Positions 1 to 64,000 of a stretch of DNA of 64,000 nt are shown piece by piece. Position numbers and translations under genes: made by a program. Positions within the stretch are counted from its first letter, which is position 1. The number at the start of each line of letters is the position of its first letter. Under the pieces are notes generated by a model. The model searched no databases and had not been told where the DNA came from. It saw only the letters and a list, made by a program, of their open reading frames with translations. This DNA is from a virus (taxonomy: Duplodnaviria > Heunggongvirae > Uroviricota > Caudoviricetes): the IMG/VR virus record IMGVR_UViG_3300028591_000006, positions 1-64,000 of that record, one strand, 5' to 3'.

Positions 1-177
1 ATAAGCATATTTATATACATAATCAGGAAGTGAGAAGTATTATTACGAACATCTTTTGTAACTTCATTCCACAACTTATATTGTTTTTCTATAGCGAGTT
101 TAGAACAAGCATTATCAGGGTCAGATAATTTGACAAGTTCTTCTAATTTTTCAAACAATTCATCATCACTCATAGTT

Positions 178-537
178 CTAAAATCCCTTAGTTACTGATA
201 CAGTATCGAGAGTTCCGACAAACAAAATATGAATATCGTCAAAGATAATATTCAGGCTGTGGTCATAAAACTCTTTTCCTGTATGTTCGTGATAATATTC
301 CCATGAAACAAACTTGATGAAGTTACCCTTTGGGAATTCAAACCTATTACCTTTTCCGGGAAGAAAATGATAATCACCCTTTATCATATTTGCAAAGATA
401 AACGAAAGGTCTAGTGCATGGTCCATTCCGTATGGTGTAATGTAGATTACGTTCTTACCTTTCTTTACGAGTTTTAATGCCCGTTTAAGGCAGCGAGTTG
501 TCTTTCCTTTACGTCTATTCAGTTCAATCTTTTTCAT
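178..537 (-). CDS. hypothetical protein (119 aa) with a P-loop-like GKTT motif
   Basis: ORF in the dominant minus-strand array; RRKGKTTRCLK motif near the N-terminus. Confidence 0.4.
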   Translation of the reverse strand: MKKIELNRRKGKTTRCLKRALKLVKKGKNVIYITPYGMDHALDLSFIFANMIKGDYHFLPGKGNRFEFPKGNFIKFVSWEYYHEHTGKEFYDHSLNIIFDDIHILFVGTLDTVSVTKGF

Positions 538-982
538 TATCTTTAATTACCTCTTTAAGTGTACCATGGTCTAATGAAGTTGATAACGTTTGCAAACAAT
601 CTTTCCAATCTTTCGAACAGACATATTCATGGTCTCTGAATTTACTACTGATATTATTAAGTTTGTCTATAATATAATCTACAGTATCTTTTGCCTTACT
701 GAACAAATCATCTTCTCTAAGATAATTACTGAGCCATTCTTCAGCTTCTTTCCGACTGTTGAAACCTGTCTTTAATGGTGGCCTACTTCTTGAATACATG
801 TCTTCCTGTGGTTCTACCTGATAGCGAGGACCAAACTGGTTATAATCAAACGCATTATCGAGAACAGAATACTTCGGCATAACCCACCATTTGGTTTCCT
901 TATTCTCTTCTTCCATAGTGTGAATGAACTCATTAAGTTTACTGATTTGTTCATCTGTCAAATTACTTGTATCGATTTCCAT
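524..982 (-). CDS. hypothetical protein (152 aa)
   Basis: Minus-strand ORF with an SD (gagaaggagat) upstream of the ATG at 982. Confidence 0.45.
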   Translation of the reverse strand: MEIDTSNLTDEQISKLNEFIHTMEEENKETKWWVMPKYSVLDNAFDYNQFGPRYQVEPQEDMYSRSRPPLKTGFNSRKEAEEWLSNYLREDDLFSKAKDTVDYIIDKLNNISSKFRDHEYVCSKDWKDCLQTLSTSLDHGTLKEVIKDNEKD

Positions 983-986
983 AGTT

Positions 987-1412
987 TTATCTCCTTCTCA
1001 ACTTTTCATATACTTCGTTACTGATGTTAGTTATTGTGCTTTTAAGATAATCATCAGGATAACCACTAAGATGTTGAACATTGTCGTATACACTATCCAT
1101 AATCTTAAGAATGTTATCTGACGTAATAGCAGGAGCACCGCACCCACGATTAATAATAGACAGAACATAAATTATAATGATATCTTTGAGAAGTGTATCA
1201 ACAGCATTGAAATTCTTCTCAAGTTCCTCATACTTAGTCTTCAGTTCGTTGTATTCTCTAGTAGTCTTATTACCTGTATTCTTGGCAAGGTTATTGATAG
1301 CATCTATGATTGGTTTATTATTTTCCCTAAGTGCATTATTAATATGATGCCCAAGATTGTCTATAAGGGTATCCTGATAGCTCATTTCATTCCTCCCGTT
1401 CAAATAATACAA
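987..1412 (-). CDS. hypothetical protein (141 aa)
   Basis: Minus-strand ORF with an SD (gggagga) upstream. Confidence 0.45.
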   Translation of the reverse strand: MYYLNGRNEMSYQDTLIDNLGHHINNALRENNKPIIDAINNLAKNTGNKTTREYNELKTKYEELEKNFNAVDTLLKDIIIIYVLSIINRGCGAPAITSDNILKIMDSVYDNVQHLSGYPDDYLKSTITNISNEVYEKLRRR

Positions 1413-1647
1413 TCACATAATCTGTTGGCATAGTATCTCCATTTCTTACAGTGACAGGAGTAATTGATACTATTCTCCAGCCCTGATTAAGCATAGAATT
1501 GATAGCCGGTGTTACATCATAGGTACTGCCATAAGCAGTATAATCTTTAAGAACCTGGTAAGACCTAACACATTGAACAGTCTTGGCAAATACCGGACTA
1601 ATAAACATTAACAGCATTAATACAATCATTAACTTCTTCATACACAC
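1387..1647 (-). CDS. small secreted protein with an N-terminal signal peptide
   Basis: N-terminus MCMKKLMIVLMLLMFISPVFA-KT has the form of a cleavable signal peptide. Confidence 0.45.
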   Translation of the reverse strand: MCMKKLMIVLMLLMFISPVFAKTVQCVRSYQVLKDYTAYGSTYDVTPAINSMLNQGWRIVSITPVTVRNGDTMPTDYVIVLFEREE

Positions 1648-1862
1648 TCCTTACTCTTACAAATCTTTTTGAATGGAATACAATCCTTTGGTAAACATTC
1701 ATAACCACAATAAATACATCTTATATTTTTACTCTTGGGAATTTTAGCCATTGGCCAATGATAATAACATTTAGGGCATCGAAGATTTGAATCAATTGTA
1801 CTAGTCTTTCTCATATACTTCTTTCTCCATGAGTATGGCAAGTTTATGTAATCGTTTCTCAA
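1638..1862 (-). CDS. Cys-rich zinc-ribbon protein (74 aa)
   Basis: CPKC...CIYCGYEC...C motifs. Confidence 0.4.
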   Translation of the reverse strand: MRNDYINLPYSWRKKYMRKTSTIDSNLRCPKCYYHWPMAKIPKSKNIRCIYCGYECLPKDCIPFKKICKSKECV

Positions 1863-2307
1863 TCTGTTTATACAGTCTGTGTATTTTAGGATTTTTGAAA
1901 CAATTCATATAATCACTTTCAGCTCCAAGTGTCATAAAATTAACTTTATCAAACAGTGCTTTCTTGCGTTTGTGCTCTTTATCCTTACCGTCTTCAATAA
2001 CTTTATCAAGATTATCTACAAAGCCATAATTCTTAGTCACACCTTCTCTATAGGTTCTGTCTTTCTGTTGCTCAAAAAACCATTCAGTACCACTCTTACC
2101 ATACTGACTGTAAACGATGTTTCTTTCCGTATTAGCGAGATAATTTTCAATATCAAAATCACTACACGTAAAACGGTCTGTGGAATGTCTGAAGATAATC
2201 TCAATACGGTCATCTTCATACCGATGGTAAAGAATATCAGTACCTGGAAGAATAATCATTTCATGATTATCAAGGTCTGTAATGTCAATTGTACTAATTA
2301 CTATCAT
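1801..2307 (-). CDS. hypothetical protein (168 aa)
   Basis: Minus-strand ORF. Confidence 0.4.
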   Translation of the reverse strand: MIVISTIDITDLDNHEMIILPGTDILYHRYEDDRIEIIFRHSTDRFTCSDFDIENYLANTERNIVYSQYGKSGTEWFFEQQKDRTYREGVTKNYGFVDNLDKVIEDGKDKEHKRKKALFDKVNFMTLGAESDYMNCFKNPKIHRLYKQIEKRLHKLAILMEKEVYEKD

Positions 2308-2310
2308 AAT

Positions 2311-2931
2311 TTACTCCTTATTCTTACTTTCACAAAGCATTTCAAGATATCTGTTCCGTACATCAGTAATCTTATTTGCAATTTCAACATCACCGTTATA
2401 GCGTTCCTGATTGCCATATTCCATTAAAGCATTTTGAATAATATCTTCATCACTTGCGGCAAGAACAGTGAGACGTTCGTATTCTTTCTGCTTTACCGCA
2501 ATCTGATGACTAAGCCAATTTGCTACAGATTTATCAAACAATGGTTTACCTGGTGTATTGTAGTTTTTCTTTTCCATTTTCTTCAGATAGTTCAGGATTG
2601 CACATGTATTAACACGCTTAATGTAGTTAGCTTCGTCCTGTTCTTCCGGACTATATTCACCCTTTTCGTGAAGTTCCTTAATACGTTCTGAAGAGATTCT
2701 AAGGTCGTTATACTCAACTTCCCTTAAATTCTTTTCTACATCACCAACATTAGGTCCGGATAAAACAAAATCTTTATCCTTACTATGAACTGTAAGATTG
2801 ATATGACTAACAAGGTCTTTTTTACCCTTACGGATATTATACGAAACGAGTACACCTTCACCAATATGGATTGGTACTGTACTACCGAATGCAGCAAAGT
2901 CAAACGGTTCTTTTACGATATATCTTCCCAT
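2311..2931 (-). CDS. hypothetical protein (206 aa)
   Basis: ORF preceded by the TTCTATAATTAAG promoter motif and an SD (aggag). Confidence 0.5.
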   Translation of the reverse strand: MGRYIVKEPFDFAAFGSTVPIHIGEGVLVSYNIRKGKKDLVSHINLTVHSKDKDFVLSGPNVGDVEKNLREVEYNDLRISSERIKELHEKGEYSPEEQDEANYIKRVNTCAILNYLKKMEKKNYNTPGKPLFDKSVANWLSHQIAVKQKEYERLTVLAASDEDIIQNALMEYGNQERYNGDVEIANKITDVRNRYLEMLCESKNKE

Positions 2932-2947
2932 AATTATTGCTCCTAAC

Positions 2948-2959
2948 TTAATTATAGAA
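2948..2959 (-). promoter_or_regulatory. phage promoter motif (TTCTATAATTAA, -10 only) upstream of 2311..2931
   Basis: Member of the repeated motif family described below. Confidence 0.5.
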
Positions 2960-2974
2960 TTATTTTATTTTCTG

Positions 2975-4306
2975 TTATATCCAAAGTGCTCCACGAAGAT
3001 TCTCTCTGCTGCGGAACTCAAGTTTAGCACCGTCCTGTTTGAATCCGTCCTGTTCAAATACAATGAAGTATTTCGTATTATAGATTGCTACCAGGATTGC
3101 AACATGACCATATTTATTTGTCTTGGAAGAATCCCAAATAAGGATATCTCCCTTGTCGTAATCTGCGGTAGGACTATCAACAGTCTTTTTGAGATTGGTA
3201 CACTTATCAAAAATATCCTTAGCTCCACCTTCTGCTCCTAATGCAGGGAATTGGTCTACACCAAGTACATCATGCACATACTGTCTCGCCAGGTCTACAC
3301 AATTATGAACCTTATAGTTATTACAAATATAAGTATGTGTATTGTCAGTTTCGAAATTATAAACCTCAGCTTTGAAAGTCTCGCTTATTTTCACCCTTTT
3401 GTTCATACGTTTTGTAGATTTACAAAGAGACAATCTATAAATTGGTTTTACAGATTTCACTTGTTTACCTCGAATAAAAATAGGTTCCGAACTTCTTTTC
3501 GAGATACGAATAGATTTATTTACATAACCCAACTTGATAGCAATTGCCTGTAAGCTATAAATTAAAGAAGGACTCGTGTTCATTAGTACAATCGTATTTC
3601 CTTTTTTATATCCATCAGCCTCAATAAACCCGTTAAGAATCAACTCAGATTCTCGATTACTAAAAATTAGAGGTAATTTTTTATATTCTCCTCGACATTG
3701 TTCGAGAATGATTTTAGTAAGCAAGGGATGCTCACGTTTAGAAATTGCTCCAACAAAAGCATGTTCAGATTCATGATGTGGTCTTTCAGAAGAGAGCATG
3801 TTGAGAGAATGTACAAAATCAACTTTCTTTTCTCCAAAAGTTAATCTTATTTCATCTGTTTTATTATCTTTATGTCTACCAATATTTCCATCTCCTAACC
3901 AGAATCCTAAAAATAAAAGTTCATTATCAGTAAGACCTGTCTCATCAAAACACTCCTTATCATAAAGAGATGCTAGTTTTGTTTTCAATTCTACTGCCGG
4001 AGAAAATGTTCCATCTTTGAAATAGAATGGGTGGTCAGGAGTTACGCAAAAATCACAAAGAGGTGTTCTAATGTTTACAACCTCTTTAATACTCTTGAAT
4101 GTTTTAGTAACTGTATTAACTTCATTATCATATCCGATTACTTTATCTCCAACAACAATATCCTGAATTGGTTTATAAGTCCAGTCAGCCATAAGAATCA
4201 TATGGTTTTTAGTGAAACACTGAAAACTCTTGTCACCTTTGAATACATCATCTTTATAATCAACCTTTTTACCTTTGTAAGTTTTAATAAACTCAGTTAG
4301 ATTCAT
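2975..4306 (-). CDS. CHAP-domain peptidoglycan hydrolase (endolysin-like) interrupted by a HINT+LAGLIDADG intein
   Basis: The extein is about 137 aa: MNLTEF...GDKSFQ | CVDLARQYVHDV...GHVAILVAIYN, which matches CHAP motifs Q-C-V-D and a downstream His. The intein spans residues 30-335: CFTKNHMILMAD...VGDKV (block A), CVTPDHPF (block B), LLFLGFWLGDGN and ELILNGFIEADGY (two LAGLIDADG motifs), and it ends ...YKVHN|C. Confidence 0.8.
   Translation of the reverse strand: MNLTEFIKTYKGKKVDYKDDVFKGDKSFQCFTKNHMILMADWTYKPIQDIVVGDKVIGYDNEVNTVTKTFKSIKEVVNIRTPLCDFCVTPDHPFYFKDGTFSPAVELKTKLASLYDKECFDETGLTDNELLFLGFWLGDGNIGRHKDNKTDEIRLTFGEKKVDFVHSLNMLSSERPHHESEHAFVGAISKREHPLLTKIILEQCRGEYKKLPLIFSNRESELILNGFIEADGYKKGNTIVLMNTSPSLIYSLQAIAIKLGYVNKSIRISKRSSEPIFIRGKQVKSVKPIYRLSLCKSTKRMNKRVKISETFKAEVYNFETDNTHTYICNNYKVHNCVDLARQYVHDVLGVDQFPALGAEGGAKDIFDKCTNLKKTVDSPTADYDKGDILIWDSSKTNKYGHVAILVAIYNTKYFIVFEQDGFKQDGAKLEFRSRENLRGALWI
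3302..4219 (-). mobile_element. intein (HINT splicing domain plus LAGLIDADG homing endonuclease) at the catalytic Cys of the CHAP domain
   Basis: Begins with Cys (TGT at 4219-4217) and ends HN (3307-3302), followed by the +1 Cys (3301-3299), which is the CHAP active-site Cys. Confidence 0.75.
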
Positions 4307-4710
4307 TCTTGTACCTCATTTACAACCTTATTTAGGAACTCATTGTATTCTGATTCATTTATCTCAGATACAATAACCTGTCCATTAATAACATTCTCAG
4401 CTACAATAAGAAAACCACTTTTAAGAATAATGTACTGATTCCACTTATCACCATCATAATGTATAATCAACTTTGGTATTTCCAAACGATTATCCACATA
4501 CTTACAGTTCTCATACTTGAAATAACCGGTACATTTCACACCATCGCCATTATCTTCATCAAACCTGTAATACTTACCTTTCTTAAGGTTGATGATTTCC
4601 TTGGCGTGTTTGAATGCAAGTTCAGCCTGTTTCTTATTCAGCTTCTCGTCCTGTTCCTTTAATGATTTTCTTTTAAGATTAATCTTTTCAATTTCGTCCT
4701 TATACTCCAT
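4303..4710 (-). CDS. hypothetical protein (135 aa)
   Basis: Minus-strand ORF. Confidence 0.4.
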   Translation of the reverse strand: MEYKDEIEKINLKRKSLKEQDEKLNKKQAELAFKHAKEIINLKKGKYYRFDEDNGDGVKCTGYFKYENCKYVDNRLEIPKLIIHYDGDKWNQYIILKSGFLIVAENVINGQVIVSEINESEYNEFLNKVVNEVQE

Positions 4711-5011
4711 ATATTCTCCCTTTAATTACAATTTCTATATCTCTCTTGGCACAACAACCAAGTATTTTATATTCCCCATAAGAATAAACGTTATACAGTC
4801 CATGAAGGAACCAATTAGAATAGATTGGAAAAAGCGAATAACGCTTTGTTCGATTATCATACAGTACAACGCAGGTCATGTCTTTGTATTTAACAATGTC
4901 ACCTACCTGTATCTGCTGCCCATGCTTATCGAAATACATTGTCCATGTACTAATAGGATAATATATGTTTGTATAAATTGTGTTGTACAATCGTTTTAAT
5001 TTTTTAATCAT
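4700..5011 (-). CDS. hypothetical protein (103 aa)
   Basis: Minus-strand ORF. Confidence 0.4.
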   Translation of the reverse strand: MIKKLKRLYNTIYTNIYYPISTWTMYFDKHGQQIQVGDIVKYKDMTCVVLYDNRTKRYSLFPIYSNWFLHGLYNVYSYGEYKILGCCAKRDIEIVIKGRIYGV

Positions 5012-5130
5012 TCAAATAGTCTCCTAAGCAAATCTTTTATTACATTTATTAATATTAGAACGGAGAAGGTTAGTGCTGGTGCACAGAATACAACATAGAT
5101 GATTATGTAGATTATGTCCTTGACTGTCAT

Positions 5131-5538
5131 TTATTCAGTCTCCTTTGGAAGTACAATTTCTTTCCAAGCATAAACAGAATCTATATTCTGCATTACACAA
5201 GATTTTTCATTAAAGATTTCAAACTGATTACTTCTGTAATAACCTATCAATGCTTGAACTCCATTTATAGTTTTTCTTGCGAGTAAAAGCATTGCACTTT
5301 CAGACGGAAGTTCATCTTTCACATAATGCCATTCATTATCCACAATCTGATTTACCTTTTCATTTGATTTCACACCAAACTCAAAGCCCTTGTTATAGCC
5401 GAACTCAGCACCTTTCTGCCATTTTTCTTTAGAACATTCCTTACAGGTACAATGTTCCCTACTTTTACATTTTTCATATCTTGAGCAATCTTTACAAACA
5501 CTGTCTATCACCCATTCTTCTGCTTCTTTCTCAAACAT
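5131..5538 (-). CDS. MFEKE-family protein, paralog 1 (135 aa)
   Basis: Shares MFEKEAEEW, KGAEFGYN, EWHYVKDELP and VYAWKEIVLP blocks with 37414..37821 and 38173..38508. Start uses the GGAGTAACTATG junction module. Confidence 0.6.
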   Translation of the reverse strand: MFEKEAEEWVIDSVCKDCSRYEKCKSREHCTCKECSKEKWQKGAEFGYNKGFEFGVKSNEKVNQIVDNEWHYVKDELPSESAMLLLARKTINGVQALIGYYRSNQFEIFNEKSCVMQNIDSVYAWKEIVLPKETE

Positions 5539-5540
5539 AG

Positions 5541-5708
5541 TTACTCCTTTTTAATACACCAATGCCTTCTTTCTAACTTTTTAAGTTCACCGTCATCACA
5601 CTCAATATAAACTGCATAATGCCTTTCGATTTTTATTACTTTTCCAACAAGTTCACTTTTGTCCCAATGATTTATGCATCGAACTCTATCACCAACTTCA
5701 TAATCCAT
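5541..5708 (-). CDS. small protein (55 aa, MDYEVGDRVRCINHWDK...HWCIKKE), not in the ORF track
   Basis: Hand-translated from ATG 5708-5706. Preceded by GGAGTAACT, and its TAA stop lies inside the GGAGTAACTATG module of the downstream gene. Confidence 0.4.
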   Translation of the reverse strand: MDYEVGDRVRCINHWDKSELVGKVIKIERHYAVYIECDDGELKKLERRHWCIKKE

Positions 5709-5710
5709 AG

Positions 5711-5992
5711 TTACTCCCATTTGATTGTTAATTTGTCATAATAAAAAATACCAGAGAATGTAAATTCTCCCCTTTCCAATTCACACTTAAAACCTTTTGC
5801 TTCTAATTTCTTTGAAACTAACCACAAGGCAAAGTAATCGTATAATTTACAACTTCTTTCTATCACACAATAATTGCTTGTTGCATTTTTAATTTTATGT
5901 TTTGCAACATCCATTAAAAACCAAAACTTTTCTCTAGTTTCTCGTTTCCAATTTTTTCTTGTACGTTTTCGCAGTTTTTCAATTTCTGTCAT
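5711..5992 (-). CDS. hypothetical protein (93 aa)
   Basis: Start uses the GGAGTAACTATG module, coupled to the upstream stop at 5995. Confidence 0.45.
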   Translation of the reverse strand: MTEIEKLRKRTRKNWKRETREKFWFLMDVAKHKIKNATSNYCVIERSCKLYDYFALWLVSKKLEAKGFKCELERGEFTFSGIFYYDKLTIKWE

Positions 5993-5994
5993 AG

Positions 5995-6186
5995 TTACTC
6001 CTTCTTTACAAAATCGACTAAATACCTACAGCCAAATTGTGAACACCCTTTACTTCGATTACACTCTGCACACTTGTGAGTATGTTCATAACAACAATCT
6101 TCACAATTCTGCCAAATATCAACATTACAGTTAACGCAGTCTCTTTTTAGTTTTCTTCCGTCTTTTGTATTATTGCAATAAACCAT
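5995..6186 (-). CDS. Cys-rich small protein (63 aa)
   Basis: Ten Cys residues (CVNCNV...CEDCCYEHTHKCAECN...CSQFGC). Confidence 0.4.
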   Translation of the reverse strand: MVYCNNTKDGRKLKRDCVNCNVDIWQNCEDCCYEHTHKCAECNRSKGCSQFGCRYLVDFVKKE

Positions 6187-6274
6187 AGTTATTCTAATTA
6201 CTCCTTTATTTTAGTTTCCGCCTTAAAAGTAAAATAACAGGTTTTCTAATTTCATTTTTCCACCTTTTCGGTTT

Positions 6275-6535
6275 TTATTCATTCTCCAACTCACTTAACG
6301 TTTCTACCATTGTTCTCAATGCTTTAACTAGATTATTAGGATATTTTTTCTTATAAGTGCAATAACTTATAAATGAAACACCTTTAAGATGCAGTCTCCA
6401 CTCAACAAAATCCTTAGCGTCTTTTCTTGAAATATGATTCACACTTGAAGTCATATCAATTAAACGCTCTTTCAGTTTCATTTTCTTTTCAAATCGTGTT
6501 TGTATTTTGTGATGCTTTCTCCTGTTCATTTGCAC
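6275..6535 (-). CDS. hypothetical protein (86 aa)
   Basis: Minus-strand ORF. Confidence 0.35.
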   Translation of the reverse strand: MQMNRRKHHKIQTRFEKKMKLKERLIDMTSSVNHISRKDAKDFVEWRLHLKGVSFISYCTYKKKYPNNLVKALRTMVETLSELENE

Positions 6536-7194
6536 TCCTGTAAGAATTGCTCTGCTTGTTGTTTAATTTCTTCGTAAGCAAGATTAAAAAACGAAGAAGG
6601 TTCTCCGTCTTCATCTTTCCCATAAATTGTTCTTGGAGTTGTTAACAATCTTTCAATAAGTTTCTTTGCTTTGGTGAGTTGTTCGTCTTTATCAAACACC
6701 ATATTTCTGTATTTATCCCTTTCTTCTTCAAGTGCCTTATTCAGTGAATTAAGACCCTTGTTCAAAATTGAACCTACCGCAAGACCTTCTTTGAGTTTCT
6801 TGTTTTCAAAGTGTCTGTTCATATTGCTAGACTGTTGGAACTCTGTAATCTTTCTAAGTTCTGCGTTTTCCTTTTCAAGTTCCTTGTTAATCATAATGTT
6901 ATGGTCTTTAAGGTTGGCAGTCTTGCACCATAAATCCGCCTTGTCTTTCCATTCTTTTACTTCTGCTTCAAGTTCTGCAATCCGCTTTTCTCTTGGCTCT
7001 GCTCCTGCAAGATAGTATTGCTTGATGTTTGCTAAATCGTAGCAGTCTTCTTTACCTGGACAACGTTCTGGATTACCACAATGTGCACATTGCTCACGTT
7101 CAGCATATTCAAAGGCTTCTTTTTCAAGTTCTTCTTTATTCATTCTTCTTCTACCTCCCTTGAAGTTATAAAAACCTGTTCTCCTCTTAGCCAA
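6526..7194 (-). CDS. hypothetical coiled-coil protein with an N-terminal Cys cluster (222 aa)
   Basis: CAHCGNPERCPGKEDC followed by a long charged helical region. Confidence 0.45.
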   Translation of the reverse strand: MAKRRTGFYNFKGGRRRMNKEELEKEAFEYAEREQCAHCGNPERCPGKEDCYDLANIKQYYLAGAEPREKRIAELEAEVKEWKDKADLWCKTANLKDHNIMINKELEKENAELRKITEFQQSSNMNRHFENKKLKEGLAVGSILNKGLNSLNKALEEERDKYRNMVFDKDEQLTKAKKLIERLLTTPRTIYGKDEDGEPSSFFNLAYEEIKQQAEQFLQECK

Positions 7195-7508
7195 TTTTTA
7201 TATCGGTCTTTCTTCTTCTGTTCGACATTTACCTTACAGTAACAATCTGCACATATATCGAAATAAGTCATTGTATTATATGAAACAAACCTTCTAATGG
7301 TTGTATTCGTACAGTTTTCACCACACCATTTACATTTTGGAATAAAGAATATTTTCCCTTTCTTTTTCTTATATCCATTAAGATAATAACCGATAAGATT
7401 ATCAAACATTCTATTTCTCCTTAATATAATCATTGAAGTGTTTCTGTATCTCTGATTCTTCGTAACTGAAAGCAAACAAGTCATAACCCATAAATTCACG
7501 CTTATCAA
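7140..7508 (-). CDS. zinc-ribbon protein (122 aa)
   Basis: CKWCGENC...CADCYC motifs. Confidence 0.4.
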   Translation of the reverse strand: MISVNLWVMTCLLSVTKNQRYRNTSMIILRRNRMFDNLIGYYLNGYKKKKGKIFFIPKCKWCGENCTNTTIRRFVSYNTMTYFDICADCYCKVNVEQKKKDRYKNWLRGEQVFITSREVEEE

Positions 7509-8405
7509 TCATCTCAATATTTCCTCTTTCTTACCAATAATAGAACCATCCAAGAAAGTGAAATTATCGAAAAGCTCTTTTAATTTAAGATTCTCGTAAC
7601 CGGTACCTACATCACAATCATAATAATCACGCTCAAAGAAAAAGTCGATAATGAGATGTACACTATTACATTCCTTATTCTTTATCCAGATAAGCGGCAT
7701 GAGTAATTCATGATTAAACTCAAGACCACTCTTCTTTTTCCAAGCATCAATTAATTCCTGTACTGAATTGAACGGAACATATTCAACCTCATCTTTAATT
7801 CGCCATTCCTTCCATTTGTCAAAAGCACTTGCACGAGGAATTTCAATGAGATGCCAATCTATCCATTCATCACCTTCTTTATACTGAATTGTCTTACCCT
7901 GTTTCCAGGCAAGCATTATCTTTTCAAATGATTTGTAGTTGTCATACCACTTAATACATTCATCTTCGGTACCTTTGAATACAACATACCTATCATTCTT
8001 TGAGTTAGTGCGGGAAAGTCCATAGTCATCAAGAACAATATACCAGGTTGTTTCAGGTTTGATACGATATTCGTCTGTAGTGAATAATGGTGCAAACCCT
8101 TCTAATACATCTTCCCAATCACCATTATGATTTTTGAACTGTAGCTGCTTACCTTCAAGATATGCTTTACGGAACTCATAGTATGGGTCGTAATATGCAA
8201 ACTGATAATCACAAGTTATTTCTCCATCGTCATAATAAGTGAATGGACAAACATCATCACCACTGCTAGATAACGTTACCATAGCTTCAGGATTATCTTT
8301 TACCTGACGTCTTAATGATGCAATATCCTGTGCAACAAATCCTTTCTTATCTTCAAGTATTTTATCCCATTCAAAATAAACGAATTTCTTATTATACAAT
8401 TCCAT
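7509..8405 (-). CDS. hypothetical protein (298 aa)
   Basis: Minus-strand ORF. Confidence 0.5.
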   Translation of the reverse strand: MELYNKKFVYFEWDKILEDKKGFVAQDIASLRRQVKDNPEAMVTLSSSGDDVCPFTYYDDGEITCDYQFAYYDPYYEFRKAYLEGKQLQFKNHNGDWEDVLEGFAPLFTTDEYRIKPETTWYIVLDDYGLSRTNSKNDRYVVFKGTEDECIKWYDNYKSFEKIMLAWKQGKTIQYKEGDEWIDWHLIEIPRASAFDKWKEWRIKDEVEYVPFNSVQELIDAWKKKSGLEFNHELLMPLIWIKNKECNSVHLIIDFFFERDYYDCDVGTGYENLKLKELFDNFTFLDGSIIGKKEEILR

Positions 8406-8586
8406 AACTATTCCTCCACAATCATCTTCTTTAATTCTTCATAGCATTTATCACATAATCCAAAGTTCTTATTCATTTTTGTGTTTTCATAGTCATAACG
8501 GTGAATTGTGATAAATCTTCCTTTACCTGTTTTCCCACATACATAACATGGCTGTATTGTTATATTTTTAATTATTTTCATAATTT

Positions 8587-8799
8587 TTACTCATTCGCAT
8601 AAAGTGTCTTGTTGATGAACTCAATAAGCTGCTCTTTAGACATAATCTGTAAAGCAACATCCAATTTTGATTTTACGTCATCTGCTTTTACACTTTCAGA
8701 ATGAAGTTTTTCTTCAAGCTCCCAAATCTCAGGTTTCATAGCAAGAGCTTCTTCCTGTGTATAAACATGTGGTTTTTTCTTAATTACATCTGGATTCAT
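8587..8799 (-). CDS. hypothetical protein (70 aa)
   Basis: Minus-strand ORF. Confidence 0.35.
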   Translation of the reverse strand: MNPDVIKKKPHVYTQEEALAMKPEIWELEEKLHSESVKADDVKSKLDVALQIMSKEQLIEFINKTLYANE

Positions 8800-8846
8800 A
8801 ATTTTACTCCTTTCCTTAATACTAGAAAGTTGCGTCTCCCCAGATT

Positions 8847-9044
8847 TTATTCTTTCGTTTCTGCACCAATCTCTATTTTATCACCAATCTTCACATGAAA
8901 ATTCTTGAAGGTCTTACGGATAATTCTCATTACAAGTGCAAGAACAATACATAGCAGTATGGCAGCTCCAACAATAAATGCAACATCACTTCCCGTAATC
9001 TCATCATCATATTCAGATGGTACTTCTTCATAATATTCTTCCAT
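8847..9044 (-). CDS. small membrane protein (65 aa, one TM helix)
   Basis: Acidic N-terminus followed by the hydrophobic stretch VAFIVGAAILLCIVLALVM. Confidence 0.4.
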   Translation of the reverse strand: MEEYYEEVPSEYDDEITGSDVAFIVGAAILLCIVLALVMRIIRKTFKNFHVKIGDKIEIGAETKE

Positions 9045-9156
9045 ACGCTATTCTCCTATTCTTCGAGATTTCGAAACATTATCTTAAGGACTATAAGTAT
9101 TACCGGAATCGCAATAACGAATCCGGTAATAAAACCAATTATAAACATCTTCATGA

Positions 9157-9432
9157 TTAATATGCGAAAGTAAAACTCTTTTTCTGGTCTTTCACTGCAC
9201 CAGTAAACAATACAATACGGATACCTTCATAACTCCAGGAATCAGGAATAATGTTTGATGTATCCTTGAACTCCTTCATACGTTCTTTCCATTCTTTTTT
9301 CGGAACATGTGTACTCACTTCGAGTTCTACACGATTATCTCCACATTGTCTGATACGTGCCTCATCACAAAACAGCTGATACAATCTACTCTTCAGTTCT
9401 TCCATCTTTATCTCCCGGCAATTTAAGTGCAT
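9157..9432 (-). CDS. hypothetical protein (91 aa)
   Basis: Minus-strand ORF. Confidence 0.35.
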   Translation of the reverse strand: MHLNCREIKMEELKSRLYQLFCDEARIRQCGDNRVELEVSTHVPKKEWKERMKEFKDTSNIIPDSWSYEGIRIVLFTGAVKDQKKSFTFAY

Positions 9433-9640
9433 TTACGACGACATTATGTCCGCAGAAAGGACAGCTGCGGAATATATCAATGATTGACATCTTATATTTC
9501 TTTGCAACCTTAAATATATTCACACCGTTCGAACTGTTTTTCAGGCAGCTTGGAATATAGACATTTCCCTTGCCGTTTTCCTTTTCGGTCCATACACAGC
9601 AGACCATTCTCTGCTCAGTCATATCTTTTGGTTTGTTCAT
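9386..9640 (-). CDS. zinc-finger protein (84 aa)
   Basis: CCVW...C...CPFCGH motifs. Confidence 0.35.
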   Translation of the reverse strand: MNKPKDMTEQRMVCCVWTEKENGKGNVYIPSCLKNSSNGVNIFKVAKKYKMSIIDIFRSCPFCGHNVVVNALKLPGDKDGRTEE

Positions 9641-9754
9641 AATTACATACTCCCATATAATAACGACAGATATTCATCTTCCAATATAGAAAGGTGATTA
9701 CCGTCAATCATTTCAAGTTCTTCATCACTGTAGCCGATGTTATTCAGCCACATC

Positions 9755-9940
9755 TTAAATTCCTTTACGTGCATAGCTGTAGTCCTCATTGATATAATAT
9801 TTACCAAGGGCAAGTTTTTCATTTTCCTTACTGGCTCTTACCCTTTTCAGCACATTAATATCCGGTTTATCAAGATGTACCAGATACCGTCTTCCTTCGT
9901 CAGGAATCTCAATAATTTCCATTGTTCCTATAGTTTTCAT
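9755..9940 (-). CDS. small protein (62 aa); probable true start MKTIGTMEII
   Basis: ATG at 9940. The TATAAT box at 9956-9945 lies 7 nt upstream, suggesting a leaderless start. The longer track ORF reads through the promoter. Confidence 0.35.
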   Translation of the reverse strand: MKTIGTMEIIEIPDEGRRYLVHLDKPDINVLKRVRASKENEKLALGKYYINEDYSYARKGI

Positions 9941-9944
9941 ACTT

Positions 9945-9956
9945 TTAATTATAGAA
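9945..9956 (-). promoter_or_regulatory. phage promoter motif (-10 TATAAT), 7 nt before ATG 9940
   Basis: TTCTATAATTAAAAGT-ATG. Confidence 0.45.
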
Positions 9957-9968
9957 AACTGACAGGAC

Positions 9969-10045
9969 AAAAAAAACCCTACAGTATAGTTTAGGAGTAA
10001 TACTGTAGGGTTGCAAATTATGAATCATGAAATTATTCATTTGTT
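9969..10045 (-). ncRNA. candidate small RNA 1 (about 77 nt): promoter c, then hairpin, then U-tract
   Basis: A -10 box (TATAAT, 10058-10063 on the minus strand) lies upstream. The 13-bp perfect hairpin aaccctacagtat/atactgtagggtt (9975-10012) has minus-strand loop UACUCCUAAACU and is followed by U8 (plus-strand A-run 9969-9976). Confidence 0.45.
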
Positions 10046-10051
10046 TCTAAC

Positions 10052-10079
10052 TTAATTATAGAAACTCTGATTTTCTCAG
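10052..10079 (-). promoter_or_regulatory. phage promoter c (CTGAGAAA-N-TTCTATAATTAA)
   Basis: Full bipartite motif; 13 nt between CTGAGA and TATAAT. Confidence 0.55.
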
Positions 10080-10164
10080 AAAAAAAGAAGGGTTATCTGA
10101 CCGGGTGGGAGGGAAAAGGTCAGATAACCCAAAACCTTCAGGAGGTGCCAAAATGTCAAGGCAT
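10080..10164 (-). ncRNA. candidate small RNA 2 (about 85 nt): promoter d, then single-stranded CACCUCCU, then 13-bp hairpin, then U-tract
   Basis: Promoter motif at 10171-10198. The minus-strand transcript contains GGCACCUCCUGAAGG (10149-10135). The hairpin gggttatctgacc/ggtcagataaccc (10090-10130) is followed by U7 (plus-strand A-run 10080-10086). Confidence 0.45.
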
Positions 10165-10170
10165 CATAAT

Positions 10171-10198
10171 TTAATTATAGAAAGGAATGTATTCTCAG
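10171..10198 (-). promoter_or_regulatory. phage promoter d (CTGAGAAT-N-TTCTATAATTAA)
   Basis: Full bipartite motif. Confidence 0.55.
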
Positions 10199-10203
10199 TC
10201 AAT

Positions 10204-10260
10204 AAAAAAGACCCTACAGTATGTAGGAGTATACCATAGGGTCAAAGAGTTTATAATGAC
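10204..10260 (-). ncRNA. candidate small RNA 3 (about 57 nt): promoter e, then hairpin, then U-tract; paralog of sRNA 1
   Basis: Promoter motif at 10267-10301. The hairpin gaccctacagtat/ataccatagggtc (10210-10243, two internal mismatches) has minus-strand loop ACUCCUAC and is followed by U6. Confidence 0.4.
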
Positions 10261-10266
10261 TAGTAT

Positions 10267-10301
10267 CTTAATAATAGAATGTGCCTTTATTTCGCTCTCA
10301 G
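10267..10301 (-). promoter_or_regulatory. phage promoter e (variant: CTGAGAGC...TTCTATTATTAAG)
   Basis: Variant of the motif, immediately downstream of the terL stop. Confidence 0.4.
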
Positions 10302-10377
10302 ATTGCGTATAACACGTTCTACAGGCTCTGGTAATGATATTTGTCGATTGAGTGCATTTGAACGCAATACAGAGCCT

Positions 10378-12234
10378 CTATGGCTCAAATGGAGCATATT
10401 TATCATCAAGTCCATATAGGTCATTTTGGAACAACGCTATCTCATCTTCAACATCATCTTCAGTTCCGGTTATATCTATCGAACTGTAAAATCCGTCGTC
10501 CGGTATGCTCATCTTTTCCGTTTCCTTTTCGATAAGCATTTCCTCATAATGTACATGTTCATTCACATATATCAACTGAGTTGCTGCAGCGAAACAGTCC
10601 GAACAGTCCTTGAAATATACAGGATGATTAGGGTCAGTATTATGCGGATGGTCTACCTTTCCGGTCGCACGGTCATATAAAAGATTAGACAATTCGTATT
10701 CAAGCTGCTTATAGTACGGAATACTGTAACGCTTAAGTTTCATGAAGTTCAGTGTTGTAAGGTATGCTGCTGGAGTTACATCAACCGAATAATAATCTGA
10801 ATACTCATTACCGAATATCTTCTTGCATTGCGGAATAAGATAATCCTTTGCATATCTATCACCACTTATGAACTTAAAATTTACACCATTATCCCTCATA
10901 TAAAGAATCAGTTGCAGTATCTTTTCCTGGTCTATCTGATTGTCGTTTATCTCTTCATTAAGGAATAATGATGCGGTCAGTAATGAACGGATTTTGTTTT
11001 CTTCACGGTCATAATATAAAGCTGAGAATCCTGTATGGTCATGTTTCTGCGATGCATCTATATGCAGATATACGTTCTCTCCATGGTAATGTTCCATGGC
11101 TCTGTCAGCATTCCAGATAAGGAAAGGACTGTTCTGGTCATATATACCAATCTCAGGTATCTCGGTCAGTAACGGAGACTTCTCGTCATTCCATAAGTTC
11201 TTTATGATACTGCTATTATTGATAAACTTGTTCGTTCCCGTCTGTACCTTACCGGACATATTAGCAAGGGAGAATGAAATGTCTTCTTCATAGAATTTAC
11301 GGATGGATACCGGCACAGGCTCAATAAGGTTCGGATGGTCTTCTACGAACTGGTCAAGAGTCTGTCCGTAAGTATCCGCTATCTGAGTCTTTATCGCACT
11401 ATCAGCCTGGTCAATAATAAAAGGTGCTATTGTTCCATTACCTATAAATACATTGAACTTTTCCTTACTGTACTGCTCAGGGTTAGCCTCATATACGGAT
11501 GCTTCCATAATGGCTGTATCACCATCTTTCTTTGCCTTTTCAAGTTCAATTGCTACAAATGAAGATGATGTAGTTGAAGATGAGATAATGCCGCTGAATC
11601 CGCCCCATATACCGTTCTTACTGAATGTCATTACTGAACGCTGACGCATTTCCTGGAACATCTTCTGTGTTTCTTCTACTTCAGTTCCTTTGGCTACCTT
11701 TCGTACATTCGCCTCATCCAATACACACCCGAGCATATCTTCACCGACAATATGTTCAACCTGAGAACCAGGAAGTATCTCGCAGAAAGGAAATATAAGT
11801 TCAGTTTCAACATCCTTACGTTTCAAACCTGGCAACTGCCAATATGGAACGCTATCAATATCTTTTATAAGCTGCTTGAGACCGGTTGACTTTGATTTAC
11901 TAAGAGTATATGACAGCCAGAATATCTTTGGTGTTGTATTAGGGTCAAGTCCGAACAGACAGGGAAAGTTCTTCCAGCAGCTCATTTCATATAGGATACG
12001 CTGAATGAGTTTACGGGCACCATATGACTTTCCAGTACGTGATGCTCCGGTTGCTATGAACTTTCTCTTTGGTACTGTAAGACCCATCTCGTTTACATAG
12101 GTCGCATTGTTGAATTCCTCTATGAACTCCCTTACATACGGTCGGATATAGTTTGCCGAAGGTCCGACATAAAAGGGGTCTTGTATCCAGTCGGATATCG
12201 GCACAATCTCTCGAATTTGTTCCGCACGAGTCAT
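10378..12234 (-). CDS. terL: terminase large subunit
   Basis: Walker A (KRKFIATGASRTGKS), Walker B-like (VLDEAN), and a C-terminal nuclease-type region (VYLHIDASQKHDHTGFSALYYD). 618 aa, comparable to T4 gp17. SD aaggaga upstream. Confidence 0.7.
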   Translation of the reverse strand: MTRAEQIREIVPISDWIQDPFYVGPSANYIRPYVREFIEEFNNATYVNEMGLTVPKRKFIATGASRTGKSYGARKLIQRILYEMSCWKNFPCLFGLDPNTTPKIFWLSYTLSKSKSTGLKQLIKDIDSVPYWQLPGLKRKDVETELIFPFCEILPGSQVEHIVGEDMLGCVLDEANVRKVAKGTEVEETQKMFQEMRQRSVMTFSKNGIWGGFSGIISSSTTSSSFVAIELEKAKKDGDTAIMEASVYEANPEQYSKEKFNVFIGNGTIAPFIIDQADSAIKTQIADTYGQTLDQFVEDHPNLIEPVPVSIRKFYEEDISFSLANMSGKVQTGTNKFINNSSIIKNLWNDEKSPLLTEIPEIGIYDQNSPFLIWNADRAMEHYHGENVYLHIDASQKHDHTGFSALYYDREENKIRSLLTASLFLNEEINDNQIDQEKILQLILYMRDNGVNFKFISGDRYAKDYLIPQCKKIFGNEYSDYYSVDVTPAAYLTTLNFMKLKRYSIPYYKQLEYELSNLLYDRATGKVDHPHNTDPNHPVYFKDCSDCFAAATQLIYVNEHVHYEEMLIEKETEKMSIPDDGFYSSIDITGTEDDVEDEIALFQNDLYGLDDKYAPFEP

Positions 12235-12236
12235 AA

Positions 12237-12695
12237 TTATTTCTCCTTTCTTAATTCCTTTTTGTAATCACATATATCCTTGCCATCATTGATTTCAACC
12301 ATACGGTCTAATATACGTTTCAGACGTTTGAGTACATCTTTATCCTTTCGATAATATCCATACAAATAATGAACAAGGTCATGAGTTGTTCCATTCAGAG
12401 GAACGAACCTATCTTTCTTCAGGATTATATACTCTGAGGGATTTAAGCACATATGATGAAGATTGAATCTCTTTGGTAATTTCTTTAATGTAATAGGGTC
12501 CACCTGACCTTTGAAGAAATTACGGAACTCTTTCCAAATAGTAGTTTCACGGAACTTAGATTTCTCCTGCTGGTTAAGGGCTTTACCTTTACAAGATTCA
12601 ATAAAGTCCTGTTCCCTTTTCAGTTTTTCTTTTTTCTGTTCTGCACGTGTCAATTTGTGTTTACTCCTTATAAAATATATAAAAGTCCTTGACAT
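12237..12695 (-). CDS. HNH-motif endonuclease-like protein adjacent to terL
   Basis: NLHHMCLNPSEY...NGTTHDLVH resembles an HNH motif. Position immediately upstream of terL. Confidence 0.4.
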   Translation of the reverse strand: MSRTFIYFIRSKHKLTRAEQKKEKLKREQDFIESCKGKALNQQEKSKFRETTIWKEFRNFFKGQVDPITLKKLPKRFNLHHMCLNPSEYIILKKDRFVPLNGTTHDLVHYLYGYYRKDKDVLKRLKRILDRMVEINDGKDICDYKKELRKEK

Positions 12696-12750
12696 ATTTT
12701 AGTATCTGTTATAATATTTACTAAAGTATTTTAGTATCTGTTACGATAAT
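12689..12750 (+). promoter_or_regulatory. sigma70-type promoter for the plus-strand cassette, with a duplicated 17-mer operator-like element
   Basis: TTGACA (12689-12694), 15-nt spacer, then TGTTATAAT with the TATAAT hexamer at 12710-12715. TATTTTAGTATCTGTTA occurs twice, at 12695-12711 and 12727-12743. Confidence 0.6.
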
Positions 12751-12826
12751 AAAAGTATGTCGGATATCCGGTCATAAAGGGAAGTATGACCGAATTTGAA
12801 ATATTTATAATAATAGGTGGGAAATT

Positions 12827-13012
12827 ATGTATTATCTTCTTTTAATTGCTTTAATGCTCAGTGCCGGTTTGTTTGTATTCTTTACAGACAAAAGTCTTCA
12901 GTTTCGAAAGGTAAAAGAACTTCATAAGTCAAATATTGCATTTAATCTCAGCATGATTAGTGGAATAATTGGTGTTCTTATGATTCTTATACTTATTTTT
13001 GTAGGAGAATAA
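12827..13012 (+). CDS. small membrane protein (61 aa); plus-strand early cassette gene 1
   Basis: Two hydrophobic helices. Lies downstream of a sigma70-type promoter. Confidence 0.45.
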   Translation: MYYLLLIALMLSAGLFVFFTDKSLQFRKVKELHKSNIAFNLSMISGIIGVLMILILIFVGE

Positions 13013-13015
13013 ATT

Positions 13016-13261
13016 ATGCGGATGAATGAACTTACACAGTCAGAACGTGAGTTCCTTGACAGAGTAAATGAACTAAACCAGAAATATTGCAGCGATAAGG
13101 ATATTTCCTTATGGAATGTCTGCAAGGGTTATCTGACCGGAAAGATAAAGGACGACTTTCTTGATTTACCGGAAGAAGAAATCGAAAATGTTCTGGCTGA
13201 ACTTAATGGTGAGCTGCATATAAGTAAGACTATGAAAAAGGCATCAGCCATGCTATTCTAG
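13016..13261 (+). CDS. hypothetical protein (81 aa); plus-strand cassette gene 2
   Basis: SD (aggaga) before the ATG. Confidence 0.45.
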   Translation: MRMNELTQSEREFLDRVNELNQKYCSDKDISLWNVCKGYLTGKIKDDFLDLPEEEIENVLAELNGELHISKTMKKASAMLF

Positions 13262-13290
13262 TTATATATTACTGTAAGGAGGAATTTCTT

Positions 13291-13530
13291 ATGAAAGAAA
13301 CCTTTTTCATGCTTAAGAACAACAGTAAGTCCGAAGGAACTTACCTGATTGATGGAGAATACAAACCTATTTATCCGGGTGAAACCATCACTCTTAAGAA
13401 ATCGCCTGTCAATCATACAAGTAATGTATCAGTAGTTATCTACCGAAAAGACACAGGTAATAATGAGATTCTTTACAAGAAACCTGTAAAAGCACAGGAA
13501 GAACCTAAGAAGAGTAAAAAGAATTCTTAA
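13291..13530 (+). CDS. hypothetical protein (79 aa); plus-strand cassette gene 3
   Basis: Strong SD (taaggagga). Followed by an intrinsic terminator. Confidence 0.5.
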   Translation: MKETFFMLKNNSKSEGTYLIDGEYKPIYPGETITLKKSPVNHTSNVSVVIYRKDTGNNEILYKKPVKAQEEPKKSKKNS

Positions 13531-13537
13531 GTACAGA

Positions 13538-13572
13538 CCCGTAACCTTTATGGTTGCGGGTTTTCTGTTTCA
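13538..13572 (+). terminator. intrinsic terminator after the plus-strand cassette (possibly bidirectional)
   Basis: 10-bp stem acccgtaacc/ggttgcgggt (one G·U) with loop TTTAT, followed by TTTTCTGTTTC. Confidence 0.5.
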
Positions 13573-14261
13573 TTTGGCTCAACATATTCTTTTTCATAAA
13601 TCTTATTTTCATTCAAATAGATAACAATTTTATCAATGTAATCAAATCCATGACAGTAAGGAACGCTGAGTTTAACGGTATAACTTGCATTAAGGTCAAA
13701 ACTTCTGTTTTTATCATTATCTACATTATCTGTAGCCTGAAGACCAGTCTGCATTACTTCAGCACGTGTGGTCAATGACTTACAGTTAGTCAGAAGTTCT
13801 TTTATATCAATGTCAAAATAACGAAGCCTATCCATATCTATGAGATTCTGATTTACACGGTCTCGGAATGACTTGTAGTAAGAGCTGCTGAACAATTCGA
13901 ACTTTACTTCGAGGTCATATAAGAATCCACGTTCACATTTTATTTCACCATCGGTTGTTTCATATGAGAAATCACGTGGTAATACGGAACGTGCATAGAA
14001 AGCCTGGTCTTCATTCCATTCGAGCAAAGATGTACGCCATAAGCATACAAATGGAGAAAGAACACCATGCAACTGAAAGTTTCGTTTCTTGCTGAGATTT
14101 GCAGGACAAAGAAACATATGCTTATATACATCTTCCACAGAATCTTCACGGCAATGTGGTTTGATGATACTGACCAGTCTGTTACGGAATAATTCAAAAA
14201 TCCTGAATTCAATGTATTTTGCGAGAGTCGATTCTACTTTGTCATTTATTGTTCCATTCAT
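13548..14261 (-). CDS. hypothetical protein (about 237 aa; start trimmed to MNGTINDK)
   Basis: The N-terminal 18 residues of the track ORF translate a U-rich leader. Confidence 0.45.
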   Translation of the reverse strand: MNGTINDKVESTLAKYIEFRIFELFRNRLVSIIKPHCREDSVEDVYKHMFLCPANLSKKRNFQLHGVLSPFVCLWRTSLLEWNEDQAFYARSVLPRDFSYETTDGEIKCERGFLYDLEVKFELFSSSYYKSFRDRVNQNLIDMDRLRYFDIDIKELLTNCKSLTTRAEVMQTGLQATDNVDNDKNRSFDLNASYTVKLSVPYCHGFDYIDKIVIYLNENKIYEKEYVEPNETENPQP

Positions 14262-14363
14262 ATAATAATAATATAAAAGAAAGAGGGCATATAGGTGAAA
14301 ACCAAAGAAAAACACCTACATGCCCTCAAAGGAGTAAACCCGAACACACGGATTTCTTATTTG

Positions 14364-14693
14364 TTATGCCTTTTTAACGGCAAGAACACCAAAAATAATT
14401 GTGAGAATACCAATTACTGCACCGGCAAGTGTAGCAAAGATAGAATCAGAAAGACCACCAACTGCAACAAGAACTGCACCAATAACAGCAAGAGCAATAA
14501 CCAGAATATATTTCCAGTTGAACTTCTCACCTTCTTTCTTGTATTTCTTAACAACTGCAACAATTGTAGTTGCAAGAGCAAAAGCTGCAAGAGCAATAGA
14601 AATAATATCTGCACTTTCAAACTTGCAGAAATAACCAACAACAACAGATGCTACAAAGAGCAATGAACCGATAATTCCAAAAATCTTATTCAT
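14364..14693 (-). CDS. small polytopic membrane protein (109 aa, 3-4 TM helices)
   Basis: Strongly hydrophobic helices. SD (ggagga) upstream. Confidence 0.55.
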   Translation of the reverse strand: MNKIFGIIGSLLFVASVVVGYFCKFESADIISIALAAFALATTIVAVVKKYKKEGEKFNWKYILVIALAVIGAVLVAVGGLSDSIFATLAGAVIGILTIIFGVLAVKKA

Positions 14694-14754
14694 CGTTTTC
14701 CTCCGAATAATTTAATTATGTTTAAGTAGTGTTTACTCCTTATGAACATATATA

Positions 14755-14789
14755 TAAAAAAAGACCGGCAGAGTTTTAATCTACCGGTC
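14755..14789 (-). terminator. intrinsic terminator downstream of uvsX
   Basis: Hairpin gaccggcagag/tctaccggtc (14763-14789) followed by U7 on the minus strand. Confidence 0.55.
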
Positions 14790-14813
14790 AGGAGCAAAAT
14801 ATGAAAATGGATA

Positions 14814-16193
14814 TTAAATGATTACATCTTTATCTGTAGATTGCGGCTGAGTTGCATAGAACTTTGCATATTTACCACCACTAACAGCCGGTGTATGCTT
14901 TGCCGCTTCATCTTCAAAGGCTTCCCATTTCTCTTCAACACGTCTGTCAAGTTCATCTTCCAGATTGTTTTCACGAATGTATTTTATGAGAGAGTTTCGG
15001 TCCATAGCAAGAGCAAATGACTCACCGAATTTAGATTTAATGGATTCATCACCATTGATAAACTTCATGGCTGTATCCATACTAAATCTTTCACCCTCGG
15101 AAAGTGTAGCACGATAATCATCATACCATTTATTATCAATAAGCCACTGTCTGATTTCTGGACCGACCATAGGTTTCTTATCAGGATTTTTCTCCCACTC
15201 ACAACATTTTGCTGCCGGAGCAGAAATATCACCTGTTCTAGTACGACAGTCGAACAGATAATCAACCCCTGTTTCAACATTATCAATTCCATAATTGAAA
15301 TAATAAGTATAGAAACATTCACGATAAGGTCGTGGTACTTTACCTTTAGTTACCTTCAGTTTATTTGTACCGCCAAGAATTACCTTACGCTCACCTTCTT
15401 CATACTCATATTTCTTAGCAGTTGCAAGCCATATAACCATAAAACAATAGAAATCCATTGCTTTACCACCAGCACGGTCATATTTCTCAAAACTGAATGG
15501 GTCTACATTTTCACGAATCTGAGAAACAATTACAAGTAAAACATTATATTTCTCAAGTTTTTTACAAAGCTGAGCGAAGAACTCCTGGGAAAGATATTTT
15601 GCCTTACCCATTCCCATAGTTCCTTTGTCATAAGTTTTACCCTTATCCATTGCGGCAATCCTTTCTTCGGCACGTTTATCCTGTTCTTCAGATGTAAGAG
15701 CATCCAGAGAATCAATAACATAAACACCGAATTCATCTTTACCAAGAGAATCACAGAACTTCCATAAACGATAGAACGCTTCTTCTACTGTTTCAGGTTT
15801 ATCACTTTCTTCAGTACAAATGTCCATACCATAAAGTGTCTGAGTATCAAAAGAATATCCATGTTCACAATCCGCATACATCCACTTAAACTTATCACCA
15901 TAAGTCCAATGAGCATTAGCAATAATTTCATTATTGATAAATGTTTTACCGGCAGATTTATCACCGACTACATTAAGAATACGACCTGCTGGATTGCCAT
16001 GAACACCTTTTTCACCGCCCATAACAAGGTCAATAAGTCTTACACCTGTTTTGAAATATGGTCTATTAAACTTCATATTTTCACTTCTCCTGTTTTTAAG
16101 TCCGTTTATTATACTGTCCGATAACTCTTTCAATGTCTGTTCGTTTTGCATAATAAAGTCCATTCTGTTCCATACCGAGTTTGGTGATTTCAC
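14814..16193 (-). CDS. uvsX: RecA/UvsX-family recombinase
   Basis: RecA-like P-loop region GGEKGVHGNPAGRILNVVGDKSAGKTF. Followed by an intrinsic terminator. Confidence 0.7.
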   Translation of the reverse strand: MKSPNSVWNRMDFIMQNEQTLKELSDSIINGLKNRRSENMKFNRPYFKTGVRLIDLVMGGEKGVHGNPAGRILNVVGDKSAGKTFINNEIIANAHWTYGDKFKWMYADCEHGYSFDTQTLYGMDICTEESDKPETVEEAFYRLWKFCDSLGKDEFGVYVIDSLDALTSEEQDKRAEERIAAMDKGKTYDKGTMGMGKAKYLSQEFFAQLCKKLEKYNVLLVIVSQIRENVDPFSFEKYDRAGGKAMDFYCFMVIWLATAKKYEYEEGERKVILGGTNKLKVTKGKVPRPYRECFYTYYFNYGIDNVETGVDYLFDCRTRTGDISAPAAKCCEWEKNPDKKPMVGPEIRQWLIDNKWYDDYRATLSEGERFSMDTAMKFINGDESIKSKFGESFALAMDRNSLIKYIRENNLEDELDRRVEEKWEAFEDEAAKHTPAVSGGKYAKFYATQPQSTDKDVII

Positions 16194-16458
16194 AGTTATT
16201 CTTTTTCAGAACATACTTCAACGCTGAAAAAGTCATATTATACTTCTTACATGCGTCTTTAATCGAGATATATGAACTGTCAATCAAATGGTTATCAAGC
16301 CATTCTCTAAACTTGTCTTCATCAACACGATATTTGTCACGACCTTTCTCTTTATACTGAATAAGAAAGCCATACCTTTTACCATATCTATAAATCAAAG
16401 GCACAGAGAAGTTGTAACCCCTATCCGCACATTCTTTAATCATCTGTTTCTGATTCAT
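16096..16458 (-). CDS. hypothetical protein (120 aa), possibly DNA-binding
   Basis: Minus-strand ORF. Confidence 0.4.
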   Translation of the reverse strand: MNQKQMIKECADRGYNFSVPLIYRYGKRYGFLIQYKEKGRDKYRVDEDKFREWLDNHLIDSSYISIKDACKKYNMTFSALKYVLKKNNCEITKLGMEQNGLYYAKRTDIERVIGQYNKRT

Positions 16459-16527
16459 AAAACCTCCATAAATAATGATAGGGTGAAATATTACTATCCC
16501 ACCCTACCGACCGGAAATCATATCTGA

Positions 16528-17574
16528 TTATTCTTTATTCAGACATTTTTCCCACATAACCGTATCACATTTCGTACAGTCAGGATGCTTGTCAGCTTCA
16601 CCCCAGTTATGACCAAATGGACACTGGTTACACTTGGTTTCAGCCGGAGCGGTTTCTTCCGCTTTTTCAACAGGTTTCATATCATTAAATGATGTTCCGC
16701 TTGCGGCTGATGCTGCCTGAGCTGCCAAATCTGCTGTTGGACTTGGTTCATCATAATCAGCAATATTCGCAGATTCTACACTCTGAGATGGAGTTTCTTC
16801 TTTTGTTTCTTCAGACTTAGACTGAACAGCATAAGCCTTACCGGAAATAAGTTTCTCCATATCTTCAGCAGAAGTCTTCTTAATAACTGTTGCAAGGTCG
16901 ATGGAATGTGAAAGAACCTCATCGCTCAATGGTTCACGTGGAACGAAACTGAATGTACTTGGTTCATTGTATTCCTTTCCGGCATACTTCTTCTTAGTTC
17001 CAAGGAAAGTTACAGACATACCATCATGCCAGTCAAATACATTTGCCGGAGCACCTGTCTGTGGGTCTTTTGTAACACGAGCACGTTTAAGAAGTTCTTC
17101 TTCAACAGATTTATAACCAGTATCCCAGAAACCATACTTGTTTGTCTTAAGGTCATGCACAACATAAACAACACGTCTCTTAGCCTTGATTTCAAAAGCC
17201 TTGTCTTCATTCTCTTTTCCACCAAGAGCCTTGATTCTGTCTGATTCACGACAGAGCGGACAATCACATCCGTACTGTGTAAGACAGGTAATATTTGCCT
17301 TGTTCGGTCCGATACTACGATGTACAAAATAATCAAGGGAATACATCGGGTCTCCAACTTCAGCCTTACCTGCAATTACAAGCGGATTCTCAGCTGTTGC
17401 ATTGAAAGGAACGAAATCTACTGTGTTTTCGCCTTCAGCCGGTTTCCATCTTTCAAGACCAGCCTTCTTTGTGTCGAGACTATCCTGAAAACCACCGCTG
17501 TTACCAAAACGGTTTCCATAAGGATTCGAACCGTTCTCATAAGCCTTTGCTGTCATTGTTTTCTTCTGAAACAT
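16528..17574 (-). CDS. gp32-like single-stranded DNA-binding protein
   Basis: N-terminus MFQKKTMT...GNRFG parallels T4 gp32 MFKRKST...GNKGF. His/Cys zinc cluster H-x11-C-x5-C-x-C-x2-C. RRVVYVVHD block similar to gp32 RFLVNVYVV. Confidence 0.6.
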   Translation of the reverse strand: MFQKKTMTAKAYENGSNPYGNRFGNSGGFQDSLDTKKAGLERWKPAEGENTVDFVPFNATAENPLVIAGKAEVGDPMYSLDYFVHRSIGPNKANITCLTQYGCDCPLCRESDRIKALGGKENEDKAFEIKAKRRVVYVVHDLKTNKYGFWDTGYKSVEEELLKRARVTKDPQTGAPANVFDWHDGMSVTFLGTKKKYAGKEYNEPSTFSFVPREPLSDEVLSHSIDLATVIKKTSAEDMEKLISGKAYAVQSKSEETKEETPSQSVESANIADYDEPSPTADLAAQAASAASGTSFNDMKPVEKAEETAPAETKCNQCPFGHNWGEADKHPDCTKCDTVMWEKCLNKE

Positions 17575-17660
17575 AAATCTTTTCTCCTTGGCATATGCCG
17601 ATATTGATTTGTTTATTATTTCACCTGACAGTTGACAACGCTGTCAGGATTTTGGCTATA

Positions 17661-17690
17661 TAATAATTATAGAAACTAAAAAATTCTCAG
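17661..17690 (-). promoter_or_regulatory. phage promoter upstream of the gp32-like SSB gene
   Basis: CTGAGAAT-13-TATAAT. Confidence 0.55.
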
Positions 17691-17693
17691 ATT

Positions 17694-18164
17694 TTAACGT
17701 TCCGGAACTCTGTTCATAGAATTACGCAGATAATCTGAAGATGTTTCATTATTCAAATCTTTAGTTGGTTTTGCTACGTTATCAACATAAGCACCATTAC
17801 AGCGAAGTCTTACAAGGTTATCCAATTCAGATTTTTTAATCTCAAGAGCCTTTACACCAACACTGATACGGTCAAAGGTTGCTGTAGCATCACGAAGTTC
17901 TTTCATTGCTTTTACAACATCAGAGTCACACTGAACCATTGATTTAATAATGTCTTCAGTAACTTTCTTGCCTTCATTAGCACAGTGTTCACGAATAGCG
18001 ATATTACGCTCAGCCTGGATTACTTTAAGCATATCTGTTTTCTCAGATACTAAACCCTTAGCCTCTCGTGCCATATCTGCATAATTATAATAAGTGCTAC
18101 TCATTGTAATACATTCAGCTTCAAGATTATACTGGTCTACTTCTACATCTGATTTAATATCCAT
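17694..18164 (-). CDS. UvsY-like recombination mediator (tentative)
   Basis: About 150 aa. YNLEAECITMSSTYYNY and DMLKVIQAERN resemble the T4 UvsY N-terminal blocks. Located next to the SSB and UvsX genes. Confidence 0.3.
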   Translation of the reverse strand: MDIKSDVEVDQYNLEAECITMSSTYYNYADMAREAKGLVSEKTDMLKVIQAERNIAIREHCANEGKKVTEDIIKSMVQCDSDVVKAMKELRDATATFDRISVGVKALEIKKSELDNLVRLRCNGAYVDNVAKPTKDLNNETSSDYLRNSMNRVPER

Positions 18165-18179
18165 TATTTACCTCGTAAT

Positions 18180-18191
18180 TTAATTATAGAA
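18180..18191 (-). promoter_or_regulatory. phage promoter (-10 motif) upstream of the UvsY-like gene
   Basis: TTCTATAATTAA followed by SD gaggt and the ATG. Confidence 0.45.
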
Positions 18192-18196
18192 ATATA

Positions 18197-19130
18197 TTAT
18201 TTTTCAAAAATTTCATTGTAAATACTGTTACTCACATAATTACCATTTATTCTCCCATCACGCTTATACTTTTCAGTAGATAGATACCGTTTCTTAAACA
18301 CAGAAGACTCGTAACAATTTATAGGGTTTATACAATTTATATCAGGATTTATTCCCGGAAGAATCCAATCTTCAACTTCTTCTTTCTTCAGGATAATATT
18401 TCCATTTGTATATTCAGGCAGTTCTACAGACCTCTTCAAAGAATATGTAATCATTTCATCTGTCAGTTTAGACTTCGCATAATCATCTTTTATATGTTTC
18501 AATAGAGCAATGTCATTGGATACTATAGTTCCATTATCTCCGGAGAAACAATCTATACCAAGCAGACGCAGAACGATTCTATCTGATTCATTTAGAGTTG
18601 CTTTCAGATGATATTTCTTATTAATGCAATAGAATTGTTTCCGCAGCATACCTTCAAGATAATATTCAAGGTTGCGTTCAGTTAAATCTTCTTTATCAAG
18701 TTCTTCAAGTTTATGACGGATTATATTCAGATTTATTCCATTTTCTGTCAATGTAATATTGCCCGTCTCACCAAACAAACGAATAAACTTAGTATACCAG
18801 TAGGTTATCGTGTCGTAGCCTGCAAAAGGTATATGAGTTATAGAAGGGTCAAAGTCTTCCTTGAAGTATCCCCTTATTGCAAGTTCATCTTTATACTCAG
18901 TTGTCTGTCTGATTACCGGATAATGATTTACAGATATTTCACGTTTATGTGTGGCAACAGCTTTCTCAAAAATAGTTGTAGGTAATGTATCAAAAGAACA
19001 TTTAAGACAAATTCCTTTTATAGGTTTTGGAGATATCTTCCATTCACCCAGGGAATATACTTCCATACCTTCTTTTATTTCTTCAATGGGAATCTGACCT
19101 TGTTTTGTTGTAATCAATCTGTATTGCATA
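18197..19130 (-). CDS. free-standing intein-derived homing endonuclease (HINT + degenerate LAGLIDADG), lacking splicing residues
   Basis: YRLITTKQGQIPIEEIKEGMEVYS resembles intein block A but without Cys1. SVNHYPV resembles block B. LRLLGIDCFSGDNG resembles a LAGLIDADG motif. The C-terminus INGNYVSNS is a degenerate block G. The track ORF's N-terminal 48 aa translate a structured leader. Confidence 0.5.
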
Positions 19131-19330
19131 AGAAAAAGAATGAGAGCCGGAATAATCGTAAGAGTTGCATTATTTATTTCCGGCTCTCTGGAGCAAATAT
19201 GATAACAAAATATGTTAGCACATTTATAGATACAGAGGAGAGTTGCACTCCTAATTAAAGGGTTAATCCCCACCGGACCGATTTAAGTTACCGTTTAGAG
19301 GGACTGACATTTTACAACCGTTCACCTCCC
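19131..19330 (-). promoter_or_regulatory. structured 5' leader (about 200 nt) of the intein-derived homing endonuclease gene
   Basis: Contains an 11-bp perfect stem gagagccggaa/ttccggctctc (19142-19190) and other helices. The track ORF translates it as a nonsense N-terminus. Confidence 0.4.
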
Positions 19331-19363
19331 GTATTTACTATTCTACGCACTGTATCATCTATT

Positions 19364-19390
19364 TTAATTATAGAATATAAACAATTCTCA
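19364..19390 (-). promoter_or_regulatory. phage promoter (TTGAGAAT-13-TATAAT) driving the structured leader and the HINT-LAGLIDADG gene
   Basis: Full motif with T at position 1 of the upstream box. Confidence 0.5.
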
Positions 19391-19407
19391 AATTACATGT
19401 TATAAGA

Positions 19408-20313
19408 TTATTTATAAGATTTTCGTTGATAGCAAGTATTATAAAAATCAGGAAAATGTTGTCTAATATATTTCCCAGCTTTATTTTCAGCAATGCCAAA
19501 AAGTATTGATATTTCTTTAACCCAACCAAATTTAGAAAAATCTATATTAGAATTCTGTATAATATTCCAACGCTCATTTTCTAAAGATTTATCAATATAA
19601 GATATATGTTTTCTTGATTTCTTTAATTTCAAAGAATTTTCCAATTCTACCCAATATGAAACATCGGTATTATCTCTATTTGGAATAGAACTATATCCTA
19701 AATCAGACAACATAAAATTTTTACACTCTTCTTCAGATTCTATCCATTTAACAAAGGGATAATGTTCTTTAATGTAAACATCTTTATTATCTGAATTTTG
19801 ATGTTCCGAAATATATTTAGATTTTACTTCTATGAAACAATGATATGTTTCAACATAAAAATCAGGGAAATATCCATGTTCATTACCTTTTGAATCTAAA
19901 TAAGGAATTCTTATTAAAGGTTGATACCACTTAACACCAAGTTCATCCAAACGTTTAGCTACAATAAGTTCCCATTGCGAATCTAATTTTATTAACCCTG
20001 CTATTTTACTTTCATAAATTATTGGATTCTTACTGCGATATTTCCAAAAAGTATTATACTTAGTTCTTTCAGATGCTCTCTTACGAGATTCAGGTTTATT
20101 AAACCATGCGTTCTTTTGAATCTCAGATACTTGTTTAGATTTTTCAGGAGTCCATTCTCTTTTACGAGTATCCGCAGAACGCTGATAACATTGCATACTC
20201 CAAGATTTGCAAATATCACATTCTTTTCTATGAGCAAATAATTCTCTTCTAGTTCTAAATATTATATTACATTGTGATTTCCATGTACCATACGGTGAGG
20301 TTATAGTATTCAT
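19408..20313 (-). CDS. PD-(D/E)xK-family nuclease with an N-terminal zinc finger
   Basis: HRKECDICKSW zinc motif; GYFPDFYVETYHCFIEVKSKY has a PD...E-x-K arrangement. Confidence 0.45.
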   Translation of the reverse strand: MNTITSPYGTWKSQCNIIFRTRRELFAHRKECDICKSWSMQCYQRSADTRKREWTPEKSKQVSEIQKNAWFNKPESRKRASERTKYNTFWKYRSKNPIIYESKIAGLIKLDSQWELIVAKRLDELGVKWYQPLIRIPYLDSKGNEHGYFPDFYVETYHCFIEVKSKYISEHQNSDNKDVYIKEHYPFVKWIESEEECKNFMLSDLGYSSIPNRDNTDVSYWVELENSLKLKKSRKHISYIDKSLENERWNIIQNSNIDFSKFGWVKEISILFGIAENKAGKYIRQHFPDFYNTCYQRKSYK

Positions 20314-20335
20314 AAGAACTCCTAATTATAAATTA

Positions 20336-20424
20336 CTCGGTGGGCAGGATTCGAACCTACACAATTCATGTATGAATCACCAGAATCAAAATCTGGGGAG
20401 ATACCAATTACTCTTTACCACCGA
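20336..20424 (-). tRNA. tRNA, anticodon UUG (Gln-type), with an unusually long (about 19 nt) variable arm; 89 nt
   Basis: Acceptor stem TCGGTGG/CCACCGA. Anticodon arm CCAGA-UUUUGAU-UCUGG, with the anticodon at plus positions 20387-20389. T-arm GTAGG-TTCGAAT-CCTGC. CCA is not encoded. Confidence 0.6.
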
Positions 20425-20498
20425 AAGATATATAATATATAAATATTAGAACCTTATTAAAAGCCGTTGGCTTACCGCTTGCCGACGACCCACTATAC

Positions 20499-20528
20499 TT
20501 ATAATTATAGAAAAATCCTAATTCTCAG
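20499..20528 (-). promoter_or_regulatory. phage promoter upstream of the tRNA
   Basis: CTGAGAAT-13-TATAAT. Confidence 0.55.
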
Positions 20529-20964
20529 ATTCTTCCTTGTTATTGACTTCATTCACCTGCTGAAAAATAGATGTTGTTCCATTCATCACCTTATCAGCAA
20601 CACCTTGTTTTTCAAAATATTCAAGCAAAGCACTGTTATCTTCACCCTTGCCTTTCTTTGGTTCAAGAGCTTTAATCATAACTTCACCACGAAGAAGGGT
20701 TTCAATAAGTTTACGCTTACTTTCATTAACATCTGCCTTAGCCTTGCTCAATGTCTTTACAGCTGCAACAAGCTGTTCAGGGTCAAGAGCAAGAGAACCA
20801 TCATCAAGAATACGATACAGTTCATCAAGAGCCTTGTCTGTTGTCTTAGCCAGTTTATCTTCGTAATCTTTTACAGATTTAGAATTGATGAAATCAAACT
20901 GTTCTCTCAGCATAGGTAAAATCTCTGAGAGTTTATCATTGTTCGTTATCTGTTTCTCCGCCAT
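20518..20964 (-). CDS. hypothetical protein (148 aa)
   Basis: Minus-strand ORF. Confidence 0.45.
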   Translation of the reverse strand: MAEKQITNNDKLSEILPMLREQFDFINSKSVKDYEDKLAKTTDKALDELYRILDDGSLALDPEQLVAAVKTLSKAKADVNESKRKLIETLLRGEVMIKALEPKKGKGEDNSALLEYFEKQGVADKVMNGTTSIFQQVNEVNNKEESEN

Positions 20965-21307
20965 CTTCTTCTCCTGTAGATTCTATAACCGGAATATACC
21001 AGTGGTTGAGAATTTTCTTTTCTTCAGCAACTACGTTATACCATTCGCCTTTATAGAAAAGACTATCGTATTTTTCATAGTCGGCAAATTCTCGTTTGTC
21101 ATCTTCAATAAAATGAATGTTATGAGCATTTGCAGCATTAAGTCTTCGTTTAGAAGGTATGTGTAAATCCTGCCCTTCAAAGATATGCAATAACATAAAC
21201 AACTGGTCGCCACAAACAAGATATGCGGACAGTATTCTATCCATATCAATATTATTTTTCTGTGCCAGATTTAACAGCATTTTGTCGTTTGGTTTTGAAA
21301 ATATCAT
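20936..21307 (-). CDS. hypothetical protein (123 aa)
   Basis: Minus-strand ORF. Confidence 0.4.
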   Translation of the reverse strand: MIFSKPNDKMLLNLAQKNNIDMDRILSAYLVCGDQLFMLLHIFEGQDLHIPSKRRLNAANAHNIHFIEDDKREFADYEKYDSLFYKGEWYNVVAEEKKILNHWYIPVIESTGEEDGGETDNEQ

Positions 21308-21911
21308 TACGCCCTACCACGGATTTATCCATTGCTCGCCAAGCCGCAAAGGCTATTAAAGGTGCCGATTCTTTTTCCGATTTACCATCGTACTCGGTAT
21401 ATACCTTATATAACTCTTGAAGATTGACTTCTACCCCTAGTGAATTGGCATAACGCTCAAAATCACTGAACATTTCATATAATTCTGTTTCAGACTTCGC
21501 AATTAAATCAGATTGAATCACAGGGTCATCAGAATCTACTTCAGTCTTAGCAATCTTATTCTTCATATAAAGTCGCCAAGCTTCATTATTTATTCGGCTA
21601 ATACAGAAAGTCTGTATTTGTGAAATCTTGGGGTCAAACTCTGCTATTTTTGAAAGCAAAGCCTCCCAACACAAAGAATAGAAATTATCGAAATCTGTAA
21701 ACAGTGTCCACCTTTTATAAACTTTCCAACACCAGTATTTATAATCGTGTATAAACTCAGGTGTAAAAGTATGCGTAGTCAGATAACTTGTAAATCCACT
21801 GTACTTTGGTTGTTTCGCCATAACTCTACATCTCCATGGTTCCGGCAAGTCCATACTTAATCGTAATCTTATCCTTATACCATCGTTCAACTTCATGAAC
21901 CATACGGGCAT
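21252..21911 (-). CDS. sigma-70 region-2-like factor (gp55-like late sigma candidate)
   Basis: FYSLCWEALLSKIAEFDPKISQIQTFCISRINNEAWRLY parallels sigma region 2.1-2.4 (...kFDP..g.rFsTYA.wwIrq...). No clear region 4. Confidence 0.45.
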   Translation of the reverse strand: MPVWFMKLNDGIRIRLRLSMDLPEPWRCRVMAKQPKYSGFTSYLTTHTFTPEFIHDYKYWCWKVYKRWTLFTDFDNFYSLCWEALLSKIAEFDPKISQIQTFCISRINNEAWRLYMKNKIAKTEVDSDDPVIQSDLIAKSETELYEMFSDFERYANSLGVEVNLQELYKVYTEYDGKSEKESAPLIAFAAWRAMDKSVVGRNDIFKTKRQNAVKSGTEK

Positions 21912-22065
21912 AGGTTGTATTTCTTACAGGATACCAGTACATATATGTTCCTTTACTGAGATTTGTCTGTCCGTGGAACATTCCTTTATATCGTGCCGGT
22001 AATGTACAGGGTTTCTTTACACAAATCTGTACGCCAACAAGAAGTGTTTCTTTTTTCTCTGTCAT
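21826..22065 (-). CDS. hypothetical protein (79 aa)
   Basis: Minus-strand ORF. Confidence 0.3.
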   Translation of the reverse strand: MTEKKETLLVGVQICVKKPCTLPARYKGMFHGQTNLSKGTYMYWYPVRNTTYARMVHEVERWYKDKITIKYGLAGTMEM

Positions 22066-22250
22066 TCTTCTTCCTCTGAATCTAATTCAAAACATTCAAT
22101 CTCATAAGAATACTCATCTTCATCATGCTGAGAATTCAGACGGTCGCACATGTGCTTTGCTTTCTCTTTATCTGAAAAAGCTGCAATATTCCAAGATGCA
22201 CCATCCTGAGCATTATAAGCCTTGATGATATATGCTTTCATCAGATACAC
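22062..22250 (-). CDS. small acidic protein (62 aa)
   Basis: Minus-strand ORF. Confidence 0.35.
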   Translation of the reverse strand: MYLMKAYIIKAYNAQDGASWNIAAFSDKEKAKHMCDRLNSQHDEDEYSYEIECFELDSEEEE

Positions 22251-22432
22251 CTCATTGTAGATGTACGCATTGTAAGCTGACAGTTAAGTTCCTGGGAAAG
22301 TTTTTCCTTTGCAGATTCAACATCTTTCTGCAATCCGCTCATAACTACAGTTCCATCAGGTTTCACAAGCTGCCAAGTAGTTTCAGGTTCACCCTTAATG
22401 TTTACAATTCCATTTTTTCCAAATGCTGGCAT
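22241..22432 (-). CDS. hypothetical protein (63 aa)
   Basis: Minus-strand ORF. Confidence 0.3.
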   Translation of the reverse strand: MPAFGKNGIVNIKGEPETTWQLVKPDGTVVMSGLQKDVESAKEKLSQELNCQLTMRTSTMRCI

Positions 22433-22435
22433 AGT

Positions 22436-22729
22436 TTATTCCTCCGTTCCTACACAAAGTATATCATAAATGCTGACAAAATCATACTCAACTTCCTTAC
22501 CATCTTCTTTCTGTTTGACAGGAATATTGAGACCTTTCGGATAATAGACATACATTCCCACTTCAACACCAAATTTCTTAATGTCTTCGTGAGTACCTAC
22601 ATCTACTACAATACCCTCATACTTTCTTTCCTGACCGGCTGAGTCCGGAATAATAATTCCACCGGCTGTAACAACTTCGTTAGTTGCTACCTTTACTAAA
22701 ACTTTGTCTCCAAGTGCTTTGGTTTTCAT
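22436..22729 (-). CDS. GroES/Cpn10-family co-chaperonin
   Basis: MKTKALGDKVLVKV...TAGGIIIPDSAG...GIVVDVG...ILCV aligns with the GroES pattern (K-P-L-x-DRVLVK...SAGGI...G.VvAVG). Confidence 0.65.
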   Translation of the reverse strand: MKTKALGDKVLVKVATNEVVTAGGIIIPDSAGQERKYEGIVVDVGTHEDIKKFGVEVGMYVYYPKGLNIPVKQKEDGKEVEYDFVSIYDILCVGTEE

Positions 22730-23004
22730 AGAACAGCCTCCTTAGCTTTCTGATTCATCAATATATCAAGACACTCTTCATCACTAAGCGGAAGAAGTGA
22801 CTTCTGTTTATCCTTTTTTACTTTCTGAACAAGAGTTTCATCCACAACAGGAATCTTAAACTTTTCATCACTCATTGCTTTAATAGTATAATATTTTTGT
22901 AGAATTATAAACAATGAGATATAATCACGCTCAGAGAGTTCTTCATTATCTTCATACTTTAATGGTGAGATATGATACCTTTTTAATATTTCCTTAAAAC
23001 ACAC
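22726..23004 (-). CDS. hypothetical protein (92 aa)
   Basis: Minus-strand ORF. Confidence 0.35.
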   Translation of the reverse strand: MCFKEILKRYHISPLKYEDNEELSERDYISLFIILQKYYTIKAMSDEKFKIPVVDETLVQKVKKDKQKSLLPLSDEECLDILMNQKAKEAVL

Positions 23005-23055
23005 AATTATCTCCTTACATAAATCTTAGAAAATAATTATGTTAAATATTATAAT

Positions 23056-23349
23056 ATGAATGAAAAAGAATTAATAGAGAAATTAAAAGAACGATATGGA
23101 ATTATTTTTCCGGAAGGATATATTCATTTTGCTCTGACATTCAATGACCTGGATAAAAAATCAAAAGACCTTCAGCGACATCATATCTGTCCTCGCTGCT
23201 GTGGTGGTGGAAATGAAGATGAAAATCTTGTAAGAATTACATTCCACCACCATAGAAAACTTCATCAGTTAATCCTTCAAACTAAAGAACTAACTGACGA
23301 ACAAAGACAAAAACTTACTTTTGCTTATCAGAAGATGCGGGGATGCTGA
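23056..23349 (+). CDS. small HNH endonuclease (97 aa); plus-strand gene
   Basis: QRHHICPRCCGGGNEDENLVRITFHHHRKLH matches the HNH pattern (HH...N...H...H). Confidence 0.6.
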   Translation: MNEKELIEKLKERYGIIFPEGYIHFALTFNDLDKKSKDLQRHHICPRCCGGGNEDENLVRITFHHHRKLHQLILQTKELTDEQRQKLTFAYQKMRGC

Positions 23350-23459
23350 AACTCAATTCAACATAATCCGACTCTGTTATCTTTATACAATCTATAGCTA
23401 ATGTTAATTCCTCTGTTTCAGGGTCATAACTTTTCTCTATGATTTGTACATTAGTATAC

Positions 23460-23804
23460 TTACTCAATCTTTCTGTCTCCGCATACAATTCTTACATCAA
23501 ACACATCATCTGGAATATCTGTATAGATACTGAGAATTGCAACCTTATTGAAAATCATTTTAAGTTTATTCACTGTTGAAAGTAAATCCACAAGATATTC
23601 ATTCCATCGACCACTACCATTTTTGCCACCGTGAATAGCCCAAACATAATGTGGATTTCCAATTTCTTCAGGTGATGGAACTCCGGCAACATAATTTGTT
23701 GATAGGTTATCTGTTCCCTTAAGACATGAATCAAATTTCTGAATTATCTCAGAATCTTCAATCTTAATCCAATCTTCATTAAACTCGTTTTTAATCATTT
23801 CCAT
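23460..23804 (-). CDS. hypothetical protein (114 aa)
   Basis: Minus-strand ORF. Confidence 0.4.
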   Translation of the reverse strand: MEMIKNEFNEDWIKIEDSEIIQKFDSCLKGTDNLSTNYVAGVPSPEEIGNPHYVWAIHGGKNGSGRWNEYLVDLLSTVNKLKMIFNKVAILSIYTDIPDDVFDVRIVCGDRKIE

Positions 23805-23817
23805 AATTATTTCTCCT

Positions 23818-24450
23818 TTAGAATCTATGATTTACATCATAGGTATCATAATTTCGTTCTTCTGAGAATATAGCCAAGAATGTCACATCATCAGCCCATT
23901 TCTTATTGTAACCTGCCTGTAGACGGTCAAGAAGTGCAGATTTAAGACCTTCAATCTTTTTATACTCAGATACCAATGAGCCTGTAAGACCCTTTTTAGA
24001 TAATTCTTTATATGTATTTTCATCAAAGAAATATCCTATAATCTGATGCTGACGGTCCTGTAATTCTTTACCACGTTTTTGAAGTTCCTTAATTTCTTCT
24101 TCAGAAATATCAACACCACCACGAAGACGTTCTTGAAGCTGAGAACGTTTGTGTTCAAGACCAAGACCAAGTTTATCAAAAATATAATAAGGGGCATCTT
24201 CAGGAACACCATTTGGAAAATACTTATCCTTCATTTCTTTTCCAACACGTTCTCTTATTTCATTTGCAATCTTTTCGTTTTCTTTCTGTTTATTATATGA
24301 CTCTATATCATCTATAAGTTCTTCTCGAAAACGTTTCTCAAAATCTTCAGGTGTAAATTCTTTTTTACAAGCTTTCATTCTCGTTCCAATTGGAGCTGTG
24401 GCTTCATAATCATCAACTTTTTCATCCATATATTCATCAAATTTATTCAT
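23818..24450 (-). CDS. hypothetical charged coiled-coil protein (210 aa)
   Basis: Minus-strand ORF downstream of the SPFH gene. Confidence 0.4.
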   Translation of the reverse strand: MNKFDEYMDEKVDDYEATAPIGTRMKACKKEFTPEDFEKRFREELIDDIESYNKQKENEKIANEIRERVGKEMKDKYFPNGVPEDAPYYIFDKLGLGLEHKRSQLQERLRGGVDISEEEIKELQKRGKELQDRQHQIIGYFFDENTYKELSKKGLTGSLVSEYKKIEGLKSALLDRLQAGYNKKWADDVTFLAIFSEERNYDTYDVNHRF

Positions 24451-24505
24451 AATTATTTCTCCTATAAAAACAGGATTACCCTTTATGGATAACCCTGTAA
24501 TAATT

Positions 24506-25798
24506 TTATTTACTTGTAAGAGGTACTACAGCACCAGTACCAGGAACAATATAAGCTGCATCTGGAACTTCTTTACCATTCCAATGTTTAGCACGTTCCA
24601 TCTGAATCTCATAATCCCACTGTCTCTGATAAGCCTGCTGATTGGCAGCAATCTGTCTAGCCTCATAAGCGTCGGCATCTGCCTTAATCTTCTTTGCTTC
24701 AGCTTCACCGTGAGCCTTTGCAATTTCTGCCTGAGCATCAAGTTCTGCTGCCTGTCGATTTGCTTCAGCTTCCTTTACTTTCTTCTGTGCCTGAGCTTCA
24801 GCAATATTTGCCTCTTGCTCCGCAATCTTTACAGCCTGTGCTCGATTCGCCGTCTCCTTAATTTGACGGTCAAAGTCATCACTCCAGTCCCAATTGGTAA
24901 TAGTAGTCTGACTAATAAGAATTGGATAATCTGCCATACGAGAAAGAATCGCTGCAGCAACCTTGGATGTTACTTCAGGCTGTTTCTCAACAAGTTCATA
25001 AATAGAATATGTACCAACAACTTCTTTCACAGAAGCCATAATGTTTGATTTCATAGCGGATTCAACTACACTATCACCATATCTTGTAGCAACATCCATA
25101 ATCTTAGTTTCATCAAAAGCATATTTCACATTTACAGTAGTACCAACAGTCTGCATATCTTTTGTAATAGCACCGTTAGCACCTACAGGAAATGTCACTT
25201 CAAAAGTTCTTGGTGCAATACTGTATTTCTTTACTTTCTGAAAATAAGGTGCTTTAAATGTAAGTCCAGGTTCTACAACCTGTTTAGCTACACCAAACTG
25301 ATACAATACACCTCTTTCTCTCTGTTGAACTACAGAACATGAATTAATACTTGTTATTACGACAAACAATCCGATAAGTCCAATAACAACCCATTTTACA
25401 ATTTTCTTAATTGAAAAATCTTCTTCATCCATAATCTTACTCCTTTCTTTATGGTTTATTTTATTCTTTGGAACTCCAAAGTATCTTACAAGAACGTTAA
25501 TAACTTTATCTTGGTCGGTAATGGCTTGATTACAGTCATCCAATAACATAACAACAATTTCCGCCATTGGAACTCTGCTTGTATCAAAATATTCATTAAG
25601 TATTTCAACAATCTGGTCAAAGTCTGACTTCCATCCAGCACCATTACTTATTTCCATTATCTTTGACATAGCAGAAACAATGTCATTATAGTTCTCACAA
25701 TCTATCAATCGCATTACGCATCTCCTAATGGGATTACCCATAAGAGTAATCCCATTTAGAATTTTAACCCAACTGGGCAAGATAATCCTGGAAATCAA
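24506..25798 (-). CDS. SPFH/band-7 (prohibitin/HflKC-like) membrane protein, preceded in frame by a 120-aa upstream domain
   Basis: An internal start MDEEDFS (ATG 25428-25426, SD aaaggag) is followed by a TM helix (IVKWVVIGLIGLFVVITSI), an SPFH core and an Ala/Glu/Gln-rich coiled coil (AQAVKIAEQEANIAEAQAQKKVKEAEANRQAAELDAQAEIAKAHGEAEAKKIKADADAYEARQ). The N-terminal 124 aa have no stop separating them. Confidence 0.7.
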   Translation of the reverse strand: MISRIILPSWVKILNGITLMGNPIRRCVMRLIDCENYNDIVSAMSKIMEISNGAGWKSDFDQIVEILNEYFDTSRVPMAEIVVMLLDDCNQAITDQDKVINVLVRYFGVPKNKINHKERSKIMDEEDFSIKKIVKWVVIGLIGLFVVITSINSCSVVQQRERGVLYQFGVAKQVVEPGLTFKAPYFQKVKKYSIAPRTFEVTFPVGANGAITKDMQTVGTTVNVKYAFDETKIMDVATRYGDSVVESAMKSNIMASVKEVVGTYSIYELVEKQPEVTSKVAAAILSRMADYPILISQTTITNWDWSDDFDRQIKETANRAQAVKIAEQEANIAEAQAQKKVKEAEANRQAAELDAQAEIAKAHGEAEAKKIKADADAYEARQIAANQQAYQRQWDYEIQMERAKHWNGKEVPDAAYIVPGTGAVVPLTSK

Positions 25799-26702
25799 GC
25801 AATGCTACCCAGATTGCAGAAACACCATTACGGTATGTATCAGCATTACTGAAAGCCTGTATCATTGCAATAGCAGTCTTATTCATAGATTTCTTCAGAA
25901 CACTTGTAGCATAACTCATTACAAGTCTGCGTACACCTTCCGGATTGGTAGAAACATCATCTTTGATTTTCTCCATACACTCAACATATTTCTCCCAACC
26001 TTCAGTTCTGATAAGAGCACGGCACAGTTCTATAGCATCTTCATTCTCATCAATGTTAGGATTAAGTTTTATAAAATTTCTTCGTTCATCATCATTTTCA
26101 AGATAAAGAATCTGTCCTAAACGTTTAAGAGCATTTCTTGAAGAACCATTACTTTCAGCAGCGACTGTTTTCAATATTTCCTGGTCTATTGCAACACCTT
26201 CTTTATGAGCAACTGTTCTAAGCAAACGATAAGTTGTATCTAAATCTAAAGGTTTGAAACGTACCAATGATAATCTTGAACGTAATGCCTCTTTCAACTT
26301 TTCAGGATTTGTCGTAGCAAAAATAAATACAACCCATTCAGGTGATTTTTCAATAATTTGCAGCAAACAGTCTTGAGAATCATTTGTAAGCCCATGACAT
26401 TCATCAAATATATACACCAACTTGCTATTCTCTAAAGGTGTAAATTTAAGTTCTTCACCAATAGCACGAATATCCTCAATTTTTCTCTCATTAGATGCAT
26501 TAATCATACGAATATTCAATTCATTAGCACCCAAATACCTTGCTACACATTCAGCAGTGGTCGTTTTTCCACAACCTTTTTCAGCAACAAACAGAAATGA
26601 ATTATGCCCAGCTTGAAGTTCAGCTTTTATAGATTTTATGGCATCATCATTTCCAAGAATTTCATCGAAAGTTTTCGGTCTATACTTATTGTATAATTCC
26701 AT
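25764..26702 (-). CDS. clamp-loader AAA+ ATPase subunit (T4 gp44 / RFC small subunit-like)
   Basis: Walker A (VAEKGCGKTTTA), Walker B/DExx (VYIFDECH), and a sensor region. Confidence 0.75.
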   Translation of the reverse strand: MELYNKYRPKTFDEILGNDDAIKSIKAELQAGHNSFLFVAEKGCGKTTTAECVARYLGANELNIRMINASNERKIEDIRAIGEELKFTPLENSKLVYIFDECHGLTNDSQDCLLQIIEKSPEWVVFIFATTNPEKLKEALRSRLSLVRFKPLDLDTTYRLLRTVAHKEGVAIDQEILKTVAAESNGSSRNALKRLGQILYLENDDERRNFIKLNPNIDENEDAIELCRALIRTEGWEKYVECMEKIKDDVSTNPEGVRRLVMSYATSVLKKSMNKTAIAMIQAFSNADTYRNGVSAIWVALLDFQDYLAQLG

Positions 26703-27675
26703 TGTTTTTCTCCTTCATACTTTGTCTATGGCGTTTCATAGACTCACTTATTTTCTTTCTGGTTTCAGGGCTAACAGTTCTTAATTTTCCAATTTCTCGT
26801 AATTTTTGTTTAGTTTCTTCAGAATGATGCTTTCCATAAAAATGATTCTTTTCACCCAAAAGACTTTCACTTATTTTACGTTTACTTTCATCAGAATGAT
26901 GTTTACCCTTTATCCAAGGTATTTTCCCTTTATTTTTCTCACTTAATATCTTTTTTCGTTCTTCCGGAAATTCCCTATTTTCCCAATATTTCAACCTAGA
27001 TATTCTCATTCTTTCTTTTTGTTCTTCAGTACGTTTCTTACCTTTATTTTTTTCAGCAATCTTATTAACGATTTCTTCGGAACGTTTCTTTCCAAGATTT
27101 GAATTTATCAAGGCTTGTTTATGTTCTTCAGATAAGGTATAACCATTCTTTTTTCTAGTTATCCAACCTCTTTTCGATTTTTCTGAACAGTCTTGCTTTA
27201 ATAGACTATTTGAAAGTTTTTCTTTACTTTCATTCTTCATAGGAATACTTTTATTCCAGGTTGGTTTACCTATATGTGAATTAGACATCTTTTTCTTAAC
27301 ATCTGAAGAATTTAATTTTTCAATTATCTTCTTGCGAATTTCTAATTTTTCTTCAGGTGTCAAAAATTCTAGGGAATATCCATGACCTCCTTCAGCAATA
27401 TTATATTCTGCTTTACCAATACTTTTGTATAAAGAAATATATGAAGTTTCAAGAATATCAATTTCTTTTGAAGAATGACATATTGCTAATATTTCCTTAT
27501 CAAAGTTATTAATACCATATTTATTTTCAGCCCGAATTATGTATTTTCCAGACCCCATATATCCATCGGTTAATGGCGTAACAACTCTACGTTTATATTT
27601 TCGCAAACGTCTTTGACCAACATAATTCTTACCATTAATTTTGTTTGTTATAAGATAAATATAATAAGTTTCCAT
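26686..27675 (-). CDS. GIY-YIG homing endonuclease with NUMOD3-type repeats (start trimmed to METYYIYLITN)
   Basis: YYIYLITNKINGKNYVGQ...R...GYMGSGKYI is a GIY-YIG core. The C-terminal half carries repeated basic modules of the form HSDESKRKISESLLGEKNHFYGKHHSEETKQKL. Inserted between the clamp-loader and clamp genes. Confidence 0.8.
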   Translation of the reverse strand: METYYIYLITNKINGKNYVGQRRLRKYKRRVVTPLTDGYMGSGKYIIRAENKYGINNFDKEILAICHSSKEIDILETSYISLYKSIGKAEYNIAEGGHGYSLEFLTPEEKLEIRKKIIEKLNSSDVKKKMSNSHIGKPTWNKSIPMKNESKEKLSNSLLKQDCSEKSKRGWITRKKNGYTLSEEHKQALINSNLGKKRSEEIVNKIAEKNKGKKRTEEQKERMRISRLKYWENREFPEERKKILSEKNKGKIPWIKGKHHSDESKRKISESLLGEKNHFYGKHHSEETKQKLREIGKLRTVSPETRKKISESMKRHRQSMKEKNNGIIQ

Positions 27676-27769
27676 ATATCCTTTTATCCTCATTTATAAA
27701 AGTCTACCCAAACCGGACTAACTTATATTATCAAATAACAAACAAAAGGTAAAGAATATCGTCACCTCT

Positions 27770-28831
27770 TTATTCTGTCATAGAAGAGAACAACTTTACA
27801 GCGTTTTCAGATTCAAGGATACAATGAACAGGATTACTTGTATCAAAGTCCGGAGTATCTGAAACAACCTTAAGAACATCAAAGAACTTCTCAGATGAAA
27901 TGAAATCATTGTAATCGAAGTTCATTTCCTTTGGATTCTCGATATCTACAGTCATATCATTGACAGTTTCTTCATAACTACCGGATGTTCTACTGCCCTT
28001 AATCTTAACTTCTTTACCAAATTCAACAACAACTGCTTCATGCTCATCGATAGTGTGGCTGAATTCAGACGCACGGTTGATTGCATCATAAAACTGCGGT
28101 TTAAGTTCGATTTCAAACGCTTTCTTTGCACGGATTCCATCTTCAAGAATAGGAAGAATAGTTGCCAGCGGATAATCTGTAATATTCATACTTCTTACAG
28201 AGAATACGGTATCATCTGTTGAAAGGAACTGTACCCATACCTTGTTGTATTGAACCTTTACAAAATTATTCCACTTCACAAGCTGCGAAACGGCTTTATC
28301 ATCAATCCAGAAATCAGGATATTCATTCTTCATAATACACTTTGTTATAATCCACTTGTTTGTAGCAACAGCCTTATCACCAGTAAAGTAGATACCCTTG
28401 AACTTCGAATTGTTTGCCGAGATTGCACAAACCTTGAGAGCCATATTGAAATCTTCACCATCAATGTCATACCATTCATCAGTTGGTGTAAGAGTTTCAA
28501 AGCGTTCCATAAGATTTTCTTCAGGGAGAAGTTTAATAGCAATCTTAATCTTTCCATCAGTGATTTTCCATGATTCTTTTGATACATCAAGTTCAATTTC
28601 ATCACCTGGAAGTTTGGAAAGACAATTGTAGAAGTCGATACCCTTTACAACACCCTTGATGTCTACTCCTTCAGGGAGTTTTGCATCTACAGAAATTGCA
28701 GTATTGTAAGAATATACATGTCCATTTGTGAATACGATTTTGTCAGCATCCTCAACAGACACATTGCCTACAGCAATTCCCGGAAGAACCTTGTTGATTG
28801 TACTCAGAAGGTCTTTACGATTGATTTTCAT
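27770..28831 (-). CDS. DNA sliding clamp (DnaN/beta-like, 353 aa)
   Basis: MKINRKDLLSTINKV, FYNCLSKLPGDEIELDV and ALKVCAISANNSKFKGIYFTG parallel the DnaN blocks (HLLKPLQQV, FFDICRGLPEGAEI, ILSNEKFRGV). Confidence 0.6.
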   Translation of the reverse strand: MKINRKDLLSTINKVLPGIAVGNVSVEDADKIVFTNGHVYSYNTAISVDAKLPEGVDIKGVVKGIDFYNCLSKLPGDEIELDVSKESWKITDGKIKIAIKLLPEENLMERFETLTPTDEWYDIDGEDFNMALKVCAISANNSKFKGIYFTGDKAVATNKWIITKCIMKNEYPDFWIDDKAVSQLVKWNNFVKVQYNKVWVQFLSTDDTVFSVRSMNITDYPLATILPILEDGIRAKKAFEIELKPQFYDAINRASEFSHTIDEHEAVVVEFGKEVKIKGSRTSGSYEETVNDMTVDIENPKEMNFDYNDFISSEKFFDVLKVVSDTPDFDTSNPVHCILESENAVKLFSSMTE

Positions 28832-28866
28832 AAGATTTACTCCTTAATAAATTTTATATCTATACT

Positions 28867-28894
28867 TTAATAATAGAATCCTTGTGATTTTCAG
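28867..28894 (-). promoter_or_regulatory. phage promoter upstream of the clamp gene (variant CTGAAAAT...TATTAT)
   Basis: Abuts the polymerase stop codon. Confidence 0.45.
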
Positions 28895-30910
28895 CTAGAA
28901 CAGACTTGAACCTCTTTGCAGCTCGTATCCATACTGTTCAAGGCGTTTCTTAGCAATATCAATGTACCATTTCTTATTTATCTTAATACTGAACGGAACA
29001 TCTTTAACCGACTTATTATAAATGAAACAATGTTCAGGTGTATCCTGAAACTTACTGATTGTCTTTCCGATATCTTCACACTTTCCAAGATAGGTATCTG
29101 TTTTGTCAGTAGACGCAAAAACACGATATGTCTTATCGGTAAGATATTCTCCATTGTGCCATGCGTATTTATCACCGGTAAGTCTGTAGATACTCTGGAA
29201 TTTAATCATTTCATTACAGTTATTAATTGTATCTTCAACAGGAATGTTCTTGCTGATATAATTAACCATTGCCTCGTTGAGAATAGGAAGGTCATTATCA
29301 AGCGGATTATTCTCCTTTACAAAACTTCCCTTACGCTCAATAACTTTCATGTTTCCATTCTCATCAGGTCTTGAGAAAGCAACATAATTGTTTACATCTT
29401 TCTGTACGATTCCACCCCATTCTTCATGAGCGAATGTAAGTTTGGTTCGTGCACACCATTCATCACAGATATGACGGTAAATCTTTTCTGTCATTTCATC
29501 TTCAGCAAGTTTTACAACGATACCATCAGTATTTGACTGAATCAACTGAAATCTGTCACCAAGACGAAGTTCAAGTTTTTCAAGAAGGTCTGTAATCATA
29601 AGCTGACCATTTACACAGATGTTATTAGCCTGAACAGGGTCATATGCCTCACTGTTCTTATCCTTTGTGATTCCATACTGGCTGTTAAGAATTACCTTAT
29701 ATGGTGCCTGTTCTTTCTTTTTTCCGGCTTTCTTAAGAGCCATACGTGTATCATAAACTTCCTTGAACTTCTCAGGACTGCGACAGTTACGTGTAAGGAA
29801 ATCCCAGCCAATCATACTGCTCGGATAGTAACTGCCGATATCACTATGATACAGTTTACCAAATACGTGAACCGGTTTTGTAGGACAGCCATGCAGACCA
29901 CCCCATCCGAAAGTATGATTTACTCCACATACCAGTGTCTGGAAAGAAGTCTTGCTATCTTTATTTTTCTTAACCTGTTCACCCTTATCAAGAATGTATT
30001 TATTCTCCGGAGTATTTGGAAGTTCACCTTTGTAATCTTCAAGTTTCAGAAATCTTTCAAACCAGTCTCGGATATAAACATATTTTTCAAGTTGAATGCA
30101 CGGAAGGAATGTAACATTGAATTCATCATCGTGCGGTTGTTTCTTGCAGTCTACAATAAGTGCTGTAAGCTGACCCTTAGTTCGTGATACATTTTTGAAC
30201 GGAAGGTCAAATGTTTCTACCAATGCAATCTGAGCATCAAACTCGCTGATACGAAAACGGAATACCTCGATTGTCTGTTCAACATCATGAATACAATAAC
30301 GCATTGTGGAGAAAATCTCTTTCTGAGTTAAAGGTCTGTCAAGGTTGAAATCTACTTCAGTTTCTTCAATGTCATTACCCATAAATCCTTCAAGAAGTTT
30401 AAGGGATTCAGGCGGCATTTTCTTCATCATAACATCATATGAATAAATCTCTATATCATTCAGATTATACTCTTTTGAAAGTTCGTAAGGTTTCTTTCCT
30501 TCCACAATTAATTTATCAGAAATCTCTTTAGGGTCATAACCTAAAAGGATTCCTTTCATAATCGGAACATCATAATGTTTGTTATTGTATCCAGTCCAGA
30601 TGTAAGTCTTATGCAACTCAAAGAACTCACGGAGTGCTGAACGGTTATTTGCTATGATTGTCTTTATCTTTGCAACAGGGTCAATGATTACAACAAGCCA
30701 GTCGTACATAAAAACTTCAAAGTCATAAAACACAATGCCATAAGGATATTTCTCTGCTGTAAAGTCAGCATATCCTGGAATATCTGTGATTGTACGGTTT
30801 ATGTGTACAAGTTCTTCGTAAGTTACATTTCGTTTCTTTACAGGTAGTTTTGCAACTGTTGGTGCAACAACAGTCTTTTCAGGTTCAATATCAAAATCAA
30901 AAAGTGCCAT
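28895..30910 (-). CDS. family-B DNA polymerase with 3'-5' exonuclease (compact, 671 aa)
   Basis: Exo I (FYDFEVF), Exo II (YNNKHYDVP), Exo III (YCIHD). Pol motif A (DIGSYYPS), motif B (KVILNSQYG), motif C (SNTDGI). Confidence 0.8.
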   Translation of the reverse strand: MALFDFDIEPEKTVVAPTVAKLPVKKRNVTYEELVHINRTITDIPGYADFTAEKYPYGIVFYDFEVFMYDWLVVIIDPVAKIKTIIANNRSALREFFELHKTYIWTGYNNKHYDVPIMKGILLGYDPKEISDKLIVEGKKPYELSKEYNLNDIEIYSYDVMMKKMPPESLKLLEGFMGNDIEETEVDFNLDRPLTQKEIFSTMRYCIHDVEQTIEVFRFRISEFDAQIALVETFDLPFKNVSRTKGQLTALIVDCKKQPHDDEFNVTFLPCIQLEKYVYIRDWFERFLKLEDYKGELPNTPENKYILDKGEQVKKNKDSKTSFQTLVCGVNHTFGWGGLHGCPTKPVHVFGKLYHSDIGSYYPSSMIGWDFLTRNCRSPEKFKEVYDTRMALKKAGKKKEQAPYKVILNSQYGITKDKNSEAYDPVQANNICVNGQLMITDLLEKLELRLGDRFQLIQSNTDGIVVKLAEDEMTEKIYRHICDEWCARTKLTFAHEEWGGIVQKDVNNYVAFSRPDENGNMKVIERKGSFVKENNPLDNDLPILNEAMVNYISKNIPVEDTINNCNEMIKFQSIYRLTGDKYAWHNGEYLTDKTYRVFASTDKTDTYLGKCEDIGKTISKFQDTPEHCFIYNKSVKDVPFSIKINKKWYIDIAKKRLEQYGYELQRGSSLF

Positions 30911-30912
30911 AT

Positions 30913-30960
30913 CTTAATAATAGAAAGAGCCACCTTTTCAGGTGGCTCTTATATTCAGCA
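30913..30960 (-). promoter_or_regulatory. terminator hairpin plus -10 element upstream of the polymerase gene
   Basis: 9-bp hairpin agagccacc/ggtggctct (30927-30950). The following U-tract merges into TTCTATTATTAAG, which lies directly before the polB ATG. Confidence 0.45.
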
Positions 30961-30969
30961 GTTTATATT

Positions 30970-31593
30970 TTAAGCAACAGCATAACCGATTCTGTTCCAG
31001 AAGGATTTTATCTCACCCATAACTGAATCCACAATTGCCGGAGTATAACCAAACTTTCTGCTGATTGAAACGGTGTTTGGTTTTACTTTGGCATGTGCAT
31101 TCACCCATTCTTGGCTGATGATATACTTCAGAACCTGATATCCTTCATACGAAAGTTCTTCCTTTGCTACAACCATAAGTTCATTGTCGTCAATGTTGTA
31201 ATTGCGGCTTTCGATTGTACTTTCATAAGAATTATCTTCTGTACCATTGTGCTTTGCGTTTGTTGCAAAATCTTCATAGTGTGAAATCTCTTTCATCGTG
31301 CACTTATAGTAATCTTCAAGTCTTCCCATAAGATTCTGAAAGAGAAATGTTGTAAACTTTGTACCCTTGGAACCACTATAAGACTGAAGACACTGTGCAT
31401 AAATCAGCTGACCTTCTGCATACACATCATCGAACTGTACGTCAGGTCTTTCAAATCTTTTCTTTTTCCATGTAGAGAGTGCAAGTTTGTAAATCATGTT
31501 TTTGCATGATTCGAAATCAGGTAAGTTTTGTTTGTTCATAATTTGCTCCTTTGGTTTAGTTTTTTTATTTAGGATAACTCTAATATAACACAT
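30970..31593 (-). CDS. sigma-70-family factor (regions 2 and 4)
   Basis: DVYAEGQLIYAQCLQSYSGSKGTKFTTFLFQNLMGRL aligns with sigma region 2.2-2.3 (dLiQEG.lgL..av.kFd..kG.kFsTYA.wwIr). The C-terminal NTVSISRKFGYTPAIVDSVMGEIKSF resembles a region-4 HTH. Probable start is MNKQNLPDF. Confidence 0.5.
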   Translation of the reverse strand: MCYIRVILNKKTKPKEQIMNKQNLPDFESCKNMIYKLALSTWKKKRFERPDVQFDDVYAEGQLIYAQCLQSYSGSKGTKFTTFLFQNLMGRLEDYYKCTMKEISHYEDFATNAKHNGTEDNSYESTIESRNYNIDDNELMVVAKEELSYEGYQVLKYIISQEWVNAHAKVKPNTVSISRKFGYTPAIVDSVMGEIKSFWNRIGYAVA

Positions 31594-31627
31594 ACTAAAA
31601 CCTTAGTCAAGCAAATTATTACAAATA

Positions 31628-31876
31628 CTAAATTGATTTCCAATCATAAGAATTCTCAAGCTGCTCCATAAGTTTATTGCGGCTTTCTGTTTTCTCAGCA
31701 ATATCCTTATTAATTTCATCACGCTTTTTCTTAGCTTCTTCAAGTGTCCTGAAACCATATTTCTTTTCCCAGTTATTTTCAATGGTTTCAATCTTACCTT
31801 CAGAACTTGCACTGCTAAGTTCAATTTCTTTCATTTCATTTTTAATCTTTTCGAATTCCGATGGTGTCATTTTCAC
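31628..31876 (-). CDS. small charged protein (82 aa)
   Basis: Minus-strand ORF. Confidence 0.35.
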   Translation of the reverse strand: MKMTPSEFEKIKNEMKEIELSSASSEGKIETIENNWEKKYGFRTLEEAKKKRDEINKDIAEKTESRNKLMEQLENSYDWKSI

Positions 31877-32177
31877 TCCCTTTCAAAAGTTCATCAAGTT
31901 CATTTACCTTGGTATAAATCTGATAAAAATATTTAAGTGTCCGGTAACGCATTACCACATCTCTATTATCAGGATTTACATCACGAAAATCCACTTTATC
32001 CAGGTCATACATTCTGCCATACATCTGCTCGATGACCTGAATATTCTCTTCAATCTGTTCCGGGGAAAGATTAAAGAATTCTGTCATTGTCTTCTCAACA
32101 GTCTTCTTAAACTTTCCAAAATCTTTTATGAACATGTTAAATCTCCATTCGCTATCGGCTTGCCACAGTATGGACAA
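31842..32177 (-). CDS. hypothetical protein (111 aa)
   Basis: Minus-strand ORF. Confidence 0.4.
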   Translation of the reverse strand: MSILWQADSEWRFNMFIKDFGKFKKTVEKTMTEFFNLSPEQIEENIQVIEQMYGRMYDLDKVDFRDVNPDNRDVVMRYRTLKYFYQIYTKVNELDELLKGSENDTIGIRKD

Positions 32178-33148
32178 ATATCCGGTAACTTTGTTTGTAA
32201 TTCCTCCCGTTTCTTCTTTAATGATAGAATCTTTTCGTTTTCCAATTCATAAGATTTAATTTGTTCATCAAGTTCAGATACATCCGAGATATCCATTAAT
32301 TCAATCTGATGTACAAGTTTCTTCTGCTTGGATAAATCTATGATATAGGATTTTGCATGTTCATATTCTTTTATATCATCATCAAGTTCAGATACATCCG
32401 GAATATCAATATTCTCAATCTGCTCAACAAGTTTCTTCTGCTCAGACATATCAATGATTGTTATGTTTTCTCTATCGGAAATTGCAGCTGAAAGTTCAGC
32501 AGACTCGGTTTCTTTCTTCTGAAGAATTTCGTTGTACTTCACAATGCGTTTACAAATATTATCAGCTTCATCAATCCAATCTGTATCCTTTAATCCTTCT
32601 TCGAGTTTCTTAATATCGGCTTCCACAACCTTCTGTTCTGAAGATAACTGTCGTTTATCAGAATCAGCAATAGACATAATCTTATCAATACTATCGAGGT
32701 GAACAATCTCATTAAGATACTTACTTGCTTCACCTGCACTTTTACTGATAAGGTATAAAGGGTCGAGCTGATACTGAAAGTTTACATCTGAAACATTAAG
32801 GAAGTCTATTACTTCTTTTGGTACACCTTTACCAATAGCGTCTAAGTTAGTTTCTTTTTCACCGTTCTTACAGATGTTATATCCGTTTCGTTTTTTATCA
32901 CGGATTCTCTCAACATAACCTTTCTCAGTATACAATTTTACAGAAAGTGGTTCCTTGAAATCTTCATTCCAATTCGAGTTTATCTTTTCTGTACCCTGTG
33001 GCTGATTATCTACTACCCAACGGATAGCACGGATAACAGCTGACTTACCGTTATCAGATTCACCACAGATAACATTTACACCCTTATCAAATTCAAGGAT
33101 TGTATTCTTATGCGACTGGAAATTCTTTATCTCTATTTTCGTAAACAT
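32126..33148 (-). CDS. Rad50/SbcC-like ATPase, N-terminal half (Walker A + coiled coil + C-terminal CxxC zinc hook)
   Basis: MFTKIEIKNFQSHKNTILEFDKGVNVICGESDNGKSAVIRAIRWV is an SbcC/Rad50 N-terminal Walker A. A long coiled coil contains an internal 30-aa duplication. The protein ends ...LPDICPYCGKPIANG. Confidence 0.6.
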   Translation of the reverse strand: MFTKIEIKNFQSHKNTILEFDKGVNVICGESDNGKSAVIRAIRWVVDNQPQGTEKINSNWNEDFKEPLSVKLYTEKGYVERIRDKKRNGYNICKNGEKETNLDAIGKGVPKEVIDFLNVSDVNFQYQLDPLYLISKSAGEASKYLNEIVHLDSIDKIMSIADSDKRQLSSEQKVVEADIKKLEEGLKDTDWIDEADNICKRIVKYNEILQKKETESAELSAAISDRENITIIDMSEQKKLVEQIENIDIPDVSELDDDIKEYEHAKSYIIDLSKQKKLVHQIELMDISDVSELDEQIKSYELENEKILSLKKKREELQTKLPDICPYCGKPIANGDLTCS

Positions 33149-33525
33149 CTTTTCAACTCCATAATATTTCTATTACTGAATGCGATAGGATAATCATGTT
33201 TCTTATCGTACGGAAACTTGGCTGTAATTATCCAGGTTTCATCCCAACCAATTCTTGTATCAGGCTCATCATAATATAATTTACATTTAATAGAATCTAT
33301 AATAATATCCTTATCCTCTTCTACACAATGAGATATAAAGTCATTCCAATCTTTTGGTTCAAAATAAGTTTCCATAGAATCTTTAAGACCACCTCTATGA
33401 AATCTTACCTTGTAAACATCCTGACCTTTTATCCTCTCACATTCATTAAAAGTTTCAGCTTTTACATTATTTGAAACTTCTCTATTAATCATTGCATTAA
33501 ATATGTTATTTTGAAATTTCTTCAT
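33133..33525 (-). CDS. hypothetical protein (130 aa)
   Basis: Minus-strand ORF. Confidence 0.4.
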   Translation of the reverse strand: MKKFQNNIFNAMINREVSNNVKAETFNECERIKGQDVYKVRFHRGGLKDSMETYFEPKDWNDFISHCVEEDKDIIIDSIKCKLYYDEPDTRIGWDETWIITAKFPYDKKHDYPIAFSNRNIMELKRCLRK

Positions 33526-33605
33526 TCATAATACCAGAAGCGGTTAATAATTCTTTCTCAAGTCTTTTGCCTATATCTTCTTCACTCATTCAATATACTC
33601 CTACA

Positions 33606-34097
33606 TTAAATAATTTTCTTAAAAATATACTGACAATGTGGACCAGAGTTTATATAATCAATTACATAAGGTTTACCTTTTGTAATATCACCATAAGTAA
33701 CTTCAGAATCATAAGGAATATAAAATTCAATCTCATGAGTTTTCAGACCACTCCATATATACAATAATAGCTTACATTGTGCTGAATTTTCATATGAAAC
33801 AATCTTATAATCTTTTAATTTACCTTTCCATTTATAATAACAATCCGCACCCATTGAATTAGCATAATGTTCTTCAATTTTCACAAGTGCATATCTTTTA
33901 AGAGTGCGAATAGCATTTCGTAAATGGTGTTTATCAAAATACATACAATTATTCCTTATCACATGCCTTTTCGTCAGGGTCATAGATTGCCATCTTACAA
34001 CCTTTCTTTCCAATATCAACAGTAAATTTATCAATAAGTTTTTCTCTAGGAAATTCTTCGTAAATCGTGTTAATTGCAACAGAATAACCTTCAACAA
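33606..34097 (-). CDS. hypothetical protein (likely shorter; start near MTLTKRHV)
   Basis: Minus-strand ORF. Confidence 0.35.
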   Translation of the reverse strand: MLKVILLQLTRFTKNFLEKNLLINLLLILERKVVRWQSMTLTKRHVIRNNCMYFDKHHLRNAIRTLKRYALVKIEEHYANSMGADCYYKWKGKLKDYKIVSYENSAQCKLLLYIWSGLKTHEIEFYIPYDSEVTYGDITKGKPYVIDYINSGPHCQYIFKKII

Positions 34098-34170
34098 TTA
34101 AAGGTTTCACAAAGTCCACAACATTTTGAAGACTGTTAAATTCGTAAGTACCTGAATTAATCATTGACAT
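33949..34170 (-). CDS. hypothetical protein (73 aa)
   Basis: Minus-strand ORF overlapping the upstream frame. Confidence 0.3.
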   Translation of the reverse strand: MSMINSGTYEFNSLQNVVDFVKPLIVEGYSVAINTIYEEFPREKLIDKFTVDIGKKGCKMAIYDPDEKACDKE

Positions 34171-34468
34171 ATTTATTCTCCTTATTATAAATCTTTCCTT
34201 CTCTTAAAGCGGTCATATATTCATGTCTATCCTTGAAACCATATTTCACAATATCAATTGCTATCATTTCAGCAACAACCCACGAAGAAATCATATCATA
34301 ACCACTTACTACAATATTTGAAACAATTTTATGAATTTCATTAATATCCCTATGAGATTGTTTAAGCAACCATTTAACTTTATTATTTTGTCCACTTGGA
34401 TTTTTGTGGTGTTCAAGGATGTTGGTTCCACGCATACCTTGTTTTCGTTTAATTATACTTACTGCCAT
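34157..34468 (-). CDS. hypothetical protein (103 aa)
   Basis: Minus-strand ORF. Confidence 0.4.
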   Translation of the reverse strand: MAVSIIKRKQGMRGTNILEHHKNPSGQNNKVKWLLKQSHRDINEIHKIVSNIVVSGYDMISSWVVAEMIAIDIVKYGFKDRHEYMTALREGKIYNKENKYVND

Positions 34469-34725
34469 TATTCTTCACCTCTCTGCTTTCTAATTTTCTT
34501 TGAATATTCATGACCTTTCCAAAGTGTTCGCATAATCTTCTCATTGTTAGCTCTTGAGAAACAGGACTTACAGATATAAGCTGCACACTCAGAACCGTCA
34601 GAATACTGTCCATCTTTACGGATAGTTTTTCTCATAAGTCCAATCTGATAACAAAGGTCTGTAAGACGCTTACCATTTTCATCAAATAACTGTTTTCCAC
34701 AAATACAACATTTATCATTAATCAT
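34468..34725 (-). CDS. zinc-finger protein (85 aa)
   Basis: CCICGK...C...CAAYICKSC motifs. Confidence 0.4.
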   Translation of the reverse strand: MINDKCCICGKQLFDENGKRLTDLCYQIGLMRKTIRKDGQYSDGSECAAYICKSCFSRANNEKIMRTLWKGHEYSKKIRKQRGEE

Positions 34726-35315
34726 TTCTCACCTCTGAGTAAATATAAATTATTCTTTACTTCAGGAAGATATACATTCAAAGTAGACTGCGGAATATTA
34801 CCACTCATTACCTTAGTTTCTCCACAGTTATAAGCCATAATAATATCATCTTCTACTCCAAGTTTTTCTTTAAGATAATGAATATGATGAACAGCTACAT
34901 AGGTACTATGTTTCCAATTTGCCGGATTAAATTCAACATTCTCAAATTTCCAATATCTGTCCTTAAATGTTGTCCACAAATATCGGTCATTCATCTGCCA
35001 CAGAAAAAGGTCAACTGTTCCGTTATCATTTACATGTATTGCCATTGGGTCAAACTTTGGATTTTCCATCATAAGAATTGATACATCTAAATCAGAATCA
35101 TCACCAAGTCCATCACATAAATCACAAATATAATTACTGAATTCTTTTGGCATAAACTTATATTTTGGTTCACGTTCATCAAAAGTTGGTTCTTCAAGTG
35201 ATAAGTCTATTGCGATTATTTTTGCTCTCTTACTTCCTAACAAATAACAGGCTATCATTAAAGCAACTAATAATATTCCCATTAAACTTGTCAAAATTAT
35301 TTTACTTCGTTTCAT
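34722..35315 (-). CDS. membrane-anchored protein (197 aa), possible murein-hydrolase-like domain
   Basis: N-terminal signal-anchor ILTSLMGILLVALMIACYLLG. AYNCGE resembles the AYNAG motif of lytic transglycosylases, but the match is weak. Confidence 0.3.
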   Translation of the reverse strand: MKRSKIILTSLMGILLVALMIACYLLGSKRAKIIAIDLSLEEPTFDEREPKYKFMPKEFSNYICDLCDGLGDDSDLDVSILMMENPKFDPMAIHVNDNGTVDLFLWQMNDRYLWTTFKDRYWKFENVEFNPANWKHSTYVAVHHIHYLKEKLGVEDDIIMAYNCGETKVMSGNIPQSTLNVYLPEVKNNLYLLRGEK

Positions 35316-35333
35316 TTTATCTTATTCCTTATT

Positions 35334-35345
35334 ATAATTATAGAA
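35334..35345 (-). promoter_or_regulatory. phage promoter (-10 motif) upstream of 34722..35315
   Basis: TTCTATAATTAT. Confidence 0.4.
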
Positions 35346-35357
35346 TCTTATCAATTT

Positions 35358-35774
35358 CTAATTCTTATAATATTCGTTATGCCATTTTTCAATAATTGCA
35401 TCTTTAATCTTATCGTAATTACCTACAAGTTCTTTCTGAAAATCATACAGAAAATCTTTTGGCATATCTGAAAGATACTTAAACCTATAATTATGTTCAT
35501 TATACAACCAATACATATCATGTGACCAAGAATTTCCTTGACTATCACACAGGTAATCTCTTTCGACAGCCATATACATATTCCAATTCTCAAGTTTGAC
35601 CATAATTTGTAAATTACCTTTATGAATCTTAATGTAAGTATTTGTTTCAGGAATATGATATGTTCCTTCAAACTTAACATTGCGATAGTCATAAGTTAAT
35701 TCAATAGCATCATATAATGTTGAATTGAAAATACAATGTTTCCTAAATTCTTTCCATTTCTCAAATAGATTCAT
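35358..35774 (-). CDS. hypothetical protein (138 aa)
   Basis: Minus-strand ORF. Confidence 0.4.
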   Translation of the reverse strand: MNLFEKWKEFRKHCIFNSTLYDAIELTYDYRNVKFEGTYHIPETNTYIKIHKGNLQIMVKLENWNMYMAVERDYLCDSQGNSWSHDMYWLYNEHNYRFKYLSDMPKDFLYDFQKELVGNYDKIKDAIIEKWHNEYYKN

Positions 35775-36389
35775 TTATTCTGCTCCTTTATTCTTCAACT
35801 GTTCTGTAGCAAGTTCGAAAGCAAGCAAATATAATTCAACTATTCCTGTACTTCTTTTTCCAATACTAGACGCATATTCCCAACAGTCTGAATCAATTTT
35901 ACTGAGTACGTCATATCCTTTTTCAGATAAACCTCTTCTATCTGAAAAATCTTCTAATGCATCACGTATAAAATCGTGAGTATTTTCGTAATCTTCTGGT
36001 AATTCTAATTCATAATCTTTTATATATTCTTCAATTTCCTTATATGCAGAATCTTCGTCATATTCAAATAAATCTCTACTATGACAATTAATTTTACCCA
36101 TGAAATAAGACGGATTATGTACAAAATCACCAAAACATTCATAAGTCATATTTTTATAATTAGTTGCAGTAAGTTCACCTAAATCACCGGTAATGTGTAA
36201 GCAATAAGAATCTTCATCAAAAAGAAACCTTATACGATAACAGCAATTATCTGGTTCTGCAAAATCCAAAATCTTTATTTGTCCTAAGTCGATAAACTTA
36301 GCAACGTGTTTTTCAAAGTATTTTTTCTGTATTTCAAGATTTAACATTATTCTGCTCCTTCTAATTCCCTGACTGTTCAATCCAATCAT
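35775..36389 (-). CDS. hypothetical acidic protein (204 aa)
   Basis: Minus-strand ORF. Confidence 0.4.
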   Translation of the reverse strand: MIGLNSQGIRRSRIMLNLEIQKKYFEKHVAKFIDLGQIKILDFAEPDNCCYRIRFLFDEDSYCLHITGDLGELTATNYKNMTYECFGDFVHNPSYFMGKINCHSRDLFEYDEDSAYKEIEEYIKDYELELPEDYENTHDFIRDALEDFSDRRGLSEKGYDVLSKIDSDCWEYASSIGKRSTGIVELYLLAFELATEQLKNKGAE

Positions 36390-37242
36390 TTATTTTATTC
36401 TGTATACCTTTATCGTGATTGACTGCTTCTTTTCTTAAAGATGAGATATAATCCAGGGTAACATCTTCTACCTTAATACCTTCTACGAAATTCTCAATAG
36501 TCTGGTCCAGAGTTTTCTTTTCGTATCCGTTGTGATTAAACTTTTGTTCAAGTCCTATTGGAATAAACTTTACCTCTTCAGTTTCAGTATCGATAATGTA
36601 TACACCGGGAGTATAATCTTCAAAATCAGCAGCCTGTCGCATAAGACAACCGGAATTAATAACATGACGATGATTTGAACAATATTCAAAGTTCTTATGA
36701 TAATCTCCCGTAAACACCCATTGTGCAGAACTGTATTTCTCAAGTAAAGATTCAGGTGTTTCACATTCAATAAAATCAGGTTTATCTTTACTTGGCATTG
36801 TAAGAACATGCTTAAAAATTAATTTAGCATCACCATAGTCGTCTTCATCAAAATTACAGGCTTTAATATAACTTGTATCTCTAGCCATATTACGAACACA
36901 TTTTGAATTGAGAAGTACACCAATAGCTGACTTTGGAATATTGGAACTACTGTGATTAATAAGGTCGTGATTACCTGCAAAAATATAAACAGGAATGTTT
37001 TCTTTATCAGCATCCTGTGCAAAATCCTGAAGAATATATGTACATTCATTTGTTGCAGTTCTTTCACTGTGGTACAAATCTCCACCAACATCTATTTCAT
37101 CAACCTTATTTTCTTTTGCAATTTCAAGAACTCTATGTACAGACTTCTTTTGAAAATCCATCCATTCTTCAGGTGTTGCTTCAATACAACTTGGTACGGT
37201 ACTTCTTATATGCCAATCAGCCGTTATTAAATGCTTACTCAT
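36361..37242 (-). CDS. sbcD: SbcD/Mre11-family metallophosphoesterase nuclease
   Basis: Phosphoesterase motifs DWHI (motif I), GGDLYH (motif II) and AGNHD (motif III). Confidence 0.75.
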   Translation of the reverse strand: MSKHLITADWHIRSTVPSCIEATPEEWMDFQKKSVHRVLEIAKENKVDEIDVGGDLYHSERTATNECTYILQDFAQDADKENIPVYIFAGNHDLINHSSSNIPKSAIGVLLNSKCVRNMARDTSYIKACNFDEDDYGDAKLIFKHVLTMPSKDKPDFIECETPESLLEKYSSAQWVFTGDYHKNFEYCSNHRHVINSGCLMRQAADFEDYTPGVYIIDTETEEVKFIPIGLEQKFNHNGYEKKTLDQTIENFVEGIKVEDVTLDYISSLRKEAVNHDKGIQNKINDWIEQSGN

Positions 37243-37413
37243 CTATTCGTTCTCCTTTATCACATAAACAAGTTCATATTTATCATTTACATAAGGATAT
37301 TTGGTTTTATGAGAATATTCTTCTATGAATCCCTTCTCAGTTATTGGTATCTCATCTGCTGTTTCAATATCCTGTAAGAAATAATTACATCCTGTCTGAA
37401 TAATTGCTTTCAT

Positions 37414-37821
37414 TTAATTCTCCTTTGGTGGTAATACAGGACACTCTTTCCAAGCGTAAACCTGTTCATCGAAACATTCATAATCATCATCATCTTCCCA
37501 ATGGAAATCTTCTTCACAATCTGTTTCTTCTACCCAATTCAGAATTGCTCCACTCTTATATCCACGACCATTATCCATAGCAACATAATAAGAACCTTCG
37601 CTTTTTGGGAAATCTCCTTTTGACGGATAGTGCCATTCATCAGCCTTTCTTTCTTCTTTACTTTCCCAATGCTTATTCAGATAGTCTATTTCTTCTTTGG
37701 CAAAATTATAGCCAAACTCTGCACCGTCTTTCCAATCTGTAATATGATTTTTATATCCTTGAACACTTGAAGGATATTTTTTCATAATTGCTTTTTCTGC
37801 TTCTTTCTCAAACATTCTCAA
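37414..37821 (-). CDS. MFEKE-family protein, paralog 2
   Basis: MFEKEAEKA, DGAEFGYN, EWHYPSKGDFP and VYAWKECPVLP blocks. Confidence 0.55.
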   Translation of the reverse strand: MRMFEKEAEKAIMKKYPSSVQGYKNHITDWKDGAEFGYNFAKEEIDYLNKHWESKEERKADEWHYPSKGDFPKSEGSYYVAMDNGRGYKSGAILNWVEETDCEEDFHWEDDDDYECFDEQVYAWKECPVLPPKEN

Positions 37822-37999
37822 ACTCCTTTGTTTCTTCTAAAAACTTATCAATTATATCGTAATATTTACTTTCAGTTTCAAAAGAATTATAAGTTGATTG
37901 TTTATTACCCATAATCATAATTTCTCTTGCCTGTTTAATTAATTTTAGTAATCTGTAATATTCTCGATTTAGTTTATCATATCTCATATCCTGTATCAT
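37808..37999 (-). CDS. hypothetical protein (63 aa)
   Basis: Minus-strand ORF. Confidence 0.3.
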   Translation of the reverse strand: MIQDMRYDKLNREYYRLLKLIKQAREIMIMGNKQSTYNSFETESKYYDIIDKFLEETKEFENV

Positions 38000-38172
38000 T
38001 TATTTCATCTCCTTAAAGTATCTTGTAACCTGTCGATAAATGACTTTATTACCCTCACCACCTTGTATACATTTGAACTTACGCTCCAATGGAATTAAAA
38101 ACGCATTTCTTTCGGGGTTCATCATATCAACTTTTACATCTACATCAACAACATAAATCTCTTGTGGTTGTT

Positions 38173-38508
38173 TCATTCACTCTCCTTTAGTTCTGGAAGT
38201 ACAATTTCTTTCCAAGCGATAACTGTACTCATAGGAATAAAACCCCAACCTTTTGACATAAAATGATTTTCAACTTTTTCCGCAACATAGCAATTATTCA
38301 AGTCTGTATAAATTAACATATACTCTTTATCTTTCGGGAAATCCCCATCTTTCACATAATGCCATTCGTTCGCCTTGTTAAATCCGAACTCTGCACCTTT
38401 TTGAAAGGTTTTTGAATGATTATCTATATCATCAACATAGCCATTACCAAGTTCTTTTGTTGCCCATAACTTTGATTCTTTCTCAAACATAGTTACTCCT
38501 CCAAGCAC
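38173..38508 (-). CDS. MFEKE-family protein, paralog 3
   Basis: MFEKESK, KGAEFGFN, EWHYVKDGDFP and IAWKEIVLP blocks. Start uses the GGAGTAACTATG module. Confidence 0.55.
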   Translation of the reverse strand: MLGGVTMFEKESKLWATKELGNGYVDDIDNHSKTFQKGAEFGFNKANEWHYVKDGDFPKDKEYMLIYTDLNNCYVAEKVENHFMSKGWGFIPMSTVIAWKEIVLPELKESE

Positions 38509-38799
38509 TGTTTTACCCTTACATACCCAACATAGATAAAATCACGAGCAGCTATTGCATCTGTTCTCTGCTGTTCTGTAATGGTTTTATCTTTAGCAAT
38601 TGCATCTATTCTGTCCATTATGTCTATCAGTTCAAGTCTGATATTATACATTCCTTCTTGAAACATTCTTTCTGCTCCTTATTATCCTTAAAAGTATCTT
38701 TCATAGCCTGTTTATACATTTCTAACATTTCGGATTTATGCTCATTTGGAACACGATTGTATAAATCTTTTAGAAAATCTAATGTACTATAAAGTTCCA

Positions 38800-38985
38800 T
38801 TACTCACTCTTATTAAATATTTTTATAAAACACTTTTCACAAATATGTTTTGCTATATGGTCAGTTCCAGTTGTATTAAGTTTCTGTAATGCTTGAGGAA
38901 GAACCCAATAAAGATGTTTACTTGTTACGGTAAACTCAACGTTTATATTACTTCCACATAAATCGCAATTTCTCATATTACCCAT
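38800..38985 (-). CDS. zinc-ribbon protein (61 aa)
   Basis: CDLCGS...CEKC motifs. Confidence 0.35.
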   Translation of the reverse strand: MGNMRNCDLCGSNINVEFTVTSKHLYWVLPQALQKLNTTGTDHIAKHICEKCFIKIFNKSE

Positions 38986-39321
38986 TTAATTCTCCTTATT
39001 CTCAGCCCCGTGAATATAAGCCAACTTTACAAGATTATGTATTTTTCTAACAACATCTGAATCTCTGGAAATATATTTAATATGGTTTGAAACTGCTTTA
39101 GAATAAGAATATTTCTCAGCATCATCTTTTACTTTCTGCTCGTTTTCTTTCTTTAACGATTCTTCACAAATAGCATTTTGCAATTTTGTCTGTTCAAATT
39201 CAAATAATTTAGCTTTTGCTCCTGTTATGTAACCTCGAACAAACAAAGGTCTATCAATTAATGGAATTACTTCCCATTCAGGTGTTGCTGTTGCTTCTTT
39301 AATTAATTCATCATCACTCAT
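38986..39321 (-). CDS. hypothetical protein (111 aa)
   Basis: Minus-strand ORF. Confidence 0.4.
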   Translation of the reverse strand: MSDDELIKEATATPEWEVIPLIDRPLFVRGYITGAKAKLFEFEQTKLQNAICEESLKKENEQKVKDDAEKYSYSKAVSNHIKYISRDSDVVRKIHNLVKLAYIHGAENKEN

Positions 39322-39671
39322 TATTTTCTCCCTTCTTGTGTATTTATAAACTTATTCACTCGGCTAGCAAGTATAGATGCACTCTTCCAATTATCATTAT
39401 CTTTTAATTCATCTCTGAGCCATATAATTAATTTTGTAGCTTCACACAAATCCTTATACATCATTGTTGCACCTTCACAACTCTCTAAAAGACTTCGATT
39501 TTCTTCCTGTAAATCTTTTGTAGTCTGAATGGCAACTGCCGTAGCAACTTCTATCATTGGTTCTTCGAAAAGTTCAAATGATTTATCTTCCCAATCATAT
39601 TCCTGCTTTGCATAATCAATCCATTCTTTTACCTGTTTCTCAGCTTTAGCAACAATCTCATGTTCTATCAT
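39321..39671 (-). CDS. hypothetical protein (116 aa)
   Basis: Minus-strand ORF. Confidence 0.4.
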   Translation of the reverse strand: MIEHEIVAKAEKQVKEWIDYAKQEYDWEDKSFELFEEPMIEVATAVAIQTTKDLQEENRSLLESCEGATMMYKDLCEATKLIIWLRDELKDNDNWKSASILASRVNKFINTQEGRK

Positions 39672-39674
39672 TAT

Positions 39675-39896
39675 TTACTCCTTGTTCTCATATTTCTTTC
39701 TAATTTCTTTATTATAAAAATATACCTTTATATCATGAACAATCATTATAGCAGTAAGGATGATAAGTATAGCTGCTAATACAAGATTAATTATTCCATT
39801 AATCTTATGATTAGATTTAAGGTTATAATAACCAACTAAAATATTAAACACAATACAAACTAATTCAAAAATATAAACTCTCATTTCTTCTCCCAA
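39675..39896 (-). CDS. small membrane protein (73 aa, two TM helices)
   Basis: Hydrophobic helices. Confidence 0.4.
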   Translation of the reverse strand: MGEEMRVYIFELVCIVFNILVGYYNLKSNHKINGIINLVLAAILIILTAIMIVHDIKVYFYNKEIRKKYENKE

Positions 39897-40033
39897 CCTT
39901 TATCGGCAATGTAATAAATCAATGTTGCAACACAATACGCAACCATTAATTTTGTAAGAATATCTTCAGGTAAAAGAAATAAAATAACACCCTGAACGGT
40001 AATTACCAAAAGGTCTACAAGAATCTTTTTCAT

Positions 40034-40630
40034 TTATACCACCTCACTCACTTTATTTATCTTCTTGATAACAAATCGTTTATCACTGTTATCCATAAGT
40101 TCTTCAACATGAGTAACTTCAATTATCTGTATATGTAATCTTTCAGAGAATGTATGAACAACTTCTGCAACCTTTTCTCTTAAACCTTTACTGACAAATC
40201 TGAATGGTTCATCGTATACCATAACATTATCAGTATGACTAATATTAAATACTGCAACTCTTAAAGCAAAACAAAGAACATCAACTAATCCGCCACCGTT
40301 CTGTTCCTTAGGGTCTACTTCCTTACCATTCTGAAGAAGTAAGAATTCAACTTCCGTCTTACCACGAGCAGGTACATAATTAAGCTTAAATGTATACTCA
40401 TCCCCAAAACATGTTGCAAGTGCAAGATTAACAATAGTATCAATCTTTACTGAAAGTTGCTTCTGAACTTCTGTTGCTACTTCCTGACAAACAGATAATG
40501 ACTTTAGAACTTCTTCAGTTTCAACCTTAATTTCTTCAAGTCTTTGTTTACGAGATTTTAACAGTTCTTCGTTCGACTGTTTCTTTACCTTAAGAGTATT
40601 TAATTTTTCTTTTATTTCTGTGAATTCCAT
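40034..40630 (-). CDS. Rad50/SbcC-like ATPase, C-terminal half (coiled coil + signature-like + Walker B + H-loop)
   Basis: N-terminal coiled coil, then NGGGLVDVLCFALRVAVF (ABC signature-like), VMVYDEPF (Walker B) and IIEVTH (H-loop). Confidence 0.5.
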   Translation of the reverse strand: MEFTEIKEKLNTLKVKKQSNEELLKSRKQRLEEIKVETEEVLKSLSVCQEVATEVQKQLSVKIDTIVNLALATCFGDEYTFKLNYVPARGKTEVEFLLLQNGKEVDPKEQNGGGLVDVLCFALRVAVFNISHTDNVMVYDEPFRFVSKGLREKVAEVVHTFSERLHIQIIEVTHVEELMDNSDKRFVIKKINKVSEVV

Positions 40631-40634
40631 ACCT

Positions 40635-40661
40635 TAATTATAGAATTCCGGATAAACTCAG
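40635..40661 (-). promoter_or_regulatory. phage promoter upstream of the Rad50 C-half gene (CTGAGTTT-13-TATAAT)
   Basis: Full motif between the SNF2 stop and the 40630 start. Confidence 0.5.
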
Positions 40662-40664
40662 AAA

Positions 40665-42410
40665 TTATTCATATTCTATCTGAACACCTTTCTTATTCTT
40701 CAGCAGTTTTCTCTGCTTTACCTTGGCAATCATAGACTCATTTATATCTACAAACTGAGCGTTTGTATTACCATCCATAACGGCAACAATGTCTTCATAA
40801 TGTTTACTCAGACTCTCAAGCGGACCCTCATCAATCGTATCCTTTACAACAAGATAATAAATAACACATCTGTCAGCAGTCTGTCCGATTCGGCAAATCC
40901 TATCCATTGCCTGCATATGCTGAGCCGCAGTTTGTCCGAACTCGGTAAAGATAACTGTATGACTTGCTGTAAGGGTAATTCCGGTAGACGCTGCCTGAAT
41001 CTGTCCTACAAATATCTTAACTTTATCATCTGTCTGGAAAGCGTCAATCATAGACTGTCTTTTCTCAGAAGGAACAGAACCATTTATACCAACAGCCTGT
41101 TTACCGAATACCTTCATAAGTTCATCGTACATCCGGTTATGATAAGTAAAGATAACAAGTTTATCTTCTACTTCAAGCATATCCTTTATAAACTGGATAG
41201 TCGCTTCAAGTTTAATATCAACCAGAGCTTCTTTCATTTTTGCAAGGTATGTAAACTGATGGATACCTTCTTCCTGGGAAAGCAGCTCTTCTTCCATAAG
41301 GTCATATGTATTACGGCTCTTATCATCAAGGTCAAAATAAATAGGAATTGTCTGTTTCTTAGGCAGCTGAGGAAGTACATCTTCTTTCTTATGACGTATC
41401 ATGATACCCGAGAGTTTCTCACGAAGTTCGGGAATATTACTTGCACCTTTATACTCCCAGCCAAATCCATTGTAATAAGGAGCACAATATCTCTGCTTGA
41501 AATCCCATTCTTTCGGAAACAAATCAGGAGCAAGTAAATGACAGGCATTATAAAACTGTACAACCCTTGTCTCGAATGGAGTTCCAGATAAAAACATTTT
41601 CTTTACTTTAGAGTTTACTGAAATCTGTGTAACACCACGGGTTCTTACAGCCTTGGAAGATTCAATAGCCTGGACTTCATCAGCAATTATGACTTTCGGT
41701 TTAAGTACATCATTGATTATATCTACCCAGCCTTTAATCGGTATAAATGCCTTGCGGTAATAGTATCCTTTCTCCTTGGCTATCTTGATACGTTCCTTCT
41801 CTTTCTTCTGAAGTTCCTTATCATCCACACCAAGAATATCATAATTGATTATTACCACGTCAGCCTGCTTTGCACTATTGAGAATGTATTTATTTTCATA
41901 TGAGCTGCGACCATTGATTACATAAGTCTTTACATCAGGATTCCATTTCTCAAACTCAACCGCCCAGTTCGTTTTAAGGGATGCAGGGCATACTATAAGA
42001 GCCGGATAAAGGTCTGCTTTCTTAGCAAGGTACATTATGGACATAAGGCTCTTACCAGTTCCCTGGTCTGACGCAAGAAGGATATTACCGTTCATATGCA
42101 GCATCTGATATACACTTTCTTTCTGGAAAGGATACATACATTCCGGAAGATTAAGGGCGTTTATATCTTCCTTACGTTTTTCAATTACCTTATCAATTTT
42201 TGCTTTAAGTGAAAGGAATGAATCATCAAAGATTGCATTTTCTATCTTTGCAACCTCAAGGACATTCTGTACAGTACGGTTAAATGCAAAAGCATTCAAC
42301 TTTGGAAGATACTCAGCGTTGAACTTTTCTGCAAGAGAATTCAGTTTGTCCACATCAAGACGGGCAGCGTCTACAATAATTCTACTGCCATCAAATAATA
42401 CACGTGCCAT
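40665..42410 (-). CDS. SNF2/Rad54-family helicase
   Basis: Helicase motif I (ASDQGTGKS), motif II (IIADEVQAI), motif III (LSGTPFE) and motif VI (QAMDRICRIGQ). Confidence 0.8.
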   Translation of the reverse strand: MARVLFDGSRIIVDAARLDVDKLNSLAEKFNAEYLPKLNAFAFNRTVQNVLEVAKIENAIFDDSFLSLKAKIDKVIEKRKEDINALNLPECMYPFQKESVYQMLHMNGNILLASDQGTGKSLMSIMYLAKKADLYPALIVCPASLKTNWAVEFEKWNPDVKTYVINGRSSYENKYILNSAKQADVVIINYDILGVDDKELQKKEKERIKIAKEKGYYYRKAFIPIKGWVDIINDVLKPKVIIADEVQAIESSKAVRTRGVTQISVNSKVKKMFLSGTPFETRVVQFYNACHLLAPDLFPKEWDFKQRYCAPYYNGFGWEYKGASNIPELREKLSGIMIRHKKEDVLPQLPKKQTIPIYFDLDDKSRNTYDLMEEELLSQEEGIHQFTYLAKMKEALVDIKLEATIQFIKDMLEVEDKLVIFTYHNRMYDELMKVFGKQAVGINGSVPSEKRQSMIDAFQTDDKVKIFVGQIQAASTGITLTASHTVIFTEFGQTAAQHMQAMDRICRIGQTADRCVIYYLVVKDTIDEGPLESLSKHYEDIVAVMDGNTNAQFVDINESMIAKVKQRKLLKNKKGVQIEYE

Positions 42411-42412
42411 TA

Positions 42413-42424
42413 TTTAATATTAGA
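42413..42424 (-). promoter_or_regulatory. phage -10 motif (TTCTAATATTAA) 2 nt upstream of the SNF2 ATG (leaderless-type)
   Basis: TTCTAATATTAAATA-ATG. Confidence 0.35.
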
Positions 42425-42542
42425 ATCAGATTCTACCAAACTACCATCACAACGTGGGCATCTAGGTGTTCGCCATAAATCCTTTGCTAAGAAAATGATT
42501 TCTGTCTTACATTTTACACATATCAATAACTTATAATTCATA

Positions 42543-43388
42543 TCAAATATTTAATTTTTTTACTTTGTTTTTCATATTTATAAAGTTATCTTTAGCAGTT
42601 TCCTTTCTGTAACAACCACAAGATTTTGTATAACCATTTATTAAAGCAGATTCTTCAACTATCTTCTCAACTCCACAATCACACTTACATATCCAATATT
42701 CTTTTTTATTCTTATCATGTCTTTCAAGTCTTTTAATTGCGGTTAATCTGTTAAATTTTCTACCTTGAATGAAAACATCTTTGTCCTTACGTTTGGTTTC
42801 AAAACGATTTATTCTTTTATGAGAGATTTGTAATTCTCCTCTATATTCCTGTATTTGATGTTTCAATCCATGTTCTACGATATATTTATTCCTAGCTTCA
42901 AGTCCTTCTTTTTGTGTATTGAAAGTTCCTATATTCACACTTTTATCATTTATTGATAATGTAACCAACCATCTGCCCGATGATTGTAAAAACAAACCTG
43001 TATATCCACTTTTATTATTTCTGTTTTTAGACAAATGTGTATTTTGTGTAAGGTAATCTACCCATCTACAGTTAGAAGGTTCATAATCTCCATTAGGGTC
43101 GATTCTATCTATAGTTAATAAATTCCTTCCATTCCTATCAGGGATATATTTATATCCGTTATTTAGACTCCAATTATAAAAATTATCAAAATCAAACCAA
43201 TCATCGCATACCCTAATACCTTTTTCTCCATACTTTTTATAATTCTGAGAACTTGAATTAAAACACCTTTGTTTCATCGCACTCCATACAACTCTCAATT
43301 TGTTTCTTATGAAAGTTTTTTCATCTTCAATCATTTCACTTTCCGGTTTTCTATTTGCGTAATTCTTTCCTTTACTCATCTTCTTCAC
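42543..43388 (-). CDS. HNH homing endonuclease with an AP2-like DNA-binding domain and a C-terminal CxC zinc module
   Basis: LTIDRIDPNGDYEPSNCRWV is an HNH_3 motif. YTGLFLQSSGRWLVTLSINDKSVNIGTF is AP2-like. WICKCDCG...KSCGC is a zinc module. Sits between the SNF2 and DnaB genes. Confidence 0.6.
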   Translation of the reverse strand: MKKMSKGKNYANRKPESEMIEDEKTFIRNKLRVVWSAMKQRCFNSSSQNYKKYGEKGIRVCDDWFDFDNFYNWSLNNGYKYIPDRNGRNLLTIDRIDPNGDYEPSNCRWVDYLTQNTHLSKNRNNKSGYTGLFLQSSGRWLVTLSINDKSVNIGTFNTQKEGLEARNKYIVEHGLKHQIQEYRGELQISHKRINRFETKRKDKDVFIQGRKFNRLTAIKRLERHDKNKKEYWICKCDCGVEKIVEESALINGYTKSCGCYRKETAKDNFINMKNKVKKLNI

Positions 43389-44793
43389 TCTCCATTATGA
43401 GATTATCAGCCAAAATAGGTTCATCAAACATAAATTGTCCAAGAGCAAGACACTGTGGGAATACACAGCAATCCACACTCTCACCATTACGCATAACAAC
43501 ATTTCGCAAACGCATAACATGGTTCTTTTTCATCTTAGGTGTCTGCTCCATTGATATCATTGAAGTTACATGAGTTACCTTGCGATAATCTTCAGCAATC
43601 GCATTTACATCTACAACAGATGAACTATAACCTGAACGGTTTGTCTGGGTGGCTGTAATTACCGCACAATGAAAATCCATAGCAAATCCACGAAGATACT
43701 GAGTAATGGCATTGAGCTGATTTCTCAATTCCTTATCTCCACCAATCGGTCGTGTGATATCAGCATAGTCAATAATAAGAACATCCGTTACAAAGTTTTC
43801 TTTTGCAGCAAGTTCTTCTACACGGTCACAGATATCAATAACAGATGCCTTTCCAGCCGGGTAAGCAATGATTCTGAGGTTCGCACTATACTGAGTCAAC
43901 GCACGTAACTGACTTTGCAGCTCACTTACATCCCTACCCATATTTTCCTTTACGTTTATATCATAAAGTTCAATCTTGTATTTTCCCTTTTCATCCGGAC
44001 ATTCCACGAACTTACAGCTTTCATAAACACCGGGTTTTATCAGACCTGACTTTGCTCCGAACAGTTCCTTCCACACACGCTGAATCATTTCTTCACGTGT
44101 CATTTCAAGACAGACCATAGTTACATTCAGACGCTGTTTCAACGCCTCCGTTCCGAACTTCTGAAGGAACCATGACTTTCCTTTCTTAGCACCCGCCATA
44201 ATCATAATAAAGTCATTACGATGAATATTGCCTATTACGTCATTCATTTTCCCAGGCATTGTAAACAGAATCTCATCCTGTTGACGCAGAGCATTTTCAA
44301 TAATCTGCACAGCATCTTTATCGAGAAGAGCAACTTCATTCGTTTCGGTTTCTGCAACCTTATTATAGTTCTGCTGAATCTTACGGGCTTTTTTCATGTC
44401 ACGTGTATCAAGACACGCCTGAAGGTTTTCCGTATATTCAGTAAGAGCCTTATAGTCAATGAAATCTCTTCCACGGTCTACAAGGAAATCTTCATTGTTT
44501 ATGTTTATCTTAGATTCGGCAATATTCTTGAGATAATCATAAACAAGGTCTTTCAAAGCCTCATCAGCAATCTCATCACATCTTGCCTTATAGATTGACG
44601 TTACATCTTTCTTTGGTGCAACCTTGAATTTATGATAGTAATCAGTTACCCACGATACGATAACTCTTGAATAGTCACAGTCAAAATAAGTAGGCTTAAC
44701 ATAATCAAGAAGAATCTGGTCGCACTTATCTGACATAATCAGACTTGCAACAAAATCCTTCTCATTGGTGTTTTCAATAACTTCTCGTTTCAT
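43372..44793 (-). CDS. DnaB-family replicative helicase
   Basis: GKMNDVIGNIHRNDFIMIMAGAKKGKSWF (Walker A, H1), VLIIDYADI (Walker B), and a RecA-like C-terminal domain. Confidence 0.75.
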   Translation of the reverse strand: MKREVIENTNEKDFVASLIMSDKCDQILLDYVKPTYFDCDYSRVIVSWVTDYYHKFKVAPKKDVTSIYKARCDEIADEALKDLVYDYLKNIAESKININNEDFLVDRGRDFIDYKALTEYTENLQACLDTRDMKKARKIQQNYNKVAETETNEVALLDKDAVQIIENALRQQDEILFTMPGKMNDVIGNIHRNDFIMIMAGAKKGKSWFLQKFGTEALKQRLNVTMVCLEMTREEMIQRVWKELFGAKSGLIKPGVYESCKFVECPDEKGKYKIELYDINVKENMGRDVSELQSQLRALTQYSANLRIIAYPAGKASVIDICDRVEELAAKENFVTDVLIIDYADITRPIGGDKELRNQLNAITQYLRGFAMDFHCAVITATQTNRSGYSSSVVDVNAIAEDYRKVTHVTSMISMEQTPKMKKNHVMRLRNVVMRNGESVDCCVFPQCLALGQFMFDEPILADNLIMESEEDE

Positions 44794-44798
44794 ATATT

Positions 44799-44828
44799 TT
44801 ATAATAATAGAATTATATCTTTTTTCAG
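44799..44828 (-). promoter_or_regulatory. phage promoter (CTGAAAAA-13-TATTAT) abutting the DnaB ATG
   Basis: Motif variant. The -10 lies 4-9 nt before the ATG at 44793. Confidence 0.4.
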
Positions 44829-45775
44829 AAAATCGGAATGTCTTCGATATCTACAACAACCTTTTCAGTTTTCTGTTCAACCTTTGCAAACGACTCATCT
44901 GTATAATAACTGTCAATACTTTTCGGCATCTGTTTGAGTGCATTAAACTTTCCGTCTGCTATTCCGTTTCTCAACCACTCCTTGAACATCCCGTCAAGCA
45001 TGTCAGAACCATATCCGTTCAGCCTGAAGTAATAAGCATTGATTACAGGATTATCACCTTCCTTCCACTTCAGACGTTTCATCATGAATGTCCGGAAATC
45101 CTTAAAAGGATTTCCATCTTCACAGGCAGAAATAAAATCTCCGTAAATATTCGGAAAGGCTTTACGGAAACATCTGAGCCATCTTGTCCAGTCTTCCATA
45201 TCATACCAGAACAAAAGTTGCTGATGTTTAACCTTGAAATGCTTGTTTGCAAAACTCTCGGCACTTTCAAGAATCAAAGGATGTACATTCTCCTTGATTT
45301 TATTTATCGTGATATTCGAGTTGTAATCATGCGACATCTTCGGCTCATTGATAAACTTCATAAAGTTACTGTCAAAGCAGCCATCATTATTAAATCTGAC
45401 AGAACCTTCAAAGAAAGTTGCAAAAGATATATCCTCAAGGAATTTCTTGTTGAATGGCATACGGTCTTTGTCTTTGGCAAGTTCGTAGTTATTAAGGGCA
45501 TTGAGAATGATTGTCCTTACCATACCCCACGAACCTTTAACGGCCTTTACCTTGTCATTCACATGCTCCATATTGTACTGGCTGATACGTGAATATACAA
45601 AGTTATGGCGGAGGAATGTTCCGTCATAAAGTTCACGGATAAACCACGCATTACGGGCATATACCGGACTTTCAGGTTTAGGATTGTTATTCTTCAGACG
45701 CATAAGCATCTGACTGATAATAGCCGTTACATGAGGGTCGTATTTCGGACCATCATCAAACAAAGGGGTAGCCAT
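44825..45775 (-). CDS. hypothetical protein (316 aa), replication-module neighbour
   Basis: Minus-strand ORF. Confidence 0.45.
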   Translation of the reverse strand: MATPLFDDGPKYDPHVTAIISQMLMRLKNNNPKPESPVYARNAWFIRELYDGTFLRHNFVYSRISQYNMEHVNDKVKAVKGSWGMVRTIILNALNNYELAKDKDRMPFNKKFLEDISFATFFEGSVRFNNDGCFDSNFMKFINEPKMSHDYNSNITINKIKENVHPLILESAESFANKHFKVKHQQLLFWYDMEDWTRWLRCFRKAFPNIYGDFISACEDGNPFKDFRTFMMKRLKWKEGDNPVINAYYFRLNGYGSDMLDGMFKEWLRNGIADGKFNALKQMPKSIDSYYTDESFAKVEQKTEKVVVDIEDIPIF

Positions 45776-45784
45776 AAAATCTCC

Positions 45785-47410
45785 TTAAGCAACATAATTC
45801 TCAAGTTCATGATTTCCGGCAAGCGGAATATCATAACGTACAGTATGTTCAAAATCTTCTGCAACTTCAGTGTAATCAAGACCTTTCCACTTTATCTTTG
45901 ATTCACCAAAACGCATTTTAAGCAGCTTTATTTTATCTCCTATCTCGGCAATTATTTCTTCCCAGGACTTGTATCCGCCAAACTTCATGGCAGAATTCTT
46001 GAACCAGTTTACAGTCTTTACCGTATCCATTACAAAAAATATCGCCATATAAGAATATAAAGTTGGTCGGCTGATTCCAAAAATTTTTGCAATCTCAGTC
46101 AGAGAATAATCGGCTGCAAGAAGAGCCATAAAGTTCTTCTTCATCTTCTTGGCACGTTTAAGCTTCTCTGAACGCTGATTGCGGTTCCAGTATACCGAAC
46201 TTTTCCACTGTCCGTTACTTTCGTTCTTGTCCTTATAGTTTGTTACAGACCATCTGTAAAGCGAATGAACCTGACCGGAAATCTCCTTATCCGAGTGCGG
46301 CTCTTTCATGCACTTGTCTGCAATCTCAATTTTATTTTCAAGAAGGAAGTCTTCCAAATCTTTCTCAGACGGAACGTTTCCCTTTCTCATATTGCTCCAC
46401 ATCCATTCACGTGCATAAATCATAGTCAGCTTATGACGTGAAAGTTCAGGATTCTTTTCGTCAATATCCTGTACATCAAGATTAATGTTCTTTCTCAGAA
46501 TGACTTTCTTTTCATCAAGGAAGTTTATATAATCTGAAAAATCATTACCAGCCGGTCTTCTCTCCCTTAAACTTATAAATCTGTTGTTTACAAAGAGATA
46601 AGACTCCTGGCACACATTAAAAGGATTGCGGCACATTGTACCCTGATAATAAAGGTCAGTACCGCTGAATATTCCCTTAAAATACTTGGCAAATCTTTTT
46701 ACTGTCCGGATATAGACATCGTGGTTTCCTTCATTGCGTTTCACAGTCGGAATATATTTACCATTGGCATTCTTTTCACTTAAATCAATTGTCTTTACAT
46801 ATACCGGATTCTTAAGATAGAACTGTATCTGCCAGTGTCCTGTGCTGATATGTCTTGTGCAAAGACACTCAGGAATATCTCCAAGACTACGCAGCTTATC
46901 AAAGAAAGTCTTTACATCAATTCTCTGGTCAATATCCACGGCAATAAGGTCTTTACGCATTGAAGACTTGCCGCATTCAGCCATAGGAAACATGCTGTAT
47001 TTTCTGTATATACCAAGAAGGCTCTTGAAGTCTTTTTCAGAAGGTCTCAATGTTTCTGTCGTATGCACACGCATAGGACTTCCTTTCTTGGTTTCCTTCA
47101 CGAGAAAACTCATCTGCATGGCATCAGCCAGTTTCTCATAATGCGTTTCATATACTTCAGAATCTCCGATAAGGTCCGGGTCTTTTACAAGATTAAAAGG
47201 ATTTGTTACTGTAGTGAATTGTATTTTATTGGATTTCTTTATATAATTCTTATAACATTTCGTTCGCAGACCGTCAGATTTTCCAACTTTTTCCTGGCGG
47301 TCTTTTTTATTTTCTTCAGCACAATCCATATTTATAATTATAGAATTATCTGATTTTTCGAGGATATTGATATTTTCAGGAGTTTCCGTTATATAATTAA
47401 GACAGTCCAC
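45785..47410 (-). CDS. putative AEP-family primase (PrimPol-like); real start may be the internal ATG at 47330
   Basis: LIAVDIDQR (AEP motif I, DxD), STGHWQIQF (motif II, sG.H) and GNHDVY (motif III). The promoter motif at 47334-47362 lies inside the annotated N-terminus. Confidence 0.4.
   Translation of the reverse strand: MDCLNYITETPENINILEKSDNSIIINMDCAEENKKDRQEKVGKSDGLRTKCYKNYIKKSNKIQFTTVTNPFNLVKDPDLIGDSEVYETHYEKLADAMQMSFLVKETKKGSPMRVHTTETLRPSEKDFKSLLGIYRKYSMFPMAECGKSSMRKDLIAVDIDQRIDVKTFFDKLRSLGDIPECLCTRHISTGHWQIQFYLKNPVYVKTIDLSEKNANGKYIPTVKRNEGNHDVYIRTVKRFAKYFKGIFSGTDLYYQGTMCRNPFNVCQESYLFVNNRFISLRERRPAGNDFSDYINFLDEKKVILRKNINLDVQDIDEKNPELSRHKLTMIYAREWMWSNMRKGNVPSEKDLEDFLLENKIEIADKCMKEPHSDKEISGQVHSLYRWSVTNYKDKNESNGQWKSSVYWNRNQRSEKLKRAKKMKKNFMALLAADYSLTEIAKIFGISRPTLYSYMAIFFVMDTVKTVNWFKNSAMKFGGYKSWEEIIAEIGDKIKLLKMRFGESKIKWKGLDYTEVAEDFEHTVRYDIPLAGNHELENYVA
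47334..47362 (-). promoter_or_regulatory. phage promoter inside the annotated primase N-terminus, 7 nt before the internal ATG 47330
   Basis: CTCGAAAA-14-TATAAT then TATAAAT-ATG. Confidence 0.4.
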
Positions 47411-47612
47411 GAAATAATCTTCCTATTTTGTGAGATTAGAGAAGTATTGGTACTAGACATACCGGTACTTCTCGTTTTTATTTAACCCTAATTTATACCC
47501 TATCCATAATAAAATCAATACATTTCATACAGAATACGCATAATAACGGATATTCAGCCGCATATAAGAGCTATATTATTCATATAGGGGTTTACACTTC
47601 ACCTAGTTTTAT

Positions 47613-47689
47613 AAAAAAAAGAACTACCGGAGTAGGAGTTCCAGTAGTTCAAACAAGATGAATTTATACTTTGTAAAGAACAAGTATTA
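47613..47689 (-). ncRNA. candidate small RNA 4 (about 77 nt) with the same ACUCCUA loop
   Basis: A -10 motif (TTCTATAATTAAG, 47696-47707) lies upstream. The hairpin 47621-47650 (10 bp including one G·U) has minus-strand loop AACUCCUACU and is followed by U8 (plus-strand A-run 47613-47620). Confidence 0.4.
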
Positions 47690-47823
47690 TTTATCTTAAT
47701 TATAGAAATTGTATAAGACTGATATATTCGTTCTGAGAGCCTTTATGGGCATTGGTAATGATATTAGTCGATTTAATGCAGAAAGTCGCTCAGAAACAAT
47801 CCTAGGGGCATTATAGACCAAAT

Positions 47824-48303
47824 TTAGAAGGATAATTCTTTCTTCAAATCAGCATTGTTTGTTGGTTTAAGAAAATATGTCCTTTTAAGTACCTGACCCA
47901 AACCATCATCCTTAATTGCAGCAACGACAAATATCATATCACCCCAGATACTTGTAGCACCCGGAATGGCTGTACGGATATAATCATTTTCATGGAGCGG
48001 AACATCTGATTTTATGAAAGCTGAGCATAATTCTTCAGAATCTTCAGGAAACCAGTTGAAATGATAAAACGTTGATTTGGATATCGTGAAGTTTATCCAG
48101 ATACGTGACTCATAACGCTGATATTTATTACCGAGAACCTTATCGCTGTCGAGTTTTTTCACTTCATCATAATTTACATCTTCATATCCGAGATTAGTCT
48201 GGTTTGACGGAGTAAAAATGGATGCCGGTTGACCCCAGATAGAAAGCTGCCGGTCCATAAACTCGATATACTGCTCATAATTTATGAAGTTTTCGATACT
48301 CAT
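47824..48303 (-). CDS. hypothetical protein (159 aa)
   Basis: Minus-strand ORF. Confidence 0.4.
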   Translation of the reverse strand: MSIENFINYEQYIEFMDRQLSIWGQPASIFTPSNQTNLGYEDVNYDEVKKLDSDKVLGNKYQRYESRIWINFTISKSTFYHFNWFPEDSEELCSAFIKSDVPLHENDYIRTAIPGATSIWGDMIFVVAAIKDDGLGQVLKRTYFLKPTNNADLKKELSF

Positions 48304-48305
48304 AA

Positions 48306-49106
48306 CTAAAATTCCTCTATTTCAGAATCTTCATCGAACCATTCATCCGGATTTCCGATTTCACCTTCAGAAACATTGTCCTCTTCAGCGGTTTCTTCTT
48401 CCATTTCGTGAACTTCTTCGATATCTTCCATGTCTTCTATAAGTTCATCATCTTCAGCGGCAATGCGTTCAAAGAAAATATCGCCTTCGTCATTCTTCTT
48501 ACCGATTGTGATTGTAGTACCCTGTGGATTTACGGCATAAATGGACTGACCATCATTAAGTCTGTCATAATAAGCTGCGAACATTTTGGCGATAAGTTCT
48601 TTGTTACGCAGAATCCATTGAAATACAGCGTCTTGGTGTTTACATATAGTTCCACGAAGATTTGGATTTCTTATTTTTGGAAACCTTTTCTCTCCTGGGA
48701 TTCCATAGAGATATCTTAGGGCATCTGCTTCATAATTATAGCCCCAAAATGTCGCTGCCGGGCATCGACACCTTGCGTGAATATCACCAAAGTTGATTGC
48801 ATAATCAATAGCATCCTCAAAATCAATATCACGGTCTTTGCCAATACAGTAAAAATCCTCAAACAATACATAGACATCATACCAAGTTTGATTAGTACCT
48901 GTTCTCCCATCTTTGAACTTTACCGTTTCTCCGAAGTGGGAAGATTTAATCTTAAATTTCAGAGTGTTTGCATAACAATATTCCAAAACAGGTGATTCAA
49001 GTTCTTTAGTATATTGGTCATGATGTATAAAGTTTCCATCTCTGTTATCGAGTAATTCCTGAATTGTAAATGAATATATGGGTTCTTTTAATTTTATGTT
49101 CTGCAT
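48306..49106 (-). CDS. SWIM-type zinc-finger protein with an acidic C-terminal tail
   Basis: CRCPAATFWGYNYEADALRYLYGIPGEKRFPKIRNPNLRGTICKH fits the SWIM pattern CxC...CxH. The C-terminal 60 aa are highly acidic. Confidence 0.4.
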   Translation of the reverse strand: MQNIKLKEPIYSFTIQELLDNRDGNFIHHDQYTKELESPVLEYCYANTLKFKIKSSHFGETVKFKDGRTGTNQTWYDVYVLFEDFYCIGKDRDIDFEDAIDYAINFGDIHARCRCPAATFWGYNYEADALRYLYGIPGEKRFPKIRNPNLRGTICKHQDAVFQWILRNKELIAKMFAAYYDRLNDGQSIYAVNPQGTTITIGKKNDEGDIFFERIAAEDDELIEDMEDIEEVHEMEEETAEEDNVSEGEIGNPDEWFDEDSEIEEF

Positions 49107-49120
49107 AAAAAATATATAAT

Positions 49121-50158
49121 TTACTCTTTAGTTTTTCTTTTCTTACCCAAATTGAACTGTCTTAATTTTTCTTTAGTTTCTTCTTTCATTGGTAATTTCC
49201 CTCTAACAAATCCTTCTGGACATTTGAATGATTGGACTTGTTTGATTCCATTGTTCCACCATTTCATACCGGTATTACCAACATTATTAAAATTAATTCT
49301 TCCAGGAACAAACCCTGGCGGACACTCTTTACCACGATAATTTTCTTTCCCATTATTGTACCAGTGGGTGTTAACCAAGTTATCTTTAGGTTTACCTGTA
49401 AGAGATTTTGATAAACGTTTTCTGTGCTCTTCTGAAAATTTTCTACCAGTCAATGCAAGAATCATTCTTTCTCTCATTTCAGGTGTCCATTTCCTACCCT
49501 TAGCTTTCTCAGACATTTTCCTACGAGATTCTTCGCTAAGATGTCGACCTTTATTAATGTCAGACATTCTTTTTCTAAACTCTGGATTCTTTCGAGAAAT
49601 TTTATATTTTTCTGAGTTCTTAACTTTTTCACCTGTCTTTTTTCGTTCTTCAGGATTTTGATATCTCTTTTTAACTATTTCTGACATCTTTCTTTTAGTT
49701 TCTAAATTGGCTTTGTGTCCTTTGTTCGGAGAAGGTCTACCCTTTAATTTCTCAGAAATATTTTTACGTTGTTCTTCGGTAATTATTTTTCCTTTGTTTG
49801 CAAGACTTATTTTACGTTTAATTTCAATTTGTCTAATTTCGGAAAGATATAACCAATTACCTTTTCCACCAAGACCACCCGGTGCAATATTAAATTCCGC
49901 TTTTCCAATTTGTTTATACAAACGAATATACTCGATTTCGAGAATATCTAATATTTCTTGTGTATAACAAATTGCTAAAATTCTCTTAGAGAAATTCTCA
50001 ATACCATATTTCTTTTCAGCAGCAAGAATGTGTTTTCCTTTACCCATATAAGAAGTGTCAGTTTCCGGAGTTTTATTCAAAGGACAATGACGCTGACCAA
50101 TATAATTTCTTCCATCACCATTATAGGTAATTTCATAAATGTAATATGTCTGTAACAT
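49121..50158 (-). CDS. GIY-YIG homing endonuclease with NUMOD3-type repeats (paralog 2; start trimmed to MLQTYYIYEITYN)
   Basis: YYIYEITYNGDGRNYIGQ...SYMGKGKHI is a GIY-YIG core. C-terminal half carries repeated basic modules of the form SEEHRKRLSKSLTGK. SD aaggaga before the ATG at 50158. The track ORF's N-terminal extension translates the structured leader. Confidence 0.75.
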   Translation of the reverse strand: MLQTYYIYEITYNGDGRNYIGQRHCPLNKTPETDTSYMGKGKHILAAEKKYGIENFSKRILAICYTQEILDILEIEYIRLYKQIGKAEFNIAPGGLGGKGNWLYLSEIRQIEIKRKISLANKGKIITEEQRKNISEKLKGRPSPNKGHKANLETKRKMSEIVKKRYQNPEERKKTGEKVKNSEKYKISRKNPEFRKRMSDINKGRHLSEESRRKMSEKAKGRKWTPEMRERMILALTGRKFSEEHRKRLSKSLTGKPKDNLVNTHWYNNGKENYRGKECPPGFVPGRINFNNVGNTGMKWWNNGIKQVQSFKCPEGFVRGKLPMKEETKEKLRQFNLGKKRKTKE

Positions 50159-50215
50159 AAATTTTCTCCTTAAATAAAAAACCTCTGATTGAGAATGTCG
50201 AGGAACCACCCTCAC

Positions 50216-50314
50216 AACTGTCCAACTACGAAACAGTTATAACATTCTCAACCAAAGGTCTTAGAATAGTGTAGTTGTATGTAACAGGGTGGTTTGTTTC
50301 CTGTCACATACATT
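50216..50314 (-). promoter_or_regulatory. pseudoknot-like structured 5' leader of GIY-YIG homing endonuclease 2
   Basis: Helix A (50228-50237 / 50277-50286, 10 bp), helix B (50241-50249 / 50306-50314, 9 bp) and helix C (caactac / gtagttg). Helices A and B interleave. Confidence 0.4.
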
Positions 50315-50327
50315 ATAAATTATAGAA
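50315..50327 (-). promoter_or_regulatory. phage promoter (-10 motif) driving the structured leader of GIY-YIG paralog 2
   Basis: AATTCTATAATTTAT. Confidence 0.4.
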
Positions 50328-50341
50328 TTTGATTTGTCTAC

Positions 50342-50587
50342 TTAAAATCTCCTGTTGCCATCAAGTTCCTGCATAATGAACGGTAATACAAGAGTGTTGA
50401 TAATCTCAGGGTCGGTATCTTCAAAAGAAATACTTCTGTCATTTATCACATAAGATGAACCGTTATCAATAACCTTGACAGTATTTTCTCCGTTACTGAT
50501 TTCACATTCATCATCTGACAGCGGTTTAACGTCAACACCTTTCGGCATGATTGAGGCAAGCAATGTCCATTTATCTTCGTTTTCCAT
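50342..50587 (-). CDS. hypothetical protein (81 aa)
   Basis: Minus-strand ORF. Confidence 0.4.
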   Translation of the reverse strand: MENEDKWTLLASIMPKGVDVKPLSDDECEISNGENTVKVIDNGSSYVINDRSISFEDTDPEIINTLVLPFIMQELDGNRRF

Positions 50588-50621
50588 ATAAGAAATATAT
50601 AATTATATTTGAGGAGTTATT

Positions 50622-50900
50622 ATGAGTAACGAAGAATTATTAAAATACTGCCAGAGCAGAATTAAAACCTATACGTTCCACAAACTCAGCCTTAAGGGAG
50701 TTACAGACAAGGAACGTTTCAATGAATGTGTAAATGCACTTATTGACGATATCAATGATGATTCGGCTATGCTTATGGATATTGAAAAGAATGGCGGACC
50801 AGTTCCAAAGCCGGTAGTTCAGGCTTTTGCAAGTCTTGGTGCATATTCAGATAATGTCATGCAGTTTTATTGCCGCTATAAAGAACTGATGAATCTGTAA
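50622..50900 (+). CDS. hypothetical protein (92 aa); plus-strand cassette
   Basis: SD gaggag 6 nt before the ATG. Confidence 0.5.
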   Translation: MSNEELLKYCQSRIKTYTFHKLSLKGVTDKERFNECVNALIDDINDDSAMLMDIEKNGGPVPKPVVQAFASLGAYSDNVMQFYCRYKELMNL

Positions 50901-50908
50901 AAATTTCT

Positions 50909-50939
50909 GTTGACATAATCTTTTAGTATCTGTTATAAT
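50909..50939 (+). promoter_or_regulatory. sigma70-type promoter for plus-strand gene 50959..51303, sharing a 19-mer with the 12.7-kb promoter
   Basis: TTGACA (50909-50914). TTTTAGTATCTGTTATAAT (50921-50939) is identical to 12698-12716. Extended -10 TGnTATAAT. Confidence 0.6.
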
Positions 50940-50958
50940 CATATTCAAGGAGCAGATT

Positions 50959-51303
50959 ATGATTAGTAACTGTCTGATTGAAGCGATTAAAGCAAAGATT
51001 AAAGACCCTAAGAACGTAAAGATTTATCTTTATCCGCCAAGAATTAATGACGGAAAGGTTCATTTTTACTGGACTAACAAAGGGTCTTTTTATCATTTTA
51101 TTAAAGACAGCAAGAAATCAATCATGCTCTTTGAAGGTCACGTAAAAGAAAGTAATGAAAAATTGTTTTATTCTTTTATGGGTCATAAAATGTTTACTTC
51201 AGGATTAAACAGAGAACAGTCATATCAGCTTGCAAAAAAATATCGTCTCCCATTTACGAGAGACGATATCGAGCACATTTATTTCAATGAAGAAAATGAT
51301 TAG
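50959..51303 (+). CDS. hypothetical protein (114 aa); plus-strand cassette
   Basis: Sigma70-type promoter with an extended -10 lies upstream. SD aaggag. Confidence 0.5.
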   Translation: MISNCLIEAIKAKIKDPKNVKIYLYPPRINDGKVHFYWTNKGSFYHFIKDSKKSIMLFEGHVKESNEKLFYSFMGHKMFTSGLNREQSYQLAKKYRLPFTRDDIEHIYFNEEND

Positions 51304-54300
51304 TAATCTTCTTTACTGTAATGGCTGAACTTCATGGTTCCGGTATCTTCAGAATAACCGGCATCCTGAACTCTACTAGCAAGAGTAGAATTTCGTGCCT
51401 TTTCTTCAGTAGGGAATACTTTAGCCTGTTTGTCTGTAGACCATCCCTGAGCATTGTTATCAAGACTTACGAATTCCCAGCGACCATTCTTCAGAATCTC
51501 AATAACAGTTTCTTCATCTGCTGTAAGTACAGATTTAATCAAGCTGCTTGCAAGGAATGTGCGTTCATCAATCTCATTACCGTTATGGTCAAAGAGTGTA
51601 TAACCGTACAGTTCATCCGGTTCAAGGTCATAGAAATCAGCGGTGTCGCCTTCATCACAGTATGGGTCGGTAGGAGTTACTTTTGTAATCTGCCATGAAG
51701 TATACTGTTCACGGTCTTCATCCCAGTCTTCACCATCAAAATAATAAATAAGACCTTCAGCCTCAAAACTGCCAAATTCTTCACTCGGAGAAAGAATCTC
51801 GTCAGAGAATTCATCACCTTCATTGATTGTATCACCTTCTGAATATGTATGGGTGTATGGATTAAGTTCAATACCGGTGCACTGCCATCTGTCATCAGAT
51901 ACTTTCTGGAACCAATACTGATTTCCATCACCGTCTTCAAGATAACATTCATCAAAACCTACATCTACATCATCTTCTGTTTTCCAGTTCCAGTAATCTT
52001 CTTTGTTTGGTTTCTGGAAGAGTGAAGAATTTGTACGCAGAGCATCTTCAACTTCAGCCTGTAAAGATTCAATGAAACTGTCATATTCAGAATCACTTGC
52101 ACGTTCTTCATGGTCGAGCCACTTCTGAATCTGTTCATTTACAGTCATATCTACTTTTTCAATGAGATAGCGGGCTGCGGCATTTACTGTTTCATTACCA
52201 TAGCCACGACCAATCATATCACCATCGTTGTTGTAACGATAAATAATCTGTGATGCTGCACGAACGATTTCACCACCAACAGTATTTGATTTTCCACTGT
52301 CGTTACAATACTGTTCGAACCATGTCTCAAGGTCACCATCAACATCAAACTCAGCGTTGATATCTTCTGCAATATCAAGGATTCCCGACTTAATCAACTT
52401 AGGTTTGTACTGTTCAATCCAAGATGAAAGAATCTGTTTTGCATAACCTACATTGATGTCCTGTTTCTGAGCGATACATTCTGTAGCATAATCTTCTGAC
52501 CATTTACCTGAAAGAATGTTCTTTACAGTTTTTACAGGGAACGAACGGTTGCTTGTAATTTCAGGTGATTCTGGCTGAATAGTATTTGTATCAATGCCAT
52601 GTTCATCTAAAACTTTATTTATGATACTTATGGCAAGTTCCTTATTATCAAAACAAGGGTCATCTTCATCTGTATATTCGCCACCTTTAGATTCATACTC
52701 TTCAAATATTTCATCGAAACATTCAGCATCATAAATGGCATTTTCAATTGGTGTAGCCATATCTTTACCGAAAGTATCGTAAAGTAAATCAAACAGAGCA
52801 TAATCTTTTACATCATCGTCAATCTCTCTTTCATCTTCTTCATTATCATATTTATCCCATTCTCTGAAATCATTCATACGGAAGATGAAAGCAAGGTCTT
52901 CTGCAAGTTCATCATATCCGGCAGCCTGAGTAAGATTGTCAAAGAGCTGGTCTTCACCCATAATTTCCTTAGCCGATTCATATTTATCCCAACCATTATC
53001 ATAATCTTCAAGTTCTTCTGCAAATCCCCACTGTTGAGCGATATAATCAATGTTCTCTTCAAGAGTGTTATCGCCCATGGCTTTTGCAATCTGTTCAAGG
53101 GCATCTTCCTTTCCGAAGTATTCTACGAATAAATCAAGGGCTTCAGGAACATCAGAAGAGCGAACTTCCCAGCCACCGTCTACTGCTGAAGTGATTTTGC
53201 GAGATGAAGTAATATCGTACATAAGGTCTTTATCGATACTTACTCCGAATTTATTTTCAAACCATTTCCATATTTCAAAACGGTCTGTTCCAGCTTCAAA
53301 TTGCAAAAAATCTTCTTCAATTTCATCATTTTCGTTAATAGGGATATTTTCAAAATCAGTCCACAATTTTTTTGCTTCTTCAAGATTTTTCTTTGAACTA
53401 AATAACCCCTTATTCTCTTCCTGTCCTTCAGATGCTTCAGAATCAGTAATGGTTACATCCTCACCCCATTCATTTACAGCTTCTTCATAAGTATCTGCCG
53501 AGCCAAGAACTTCTCCACTTTCCGGGTCTGTTGCAATATAGCGAGCTGAAGTGATTTTACCATGTGGCGAAACATATTTTTTAAGATTTTTCAATTCATC
53601 ATAAGAAATAGTATTACCACAATTATAACATTTAATATTATGTTCTTTAATGTTTTCAAACAATTCAGGTTCACCACAATTTGGACAACAAAGATATGAG
53701 TCTAAACCTGAAGTGATTTTACGAGATGATTCGATTTGTTCATTTTCAAAACTAACAATTCCTATAGTATCTTCTAAATAATGTGTACAATCAATTATTA
53801 TTTTCCTGCATTCCCTTTTAAGATTATAACTATTTACATTTACCTTTTCAGTTTCATACTTGAATATATCATTCTCATGTTCGCCAAAACCAAGTACTGA
53901 ACCATAGACTATTTGATTTTCTTCATTAATGTAGATAGTAAAACTACCATCACGATGTTTATGGTCAAAATTAAAATTATCCCAAGATGGTCTTGTAATT
54001 ATATAATCTTTTTTCAATTTCATTTCATTTATCAATTCAAACATAACATCAGTAAATTTACCACCATCTGTTACTCGTTCTGATTTAATAGGTCTACGAG
54101 AATTACGAACATAAGAGCCGCCTTCAACTTCTGTAACCCAAACATCCGTTACAGCAACTCCCTGAGCATTTTTGGTGTCTTTATAATCTTTCCAACTTTT
54201 TGAAGTGAAATAAGTATGCTGAACAGAACCGTCAGAACTTTGAACTGTAAGAACAGCCTGATTTCCACGACTCTCAATTGCGTCAATGATATTTTCAACA

Positions 54301-54608
54301 TCAAGGATTCCCATACCTCTTGTATCGATATAGTAATCATCATATCGAGTTCCTTCTGCTACATTCTCGAATTCTTTCTGTGATGAAGAGATTCTATGAG
54401 ATGATGTTAATTCGACACCTGAATAATATCTGTCTACATTTTCTTGGTTTTTGAACCATTTGCATAATTTAAGATAATCTTCGTGAGAACACCTTCTTCC
54501 GTCTGAAAAAGCAAGAGCCAGCTCAGGAATATTCAAACCGTTTCTCTGACCAAAATTAACAGCCCTTTTAATAAAATCATCTGTTTCAGATTTAATATAT
54601 TGTTTCAT
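51300..54608 (-). CDS. large highly acidic protein (1102 aa) with a C4 zinc ribbon
   Basis: Asp/Glu-rich over much of its length. CCPNCGEPELFENIKEHNIKCYNCGN motif. No catalytic motif recognised. Confidence 0.55.
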   Translation of the reverse strand: MKQYIKSETDDFIKRAVNFGQRNGLNIPELALAFSDGRRCSHEDYLKLCKWFKNQENVDRYYSGVELTSSHRISSSQKEFENVAEGTRYDDYYIDTRGMGILDVENIIDAIESRGNQAVLTVQSSDGSVQHTYFTSKSWKDYKDTKNAQGVAVTDVWVTEVEGGSYVRNSRRPIKSERVTDGGKFTDVMFELINEMKLKKDYIITRPSWDNFNFDHKHRDGSFTIYINEENQIVYGSVLGFGEHENDIFKYETEKVNVNSYNLKRECRKIIIDCTHYLEDTIGIVSFENEQIESSRKITSGLDSYLCCPNCGEPELFENIKEHNIKCYNCGNTISYDELKNLKKYVSPHGKITSARYIATDPESGEVLGSADTYEEAVNEWGEDVTITDSEASEGQEENKGLFSSKKNLEEAKKLWTDFENIPINENDEIEEDFLQFEAGTDRFEIWKWFENKFGVSIDKDLMYDITSSRKITSAVDGGWEVRSSDVPEALDLFVEYFGKEDALEQIAKAMGDNTLEENIDYIAQQWGFAEELEDYDNGWDKYESAKEIMGEDQLFDNLTQAAGYDELAEDLAFIFRMNDFREWDKYDNEEDEREIDDDVKDYALFDLLYDTFGKDMATPIENAIYDAECFDEIFEEYESKGGEYTDEDDPCFDNKELAISIINKVLDEHGIDTNTIQPESPEITSNRSFPVKTVKNILSGKWSEDYATECIAQKQDINVGYAKQILSSWIEQYKPKLIKSGILDIAEDINAEFDVDGDLETWFEQYCNDSGKSNTVGGEIVRAASQIIYRYNNDGDMIGRGYGNETVNAAARYLIEKVDMTVNEQIQKWLDHEERASDSEYDSFIESLQAEVEDALRTNSSLFQKPNKEDYWNWKTEDDVDVGFDECYLEDGDGNQYWFQKVSDDRWQCTGIELNPYTHTYSEGDTINEGDEFSDEILSPSEEFGSFEAEGLIYYFDGEDWDEDREQYTSWQITKVTPTDPYCDEGDTADFYDLEPDELYGYTLFDHNGNEIDERTFLASSLIKSVLTADEETVIEILKNGRWEFVSLDNNAQGWSTDKQAKVFPTEEKARNSTLASRVQDAGYSEDTGTMKFSHYSKEDY

Positions 54609-54643
54609 AATTACAATTCTCCTTGATATTAAAATATATAATT

Positions 54644-55459
54644 CTATTCGATAAGGTCATCTACGGTAATGACTGGACCCTGTGGTTCAGTAAAGTCTTC
54701 ATTCTCTACTGTTTCAACAGGTTCAGGTTCTTCATCTTCTTCCATACCCATATCTCCGCTCATGTCCATATCAATGTCCATATCCATATCTCCACCGCCT
54801 GAAGGTGCTGGCGGCATATCTTCAGCCATTTCACCTTCCATAACGTTCACAGGTTCTTCTTCCACAACAAACATATTGTCAGCAACATCAAGTATATTTG
54901 CCACATACTCTACGCACTTAAACATTGCCTCTACGACAGTTGTATATTCATGGTCTTCAAGTTTAATCTCAACATCGTTGATTGTTACCTGATTGATGAA
55001 TCCGCTGAAGTGAAGTTTCATTCCTTCAATGATAACACAGTCTTCTTCATACGGACCTTCCTGGATATCACACATCATACCAATATTTTCACAAAGTCCA
55101 TATACAAGGCTTTTCCAGTCGTAAACATCTTCAAGCAGAACGACCGAAAGCAGCTCGTTAAACGTAAGTGTGGTTACTTCAAGAACCGTCTTGTAGAAGA
55201 ATACCGAAAGATAATAAATAAGACTGACCGGAGTAATGAACTGTATTGCCACATATTCATCACTGTCATAATCATTGTTATAGATTACCTTAATGGAACC
55301 GTTACCGATTGAAAGTGAACTTGCAACAGCACCATCTACATTGATAAGAAGTTCAACGGTTTCTGCATTGCTTGTAACTATGAAATCATAGCGGCTTTCA
55401 GGTAACTGCAAGCGTTTGGTGAATTCTTCAGTTACATTCTGTATTGTTTCTATATCCAT
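54644..55459 (-). CDS. acidic protein with a Met/Asp-rich C-terminal segment (271 aa); scaffold or core-like candidate
   Basis: DMDMDIDMDMSGDMGMEEDEEPEP tail. Confidence 0.35.
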   Translation of the reverse strand: MDIETIQNVTEEFTKRLQLPESRYDFIVTSNAETVELLINVDGAVASSLSIGNGSIKVIYNNDYDSDEYVAIQFITPVSLIYYLSVFFYKTVLEVTTLTFNELLSVVLLEDVYDWKSLVYGLCENIGMMCDIQEGPYEEDCVIIEGMKLHFSGFINQVTINDVEIKLEDHEYTTVVEAMFKCVEYVANILDVADNMFVVEEEPVNVMEGEMAEDMPPAPSGGGDMDMDIDMDMSGDMGMEEDEEPEPVETVENEDFTEPQGPVITVDDLIE

Positions 55460-55462
55460 ATT

Positions 55463-57424
55463 CTATTTTCTCCATACATTTGCACAATAATTATCAAGGG
55501 CACCATTCATATAGTTATAAAGATATGTGCAGACATCAGCCTTACTTGTAAGGTGGTGATTGCCGCATTCATCAATATACAGATTATTAACATAAGAGAT
55601 AGACGCAAGGTCGAGGTCTCCGGCTGTAATTTCCATTCCCTTTGTACAGTAGATAGGGAACTTGAAGTTTACGCCATCACCTTCTGCATGTTTGGAACTG
55701 TTTACATAATCTTTATGCAGATTCTTCTTGTCTTCCATAATGACAAATCCGGATAAATCCATAGGAGCGTCACGTTTTACAGCGAATGAAGAATAAACCT
55801 GTTTAAGTGTTACAGGATTGCTGATTTCCCTAATAACAGATTCCTTTCCGTCATTAGTCAGGGCAGACACGATTTCCTTAGCATCTTTCTTTTCGATAAG
55901 ACCATTGAGAACCATAACACGTGTATCTTCTGCAAGGATTTCTTTCTGAAAAGAATTGAACTTACCTTTACGGAAAGATGTTCCAATCATCATAGAACCG
56001 TCTTCAGGAACTCCAAGGTCTTTGTCAGCTTCCATAAGTTTCTCAGAATCAACACCATAATTAGCAAGTGCATCACCAAGCAGAGCCTTTACAAGATACT
56101 TTTTATTGAAGTCAGCCTGCATATTGTTCAGACTGTCTGTAATCTCTTTAAGGTTTTCAACAGCGAGTTTAAGTGTTTCTCCCTTGTCCATATCTTCAAG
56201 CATTGTCTGAGATACTGTAAGGTAAGACCAGTCATTCTTTGTTATGTTATATCCGAGAGAACGTAAATGCAGATAGTCGATGTTCTTAAGGGCATTAAAA
56301 GCTGAGAATGAAACAGCCTTACATACTTTTGCAAAACGCTTATCCCAGGTAATTGCAGCACTATCACCAAGACTGCTTGGAGTATCTGAACTGAATCCAA
56401 TCATACTTGGCTGTAACTGAAGTGCTGAGAAAAGTTTCTGATACTGAACATCAAGGTCTTTGAGAGATTTAACATCAATCTCACCGCCAATGTTCTGAAC
56501 ATTTACACCCTGATTCTGTGTCTGCGGAATGATTACTTCAAAGTTCTGGTTATTACCACGTGAACTCATTCCGTCAGAATCATAAGATACACGTCTTACT
56601 TTCTTGAAAAGGTTACGGTAATAGTTAAGAACCTGGATTGCAGACTTACTGTAAACCTGACCACCAACATTTACAGAAATAATTCTATAGTAGTTGCTCT
56701 GGTCCATACGATTAAGGAGTAATGCATCTTCGATTATGTTTACATTTCTCCATGGCTTACTTGCAGCTCCAAGATAACTGTTGGCATAGGTGAACTCATT
56801 CTGAAACTGATTGCTCTGGTCATTGTTTGCACCACCAATAGTCATTGATGTATTCTGGGTATTACCGCCAAGGTTCTTGTAATATTCAAGCTGAGAATAG
56901 GTATATTCGTAAGAAGGAACAAAATCACCTTTCTCATTCATAAATCCGATTGTCTTTCCGGATATGATTACAGGGGTGATGGATGTAAAGTCAGGAATAG
57001 GCACTACCCTTTCAAGTACACCATCTTCATTATAAATGTGTTTCCAGGGCAGCTGACCCCACAAAAGGTTGTTATAGCCATCTGTAAGGATAAAGTTGTC
57101 AGCATTAATTTGGTCATGAAAAGCGTCAAGTTCCTGTTGAATTACTTCATAAGGTGTATTGAGTTCAAAAAGTTTGTTTTCAGAGTTTGACTGAAAGGCT
57201 GTCTGCATAACGCATTTTACAGCTGCTGAACAGATAGGGTCTTCATTCATTGCTGTCACATCTTTGAGCGAATTCAAAATAGATTTTGTCATCGCATTGT
57301 TGACAGAATAGTTCGGGTAATTATTGAATTCCTCTACCTTGTTAAAGAGTTCTTCTTCCTGTTCAGGAAATATAAAATGTTTTACTCTTGCCGGAAGTGT
57401 CTGTTTTGTTTTATTTGTAGGCAT
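55463..57424 (-). CDS. large virion structural protein (653 aa), portal-like candidate
   Basis: Size, Asn/Gln-rich composition and position in the structural block. SD is sequestered in a leader hairpin. Confidence 0.3.
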   Translation of the reverse strand: MPTNKTKQTLPARVKHFIFPEQEEELFNKVEEFNNYPNYSVNNAMTKSILNSLKDVTAMNEDPICSAAVKCVMQTAFQSNSENKLFELNTPYEVIQQELDAFHDQINADNFILTDGYNNLLWGQLPWKHIYNEDGVLERVVPIPDFTSITPVIISGKTIGFMNEKGDFVPSYEYTYSQLEYYKNLGGNTQNTSMTIGGANNDQSNQFQNEFTYANSYLGAASKPWRNVNIIEDALLLNRMDQSNYYRIISVNVGGQVYSKSAIQVLNYYRNLFKKVRRVSYDSDGMSSRGNNQNFEVIIPQTQNQGVNVQNIGGEIDVKSLKDLDVQYQKLFSALQLQPSMIGFSSDTPSSLGDSAAITWDKRFAKVCKAVSFSAFNALKNIDYLHLRSLGYNITKNDWSYLTVSQTMLEDMDKGETLKLAVENLKEITDSLNNMQADFNKKYLVKALLGDALANYGVDSEKLMEADKDLGVPEDGSMMIGTSFRKGKFNSFQKEILAEDTRVMVLNGLIEKKDAKEIVSALTNDGKESVIREISNPVTLKQVYSSFAVKRDAPMDLSGFVIMEDKKNLHKDYVNSSKHAEGDGVNFKFPIYCTKGMEITAGDLDLASISYVNNLYIDECGNHHLTSKADVCTYLYNYMNGALDNYCANVWRK

Positions 57425-57427
57425 AAA

Positions 57428-57478
57428 AGATAATACTCCTTTCGCTATATAAAATAATATATAACGAAAAGGAGTATT
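57428..57478 (-). promoter_or_regulatory. leader hairpin sequestering the SD of the 653-aa structural gene
   Basis: AATACTCCTTTCG ... CGAAAAGGAGTATT form a long imperfect inverted repeat with a 20-nt AT loop. The SD AAGGAG lies in the 3' arm. Confidence 0.4.
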
Positions 57479-57487
57479 GTTGCCATT

Positions 57488-58093
57488 TTAGAACGCATAG
57501 TATTCTTTTCTCAGAGCGTCTGCGTTTTCATCCTTACGAAGTTCAAGAGCAATGTCAAAGAGAGAATCATAGAAACTTTTGAGTTCAGCCTGAATAAGTT
57601 CTTCAGTAACAAACTGTTCCGGAGCAATTACGTCAACGTTCTTGGCATAAGTCCAGTAAACGTTGCCGTTGTCATCTTTGATACCAATTCTTGTTTCTTT
57701 TCCCCAAGGTCTGTCATAAGGGTCATAATTTACTTCCTTAAGCCAGAATACTTCACCTTCGATTCCGTGTGGAACTTTTCTTCCACGAGAAACAACAACA
57801 CGTTTTCCACGTGATACTTCATTACCCTGGCGGAGCAAATCTTTTTTAATAATATCTGTTCTTACACTCTTTGCTTTAGAAGACCACCATTCGTTGAGTT
57901 TTTCAAAAGAAAGGTCTTTTGTAGCATATCCGCCGCCAGCAAAACGTGTTGTGTCATACTCTTCGTAACCGAGAGTTCCATTTTCGAAATCGAGATAATT
58001 AGCATAGAAATCACTGTCATTATAACCATTGTGTTCACCAAGATAATAAACACAACCTACGAATTTTGCTTCCTGGTTTTCATATTTAATCAT
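57488..58093 (-). CDS. hypothetical protein (201 aa), structural block
   Basis: Minus-strand ORF. Confidence 0.4.
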   Translation of the reverse strand: MIKYENQEAKFVGCVYYLGEHNGYNDSDFYANYLDFENGTLGYEEYDTTRFAGGGYATKDLSFEKLNEWWSSKAKSVRTDIIKKDLLRQGNEVSRGKRVVVSRGRKVPHGIEGEVFWLKEVNYDPYDRPWGKETRIGIKDDNGNVYWTYAKNVDVIAPEQFVTEELIQAELKSFYDSLFDIALELRKDENADALRKEYYAF

Positions 58094-58141
58094 AATTTGC
58101 TCCTTTTCCGGTTTAAGGATAACCGGAAACCTTATTTAGAT

Positions 58142-58720
58142 TTAAGCTGCTTTCTTAGAGTTCTTTGCATGTTCAATAGCTCTGTATTTAATCATATATT
58201 CTACAAAAGCATCCCAAGAATTAAACTGTCTGTCAGAAGAATTGTTTATCTTTCCAACATGATATGTGTACCAAACGTGCTCACCGTCTGAATGCTTGCA
58301 AGGAATCATCCAGACTTCCTCACCATCTTCTGCAACATAAAGTTTATGACTATGATTGTCATTCATCTTTTCCATTTCAGCAGTTACTTCTTCACGAATA
58401 GCATTTTTAGCGTCACGTATAATTTCCCAATCGTATTCAACGTGAGCGAAGATGTTACAACCGCTAAGGATTTCCTGAGCATATTCATCATATCTGATGT
58501 ACTCAACCTGTTCTACGATTTTGCGAACTGTATCAAAATCAACTGATAAATCTTTGATGTAGCAATCTACGGATGTTGAATATCCACAGTCAGATACACG
58601 AGTTGAAACCATTCTGCTTGTAATTCCAACTTTCTTGAGTTCTGCACGGATAAAAGCACCGAGTTCTTTGTTTGTCATAGAATTGAATTTTGTTGAAACT
58701 GAATCATTTGTTATATACAT
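58142..58720 (-). CDS. hypothetical protein (about 193 aa; start trimmed to MYITNDSV)
   Basis: SD aaggag 8 nt upstream of the ATG at 58720. The track N-terminus translates the upstream terminator and U-tract. Confidence 0.45.
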   Translation of the reverse strand: MYITNDSVSTKFNSMTNKELGAFIRAELKKVGITSRMVSTRVSDCGYSTSVDCYIKDLSVDFDTVRKIVEQVEYIRYDEYAQEILSGCNIFAHVEYDWEIIRDAKNAIREEVTAEMEKMNDNHSHKLYVAEDGEEVWMIPCKHSDGEHVWYTYHVGKINNSSDRQFNSWDAFVEYMIKYRAIEHAKNSKKAA

Positions 58721-58788
58721 AATTTGCTCCTTAAGGTTTCTCTCAACCTTTCTGTAATTCATTATACTGTCTTGTATAACGCTTGTCA

Positions 58789-58843
58789 AGAAAAAAAATA
58801 AAAAAAATAAAAAAGTGCATTGTTTGGGTAAGAAACAATGCAC
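58789..58843 (-). terminator. strong intrinsic terminator downstream of the capsid candidate
   Basis: 11-bp perfect stem gtgcattgttt/aaacaatgcac (58815-58843) with loop GGGTAAG, followed by a roughly 25-nt U-rich tract. Confidence 0.7.
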
Positions 58844-58876
58844 TAGAGCAAAATTATGAATTAAGTAGGAGGCTAC

Positions 58877-60184
58877 CTAATTTACGATAACTTTAGTGAG
58901 CGAGTTGAATACGCCCTTCTGGTCATTGATTCCAAAGTCAGCAAGAATCTTCTTGCATTCAGAACCGATAACCTTTCCAACCTTATTTGTCATGTTTACA
59001 GGTTTTTCTGAAACAGGAACAAACTCACAGCAGTTGCTTACGATACATGCAATTGCCGGGTCTTCAATATGGAATGAAAGTCCACTTTCAAGTTCACTGA
59101 GCATATATCCTTCTCTCTTGAGAGAGCTGCGGATTTCTGACAAATCAGGAACCATACGGAACTTTGCTACGCTTGTACTGTTGCACAATTCGCAGAGAAT
59201 AGACTTATTTGAATCCATCTGGAATGTAACATCTGTAGCATTACGCAGATACTTCTGGAATACATTCTTATACTCAAGACTTTCATTCATCTTTGCAGAA
59301 AGAACGATTGCCGGAGTTTCATAAGCAATTACCTGTTCCATAGCTGATAGACACAATCCGTCAGGGTACTTGGTGTCAACATAGTTGTTGATTGCTTTTC
59401 TTCCGGAAACAGAACTGAAAATCTGTTTACCCTTTGCAGCATAAGGATTCTTTGTACGCATTGTACCTGAAGTAACGTTTCTGCGAGCCGGTGTATTGTA
59501 AGCAAAAATCTTGTTGCAGTCTTCTTCAAAGTTAATCTGATTAACCTTGTCGGCAGATGAACAGCAGAATACACCTACGACAGATTTACCAACATCATTG
59601 ATACATTCTGAACGTGGTGAAACGGCATAGTCATCAATGTTTGCTGAAGAACGGAGAAGAGTGAGTTCAACATCCATTTCAGCACAAGATTTCAGCGGCT
59701 CTCTGTCGTGGATGCTGTATGCTGAAAATCCATCAAGCATAACCAGAGCGTCATCAGCATTTACCATACGAGCGTCTTCATAATAAGAAAGAACAGCCTT
59801 TGGATTAGAACCTTTTACAGTCCATTTTCTTCCAGCCGGGTCTTCAAGAATAACAGAGTTTCCGATAACCTTTGTAGGAACAAAGAAAACATTATCATAC
59901 TTGTTCGACTTGATTCCTTCTTTTGTCTGAATACCGAAAAGTGACTGTACAATATAGCGGTGAAGAACTTCATCAAGACGACCTGATTCAATCTCCATAA
60001 TGTTATTCTTTTTCTGATTGTAAATCAAAGCACCGCCTTTGTCATTCAGTCTTACAGAAACAATGTTTCCTTTGTACTGAATGTCGTAGCCGTTTTCGAG
60101 TATTATTGCATCATCCACCAGACCTTTGTCTGACAGAGCTTTAATATAATTATCTGTACGAATCATTTGTTTTCTCCTTCGCAA
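58877..60184 (-). CDS. major capsid protein candidate (435 aa)
   Basis: Large ORF followed immediately by the strongest intrinsic terminator in the window, which suggests abundant expression. No sequence motif recognised. Confidence 0.3.
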   Translation of the reverse strand: MRRRKQMIRTDNYIKALSDKGLVDDAIILENGYDIQYKGNIVSVRLNDKGGALIYNQKKNNIMEIESGRLDEVLHRYIVQSLFGIQTKEGIKSNKYDNVFFVPTKVIGNSVILEDPAGRKWTVKGSNPKAVLSYYEDARMVNADDALVMLDGFSAYSIHDREPLKSCAEMDVELTLLRSSANIDDYAVSPRSECINDVGKSVVGVFCCSSADKVNQINFEEDCNKIFAYNTPARRNVTSGTMRTKNPYAAKGKQIFSSVSGRKAINNYVDTKYPDGLCLSAMEQVIAYETPAIVLSAKMNESLEYKNVFQKYLRNATDVTFQMDSNKSILCELCNSTSVAKFRMVPDLSEIRSSLKREGYMLSELESGLSFHIEDPAIACIVSNCCEFVPVSEKPVNMTNKVGKVIGSECKKILADFGINDQKGVFNSLTKVIVN

Positions 60185-60198
60185 TAAGATACATTTAG

Positions 60199-60221
60199 GG
60201 AAATTAGGGGAAAATTTCCCC
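60199..60221 (-). promoter_or_regulatory. perfect 9-bp palindrome/hairpin between the repeat protein and the capsid candidate
   Basis: attagggga-aaatt-tcccctaat, with a flanking tagggaaat direct repeat. Could be an attenuator or an operator. Confidence 0.35.
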
Positions 60222-60230
60222 TAATTTCTA

Positions 60231-62042
60231 TTAGAACATACCTTTGTACATCTTTTCGAGTGTTTCCATATTGCGAGTATTGTTTGACTTGATTTCTTTC
60301 TTTTCTTCAGAAATCTGACGCTGAGAACTCTGGAACAGTCTCTGACGCTCTTCAGCTTCGTGCATTGAGCGTAACTGCATTTCGTTCTTCTTAGCCTCAT
60401 TTGCAGAACGGATAGCCTGGCGTGTCTGTCTGTTAGCATTCATTACTTCTCTGCGAGCAGATGTAATCGGCTTTCTCACAGGAGTTGCACCAACAGGTCT
60501 GCGAGCGGCTGAAGTTACAGGCTTACGAACAGCAGATGCAACTGGCTTACGAGCAGGTGTTTCAAGTGGTCTGCGAGCAGCCGATGTAACCGGTTTACGA
60601 GCAGATGTATTGCGAACTTCGTCACGGAGACGTGAAGAACGAACAGGTTTACGAGCCATATTTGGTCTGCGAGCAGCAGATGATGCAACACGTTTCTTAG
60701 CAAGGTTCATACCTTCCTTACGACCTTCAATACGTGCACTTGCAATTTTCTTTGCAATTACAACTCTTTCGGCAGCTGAGAAGATATCAACTGATTTACC
60801 TTTAGATATAACAACCTTGTTATTCTTGAGAACAGTTGAGTAAGCACCCTTACCAGCATCAACATATGCTGCGGCACAGCAGAGAAGACCCTGAGAACCG
60901 TTTCTGAATGCGAATCCAACCTTACCGCATTTGATAACCTTTCCATTGAGAGTTTCAATTTCTTTTGTAGAATTGATTACCTTGTATACGTTGTAACCCT
61001 TTGCAAGGCGACTTGATACTTTCTGCATACGAACCTTTTTCTTGCTGTTTGTAAGAGGTACATCTACAACGATAATATCTTCATCAGGAACATCAACACC
61101 TTCTGCGTTAAGTTTTTCTGTCGTGTCACCAGAGTTGTTTGTTGCATCTTTCTGAGTAATCTGCTCAGGTGATGTTGCATTCTCTGGATTTCCTTCTTCA
61201 TGATATCCTGGATTTCCTTCACCAGTTGTTTCAGCAGGTTTATTTTTTGGGTCTGTTGCTCCACCGTTTGGTTCAAAATCTTCGCTTGACTTCAACAGTT
61301 TTGAACAGAACTGATTCTTTCTGTCTTTATTTGAACGGATGATTTTGATGAGTTTACACTCAATCTTTTTCTTCTTCTTATCTTCCTCTTCCTCTTTCTT
61401 TGCAAGGGCAGAAACGATTACCCAGTGAGCAGGAGTAAGTTTAGCAGAACCAACCATCTTCTTTACTTTCTTGAAAGCTGCAGACCATGCTTTCTTGTTA
61501 GCACTTGATTTGAGTACAACAAATCCCTTCTTGTACTTGTTAGATTTACTGTTACCGATTACGAGAACATCATCTCCAGGCTCAGCTGCGTCATCTTCAA
61601 TTTCAAGTGGAATTTCATCACAAGTATCAAATACAGTACATTCCATGTCATCAATAGTATCGTTGCGAATTTCATCAGGTGTCTGTTCAAGTTCAACGGC
61701 ACCATCTTCAGATACCATTACACGAACAGCTGAATTTGTAAGTTCTTCAGGAAGTTCCTCTTCCTCAGAGAACTCATCTTCAGCAGGTTCTTCTTCGTGA
61801 GTTTCATCAATCATATCACGAACTTCGTCAAGGAGAGCGTCTGCATCAATCTCTTTTTCCTCAACATTTGCTTTCTCAATTACAGCGTCAGCCAAAGCCT
61901 CGATTGCCTGAACTGCATCCACGATGTCTTCTTCTGTTACTTCGACATCGGCAAACTCTTCTGCATTAGAAACCTCGTCAATGATTGATTCATCAACTTC
62001 GAACTGGTCTTCTTCTGCGGACTTAATCAAACGTTTAGCCAT
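60231..62042 (-). CDS. highly charged protein with an acidic N-terminus and basic RKPV(T/A)SAARRP tandem repeats (603 aa)
   Basis: ARKPVTSAARRP, ARKPVASAVRKPVTSAARRPVGATPVRKPITSARR repeats. The N-terminal 150 aa are acidic. Confidence 0.5.
   Translation of the reverse strand: MAKRLIKSAEEDQFEVDESIIDEVSNAEEFADVEVTEEDIVDAVQAIEALADAVIEKANVEEKEIDADALLDEVRDMIDETHEEEPAEDEFSEEEELPEELTNSAVRVMVSEDGAVELEQTPDEIRNDTIDDMECTVFDTCDEIPLEIEDDAAEPGDDVLVIGNSKSNKYKKGFVVLKSSANKKAWSAAFKKVKKMVGSAKLTPAHWVIVSALAKKEEEEDKKKKKIECKLIKIIRSNKDRKNQFCSKLLKSSEDFEPNGGATDPKNKPAETTGEGNPGYHEEGNPENATSPEQITQKDATNNSGDTTEKLNAEGVDVPDEDIIVVDVPLTNSKKKVRMQKVSSRLAKGYNVYKVINSTKEIETLNGKVIKCGKVGFAFRNGSQGLLCCAAAYVDAGKGAYSTVLKNNKVVISKGKSVDIFSAAERVVIAKKIASARIEGRKEGMNLAKKRVASSAARRPNMARKPVRSSRLRDEVRNTSARKPVTSAARRPLETPARKPVASAVRKPVTSAARRPVGATPVRKPITSARREVMNANRQTRQAIRSANEAKKNEMQLRSMHEAEERQRLFQSSQRQISEEKKEIKSNNTRNMETLEKMYKGMF
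60430..60660. repeat. tandem 33-bp coding repeats (5-6 copies) encoding RKPVTSAARRP units
   Basis: Repeated ggtctgcgagcRgcYgaWgtWacMggYttWcgaRcag units inside 60231..62042. Confidence 0.5.
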
Positions 62043-62127
62043 TTTACTCCTCCATGGATATAAAAATAGTATTGTTATTATAAATATATAAATGAATGTA
62101 TAGAGAAATAAGAAATAACTGTGTTAA

Positions 62128-62160
62128 AAAGCAAAGGGCGACAGTCACAAAGACCATCGC
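62128..62160 (-). terminator. intrinsic terminator downstream of 62206..62541
   Basis: Stem agggcga/tcgccct followed by a U-rich tract on the minus strand. Confidence 0.4.
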
Positions 62161-62205
62161 CCTCAGATACTGTTTGTACACATGGTACATCAGCTAATTA
62201 TAAGA

Positions 62206-62541
62206 TTAATATCGTAACTCGAATCCTGTAAGTTCTGCAAATTTGTTGCATTTTTCTTCAAAATCTTCGATTTCTTCAGGATTTCCCACAAAAGCAACAT
62301 CAGATGCCATATAATTAAATTGTGGTTCAACTAAACTTAAAGCATCATCACCAAATGCTTCATATGCGGCATTTTCTATGGCAACTTGCCATATAGCACC
62401 ACAATCAATCGAACCAAATTCATTTTTACATTCATCAATAGCATTGGAAAGAATCTCATCATCCATACTTCCAAAGCATGATTCTATATCGAGTTCTCCA
62501 CAACCGATAATATTAGATAATATAAATTCTGCTGTTGTCAT
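62206..62541 (-). CDS. small acidic protein (111 aa)
   Basis: Minus-strand ORF with an SD. Followed by a terminator. Confidence 0.45.
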   Translation of the reverse strand: MTTAEFILSNIIGCGELDIESCFGSMDDEILSNAIDECKNEFGSIDCGAIWQVAIENAAYEAFGDDALSLVEPQFNYMASDVAFVGNPEEIEDFEEKCNKFAELTGFELRY

Positions 62542-62552
62542 TCATATTCTCC

Positions 62553-62882
62553 TTACAAGCCATAATTAATTATAACGTACTGTTCATCAGGGTCACCAAC
62601 AACATAATAACCATTCTCTTCAATCCATTCATCAACACTCATACCATTAAGATTGTAATTAGATTCAATCTCGTTATAAGGTTTGATTTCACCATTAATG
62701 GCAATATTATCAACAATATATGACGGTGTATTATATTCAGGTTTAAGCCAACCCATTTCTTCAAGGTCATCAAATATACCCCACCATACCGATTCCGGAT
62801 AATACTTGTCATATCCATATTGCTGTACTCTTTCCCAGAGCATGTCTTTGAATGTGTCGTCATCAACTTCCATAGTAACCAT
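62553..62882 (-). CDS. hypothetical protein (109 aa)
   Basis: Minus-strand ORF. Confidence 0.45.
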   Translation of the reverse strand: MVTMEVDDDTFKDMLWERVQQYGYDKYYPESVWWGIFDDLEEMGWLKPEYNTPSYIVDNIAINGEIKPYNEIESNYNLNGMSVDEWIEENGYYVVGDPDEQYVIINYGL

Positions 62883-62902
62883 AATTTTATATCTCCTTTG
62901 CT

Positions 62903-63631
62903 TTATGCAATATATGTTACAAGGGATTTATTACTAAATTCCTCTTTATCCTTAGCCAGTTTGTCCTGCCAGTATTTGGCAACGCCTTCAGCTTCCTTAC
63001 CTACACCAAGTGCCTGTGCCCCCATCTGCATTTCTGCATTAAACAGATTACAGAGGTCATACAGTACATCTTTAAGTGCAGCGTATTCAAAGTCGTACAG
63101 ATACCAGAACTCATCATCACGGTCAAGACTTGGGAGATATTCAACCCTAAGCATTCCGACCTTTCTGACCTGAAGTAACTGTCTTCCTTCTTCATCTTTG
63201 GGCCAGAGTTCACAATCGCCATCAAGTTCAAGCTGCCTTATCATACCATTCAGATTAGAACGGAGAGCGATATAGTCATAGACACTTGAAAGGCTTGTAA
63301 AACTATTGCCGCCAATAATCAGGGGTAACAGACCAACTTCTGGAAGAATAGTATTGAACTGTTCATCAAAGTTGTCCTGATAGTACACGTTATTGATAAC
63401 CGCTATTTTCTGATTAGATACATCAACAAAATGTCCGCCTTTATAGTTGATGATATTCTCAGGCTTTATAAGAAGTGGTCTTGGTGTAAAGATAGCTTCA
63501 TCAAGCCAGGAAAGAGCCTGCTGAAACTGGTCTTCATAGTCTTCCCTGTCGAGCATTGATGCTATCTTCTTGAACCTTGATGTTCCTTCCGTGAGAATCT
63601 GTTCTTTCGTATACTTCTTCAATGAAATCAT
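62903..63631 (-). CDS. hypothetical protein (242 aa)
   Basis: Minus-strand ORF. Confidence 0.45.
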   Translation of the reverse strand: MISLKKYTKEQILTEGTSRFKKIASMLDREDYEDQFQQALSWLDEAIFTPRPLLIKPENIINYKGGHFVDVSNQKIAVINNVYYQDNFDEQFNTILPEVGLLPLIIGGNSFTSLSSVYDYIALRSNLNGMIRQLELDGDCELWPKDEEGRQLLQVRKVGMLRVEYLPSLDRDDEFWYLYDFEYAALKDVLYDLCNLFNAEMQMGAQALGVGKEAEGVAKYWQDKLAKDKEEFSNKSLVTYIA

Positions 63632-63874
63632 TTATTTCTCCAGCGGACTTACAAAACCTGATTTGGAACGTTTTGCAATTTTATCAGCTTCCTGTTTACT
63701 GTCGAAAATCTTAATGGAAGGTCGAGAATAATTATTTTCATCATAGAAACAGTTGTCTTCACAATAATAAAGTTTAGAACCATCATTCATTGTCTTACCT
63801 ACTATAAAAGACTGATTGACTGGTTCTTCTTTGTGTAATTTTACCTTGAAACCATCCTGTTTGAATCCCATCAT
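63632..63874 (-). CDS. hypothetical protein (80 aa)
   Basis: Minus-strand ORF. Confidence 0.35.
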   Translation of the reverse strand: MMGFKQDGFKVKLHKEEPVNQSFIVGKTMNDGSKLYYCEDNCFYDENNYSRPSIKIFDSKQEADKIAKRSKSGFVSPLEK

Positions 63875-64000
63875 TTCATCAAAATCTTCAGTAACATAAG
63901 GTTCATCAATACCGGGTCTATAAATATCCCATTTCTTACCTTTCCAAGGTTTATCAGATGATTTGATTGGTTTGCGAGAAGATGTAAGATTATTTGGATA

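Follow-up and report, generated by a model that had tools for sequence, protein, structure and literature searches.

A strand-specific family of promoter-like motifs and two sigma-like proteins in an uncultured myovirus of the ruminant gut

That phage sigma factors read temporal classes of promoters is textbook knowledge for phages T4 and SPO1. In the Bacillus phage SPO1 the host sigmaA is followed by a middle sigma factor, gp28, and then by the late sigma gp33/gp34, with middle promoters of the form AGGAGA-N17-TTTNTTT; in the late system of T4, gp55 works with TATAAATA at -13 to -6. Phages phiEco32 and 7-11 encode a small ECF-like sigma factor (gp36) and possess middle and late promoters of their own, redirecting the host core polymerase to a long phage consensus centred on the -10 element. 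The middle promoters of T4 require an excellent -10 element and carry a box 12 +/- 1 bp from it (PMC2988021).

We analysed a window of 64,000 nt, representing about 45% of the ~143-kb sequence of an uncultured myovirus from the ruminant gut; since the window covers this fraction of the genome, other regulators may exist. The Shine-Dalgarno-rich leaders of this phage, together with a relative that was binned in a Eubacterium metagenome-assembled genome, make a Firmicute host likely. The window encodes a clamp loader and carries three separate motif families, denoted here M (putative middle class), E (host-type) and L (candidate late), as well as two proteins with sigma folds, ORF A and ORF B.

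The M motif has the architecture YTGARAAT-N8-TTC-TAWWAT-TAA. Exact matches to TTCTAWWATTAW occurred 18 times in the 64-kb window, all of them on the minus strand (18/18; 0.54 expected), and a position weight matrix derived from the copies detected, at a score of at least 14, 20 sites on the minus strand, none on the plus strand and none in shuffled sequences. An initial annotation of this DNA, which had suggested such a scan and counted about 19 copies, was therefore accurate in number, and the outer coordinates it gave for the family match the TATAATTAA copies at positions 2948 and 62566. The -10 element it described as TATAAT is indeed strongly over-represented and strand-specific, but more variable than that, with TATTAT, TAATAT and TAAAAT also found. 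Across 18 copies, T-12, A-11, A-8 and T-7 of the TAWWAT hexamer were fixed and variation was confined to -10 and -9, a pattern that fits -10 recognition by the sigma70 family. The core of the motif would be a 12-bp extended -10 element, TTC-TAWWAT-TAA at -15 to -4, where positions are counted from predicted start sites.

The upstream 8-mer lies 11 nt from the -10 hexamer and is present at this fixed distance in 12 of the 18 exact copies (~60% of copies in this clade). CTGAGAAT-N8-TTCTATAATTA, equivalent to N11 before TATAAT, gave 10 matches at up to three mismatches (0.13 expected), and a further pattern count for the same architecture gave 12 (0.06 expected). The 13-nt spacing first proposed did not hold: CTGAGAAT-N13-TATAAT yielded no match even with two mismatches. 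Expressed in hexamers, the arrangement is TGARAW-N12-TAWWAT, and of 57 sites from the window and its relatives, 21 had TGARAW at a distance of exactly 9 nt before TTC, with every other offset represented at most twice. All nine sites originally listed as having a box do carry a YTGARAAT-like sequence, seven as a perfect TGARAW hexamer (sites 10052, 10171, 17663, 19364, 20501, 28867 and 44801) and two with one mismatch (40634 and 47334); the box also occurs at 18180 and 30914. This element would constitute a -35-like box at -31 to -24, roughly 4 bp nearer to the -10 than the -35 of sigma70 promoters.

Copies of the M motif are found directly 5' of replication genes, one tRNA and short terminator-ended units, and none was detected by the matrix scan in the structural module (50.4-63.7 kb). 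Three copies in the first 9 kb, all on the minus strand as are those that follow, precede ORFs: TTCTATAATTAA (2948..2959; no box) is followed after 16 nt by the ATG of ORF 2311-2931, the variant TTCTAATATTAA (5049..5060; no box) after 37 nt by ORF 4700-5011, and a weaker copy, TTCTAGTATTAA (8816..8827), by ORF 8587-8799. Candidate promoters with a perfect box occur 88 nt before ORF 16528-17574 (17663..17690) and upstream of a tRNA-Gln (20335-20425) and ORF 19408-20313 (20501..20528). Others precede ORF 17694-18164 (18180..18207, box TTGAAAAA, with the orthologous promoter aligned in five relatives), ORF 18197-19273 (19364..19391, box TTGAGAAT), ORF 27770-28831 (28867..28894, box CTGAAAAT) and the SLT-like ORF 34722-35315 (35334..35345, degenerate box), and an M-like copy, TTCTATAATTTA (50316..50327), is followed after 100 nt by the homing-endonuclease ORF 49121-50215.

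At six genes the ATG occurs 3-7 nt past the 12-mer and lacks a Shine-Dalgarno sequence, so that, counted from the A of the start codon, TAWWAT falls at -12/-7, as expected for the -10 of leaderless mRNAs. These are the genes for DNA polymerase (28895-30910; M at 30914..30941, ATG after 3 nt), an SNF2 helicase (40665-42410; TTCTAATATTAA variant at 42414..42425, 3 nt) and a DnaB-like helicase (43372-44793; 44801..44828, box CTGAAAAA, 7 nt), together with ORF 40034-40630 (40634..40661, box CTGAGTTT, 3 nt), ORF 45785-47329 (47334..47361, box TCGAAAAA, 4 nt to the in-frame ATG at 47329) and the small ORF 9755-9940 (9945..9956, no box, 4 nt). The same arrangement was seen in relatives L018 and L008. 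Many M transcripts would accordingly start at or beside an ATG and be leaderless. Four further copies head short units that end in an intrinsic terminator: 10052..10079 (box CTGAGAAA; ~75 nt), 10171..10198 (perfect box CTGAGAAT; ~85 nt), 10268..10279 (TTCTATTATTAA, weak box; ~60 nt) and 47696..47707 (no box; ~80 nt). The terminator loops of these four predicted small RNAs all contain CUCC(U/C)A, which resembles an anti-Shine-Dalgarno sequence.

Both sigma-like ORFs noted in the initial annotation have a sigma region-2 fold, with starts later than those assigned there, so that each encodes 189 aa. ORF A (30970..31539, minus strand, true start 31539) combines a sigma2 domain with a C-terminal, four-helix, sigma4-like domain that was predicted with a pLDDT of 84-93. 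Pfam Sigma70_r2 matched 23/23 members of its family (best E 8e-7), its profile matched SigA region 2 in the PDB, and its KF(T/S)TY motif aligns with KFSTY of that region. Top Foldseek matches were essentially all sigma-factor structures, and alignments to two-domain sigmas spanned 168-190 columns at a probability of 0.97-0.99. ORF A is thus a sigma factor by Pfam and by fold, and is predicted to bind core polymerase. No Pfam region-4 match was found in it, and its last helix, judged by eye, has few basic residues, for which reasons box binding by this domain is putative.

The gene for ORF A lies behind a host-type promoter (31582..31610, minus strand; TTGACT-N17-TATATT with TG at -15/-14), and a canonical sigmaA-type promoter precedes ORF A in all relatives, including those at 49% identity (L014-L020, L025, L028, L029). 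On sequence evidence, this is the SPO1-like placement of a phage sigma gene behind an early promoter of the host sigmaA. A hairpin terminator, whose stem changes are compensatory across relatives, follows ORF A and abuts the DNA-polymerase promoter; the hairpin (30926-30949) holds the box of that promoter (M at 30914) in its loop.

ORF B (21252..21821, minus strand, true start 21821) matches sigma2 domains and T4 gp55 in its fold, and, as in gp55-type factors, a sigma2-like fold occurs with no recognisable sigma4; there was no sequence-level match to gp55. The L motif, AATTATATATTT, is confined to 49-62 kb of the window and is conserved in relatives L026 and L027. Four ORFs at 48-62 kb, within the structural module or next to it, have the motif upstream on the minus strand, and at several genes of this module 5 nt separate its core, TATATATT, from the ATG. 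Candidate L promoters were found at 49110..49121 (AATTATATATTT; ORF 48306-49106 starts with ATG after 3 nt), at 50593..50604 (ORF 50342-50587 starts with ATG after 5 nt; the ortholog is conserved in L027), at 54632..54643 (before the 1102-aa ORF 51300-54608) and at 62082..62093 (ATTTATATATTT, before ORF 60231-62042). In the window the only candidate for a promoter of the ORF B operon is a degenerate TTCTAAGATTTA near 23.03 kb, spotted by eye.

The 12-mer is retained in relatives whose ORF A is only 49% identical, and the box only in closer relatives, being missing from L028 and L029 where ORF A is present. Conservation of the box, proposed at the outset as a decisive point, therefore extends to the closer relatives but not to the distant ones, and this loss of the box beside a preserved 12-mer indicates that the 12-mer, rather than the box, is the core determinant. 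TTCTAWWATTA showed a 10-25-fold coding-strand enrichment in 7/7 non-redundant ORF A loci tabulated, an association confounded by phylogeny, and was absent from five DNA-polymerase-related loci lacking ORF A, a comparison confounded in the same way.

We tentatively propose, at a likelihood somewhat short of even, a cascade running from host sigmaA through ORF A and the M motif to ORF B and the late genes. The host sigmaA holoenzyme would first transcribe ORF A from its canonical TTGACW-N17-TGnTATAWT promoter, and this transcript would end at the terminator abutting the DNA-polymerase promoter. ORF A would then join the host core polymerase, with sigma2 reading the 12-mer and the C-terminal domain reading the box, and the resulting polymerase would turn on the genes for replication, a tRNA and a number of short RNAs that end in terminators. 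ORF B, made in this middle phase, would direct late transcription from the AATTATATATTT sites. In favour of this scheme are the motif statistics, the strand bias, the fixed spacing of the box, the leaderless ATGs, the pattern of variation in the -10 hexamer, the segregation of M from L sites, the sigma folds of both proteins, the host-type promoter and terminator of ORF A, and the presence of the motif in loci that carry ORF A. The phage-directed transcription programme originally envisaged is borne out in its phage-specific promoter family; the start sites and the pairing of factors with motifs are what we infer.

An unlikely, though not negligible, alternative is appropriation in the style of T4, in which host sigmaA reads TAWWAT and region 4 is replaced at the box, near -30, by an activator of the phage that may act together with an anti-sigma4 partner. 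The M sites do have an excellent -10 at -12 to -7 and a box 11-12 bp away, within the 12 +/- 1 bp of T4 middle promoters to which they were initially likened, and the box is optional, just as MotA boxes tolerate deviation. Yet the M consensus at this position, YTGARAAT, is not a MotA box, (a/t)(a/t)(a/t)TGCTTtA, and is unrelated to its TGCTT, and no homologue of MotA or AsiA was found among the 50 distinct ORFs scanned against Pfam in this window of about 45% of the contig. Recognition by sigmaA does not explain the strict conservation of TTC (-15 to -13) and TAA (-6 to -4), relatives keep the 12-mer and lose the box, and the phage invests instead in two sigma-like proteins.

As the -10 hexamer matches the sigmaA consensus perfectly, host sigmaA could also read the M sites alone, as strong '-10-only' early promoters with canonical start-site geometry, the box and flanks then representing AT-rich context or a proximal UP-like element. 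We consider this improbable. M sites do not show the canonical sigmaA/sigma70 arrangement (a -35 TTGACA 17 +/- 1 bp from the -10, and/or TGn): the 17-bp position is without information content, -15 to -13 is TTC rather than TGn, and a generic sigma70 scan gave no enrichment (52 matches vs 51.5 expected). The preference of the host enzyme is instead seen in the uniform E family of the same genome, with its -35, 17-bp spacing and TGn. These sites form a set apart from M, as the initial annotation had it, with the form TTGACA-N15-18-(TGn)TATAAT; besides the promoter of ORF A (31582-31610, minus), it comprises two tandem plus-strand copies (12689..12747; TTGACA..TTTTAGTATCTGTTATAAT and TTTTAGTATCTGTTACGAT) before plus-strand ORFs at 12827-13530, and TTGACA-N18-TATAAT with the same conserved spacer (50910..50939, plus) before the plus-strand ORF 50959-51303. 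Further, a terminator isolates the gene for ORF A from that for DNA polymerase, and the non-AT box (TGAGAA) at a fixed offset, with invariant TTC and TAA, argues for a dedicated reader.

That dedicated reader could be ORF B, using the 12-mer as a gp55-type '-10-only' element, while ORF A either serves another class, perhaps the late AATTATATATTT sites, or has a modulating role at the E family. The 12-mer persists without a box in distant relatives and occurs in loci found via ORF B, whose family is the wider one (80 vs 24 matches for ORF A). This assignment is improbable, as the ORF B operon has M-type promoters in L015 and L025, which would make it circular; the T4-late-like TATATATT core at structural genes is the natural target of a gp55-type factor, with T4 as precedent, and it is ORF A that has a host-type promoter to itself. 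That the M repeat is no promoter at all, serving in processing, packaging or recombination or being a remnant of repeated cassette duplication, is very improbable, because, although copies 10268 and 47696 lie within a duplicated block of ~125 nt, most copies share the motif with differing flanks, and their place just 5' of ORFs, one-strand orientation, TAnnnT-type variation and orthologous intergenic conservation fit promoters.

The proposed cascade is apparently the familiar early/middle/late timing scheme of phages in a new sequence form, and such classes are, to our knowledge, essentially undescribed in large uncultured phages of gut Firmicutes. Three tiers can be read from the sequence: host-type early, TTC-TAWWAT-TAA middle with a -30 box, and T4-late-like. 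They provide annotation rules for a phage clade of ruminant metagenomes and make two divergent sigma proteins available to biochemistry, along with the sites predicted for them; as compact, orthogonal promoter/sigma pairs they could become genetic parts for Clostridia-type hosts. The short distance between box and -10 and the many leaderless starts are unusual. We know of no characterised sigma70-family factor that uses a distance of 12 bp. A more speculative reading, which we hold to be rather unlikely, is that ORF A is a two-domain sigma reading such a compressed promoter, and that its regulon couples leaderless, Shine-Dalgarno-independent mRNAs with the four small RNAs bearing CUCC(U/C)A loops; the phage would then shift translation as well as transcription its own way.

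Among described systems, the middle promoters of T4 share with the M sites an excellent -10, a phage-specific box 11-12 bp upstream in place of a -35, and the driving of replication genes and a tRNA. They differ in the box ((a/t)3TGCTTtA in T4, YTGARAAT here), and in this phage the TTC and TAA flanks are invariant and a two-domain sigma is encoded, with no MotA/AsiA homologue found among the 50 ORFs scanned. SPO1 is resembled in the phage sigma gene behind a host-type early promoter, the succession of promoter families that each have a consensus, the likely Firmicute host and the lack of an own polymerase in the part of the phage seen. In contrast to SPO1, the middle-type sites have a sigmaA-like TAWWAT flanked by TTC/TAA and an upstream box just 12 nt away, and similarity to gp28/gp34 was not detected, PHROG giving a weak match to a generic sigma family.

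The likeness to the T4 late system concerns the L motif rather than M: its TATATATT core lies 5 nt before structural ATGs and a clamp loader is present, whereas ORF B resembles gp55 without a sequence-level match and the partners gp33 and gp45 were not identified. With phiEco32 and 7-11 the phage shares a small sigma and a long, -10-centred consensus; it differs from them in host phylum, in the consensus itself and in the KFTTY motif of ORF A, which is typical of group 1-3 sigmas rather than of ECF factors.

The minus strand, which carries nearly all of the coding sequence in the window (GC content 35%), is also the strand of the putative middle-class (M) promoter motif, the 12-mer TTC-TAWWAT-TAA with or without the upstream box YTGARAAT. 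Exact matches to TTCTAWWATTAW occurred at 18 sites in the window, all 18 on the minus strand, as compared with 0.54 expected; TTCTATAATTAA was found in nine exact copies, and 19 of its 21 matches with up to one mismatch were on the minus strand. A position weight matrix gave 20 hits on the minus strand of the window and none on the plus strand or in shuffled sequences. Comparison with related phages revealed variability at the two central hexamer positions. A generic sigma70 scan of the window showed no enrichment over shuffles, and a full-text literature search for an 11-mer form of the motif returned only unrelated papers. Alignment of the copies exposed a further conserved element, (C/T)TGA(G/A)AA(T), located 8 nt upstream of the TTC: CTGAGAAT-N8-TTCTATAATTA had 10 matches with up to three mismatches (0.13 expected), and TGARAW-N9-TTCTAWWATTA had 12 (0.06 expected). 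The initial annotation had therefore been essentially right in its observation, as its list of copies, their total number and both halves of the pattern are real, except for the spacing, which was off by two. The box and TATAAT are separated by 11 nt rather than 13; the pattern CTGAGAAT-N13-TATAAT has no match in the window even when two mismatches are allowed, and the value of 13 holds only if a -35-like hexamer is defined as YTGARA.

All strong M copies are found directly ahead of either a gene on the minus strand or a short, terminator-ended unit, and they precede replication and nucleotide-metabolism genes, a tRNA-Gln and small ORFs. The matrix scan found none between 50.4 and 63.7 kb, a region containing a T4-like portal gene and other large structural ORFs. 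In six minus-strand genes, those for the DNA polymerase (start at 30910), an SNF2 helicase (42410) and a DnaB-like helicase (44793) and three further ORFs (40630, 47329 and 9940), the ATG occurs only 3-7 nt after the 12-mer, too close for a Shine-Dalgarno sequence to fit between them. Were the A of each such leaderless ATG the transcription start, TAWWAT would occupy positions -12 to -7 or -13 to -8, TTC would span -15 to -13 and TAA -6 to -4, and the 8-mer box would lie at -31 to -24, a geometry that offers indirect but coherent support for -10 function and leaderless mRNAs. Variation within the hexamer is confined to -10 and -9, with T-12, A-11, A-8 and T-7 fixed, the pattern expected for -10 recognition by the sigma70 family. 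Among the aligned M copies the canonical 17-bp -35 position had no information content, and TGn was absent. Reading ATTAA as an ECF-style -10 element, 16 nt from the box, was ruled out because start sites would then fall inside the leaderless ORFs. A promoter for a phage single-subunit polymerase is unlikely, as the variation is TAnnnT-like and the window showed no gene for such a polymerase; its 1102-aa ORF had no Pfam match.

No cultured phage matched 22 kb of the sequence in a megablast search, and the best that tblastn with the portal reached was 25% identity, to myoviruses of Bacillus, Listeria and Streptococcus; the phage therefore has no characterised relative. Syntenic metagenomic contigs (loci denoted by L numbers) were recovered through homologues of the two sigma-like ORFs in the window, ORF A and the gp55-like ORF B. 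In L018, where ORF A is 65% identical by tblastn, YTGARAAT occurs at the same offset in seven coding-strand copies, several of which read TTCTATAATTAAAGTATG, and the DNA polymerase gene is preceded by ...AAAAGTATG; the box behaves in the same way in L001 and L007. Across eight non-redundant loci, TGARAW was found at one offset in 21 of 57 sites and at every other offset in no more than two, and a six-phage alignment of one orthologous promoter kept both TGAAAA and TTCTATWATTAA. The hexamer is mostly TAATAT in L015, L025, L028 and L029. In L028 and L029 (ORF A 55% and 49% identical) TTCTAATATTAA is retained but the box is undetectable, and thus the 12-mer is the core element and the box an accessory of the sub-clade to which the window belongs. 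On the coding strand, TTCTAWWATTA showed a 10-25-fold enrichment in all seven tabulated non-redundant loci with ORF A and was absent from five DNA-polymerase-related loci without it, a correlation that is confounded by phylogeny. L025 (JAFYHN010000004.1; ORF A 72% identical) was binned in the Eubacterium sp. metagenome-assembled genome RGIG7096, from water-buffalo abomasum; this binning and the presence of strong GGAGG ribosome-binding sites tentatively suggest a Firmicute host. Genes for homing endonucleases (GIY-YIG/NUMOD3, phrog_314), found in the window at 26686-27693 (-) and 49121-50215 (-) and in L014 at 14126-15115 as compared with L015, are present or absent between relatives that are collinear in other respects, indicating mobile insertions in the replication module.

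Single-sequence PHROG and Pfam searches were weak or empty for both sigma-like ORFs, and family-wide scans and structure prediction were therefore needed. ORF A (30970..31539 (-); true start 31539, 189 aa) is 98% identical to the homologous protein P0001; its single sequence stayed below the Pfam threshold, and a back-translated search of viral contigs found nothing. As a family, Sigma70_r2 was matched by 23/23 members (best E 8e-7), and the family profile aligned with region 2 of SigA, including KF(T/S)TY. The AlphaFold model (pLDDT 78) consists of two helical domains with a disordered linker of ~25 residues between them, and Foldseek matched it to essentially sigma factors only (probability up to 0.99), with alignments to two-domain sigmas spanning 168-190 columns; the predicted fold is what points to a region 4. 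ORF B (21252..21821 (-); start at 21821, 189 aa) is 100% identical to P0025, encoded on a 142,789-bp contig. Sigma70_r2 was matched by 18/34 members of its family, and its profile had no hits among PDB sequences. The hhalign probability between ORF A and ORF B was 13%, so no relationship between the two families is detectable. In the distant relative L029, the gene two positions ahead of the sigma gene is an inserted IS605 OrfB/TnpB (Cas12f1-like) gene (7924-9192).

ORF A itself is directly preceded by a host-type (sigmaA) promoter, TTGACT-N17-TATATT with TG at -15/-14, and every relative has the same canonical promoter before its ORF A gene, with the form TTTACA-N17-TGtTATAAT in L028 and L029. 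It belongs to a family, E, with the common spacer TTTTAGTATCTGT (5 matches, 0.09 expected), comprising a tandem pair at 12697/12729 (+) (within 12689-12747), the ORF A promoter at 31582 (-) (span 31582-31610), a weaker copy with three mismatches at 31615 (-) and a copy at 50921 (+) (within 50910-50939). By position, these promoters serve ORF A and small ORFs of the plus strand, and their shared spacer might act as an operator that shuts off early transcription. E promoters of the form TTGACA-N15-18-TGnTATAAT also occur at L015 ~18760, L025 1465 and 10280, and L027 1919 and 3600. At the end of the ORF A gene is a hairpin (30926-30949 (-)) whose stem covaries among relatives (GCCACC/GGTGGC, CCCACC/GGTGGG, TCCACC/GGTGGA and CCCACT/AGTGGG in the window and its equivalents in L018, L015, L025, L008 and L028), with a TGAAAA or TGAGAA loop and a T-tract that is also the 12-mer, the -10 region, of the DNA polymerase promoter. 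This terminator therefore insulates the polymerase gene from early transcription. A 97-aa ORF with a weak DUF6522 hit (23056-23349 (+)), preceded in the window by TAGAAA-N17-TATAAT, is conserved in every relative as an opposite-strand ORF (L014 16031-16324, L018 14633-14926, L029 12586-12879).

A third motif, AATTATATATTT (core TATATATT), occurs upstream of structural-region ORFs, often 3-5 nt before the ATG, at 49110-49121, 50593-50604, 54632-54643 and 62082-62093, all on the minus strand. It is kept in L026 (8123) and L027 (4073, 6886 and 10787), where the portal is 90% identical. This L motif, which resembles the T4 late promoter TATAAATA in both sequence and position, is a candidate late promoter for ORF B.

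Four of the M-preceded units (9957-10279 (-) and 47608-47707 (-)) are made up of the promoter, 60-85 nt of sequence and a strong intrinsic terminator (z-scores for folding, -3.9 to -5.8), with no ORF and no Rfam hit; the Rfam scan detected only the tRNA. All four terminator loops carry the anti-Shine-Dalgarno-like CUCC(U/C)A, and these units are candidate phage small RNAs. A ~125-nt duplication (10255-10400 (-) and 47690-47835 (-); 75% column identity), upstream of the promoters at 10268 and 47696, contains the identical core ATATCATTACCA, with AATCGAC just before it. The tRNA-Gln (anticodon UUG; 20335-20425 (-)) is 91 nt long by ARAGORN, its extra length appearing to be a long variable arm, unusual for tRNA-Gln; its leader of ~75 nt (20426-20500), with the GC-rich stretch GTGGGTCGTCGGCAAGCGGTAAGCCAACGGC, directly follows an M promoter.

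The simplest model, held tentatively and at slightly under even odds, is a cascade with putative factor-to-motif assignments. Host sigmaA would use the E promoters, producing ORF A; ORF A, with the host core polymerase, would then use the M promoters; and ORF B, as a product of the M phase, would use the L promoters. M-type sites precede the ORF B operon in L015 and L025. Of the interpretation offered by the initial annotation, a phage-directed transcription programme and two factors with sigma folds are supported, and its MotA-like mechanism is not established. In T4, middle promoters combine a MotA box with a sigma70 -10 element at a spacing of 12 +/- 1 bp (PMC2988021), which the 11-12 bp geometry of the M sites fits, and the main rival to the cascade is accordingly that host sigmaA reads the perfect -10 while some other activator binds the box. 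However, the box sequence differs, a Pfam scan of 50 distinct ORFs detected no MotA/AsiA homologue, this mechanism leaves the invariant TTC and TAA flanks unexplained, and distant relatives do without the box. Alternatively, ORF B may be the factor that reads the 12-mer. Given that the genome also has a separate family of canonical promoters, host sigmaA is unlikely to recognise the M sites by itself. The M system belongs to a well-known type, as a variant found in an undescribed phage clade, and is set apart by its compressed -30/-10 geometry, its many leaderless genes and its M-driven short RNAs.

Follow-up and report, generated by a model that had tools for sequence, protein, structure and literature searches.

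A probable selfish LAGLIDADG intein inserted at the catalytic cysteine codon of a phage CHAP gene

The interrupted CHAP gene

The window, by which we mean the whole 64,000-nt stretch of viral DNA analysed, carries on its minus strand a gene that an earlier note had read as a 137-aa CHAP extein split after GDKSFQ by a 306-aa intein. The gene and its parts are as follows.

2975..4306, minus strand: precursor gene, 443 aa, 50.8 kDa, comprising N-extein, intein and C-extein (ORF listing and re-translation)
4220..4306, minus strand: N-extein, aa 1-29, MNLTEFIKTYKGKKVDYKDDVFKGDKSFQ, ending ...GDKSFQ; first helix and loop of CHAP
3302..4219, minus strand: intein, aa 30-335, 306 aa, 35.2 kDa, CFTKNHMIL...NNYKVHN
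4217-4219 and 3302-3307, minus strand: codons of the intein termini, Cys1 (TGT) and His-Asn (re-translation)
4181..4219, minus strand: block A with the Cys1 nucleophile, CFTKNHMILMADW; Cys1 is Cys30 of the precursor
4019..4048, minus strand: block B, TxxH, CVTPDHPFYF (T89-P-D-H92)
3881..3919, minus strand: LAGLIDADG motif 1, LLFLGFWLGDGNI, with LGFWLGD139G; fold matches I-DmoI
3605..3643, minus strand: LAGLIDADG motif 2, LILNGFIEADGYK, with GFIEAD231G; Pfam LAGLIDADG_3
3299..3367, minus strand: blocks F and G plus the +1 Cys codon, EVYNFETDNTHTYICN NYKVHN; H334, N335, C336
3299..3301, minus strand: +1 Cys codon, aa 336, followed directly by VDLARQY
2975..3301, minus strand: C-extein, 108 aa and stop codon; the catalytic helix begins at Cys336
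3104-3106, 3053-3055 and 3047-3049, minus strand: catalytic residues His401, Glu418 and Asp420 of the C-extein

The precursor is one uninterrupted ORF with an ATG start in the ORF listing; this start codon overlaps the stop codon of the upstream gene (ATGA), and a GAGG lies about 10 nt upstream. Re-translation recovered the terminal Asn (N335) and the +1 Cys (C336), on whose presence the earlier note had staked its claim beforehand, and both boundaries were confirmed by re-translation and by the intein-less alleles described below. Ligation of the exteins in silico yields the junction GDKSFQ|CVDLARQYVHDV (junction peptide ...GDKSFQCVDLAR) and a spliced CHAP protein of 137 aa with a predicted mass of 15.6 kDa. 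The identical precursor protein is also present on ENA contig ERZ27256846 k141_664856.

The +1 cysteine aligns with the CHAP catalytic cysteine

Similarity to CHAP persists once the intein is removed: against the Pfam CHAP model (PF05257, gathering score 26), the precursor reached 34.1 bits and the extein spliced in silico 36.0. PHROG endolysin and amidase families likewise scored higher with the spliced extein than with the precursor, and the spliced extein aligned to solved CHAP endolysins across the junction. When a profile of the intein-less homologues was used, its positions 23-114 aligned to residues 47-136 of LysK CHAPK, placing Cys30 on CHAPK Cys54 and Glu112 on CHAPK Glu134. C30, H95, E112 and D114 were invariant in 41 intein-less homologues. 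The CHAPK triad has been described, and the exchange C54A abolishes CHAPK activity (PMC4126393); the +1 Cys is accordingly identified as the CHAP nucleophile.

The AF2 model of the intein-less homologue P0046 (90% identical; pLDDT 94.1) has a helix at 3-10 and a second one at 30-42 that begins at Cys30. It matched CHAPK, LysGH15, Ly7917, PlyPy and LysIME-EF1 with TM-scores of 0.64-0.74 on query length. Profile score, catalytic residues and a papain-like predicted fold thus all agree with a CHAP domain, and the gene product is best explained as a single-domain, 137-aa CHAP protein with predicted peptidoglycan peptidase or amidase activity.

Related phages carry the gene without the intein

Searches returned 930 extein homologues in total, the best 120 of which were up to 95% identical and all 127-148 aa long, and therefore intein-less. 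The ligated junction was present in all 11 intein-less homologues inspected, reading exactly GDKSFQCVDLARQYVHDV in P0046 and showing small substitutions in P0044 and the other alleles inspected. The N-extein differs from the N-termini of the intein-less P0046 and P0044 by one and four substitutions, respectively. At the DNA level, the syntenic related phage contig L002 lacks exactly the 918 nt of window 3302..4219: window 5159..4218 aligns to L002 1033..1971 and window 3301..2338 to L002 1970..2929, with 77-87% identity in the flanks. Its empty site reads GATGTATTCAAGGGTGACAAGAGTTTTCAG|TGCGTAGACCTTGCAAGACAGTATGTACAT. Comparison with intein-less alleles of related phages, which the earlier note had proposed as a check, therefore revealed precisely the predicted junction. 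This confirms, beyond chance, that the intein is a clean 918-nt in-frame insertion. Judged from the sequences, the intein is sporadically distributed: many extein homologues, the syntenic L002 among them, do without it, as is typical of a selfish element.

Splicing motifs, predicted fold and endonuclease

Blocks A, B and G and both LAGLIDADG motifs had been described as intact, and this holds for Cys1, TxxH, His-Asn, Asp139 and Asp231. Judged by eye, position 4 of block F is presumably Asn instead of the common Asp of the consensus. A class-3 intein was considered and discarded by eye, given the presence of Cys1 and of Asn, not Cys, at this position; the yardstick was the W-C-T signature of class 3.

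Pfam LAGLIDADG_3 covers aa 223-274 with 25.0 bits (gathering score 22.5). All Hint-type models remained under their gathering scores (Hom_end_hint 29.2 versus 32.1), with matches confined to the first 50-80 intein residues, the N-terminal splicing region. The Pfam alignment suggested in the earlier note was thus successful for CHAP and LAGLIDADG_3 but not for Hint. Searching the PDB with the intein sequence gave only marginal matches (2lwy at 0.003, PI-SceI at 0.005), so that a comparison of folds was needed. With the AF2 model of the precursor (pLDDT 87.7), Foldseek retrieved PI-SceI at E 1e-14 (1ef0, 1vde and 1jva, 1e-14 to 1e-12), PI-PfuI at 1e-8 (1dq3) and I-DmoI at 6e-6 (TM-score about 0.6 on target length); CHAPK and I-Tsp061I were also matched. 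Since the Pfam Hint models stayed under their gathering scores, the case for a Hint fold comes mainly from this structure prediction. Empty alleles, Cys1, TxxH, His-Asn, the +1 Cys and a predicted Hint fold, the hallmarks of a class-1 intein, were all found. Likewise, the two motifs, their acidic residues and the predicted fold agree with a monomeric two-motif LAGLIDADG endonuclease.

A family of inteins at the same site

Besides the window copy, 70 further diverged precursors with a [Q/E]|[C/S/A]...N|C site were collected, giving 71 inteins. The terminal Asn (71/71) and the +1 Cys were demanded by the selection filter and hence are not independent evidence of conservation. All 71 are 283-342 aa long with full-length endonuclease domains, and no mini-intein was among them. 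Position 1 is Cys in 64; block B has His in all 71, with Thr in 64 and Ser in 7; the acidic residue of LAGLIDADG motif 1 is Asp in 70 and Glu in one, that of motif 2 Asp in 70; and the penultimate His occurs in 69. Conservation was 63% in the endonuclease region and 63% in the N-terminal Hint region. In some of the other precursors of this family, the exteins are fused to GH25, Amidase_2, CW_7, LysM or SH3 domains.

Much more likely than the conditional splicing discussed below is that the CHAP Q|C codon is a widespread hotspot for inteins that has not been described before and would be the first known in an enzyme of the cell wall or of lysis; the roughly 70 diverged cluster representatives extend over lysins of many architectures. 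On this reading, a single site has received class-1 inteins as well as variants with Ala1 or Ser1, and it bears homing scars of natural origin.

Selection and mobility

Comparison of the window with L001, an intein-bearing relative, gave pN values of 0.16-0.25 and pS values of 0.74-0.85, with 0.25 versus 0.74 in the endonuclease region; as synonymous sites are saturated, dN/dS is unusable and only the contrast of pN with pS is informative. This contrast shows purifying selection. When L001 was compared to the syntenic, intein-less L017, homology ended at the insertion site and resumed 5 nt beyond it; the recombination breakpoint is no more than 1 nt away from the site, and an orphan N-extein ORF has been left behind. 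This looks like a natural homing scar produced by one-sided repair, so that the pair would show the locus before and after an apparent homing event. Taken with the sporadic distribution and the purifying selection, the breakpoint is indirect evidence that the endonuclease may cleave intein-less alleles site-specifically. L006 had been tried as syntenic partner of L001 and was rejected, having only the CHAP gene in common; L017 is the right comparison.

For the window copy itself, the closest database intein is only about 70% identical; no near-identical intein was found in another genome, and no sign of recent transfer was seen. Sliding identity against L002 showed no co-conversion tract, with no dip at the junction and 85-95% identity within 120 nt on each side. 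Megablast with window 1-20000 found no near-identical DNA in known phages, and tblastn against known phages gave no more than methyltransferase genes with distantly related inteins and endolysins of Arthrobacter phages that matched CHAP.

A proposed splicing and homing cycle

Altogether, these data make it probable that a selfish, most likely active class-1 LAGLIDADG homing intein has invaded a 137-aa CHAP gene. The intein separates Gln29 from the catalytic Cys at the point where the catalytic helix has its N-terminal cap. The 50.8-kDa precursor would therefore be unable to form the Cys-His-Glu active site, and we infer that CHAP activity requires splicing. Splicing would take the standard four steps: Cys1 undergoes an N-S acyl shift, trans-thioesterification passes the chain to the +1 Cys, the terminal Asn cyclises, and an S-N shift completes the reaction. 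This would release a 35-kDa intein-endonuclease and the 15.6-kDa CHAP enzyme. The splice-site Cys of the precursor would thereby become the active-site nucleophile of the enzyme. When phages with and without the intein infect one cell, the intein-less allele would be cleaved by the endonuclease at ...AGTTTTCAG|TGYGTAGACC..., and repair would copy the intein into it. Residence in an invariant catalytic codon may shield the intein from imprecise deletion.

The earlier note had further proposed that lysis timing depends on splicing. This stands only in the trivial sense that activity needs splicing; no sign of regulation was seen, and as most relatives do without the intein, control of lysis timing is unsupported. 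If splicing is constitutive, as is likely, the effect on lysis biology would be small.

Genomic context and alternative explanations

The host is probably a ruminant-gut Treponema. In the window, the CHAP gene comes after the replication module and is surrounded by small genes for uncharacterised soluble proteins. No holin gene adjoins it there, the nearest TM ORF (5008-5130) being two genes off. PHROGs gave two weak matches for the 10 genes around it, both to families of unknown function, and Pfam found no match for seven of the ten large window ORFs scanned. This setting, together with the lack of a wall-binding domain, would suit an enzyme that remodels the wall early or in an auxiliary role, or an amidase whose substrate is not the wall, and Foldseek of the P0046 model also retrieved glutathionylspermidine amidase CHAP domains, although with weaker scores. 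However, CHAP domains of phage endolysins, along with PHROG lysis families, match it best in sequence and fold, and some other same-site precursors are fused to the domains listed above (GH25 to SH3). Moreover, orthologues with 70-82% identity occupy lysis-cassette positions in other phages: in L001 and L017 a holin-like 76-aa membrane protein is encoded directly upstream of the CHAP gene, and in L006 this gene closes the late operon, preceded by genes for three small TM proteins. A role other than that of an endolysin is possible but doubtful. The designation "CHAP endolysin" is thus confirmed as to CHAP, while the endolysin part, to which the holin-less neighbourhood in the window lends no help, is assigned from relatives and by homology only.

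As for the insertion itself, a group I intron with a LAGLIDADG ORF has a precedent in lysin genes of S. thermophilus phages, which PMC3952083 mentions as targets. Here, the ORF runs on in frame across both junctions, where Cys1 and His-Asn-Cys are in place, and a scan of 2000..5500 for Rfam introns at E up to 1 gave nothing beyond a chance snoRNA match. The predicted embedding of the endonuclease in a Hint fold, as in PI-SceI, speaks against both an intron and a non-intein Hint (BIL) domain, and we know of no BIL domain with an endonuclease or with empty-site alleles. Either origin is hardly credible. Decay of the element, with splicing kept but the endonuclease dead, or with the whole element dead and the gene a pseudogene, passed on by vertical descent only, would accord with the best match elsewhere being only about 70% identical and with the lack of a visible co-conversion tract against L002. 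It is nevertheless unlikely, as both catalytic Asp and all splicing residues are intact, pN in the endonuclease region is low against saturated pS, the ORF is uninterrupted and mini-inteins are absent from the family. More than a parasite, the intein could be a regulatory element whose conditional splicing, responsive to redox, metal or temperature, serves as a timer or safety catch until late infection. With the intein at the catalytic Cys, the precursor is bound to be inactive, and as both splice-junction residues are Cys, a disulfide trap between Cys1 and Cys+1 is conceivable, such as some other inteins reportedly form; the site has also been maintained in about 70 diverged lineages. Against this, closely related phages lack the intein (L002; L017 versus L001), as do the best 120 of the 930 extein homologues, implying that it is dispensable. 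Furthermore, a full endonuclease in every same-site intein is the signature of a selfish element, not of a domesticated switch, and a redox trap is less plausible in the likely hosts, anaerobic rumen Treponema. We consider regulatory splicing quite unlikely, and a holin-independent post-translational catch or timer on endolysin activation would be similarly improbable. The selfish homing intein remains the reading that we prefer.

Comparison with known systems

Inteins have mostly been described in proteins of replication, repair, nucleotide metabolism and packaging. The mechanism of this one looks standard, and its host protein would extend the range of inteins to a lysis or cell-wall enzyme in which one Cys would act first as splice nucleophile and later as enzyme nucleophile. 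As a compact natural intein that would keep a lysin inactive until splicing, it might be developed into lysins that activate themselves or do so only under certain conditions, and the empty-site sequence may represent a new target for LAGLIDADG endonucleases.

The best structural matches to the precursor model, PI-SceI (the S. cerevisiae VMA1 intein) and PI-PfuI, share with it Cys1, TxxH, His-Asn and the +1 Cys, as well as a Hint fold that is interrupted by the endonuclease, at only 14-18% sequence identity. The intein described here is smaller (306 versus 454 aa) and, judged from its size, presumably has no extra DNA-recognition region; it resides in a cell-wall hydrolase, whereas PI-SceI and PI-PfuI reside in a V-ATPase or a ribonucleotide reductase. 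Its nearest relatives in annotated phage records are inteins of C5-cytosine DNA methyltransferases, with 22-27% identity over 69-84% of the query, in dmt/methyltransferase genes of Escherichia phage RCS47 and Mannheimia phage vB_MhS_587AP2; metagenomic examples are P0237, P0253, P0266 and P0300. These follow the same logic (G-x-P|C...HN|C, Hint plus LAGLIDADG), with a +1 Cys that we take to be the catalytic nucleophile of the PC motif, but in another extein family and at another insertion site, at about 25-28% identity.

On the enzyme side, the extein has the fold of the CHAP endolysins LysK CHAPK (4csh), LysGH15 (4olk), LysIME-EF1 (6ist), PlyPy (5udm) and Ly7917 (5d74) and their Q-C...G-H...E-x-D/N catalytic arrangement. 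It differs from them in sequence (about 20% identity) and in being a single 137-aa domain without a wall-binding module, and none of these solved enzymes has an intein. Full-text literature, with most subscription journals outside its coverage, contained no previous account of an intein within a CHAP domain, an endolysin or any other lysin.

Inteins of mycobacteriophages and actinophages are, as here, phage-borne, sporadic and located at active-site motifs; their hosts include TerL, DnaB, nucleotidyltransferase, methyltransferase and others, with no lysin among them (Kelley et al. 2016, PMC5050341). Concordantly, none of 224 mycobacteriophage Lysin A genes surveyed was interrupted by an intron or intein (PMC3314691). 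A parallel in lysin genes is provided by the group I introns with homing endonucleases of S. thermophilus phages (Foley et al. 2000, as cited in PMC3952083), which are likewise sporadic homing elements. Those introns are removed from the RNA, whereas the intein described here would be removed at the protein level, from a precursor predicted to be catalytically dead until splicing.

An intein interrupts a CHAP peptidase gene

Window positions 2975..4306 on the minus strand form one uninterrupted 443-aa reading frame in the ORF listing. Its ATG shares bases with the stop codon of the preceding gene (ATGA), and about 10 nt before the start there is a GAGG. Re-translation and coordinate mapping divided the precursor into three parts:

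4220..4306, minus strand: N-extein, aa 1-29, ending GDKSFQ
3302..4219 (918 nt), minus strand: intein, aa 30-335, CFTKNHMIL...YICNNYKVHN
2975..3301 including the stop codon, minus strand: C-extein, aa 336-443, beginning CVDLARQYVHDV

Predicted masses are 50.8 kDa for the precursor, 35.2 kDa for the intein and 15.6 kDa for spliced CHAP. The claim of the earlier note that this frame is a CHAP gene carrying an intein was borne out. Splicing in silico raised the Pfam CHAP score from 34.1 bits for the precursor to 36.0 bits (gathering score 26) and LAGLIDADG_3 scored 25.0 bits (gathering score 22.5), whereas the several Hint-type models matching the first 50-80 intein residues all stayed below their gathering scores. 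PHROG lysis families (amidase, endolysin) also matched, with higher scores for the spliced protein than for the precursor. The intein is slightly more AT-rich than the exteins (GC 31.7% vs 38.2%).

A sequence search with the spliced extein returned 930 homologues, the best 120 of which were all 127-148 aa long and up to 95% identical (P0044). The ligated junction was present in 11/11 intein-less homologues inspected at sequence level, in P0046 exactly as ...GDKSFQCVDLARQYVHDV.... P0046 lies on L002, a contig collinear with the window: L002 1033..1971 matches window 5159..4218 (87% identity) and L002 1970..2929 matches window 3301..2338 (77.5%). Since L002 aligns on both flanks, window 3302..4219 is a clean insertion, with a 2-nt alignment ambiguity because both Cys codons begin TG; the empty site reads GGTGACAAGAGTTTTCAG followed directly by TGYGTAGACCTNGCAAGACAGTATGT. 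Alignments of the spliced sequence with solved CHAP endolysins, e.g. 8h1i with FDGAYGFQCMDLAVAYVY, also run through the junction. Intein-less homologues, the syntenic empty site and solved structures thus agree independently on the boundaries, confirming the 306-aa intein between GDKSFQ and the +1 Cys as originally proposed. A reading of the insertion as a group I intron, for which Rfam gave no match in 2000..5500 at E up to 1, or as a BIL was rejected.

The +1 cysteine is predicted to be the CHAP nucleophile

In the spliced protein the +1 Cys is C30, which, like H95, E112 and D114, is invariant in 41 intein-less homologues. The profile of these homologues matches the CHAP domain of LysK (CHAPK, 4csh; positions 23-114 on residues 47-136) and puts C30 on Cys54 and E112 on Glu134. 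The triad proposed for CHAPK is Cys54-His117-Glu134, and the enzyme is inactive when either C54A or H117A is introduced (PMC4126393). An AF2 model of P0046, which is 90% identical to the spliced product, had a pLDDT of 94.1 and best matched CHAPK, Ly7917, LysGH15, PlyPy and LysIME-EF1 in the PDB (TM-scores 0.64-0.74). Judged by sequence and predicted structure, the +1 residue is therefore the catalytic Cys, as the earlier note had suggested. C30 begins helix 30-42 of the model, which places the intein at the catalytic helix's N-cap, where it cuts off the first helix and loop from the remainder of the domain.

Residues for both predicted intein activities are conserved

The AF2 model of the whole precursor (pLDDT 87.7) matched the LAGLIDADG-bearing inteins PI-SceI (E 1e-14) and PI-PfuI (1e-8) and the two-motif LAGLIDADG enzyme I-DmoI (6e-6), and its extein part matched CHAPK and LysGH15. 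Re-translation found all expected residues, so that blocks A, B and G and both LAGLIDADG motifs are intact, as had been claimed (precursor numbering, minus strand):

C30: block A, Cys1
T89/H92: block B (TPDH)
D139: LAGLIDADG motif 1 (LGFWLGDG)
D231: LAGLIDADG motif 2 (GFIEADG)
H334, N335: intein C-end, followed by +1 C336

We collected 70 further precursors with Q or E before a C, S or A at the upstream junction and N before C at the downstream one (intein identity 27-70%; n=71 with the window copy); among these 70, P0041 and P0266 are chance passes of this filter, their exteins not being CHAP. The block B His occurs in 71/71, accompanied by Thr (64) or Ser (7); each LAGLIDADG Asp is found in 70/71 and the penultimate His in 69/71, while the terminal Asn (71/71) and the +1 Cys were demanded by the filter. 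All 71 inteins span 283-342 aa, hence the set contains no mini-inteins. Conservation in the 20 closest members is 63% for the endonuclease region and likewise 63% for the N-terminal Hint region. Between the window and L001, the closest relative compared at DNA level, synonymous sites are saturated (pS 0.74-0.85) and pN is 0.16-0.25 (endonuclease region 0.25). As pN lies far under this saturated pS, the predicted splicing and endonuclease activities have both been under purifying selection.

At the same CHAP site, position 1 of the intein is Ala in P0183, P0186, P0193 and P0198 and Ser in P0207 and P0208. Splicing of the Ala1 inteins would have to take a non-canonical, class-2-like route; P0186, the sole Ala1/Ser1 protein viewed by eye, does not look like class 3, its block F position 4 not being Cys.

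A putative homing scar

For each intein-bearing allele examined, the nearest extein relative was intein-less: the window extein is 95% identical to P0044, and the C-extein of P0001 (carried by L001) is identical to that of P0065 (carried by L017) at 106/108 positions. The inteins of the window and P0001 share only about 69% identity. L001 and L017 have the same gene order (terminase, portal, 76-aa holin-like gene, CHAP) and differ here:

L001 9802-10993 vs L017 5802-6120: scar region

Homology covers the holin-like gene together with the resident N-extein of 29 aa, ends where the Cys codon begins, at its T (L001 9889, L017 6115), and restarts 5 nt inside the C-extein (L001 10999, L017 6120). 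In the 1104 nt that L001 has in addition, a 111-nt spacer bearing an RBS is followed by a second N-extein, which is 24 aa long and of a different type, and then by a 921-nt intein. The resident N-extein persists as an orphan 29-codon ORF (MTLTTFMKTYKGQNVDYKDENFKGDGSFQ, ending ...GSFQ-stop) that terminates exactly at the intein site.

The arrangement resembles a scar left in nature by homing through one-sided repair. A double-strand break at the homing site would have been repaired on the right by homologous recombination, only the +2 residue being donor-like, and on the left by non-homologous capture because the donor N-extein was too different. Read this way, recombination in nature broke no more than 1 nt from where the intein is predicted to have inserted.

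Distribution of the intein lineage

A full-precursor search found about 40 intein-bearing clusters; searching with the extein alone brought up far more intein-less ones. With just the intein as query, a full HMMER scan yielded 932 relatives, in many of which it begins at residue 25-30 of a lysin. Among 43 diverse same-site precursors, Pfam detected CHAP in 21, despite the split domain; accessory domains were GH25 (5), Amidase_2 (3), CW_7 (3), dockerin (2) and, once each, ChW, LysM, SH3 and glucosaminidase; these domain sets look like those of wall-hydrolysing lysins.

Distant relatives (P0237, P0253, P0254, P0266, P0272, P0300; phage records FO818745.1 72480-73688 and KP137435.1 27584-28606) immediately precede the Cys of the G-x-P-C motif in C5-cytosine methyltransferases, a Cys that we take to be the catalytic nucleophile; two cases are annotated, in the RCS47 phage gene dmt and in a Mannheimia phage methyltransferase. 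Others (P0200, P0242, P0295) lie in large terminases. The lineage seems to prefer sites whose +1 nucleophile is itself a catalytic Cys.

Phage and host

Every window ORF of 200 aa or more lies on the minus strand, apart from two that overlap longer ORFs of that strand. The predicted products include DNA polymerase, clamp loader, two helicases, a UvsX-like recombinase and portal. The identical 443-aa precursor occurs on L019 (ENA ERZ27256846 k141_664856, 62,470 nt), which begins 1.2 kb upstream of the gene and extends ~58 kb past window position 1, so the phage genome is probably larger than 120 kb. Treponema MAGs, several from ruminant gut samples, hold 7/8 genomic relatives of the extein, and Treponema bryantii has an annotated allele of 82% identity, making Treponema the likely host.

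Several kinds of homing elements share this phage, the intein being accompanied by free-standing GIY-YIG/NUMOD3 endonuclease genes (Seg-like, phrog_314), one of which separates the clamp-loader gene from the DNA polymerase region:

26686-27693, minus strand: GIY-YIG/NUMOD3 gene
49121-50215, minus strand: GIY-YIG/NUMOD3 gene

A single tRNA (anticodon UUG, Gln; 20338-20422, minus strand; 85-91 nt; Rfam tRNA 35.7 bits) has a long, hairpin-forming variable arm, to our knowledge not expected in Gln tRNA. GC is ~35%, and GC skew is negative in all 2-kb blocks except one. Several small Cys-rich, possibly zinc-ribbon-like ORFs with CxxC-type spacing belong to the block of functionally unassigned genes surrounding CHAP (5995-6186, 1638-1862 and 5131-5538, minus strand).

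Selfish element or lysis timer

We consider a selfish class-1 homing intein with constitutive splicing probable. The precursor is predicted to be inactive because its catalytic helix is uncapped and parted from the N-terminal segment, and splicing would convert the splice-junction Cys into the active-site Cys. To this extent the earlier proposal that the lysin acts only after splicing holds as a prediction. Its extension to control of lysis timing is unsupported: close relatives manage without the intein and every copy retains the homing endonuclease, which makes such a timer very unlikely. Decay of the endonuclease or of splicing in the window copy is scarcely more probable, given intact catalytic residues and purifying selection.

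That the CHAP protein is not the endolysin of this phage is a somewhat more serious, still unlikely, alternative. No holin was found among the genes adjoining CHAP in the window, and the endolysin label rests on homology and on the lysis-cassette positions in the compared contigs L001, L017 and L006.

Comparison with known systems

Full-text literature searches turned up no description of an intein in any endolysin or CHAP domain, a provisional result, subscription journals being mostly outside coverage. A survey covering 224 Lysin A genes of mycobacteriophages states that no intron or intein interrupts any of them (PMC3314691), and a mycobacteriophage intein survey has no lysin among its hosts (PMC5050341). 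Homing elements of lysin genes are already known in the form of group I introns (PMC3952083). The window element is mechanistically ordinary; its novelty is a new intein allele class in a new type of host protein.

Follow-up and report, generated by a model that had tools for sequence, protein, structure and literature searches.

In an uncultivated T4-like phage of the rumen, a 12-nucleotide sequence, GGAGTAACTATG, forms the Shine-Dalgarno (SD)-stop-start junction between several small genes. This sequence, which we call the module, is a compact and portable form of gene punctuation, in which the SD of the following gene (GGAG, usually AAGGAG) lies in the last sense codons of the preceding one (...K/E/W-E) and is followed by UAA, CU, and AUG. 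As judged from contig comparisons, the module is shown to coincide with points at which single small genes were exchanged, inserted, or deleted between phages, and its copies are shown to be one sequence spread by descent and recombination rather than independent inventions. The explanation that we favor, and consider probable, is that the module is a portable junction marking mosaic breakpoints in a phage with recombination genes of its own, and that cassettes are joined by recombination within it. It is a small-scale example of known modular phage evolution and not a new kind of system.

If the junction guides exchange, gene shuffling in phage variable regions would run on a translation signal of 12-14 nt that keeps both neighbors intact and expressed, and would need neither promoter/terminator cassettes nor long homologies. 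This would help to explain the rapid turnover of tiny-ORFan arrays and would provide a simple marker, at the sequence level, by which mobile accessory genes could be found in the genomes of uncultivated phages. Should the junction not guide exchange, the module is a clean example of ordinary tight gene packing and of mosaicism at gene borders.

The window, that is, the whole stretch of 64,000 nucleotides that was analyzed, is AT-rich (~35% GC), with nearly all genes on the minus strand and most of them preceded by AAGGAG-type SDs. Thirty-seven Pfam families matched 92 window proteins. The genes include a T4-like portal, RecA/UvsX-like, SbcC/gp46-like, and Mre11/gp47-like genes, a clamp-loader subunit, and a SNF2 helicase, and the nucleases comprise two SegE-like GIY-YIG endonucleases and a CHAP protein with a Hint/LAGLIDADG intein. 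This predicted gene set is the toolkit of an actively recombining phage. Against cultured phages, megablast of positions 4000-9000 gave no match, a 40-nt leader (see below) gave nothing significant, and tblastn of an MFEKE protein gave none; the nearest terminase is ~25% identical, and the phage is without a close cultured relative. Assignment to a host was rejected, as matches to MAGs are scattered over Treponema, Christensenellaceae, Enterousia, and Eubacteriales bins and are probably mis-binned phage contigs.

Copies of the module and their reuse

An exact-match search of the window found four copies of the 12-mer, all on the minus strand, which is the coding strand. These copies and a degenerate variant are as follows.

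5536..5549, minus strand: module copy 1, AAGGAGTAACTATG; SD in the last codons (K-E) of a 55-aa gene, its TAA, CT, and the ATG of MFEKE paralog 1
5706..5717, minus strand: module copy 2, (TG)GGAGTAACTATG; junction of a 93-aa gene (ending W-E-stop) with the 55-aa gene
5990..6003, minus strand: module copy 3, AAGGAGTAACTATG; junction of a 63-aa Cys-rich gene (ending K-K-E-stop) with the 93-aa gene
38488..38499, minus strand: module copy 4, (GA)GGAGTAACTATG; junction of a 57-aa gene (38493-38666) with MFEKE paralog 2
6184..6206, minus strand: degenerate variant, AAGGAGTAATTAGAATAACTATG; upstream of the 63-aa gene

The 12-mer itself occupies 5536-5547, 5706-5717, 5990-6001, and 38488-38499; three copies thus fall inside 470 nt and one lies at 38.5 kb. 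Each ends in the ATG of its gene (5538, 5708, 5992, and 38490), and the internal TAA is in all four cases the stop of the upstream ORF (5541-5708, 5711-5992, 5995-6186, and 38493-38666). The 12-mer was absent from 100 dinucleotide-preserving shuffles of the window (0 expected versus 4 observed). Thus, it exceeds the frequency expected from base composition, and every copy lies at a gene junction. A sequence-only reading of this DNA had described a junction of 12-14 nt at four gene starts. The 12-mer is indeed exact at all four, but only two copies, those at 5536-5549 and 5990-6003, match the 14-mer AAGGAGTAACTATG exactly, the others reading TGGGAG... and GAGGAG... The ORF given as 38173..38508 is the longest GTG-started one, its SD-supported ATG lying at 38490. 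The variant that was reported at 6186 has only TAACTATG in common with the module; its GGAGTAA is shifted upstream by a further 9 nt (GGAGTAATTAGAATAACTATG) and does not contain the stop of the upstream gene. The orthologous junction in L052 reads GAAGGAGTAAATTATG (L-numbers denote loci in contigs that were compared with the window).

Reuse of such a sequence could also arise by convergent optimization alone, an explanation that we regard as unlikely. A compact genome would drift to AAGGAG, UAA, a short spacer, and AUG, and identical copies would be the outcome of selection for a single well-working start region or coupling junction; breakpoints would come to lie at junctions through illegitimate recombination and the loss of recombinants that cut genes. 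Consistent with this idea, junctions of the AGGAGTAA type are found at at least 12 gene starts in the window. Because of these junctions, and because AAGGAG-type SDs are common, we used a stricter null, in which genes were binned by GGAG-to-start spacing and the spacer columns were shuffled within each bin (20,000 shuffles), so that SD, spacing, and column composition were kept. There were 13 identical-spacer pairs, versus a mean of 1.2 under this null, and none of the 20,000 shuffles reached 13; a four-fold identical spacer was seen in 0.075% of the spacing-class shuffles. In addition, the NN of coding-strand GGAGTAA-NN-ATG sites is CT in four of four. Thus, the reuse of the module is real and is significant even when SD, spacing, and spacer composition are given. 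This excess speaks against convergence, as does a CU that has no known benefit, yet is fixed in all four sites and also present in the 6186 variant. Predicted start-region opening energies at the module were 2.1-5.1 kcal/mol, and the median over the remaining genes was 4.0 (P = 0.29). Start accessibility is thus no better than elsewhere, a further point against convergence, and we rejected the idea that the module is an unusually unstructured start.

The window also has further exact start regions that recur on genes which are not paralogs, namely AAAGGAGAAATAATTATG three times (including the terminase gene), AAGGAGCAAATTATG three times, and AAGGAGAATTAAATG twice, as convergence would predict, so a general pressure on start regions in the same genome may contribute. 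The sequence-only reading had missed both these reused regions and the fact, described below, that the module mainly leads genes of a single family. Relatives carry reused junctions of their own.

A scan of IMG/VR for the 14-mer, used as a background control, gave among the matches listed 119 mostly unrelated stretches (1.0 Mb). Among these listed matches, each stretch holds exactly one copy, none of the copies leads an MFEK gene, 92% lie at gene starts, and the internal TAA ends the upstream gene in 35%. Many unrelated phages have therefore arrived at the 14-mer independently as a start region, in keeping with convergence, and alone it is not diagnostic; what is specific to the clade is its clustering and its tie to one gene family. 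Both features speak against convergence: among the matches listed, background contigs never carry two or more copies, whereas clade contigs often do, within 1 kb. The earlier claim that the preceding stop is always the UAA of the module holds for the four window copies, but for 26 of the 39 unique copies in the window and its relatives (versus 42 of 119 background copies among the matches listed; Fisher P = 0.0008). Most of the other clade copies have as their upstream stop a TAA just before GGAG or a TGA inside ATGTTTGAG, and 37 of the 39 lie within 15 nt of a gene end.

Single-gene mosaicism at the module

The array between 6186 and 5131 is made up of small genes that behave as single-gene mosaic units ahead of MFEKE paralog 1, and it adjoins the remnant of a deleted gene.

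5995..6186, minus strand: 63-aa Cys-rich gene; single-gene mosaic unit, 93% DNA identity in L052
5711..5992, minus strand: 93-aa gene (MTEIEKL...); single-gene mosaic unit, 77% DNA identity in L053
5541..5708, minus strand: 55-aa gene (MDYEVGD...); single-gene mosaic unit, 94% in L054 and 98.8% in L057, with different upstream neighbors
6187..6274, minus strand: deleted-gene remnant (10-codon ORF MKLENLLFYF); a 36-aa membrane-protein gene stands there in L052, and junction sequences are kept at both ends

Each of the three small genes (63, 93, and 55 aa) has lone counterparts, 77-99% identical in DNA, in contigs that are otherwise unrelated; the comparison set offers just one or two independent contexts per cassette and includes no very close full-length relative. 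In every case the homology of the lone gene stops inside the module or at its edge. Positions 9997-10197 of L052 match window positions 6190-5990 at 93%, ending at the G of the module ATG, and the match then resumes at 5552-5514 (the module and MFEKEAEE); the order in L052 is 63aa-module-MFEKE, and the window carries two extra genes between module copies. L053 matches 6012-5706 at 77%, with the end W-E-TAG-CT-ATG; homology stops at 5706, and GGGAGTAGCTATG is followed by a different gene, which encodes a membrane protein. L054 matches 5717-5531 at 94%, with the junctions GGAGTAAAACTATG and GGAGTAGCCATG, and both of its neighbors differ. L057 is 98.8% identical over 5717-5460 and bears no relation to the window upstream of this; both sequences contain the module, and the switch point is the first G of GGAG (5717). 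At the second locus, the 5' edge of the module (38500-38503) is where HSPs from seven loci, in at least five distinct contigs, come to an end. In each aligned comparison the module is the sole sequence in common across the switch. Thus, the cassette-like shuffling that had been proposed from the window is supported by the way in which homology breaks at the module and by the differing neighbors of its copies in L052, L053, L054, and L057.

Tandem arrays of module-led small genes are also found in L027, L033, L047, and L059, and a metagenome scan with the 55-aa protein gave two loci, one of them new. Pfam and PHROG searches of the small genes returned nothing above threshold, and exact-protein matches were to the same phage contig alone or were lacking. 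Tandem duplication and divergence was considered as the origin of the three small genes and rejected, as they have no mutual similarity and each has homologs of its own elsewhere.

In the explanation that we favor, crossing-over or template switching inside the 12-14 nt of the module (~36 nt at MFEKE genes) would join two cassettes. Joining would spare both ORFs and their expression, since the junction carries the upstream stop together with the downstream SD and start. Because it would be harmless to the ORFs, arrays such as 63aa-module-93aa-module-55aa-module-MFEKE could be built or collapsed by exchange at the module, with L052 (63aa-module-MFEKE) as an example. The UvsX/RecA-like, gp46/47-like, and Seg-like enzymes of the phage would supply the recombination activity. 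A stronger proposal, which we consider rather doubtful, is that the module (~36 nt long at MFEKE genes) serves as a dedicated joint for recombination, built on translation signals as the PeSLs described below are on transcription signals. Its common extended form, TTAAGGAGTAACTATGTTTGAG, carries stops in all three frames (TAA, TAA, TGA) as well as the SD and AUG, so that under this proposal any gene in any frame could stand before it. Single genes between two copies would loop out as mini-circles and re-insert at any other copy, building and eroding small-gene arrays across the rumen-phage clade.

Some observations limit the link between module and breakpoint. Stretches of 12-14 nt are short for homologous recombination of the UvsX/RecA type. 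Gene-sized mosaic patches are also bounded by junctions that lack the module (genes 178-537 and 33606-33944), as expected under convergence. Exchange can thus proceed without the module, and breakpoints could come to lie at junctions simply because intact genes are selected for.

The two SegE-like GIY-YIG genes and the intein-borne LAGLIDADG domain in the window, together with the direct module repeats that flank insertions, could also point to a footprint of mobile genes. In such a scheme, small genes would be inserted at the module through homing-endonuclease breaks (by a Seg-like GIY-YIG enzyme or a LAGLIDADG intein), with the module as recognition or repair-template sequence. We think this very improbable, as no inserted gene encodes a nuclease and the endonuclease genes do not adjoin the arrays.

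The MFEKE family and its conserved leader

Two of the four window copies stand before members of the MFEKE family, which has a third member with a different junction.

5131..5538, minus strand: MFEKE paralog 1 (MFEKEAEEW..., 135 aa); behind module copy 1
38173..38490, minus strand: MFEKE paralog 2 (MFEKESKLW..., 105 aa); behind module copy 4
37414..37815, minus strand: MFEKE paralog 3 (133 aa); same first 7 codons, different upstream junction AAAGGAGTTTGAGAATG
5514..5549, minus strand: extended conserved leader AAGGAGTAACTATGTTTGAGAAAGAAGCAGAAGAATGG; module plus codons 1-9 (MFEKEAEEW)

The MFEKE paralogs had been counted among the shuffled genes. This fits the first two, which have 24 nt in common (the module and ATGTTTGAGAAAGAA, an identical 5' coding stretch); the third has a different junction. 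The three window proteins are pairwise 27-31% identical. In the phage clade, the retrieved copies indicate that the module is the usual, main leader of the multi-copy MFEKE ("MFEKEAEE...") family: 31 of the 39 unique 12-mer copies in the window and relatives lead MFEK genes and 8 lead other genes, a proportion that is partly set by retrieval, as it rests largely on loci retrieved by an exact module-containing 25-mer. That 25-mer, AAGGAGTAACTATGTTTGAGAAAGA, is exact in 23 IMG/VR contigs, and the 23-mer GGAGTAACTATGTTTGAGAAAGA is exact in five MAG contigs, one of them labeled yak rumen; the genes behind these k-mers are otherwise ~30-45% identical at the protein level.

The extended leader AAGGAGTAACTATGTTTGAGAAAGAAGCAGAAGAATGG is conserved at the DNA level across relatives, although the proteins are ~30% identical. 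In a set retrieved by degenerate protein patterns, the first eight codons (MFEKEAEE) are almost fixed at synonymous sites: TTT is used in 26 of 26 (versus 58% in the window), GAG in 24 of 26 (versus 22%), and GCT never (versus 42%). The sequence upstream of the MFEKE ATG is more variable than these codons. Its commonest form is AAGGAGTAACT, and the others (TAAAT, TAGAT, TAGCCA, TAACTT, and GGTGTAACT) look like point or indel derivatives of it. Module variants in relatives (GGAGTAGCTATG, GGAGTAGCCATG, GGAGTAAAACTATG, GGTGTAACTATG, and GGAGTAACTTATG) likewise look like point mutations or indels of one sequence. These derivatives, the 31 of 39 copies that lead MFEK genes, and a background that is single-copy and never MFEK-led (among the matches listed) favor descent over convergence. 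We infer that either repeated exchange or gene conversion, or else some further constraint on the RNA, lies behind the near-fixed synonymous sites of the leader.

Alternatively, the module, or the 36-nt MFEKE leader, could be a shared operator through which a set of genes is co-regulated by a trans-acting regulator, be it a RegA-like repressor, a RegB-like nuclease that cuts at GGAG, or an anti-SD small RNA. Conservation does exceed what pairing with 16S rRNA needs (UAACU, and the synonymous sites of codons 2-8), in proteins that are only ~30% identical, and a conserved, SD-containing, start-associated repeat has a published precedent in the SAS of mycobacteriophages (PMC3203893). We nevertheless consider an operator improbable. 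Neither RegA nor RegB is among the 25 listed of the 37 Pfam families that matched the 92 proteins of the window, which is part of the genome, and the module-bearing genes are unrelated small ORFs with no evident common function.

Candidate small RNAs bear on the same question, as the module had been described as complementary to their loops. Three strong terminator-like hairpins with CUCC in their loops (10243-10210, ~10130-10090, and 10012-9972; z = -3.9 to -4.9) lie just upstream of the small-gene block, which counts in favor of an operator, but they have U-tracts and look like ordinary intrinsic terminators. The complementarity is real over 7-8 nt: the loops at 10243-10210 and 10012-9972 carry (U)UACUCCU, which pairs with AGGAGUA(A). 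It leaves CUAUG unpaired, however, and it is generic, as the loop-complementary sequence AGGAGUAA is present at at least 12 gene starts in the window. Thus, the module was rejected as a specific small-RNA target; the match is an anti-SD one that fits any AGGAGUA(A) start region. An Rfam search returned tRNA only.

The MFEKE proteins, which we took to resemble DUF551 (Pfam PF04448), gave no PF04448 match in 23 family members at E<=0.05, and that identity was rejected. The family has no match in Pfam, PHROG, or PDB; a profile built from the family likewise drew nothing from Pfam or PDB.

Translation signals and known systems

At all four window copies the SD lies inside the upstream coding sequence and UAA stands 2 nt before AUG. 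GGAG, in the last sense codons, is 5 nt before AUG, within the 5-10 nt range of 60 other window genes. By its sequence, the module thus has the structure of a translationally coupled junction, and coupling at these junctions is plausible. Ribosomes that terminate at UAA, 2 nt before an AUG that itself follows the SD by 5 nt, would probably reinitiate or keep the site open. In classical coupled junctions, stop and start overlap or lie a few nucleotides apart and the SD is in the upstream ORF (as in the trpB-trpA-type UGAUG); such junctions are normally idiosyncratic to each gene pair. The module resembles them in its SD within upstream coding sequence, in the 2 nt between stop and start, and in the tight packing of genes on the same strand. 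It differs in that one exact sequence is found at several unrelated gene pairs and travels with genes between phages.

Two groups of phage repeats are closer. The promoter-early stem-loops (PeSLs) are mobile regulatory cassettes of T4-type phages (Arbiol et al. 2010, PMC2839356; Comeau et al. 2014, PMC4122927). They consist of a sigma-70 promoter and a terminator hairpin, and both mini-circles and promoter/terminator activity were shown experimentally (PMC2839356; PMC4122927). Like PeSLs, the module is a short conserved motif that recurs between small non-essential ORFs in the variable parts of a T4-like genome, and it marks the endpoints of indels and replacements between related phages (L052, L053, L054, L057, and 38500-38503). 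For both, recombination between copies is proposed to shuffle single genes, and flanking direct repeats could in principle excise one. Unlike PeSLs, the module is a translation signal of 12-14 nt with no hexamer pair and no hairpin; a simple consensus scan of the minus strand from 6190 to 5131 found no strong promoter-like site and no terminator-like site.

The start-associated sequences (SAS) of cluster K mycobacteriophages have the consensus 5'-GGGATAGGAGCCC (Pope et al. 2011, PMC3203893). They lie 3-7 bp upstream of start codons and number 11-19 copies per genome, often with 17-bp inverted repeats (ESAS); they were not reported as mosaic breakpoints and were proposed to bind a trans-acting co-regulator (PMC3203893). 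Both SAS and the module are asymmetric repeats of ~13 bp with an SD core, in one orientation and a few bases upstream of starts; both lie before different gene families in the non-structural part of the genome, sometimes include the upstream stop, and show conservation at positions unable to pair with 16S rRNA. Module copies are all on the coding strand, before four unrelated families in the window and eight non-MFEK genes overall. In contrast to GGGATAGGAGCCC, however, the module reads GGAGTAACTATG, with the GGAG core alone in common; it has 4 copies versus 11-19, no inverted repeats were seen at it, and it is dominated by one family. Since the module is without promoter or terminator and does not fit the SAS consensus, it is a member of neither group, although it works like both and is closest to PeSLs in function and to SAS in form.

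Short boundary or linker sequences also reportedly figure in the modular theory of lambdoid phage evolution (Susskind and Botstein; Clark et al. 2001). Like the module, they are short, lie where genes meet, and could direct the exchange of functional modules by homology. Lambdoid linkers, however, belong to temperate phages and to larger modules, whereas the genome here is T4-like and of lytic type, single small ORFs are what is exchanged, and the start region itself serves as the linker.

Start-region reuse in the window and its clade

Start-region reuse is genome-wide, and the small genes are not its sole users. Three other start regions recur as exact copies, and the genes in the window that share any one of them are non-paralogous.

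ATGs 23804, 24450 and 12234, minus strand: start region AAAGGAGAAATAATTATG, 3 copies, the large terminase gene among them
ATGs 58720, 58093 and 31539, minus strand: start region AAGGAGCAAATTATG, 3 copies
ATGs 38985 and 37413, minus strand: start region AAGGAGAATTAAATG, 2 copies
1801-2307, minus strand: 168-aa gene with junction AAGGAGTAAATTATG

The junction of the 168-aa gene, at a site where simple gene calling chose a plus-strand ORF over the minus-strand gene, is identical to that preceding the gene for the Cys-rich 63-aa protein in L052, a related phage contig. L052 (9690-9890) has its own repeated junction module, GATAGCGAGGTGGAAAAATGA, in 2 copies, as does L053, a second such contig, where AAGGAGAGTAAATAAATG occupies 1857-1877 and 5977-5997. 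Because these related phages have repeated modules of their own, junction reuse seems to be general across the clade of the window phage.

Upstream of the 63-aa gene, on the minus strand at 6187-6274, lies a 10-codon ORF, MKLENLLFYF, with its own Shine-Dalgarno sequence (SD); the same place in L052 (9887-9997) is occupied by a gene for a 36-aa membrane protein. The short ORF resembles what remains of a gene after an internal deletion that spared the junction sequence on either side.

Constraint at the ends of MFEKE genes

Codons 1-8 of the usually module-led MFEKE family (MFEKEAEE; window 5514-5538, 37792-37815 and 38467-38490) are almost invariant at synonymous sites among phages, across loci L001-L063, whose proteins have only ~30% identity. 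These codons use GAG where the genome favours GAA, and GCT is used 0 times. The near-fixed synonymous sites point to gene conversion or to a constraint that acts on the start of the coding region at the RNA level.

Many family members, in the window and in the related loci, end in ...PELKESE or ...PKEIKE. At 38173-38190 the last MFEKE codons (CTAAAGGAGAGTGAATGA) also supply the next gene's SD along with an ATGA overlap of start and stop codons, and the downstream start region may shape the conserved C-terminal peptide.

The module and MFEK leader were also found in five MAG contigs (L059-L063), binned as Treponema (n=2, one from yak rumen), Christensenellaceae, Candidatus Enterousia and Eubacteriales. 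The bin labels were not taken as a host assignment, since all five contigs are probably phage sequence placed in the wrong bins.

Homing elements and structured RNAs

2975-4306, minus strand: 443-aa protein with CHAP, Hom_end-associated Hint and LAGLIDADG_3 matches
26686-27675 and 49121-50158, minus strand: a pair of free-standing homing endonuclease genes of the GIY-YIG/NUMOD3 type, SegE-like and paralogous to each other (41% identity)
20335-20425, minus strand: tRNA-Gln gene (anticodon UUG; Rfam/ARAGORN)
10243-10210, about 10130-10090 and 10012-9972, minus strand: terminator-type hairpins (z -3.9 to -4.9)

The combination of CHAP, Hint and LAGLIDADG_3 matches in one protein suggests a CHAP-domain (cell-wall hydrolase-type) protein split by an intein that carries a homing endonuclease domain. 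Rfam and ARAGORN searches of the window gave no match besides the tRNA-Gln gene.

Between the terminase gene and the small-gene block, one kind of unit is repeated three times in tandem on the minus strand at 9940-10250: a promoter-like TTTCTATAATTAA and, after it, a strong hairpin of the terminator type with a U-tract. An anti-SD-like CUCC occurs in all three hairpin loops (ACUCCUAC, UUUUCCCUCCCACCC and UUACUCCUAAAC).
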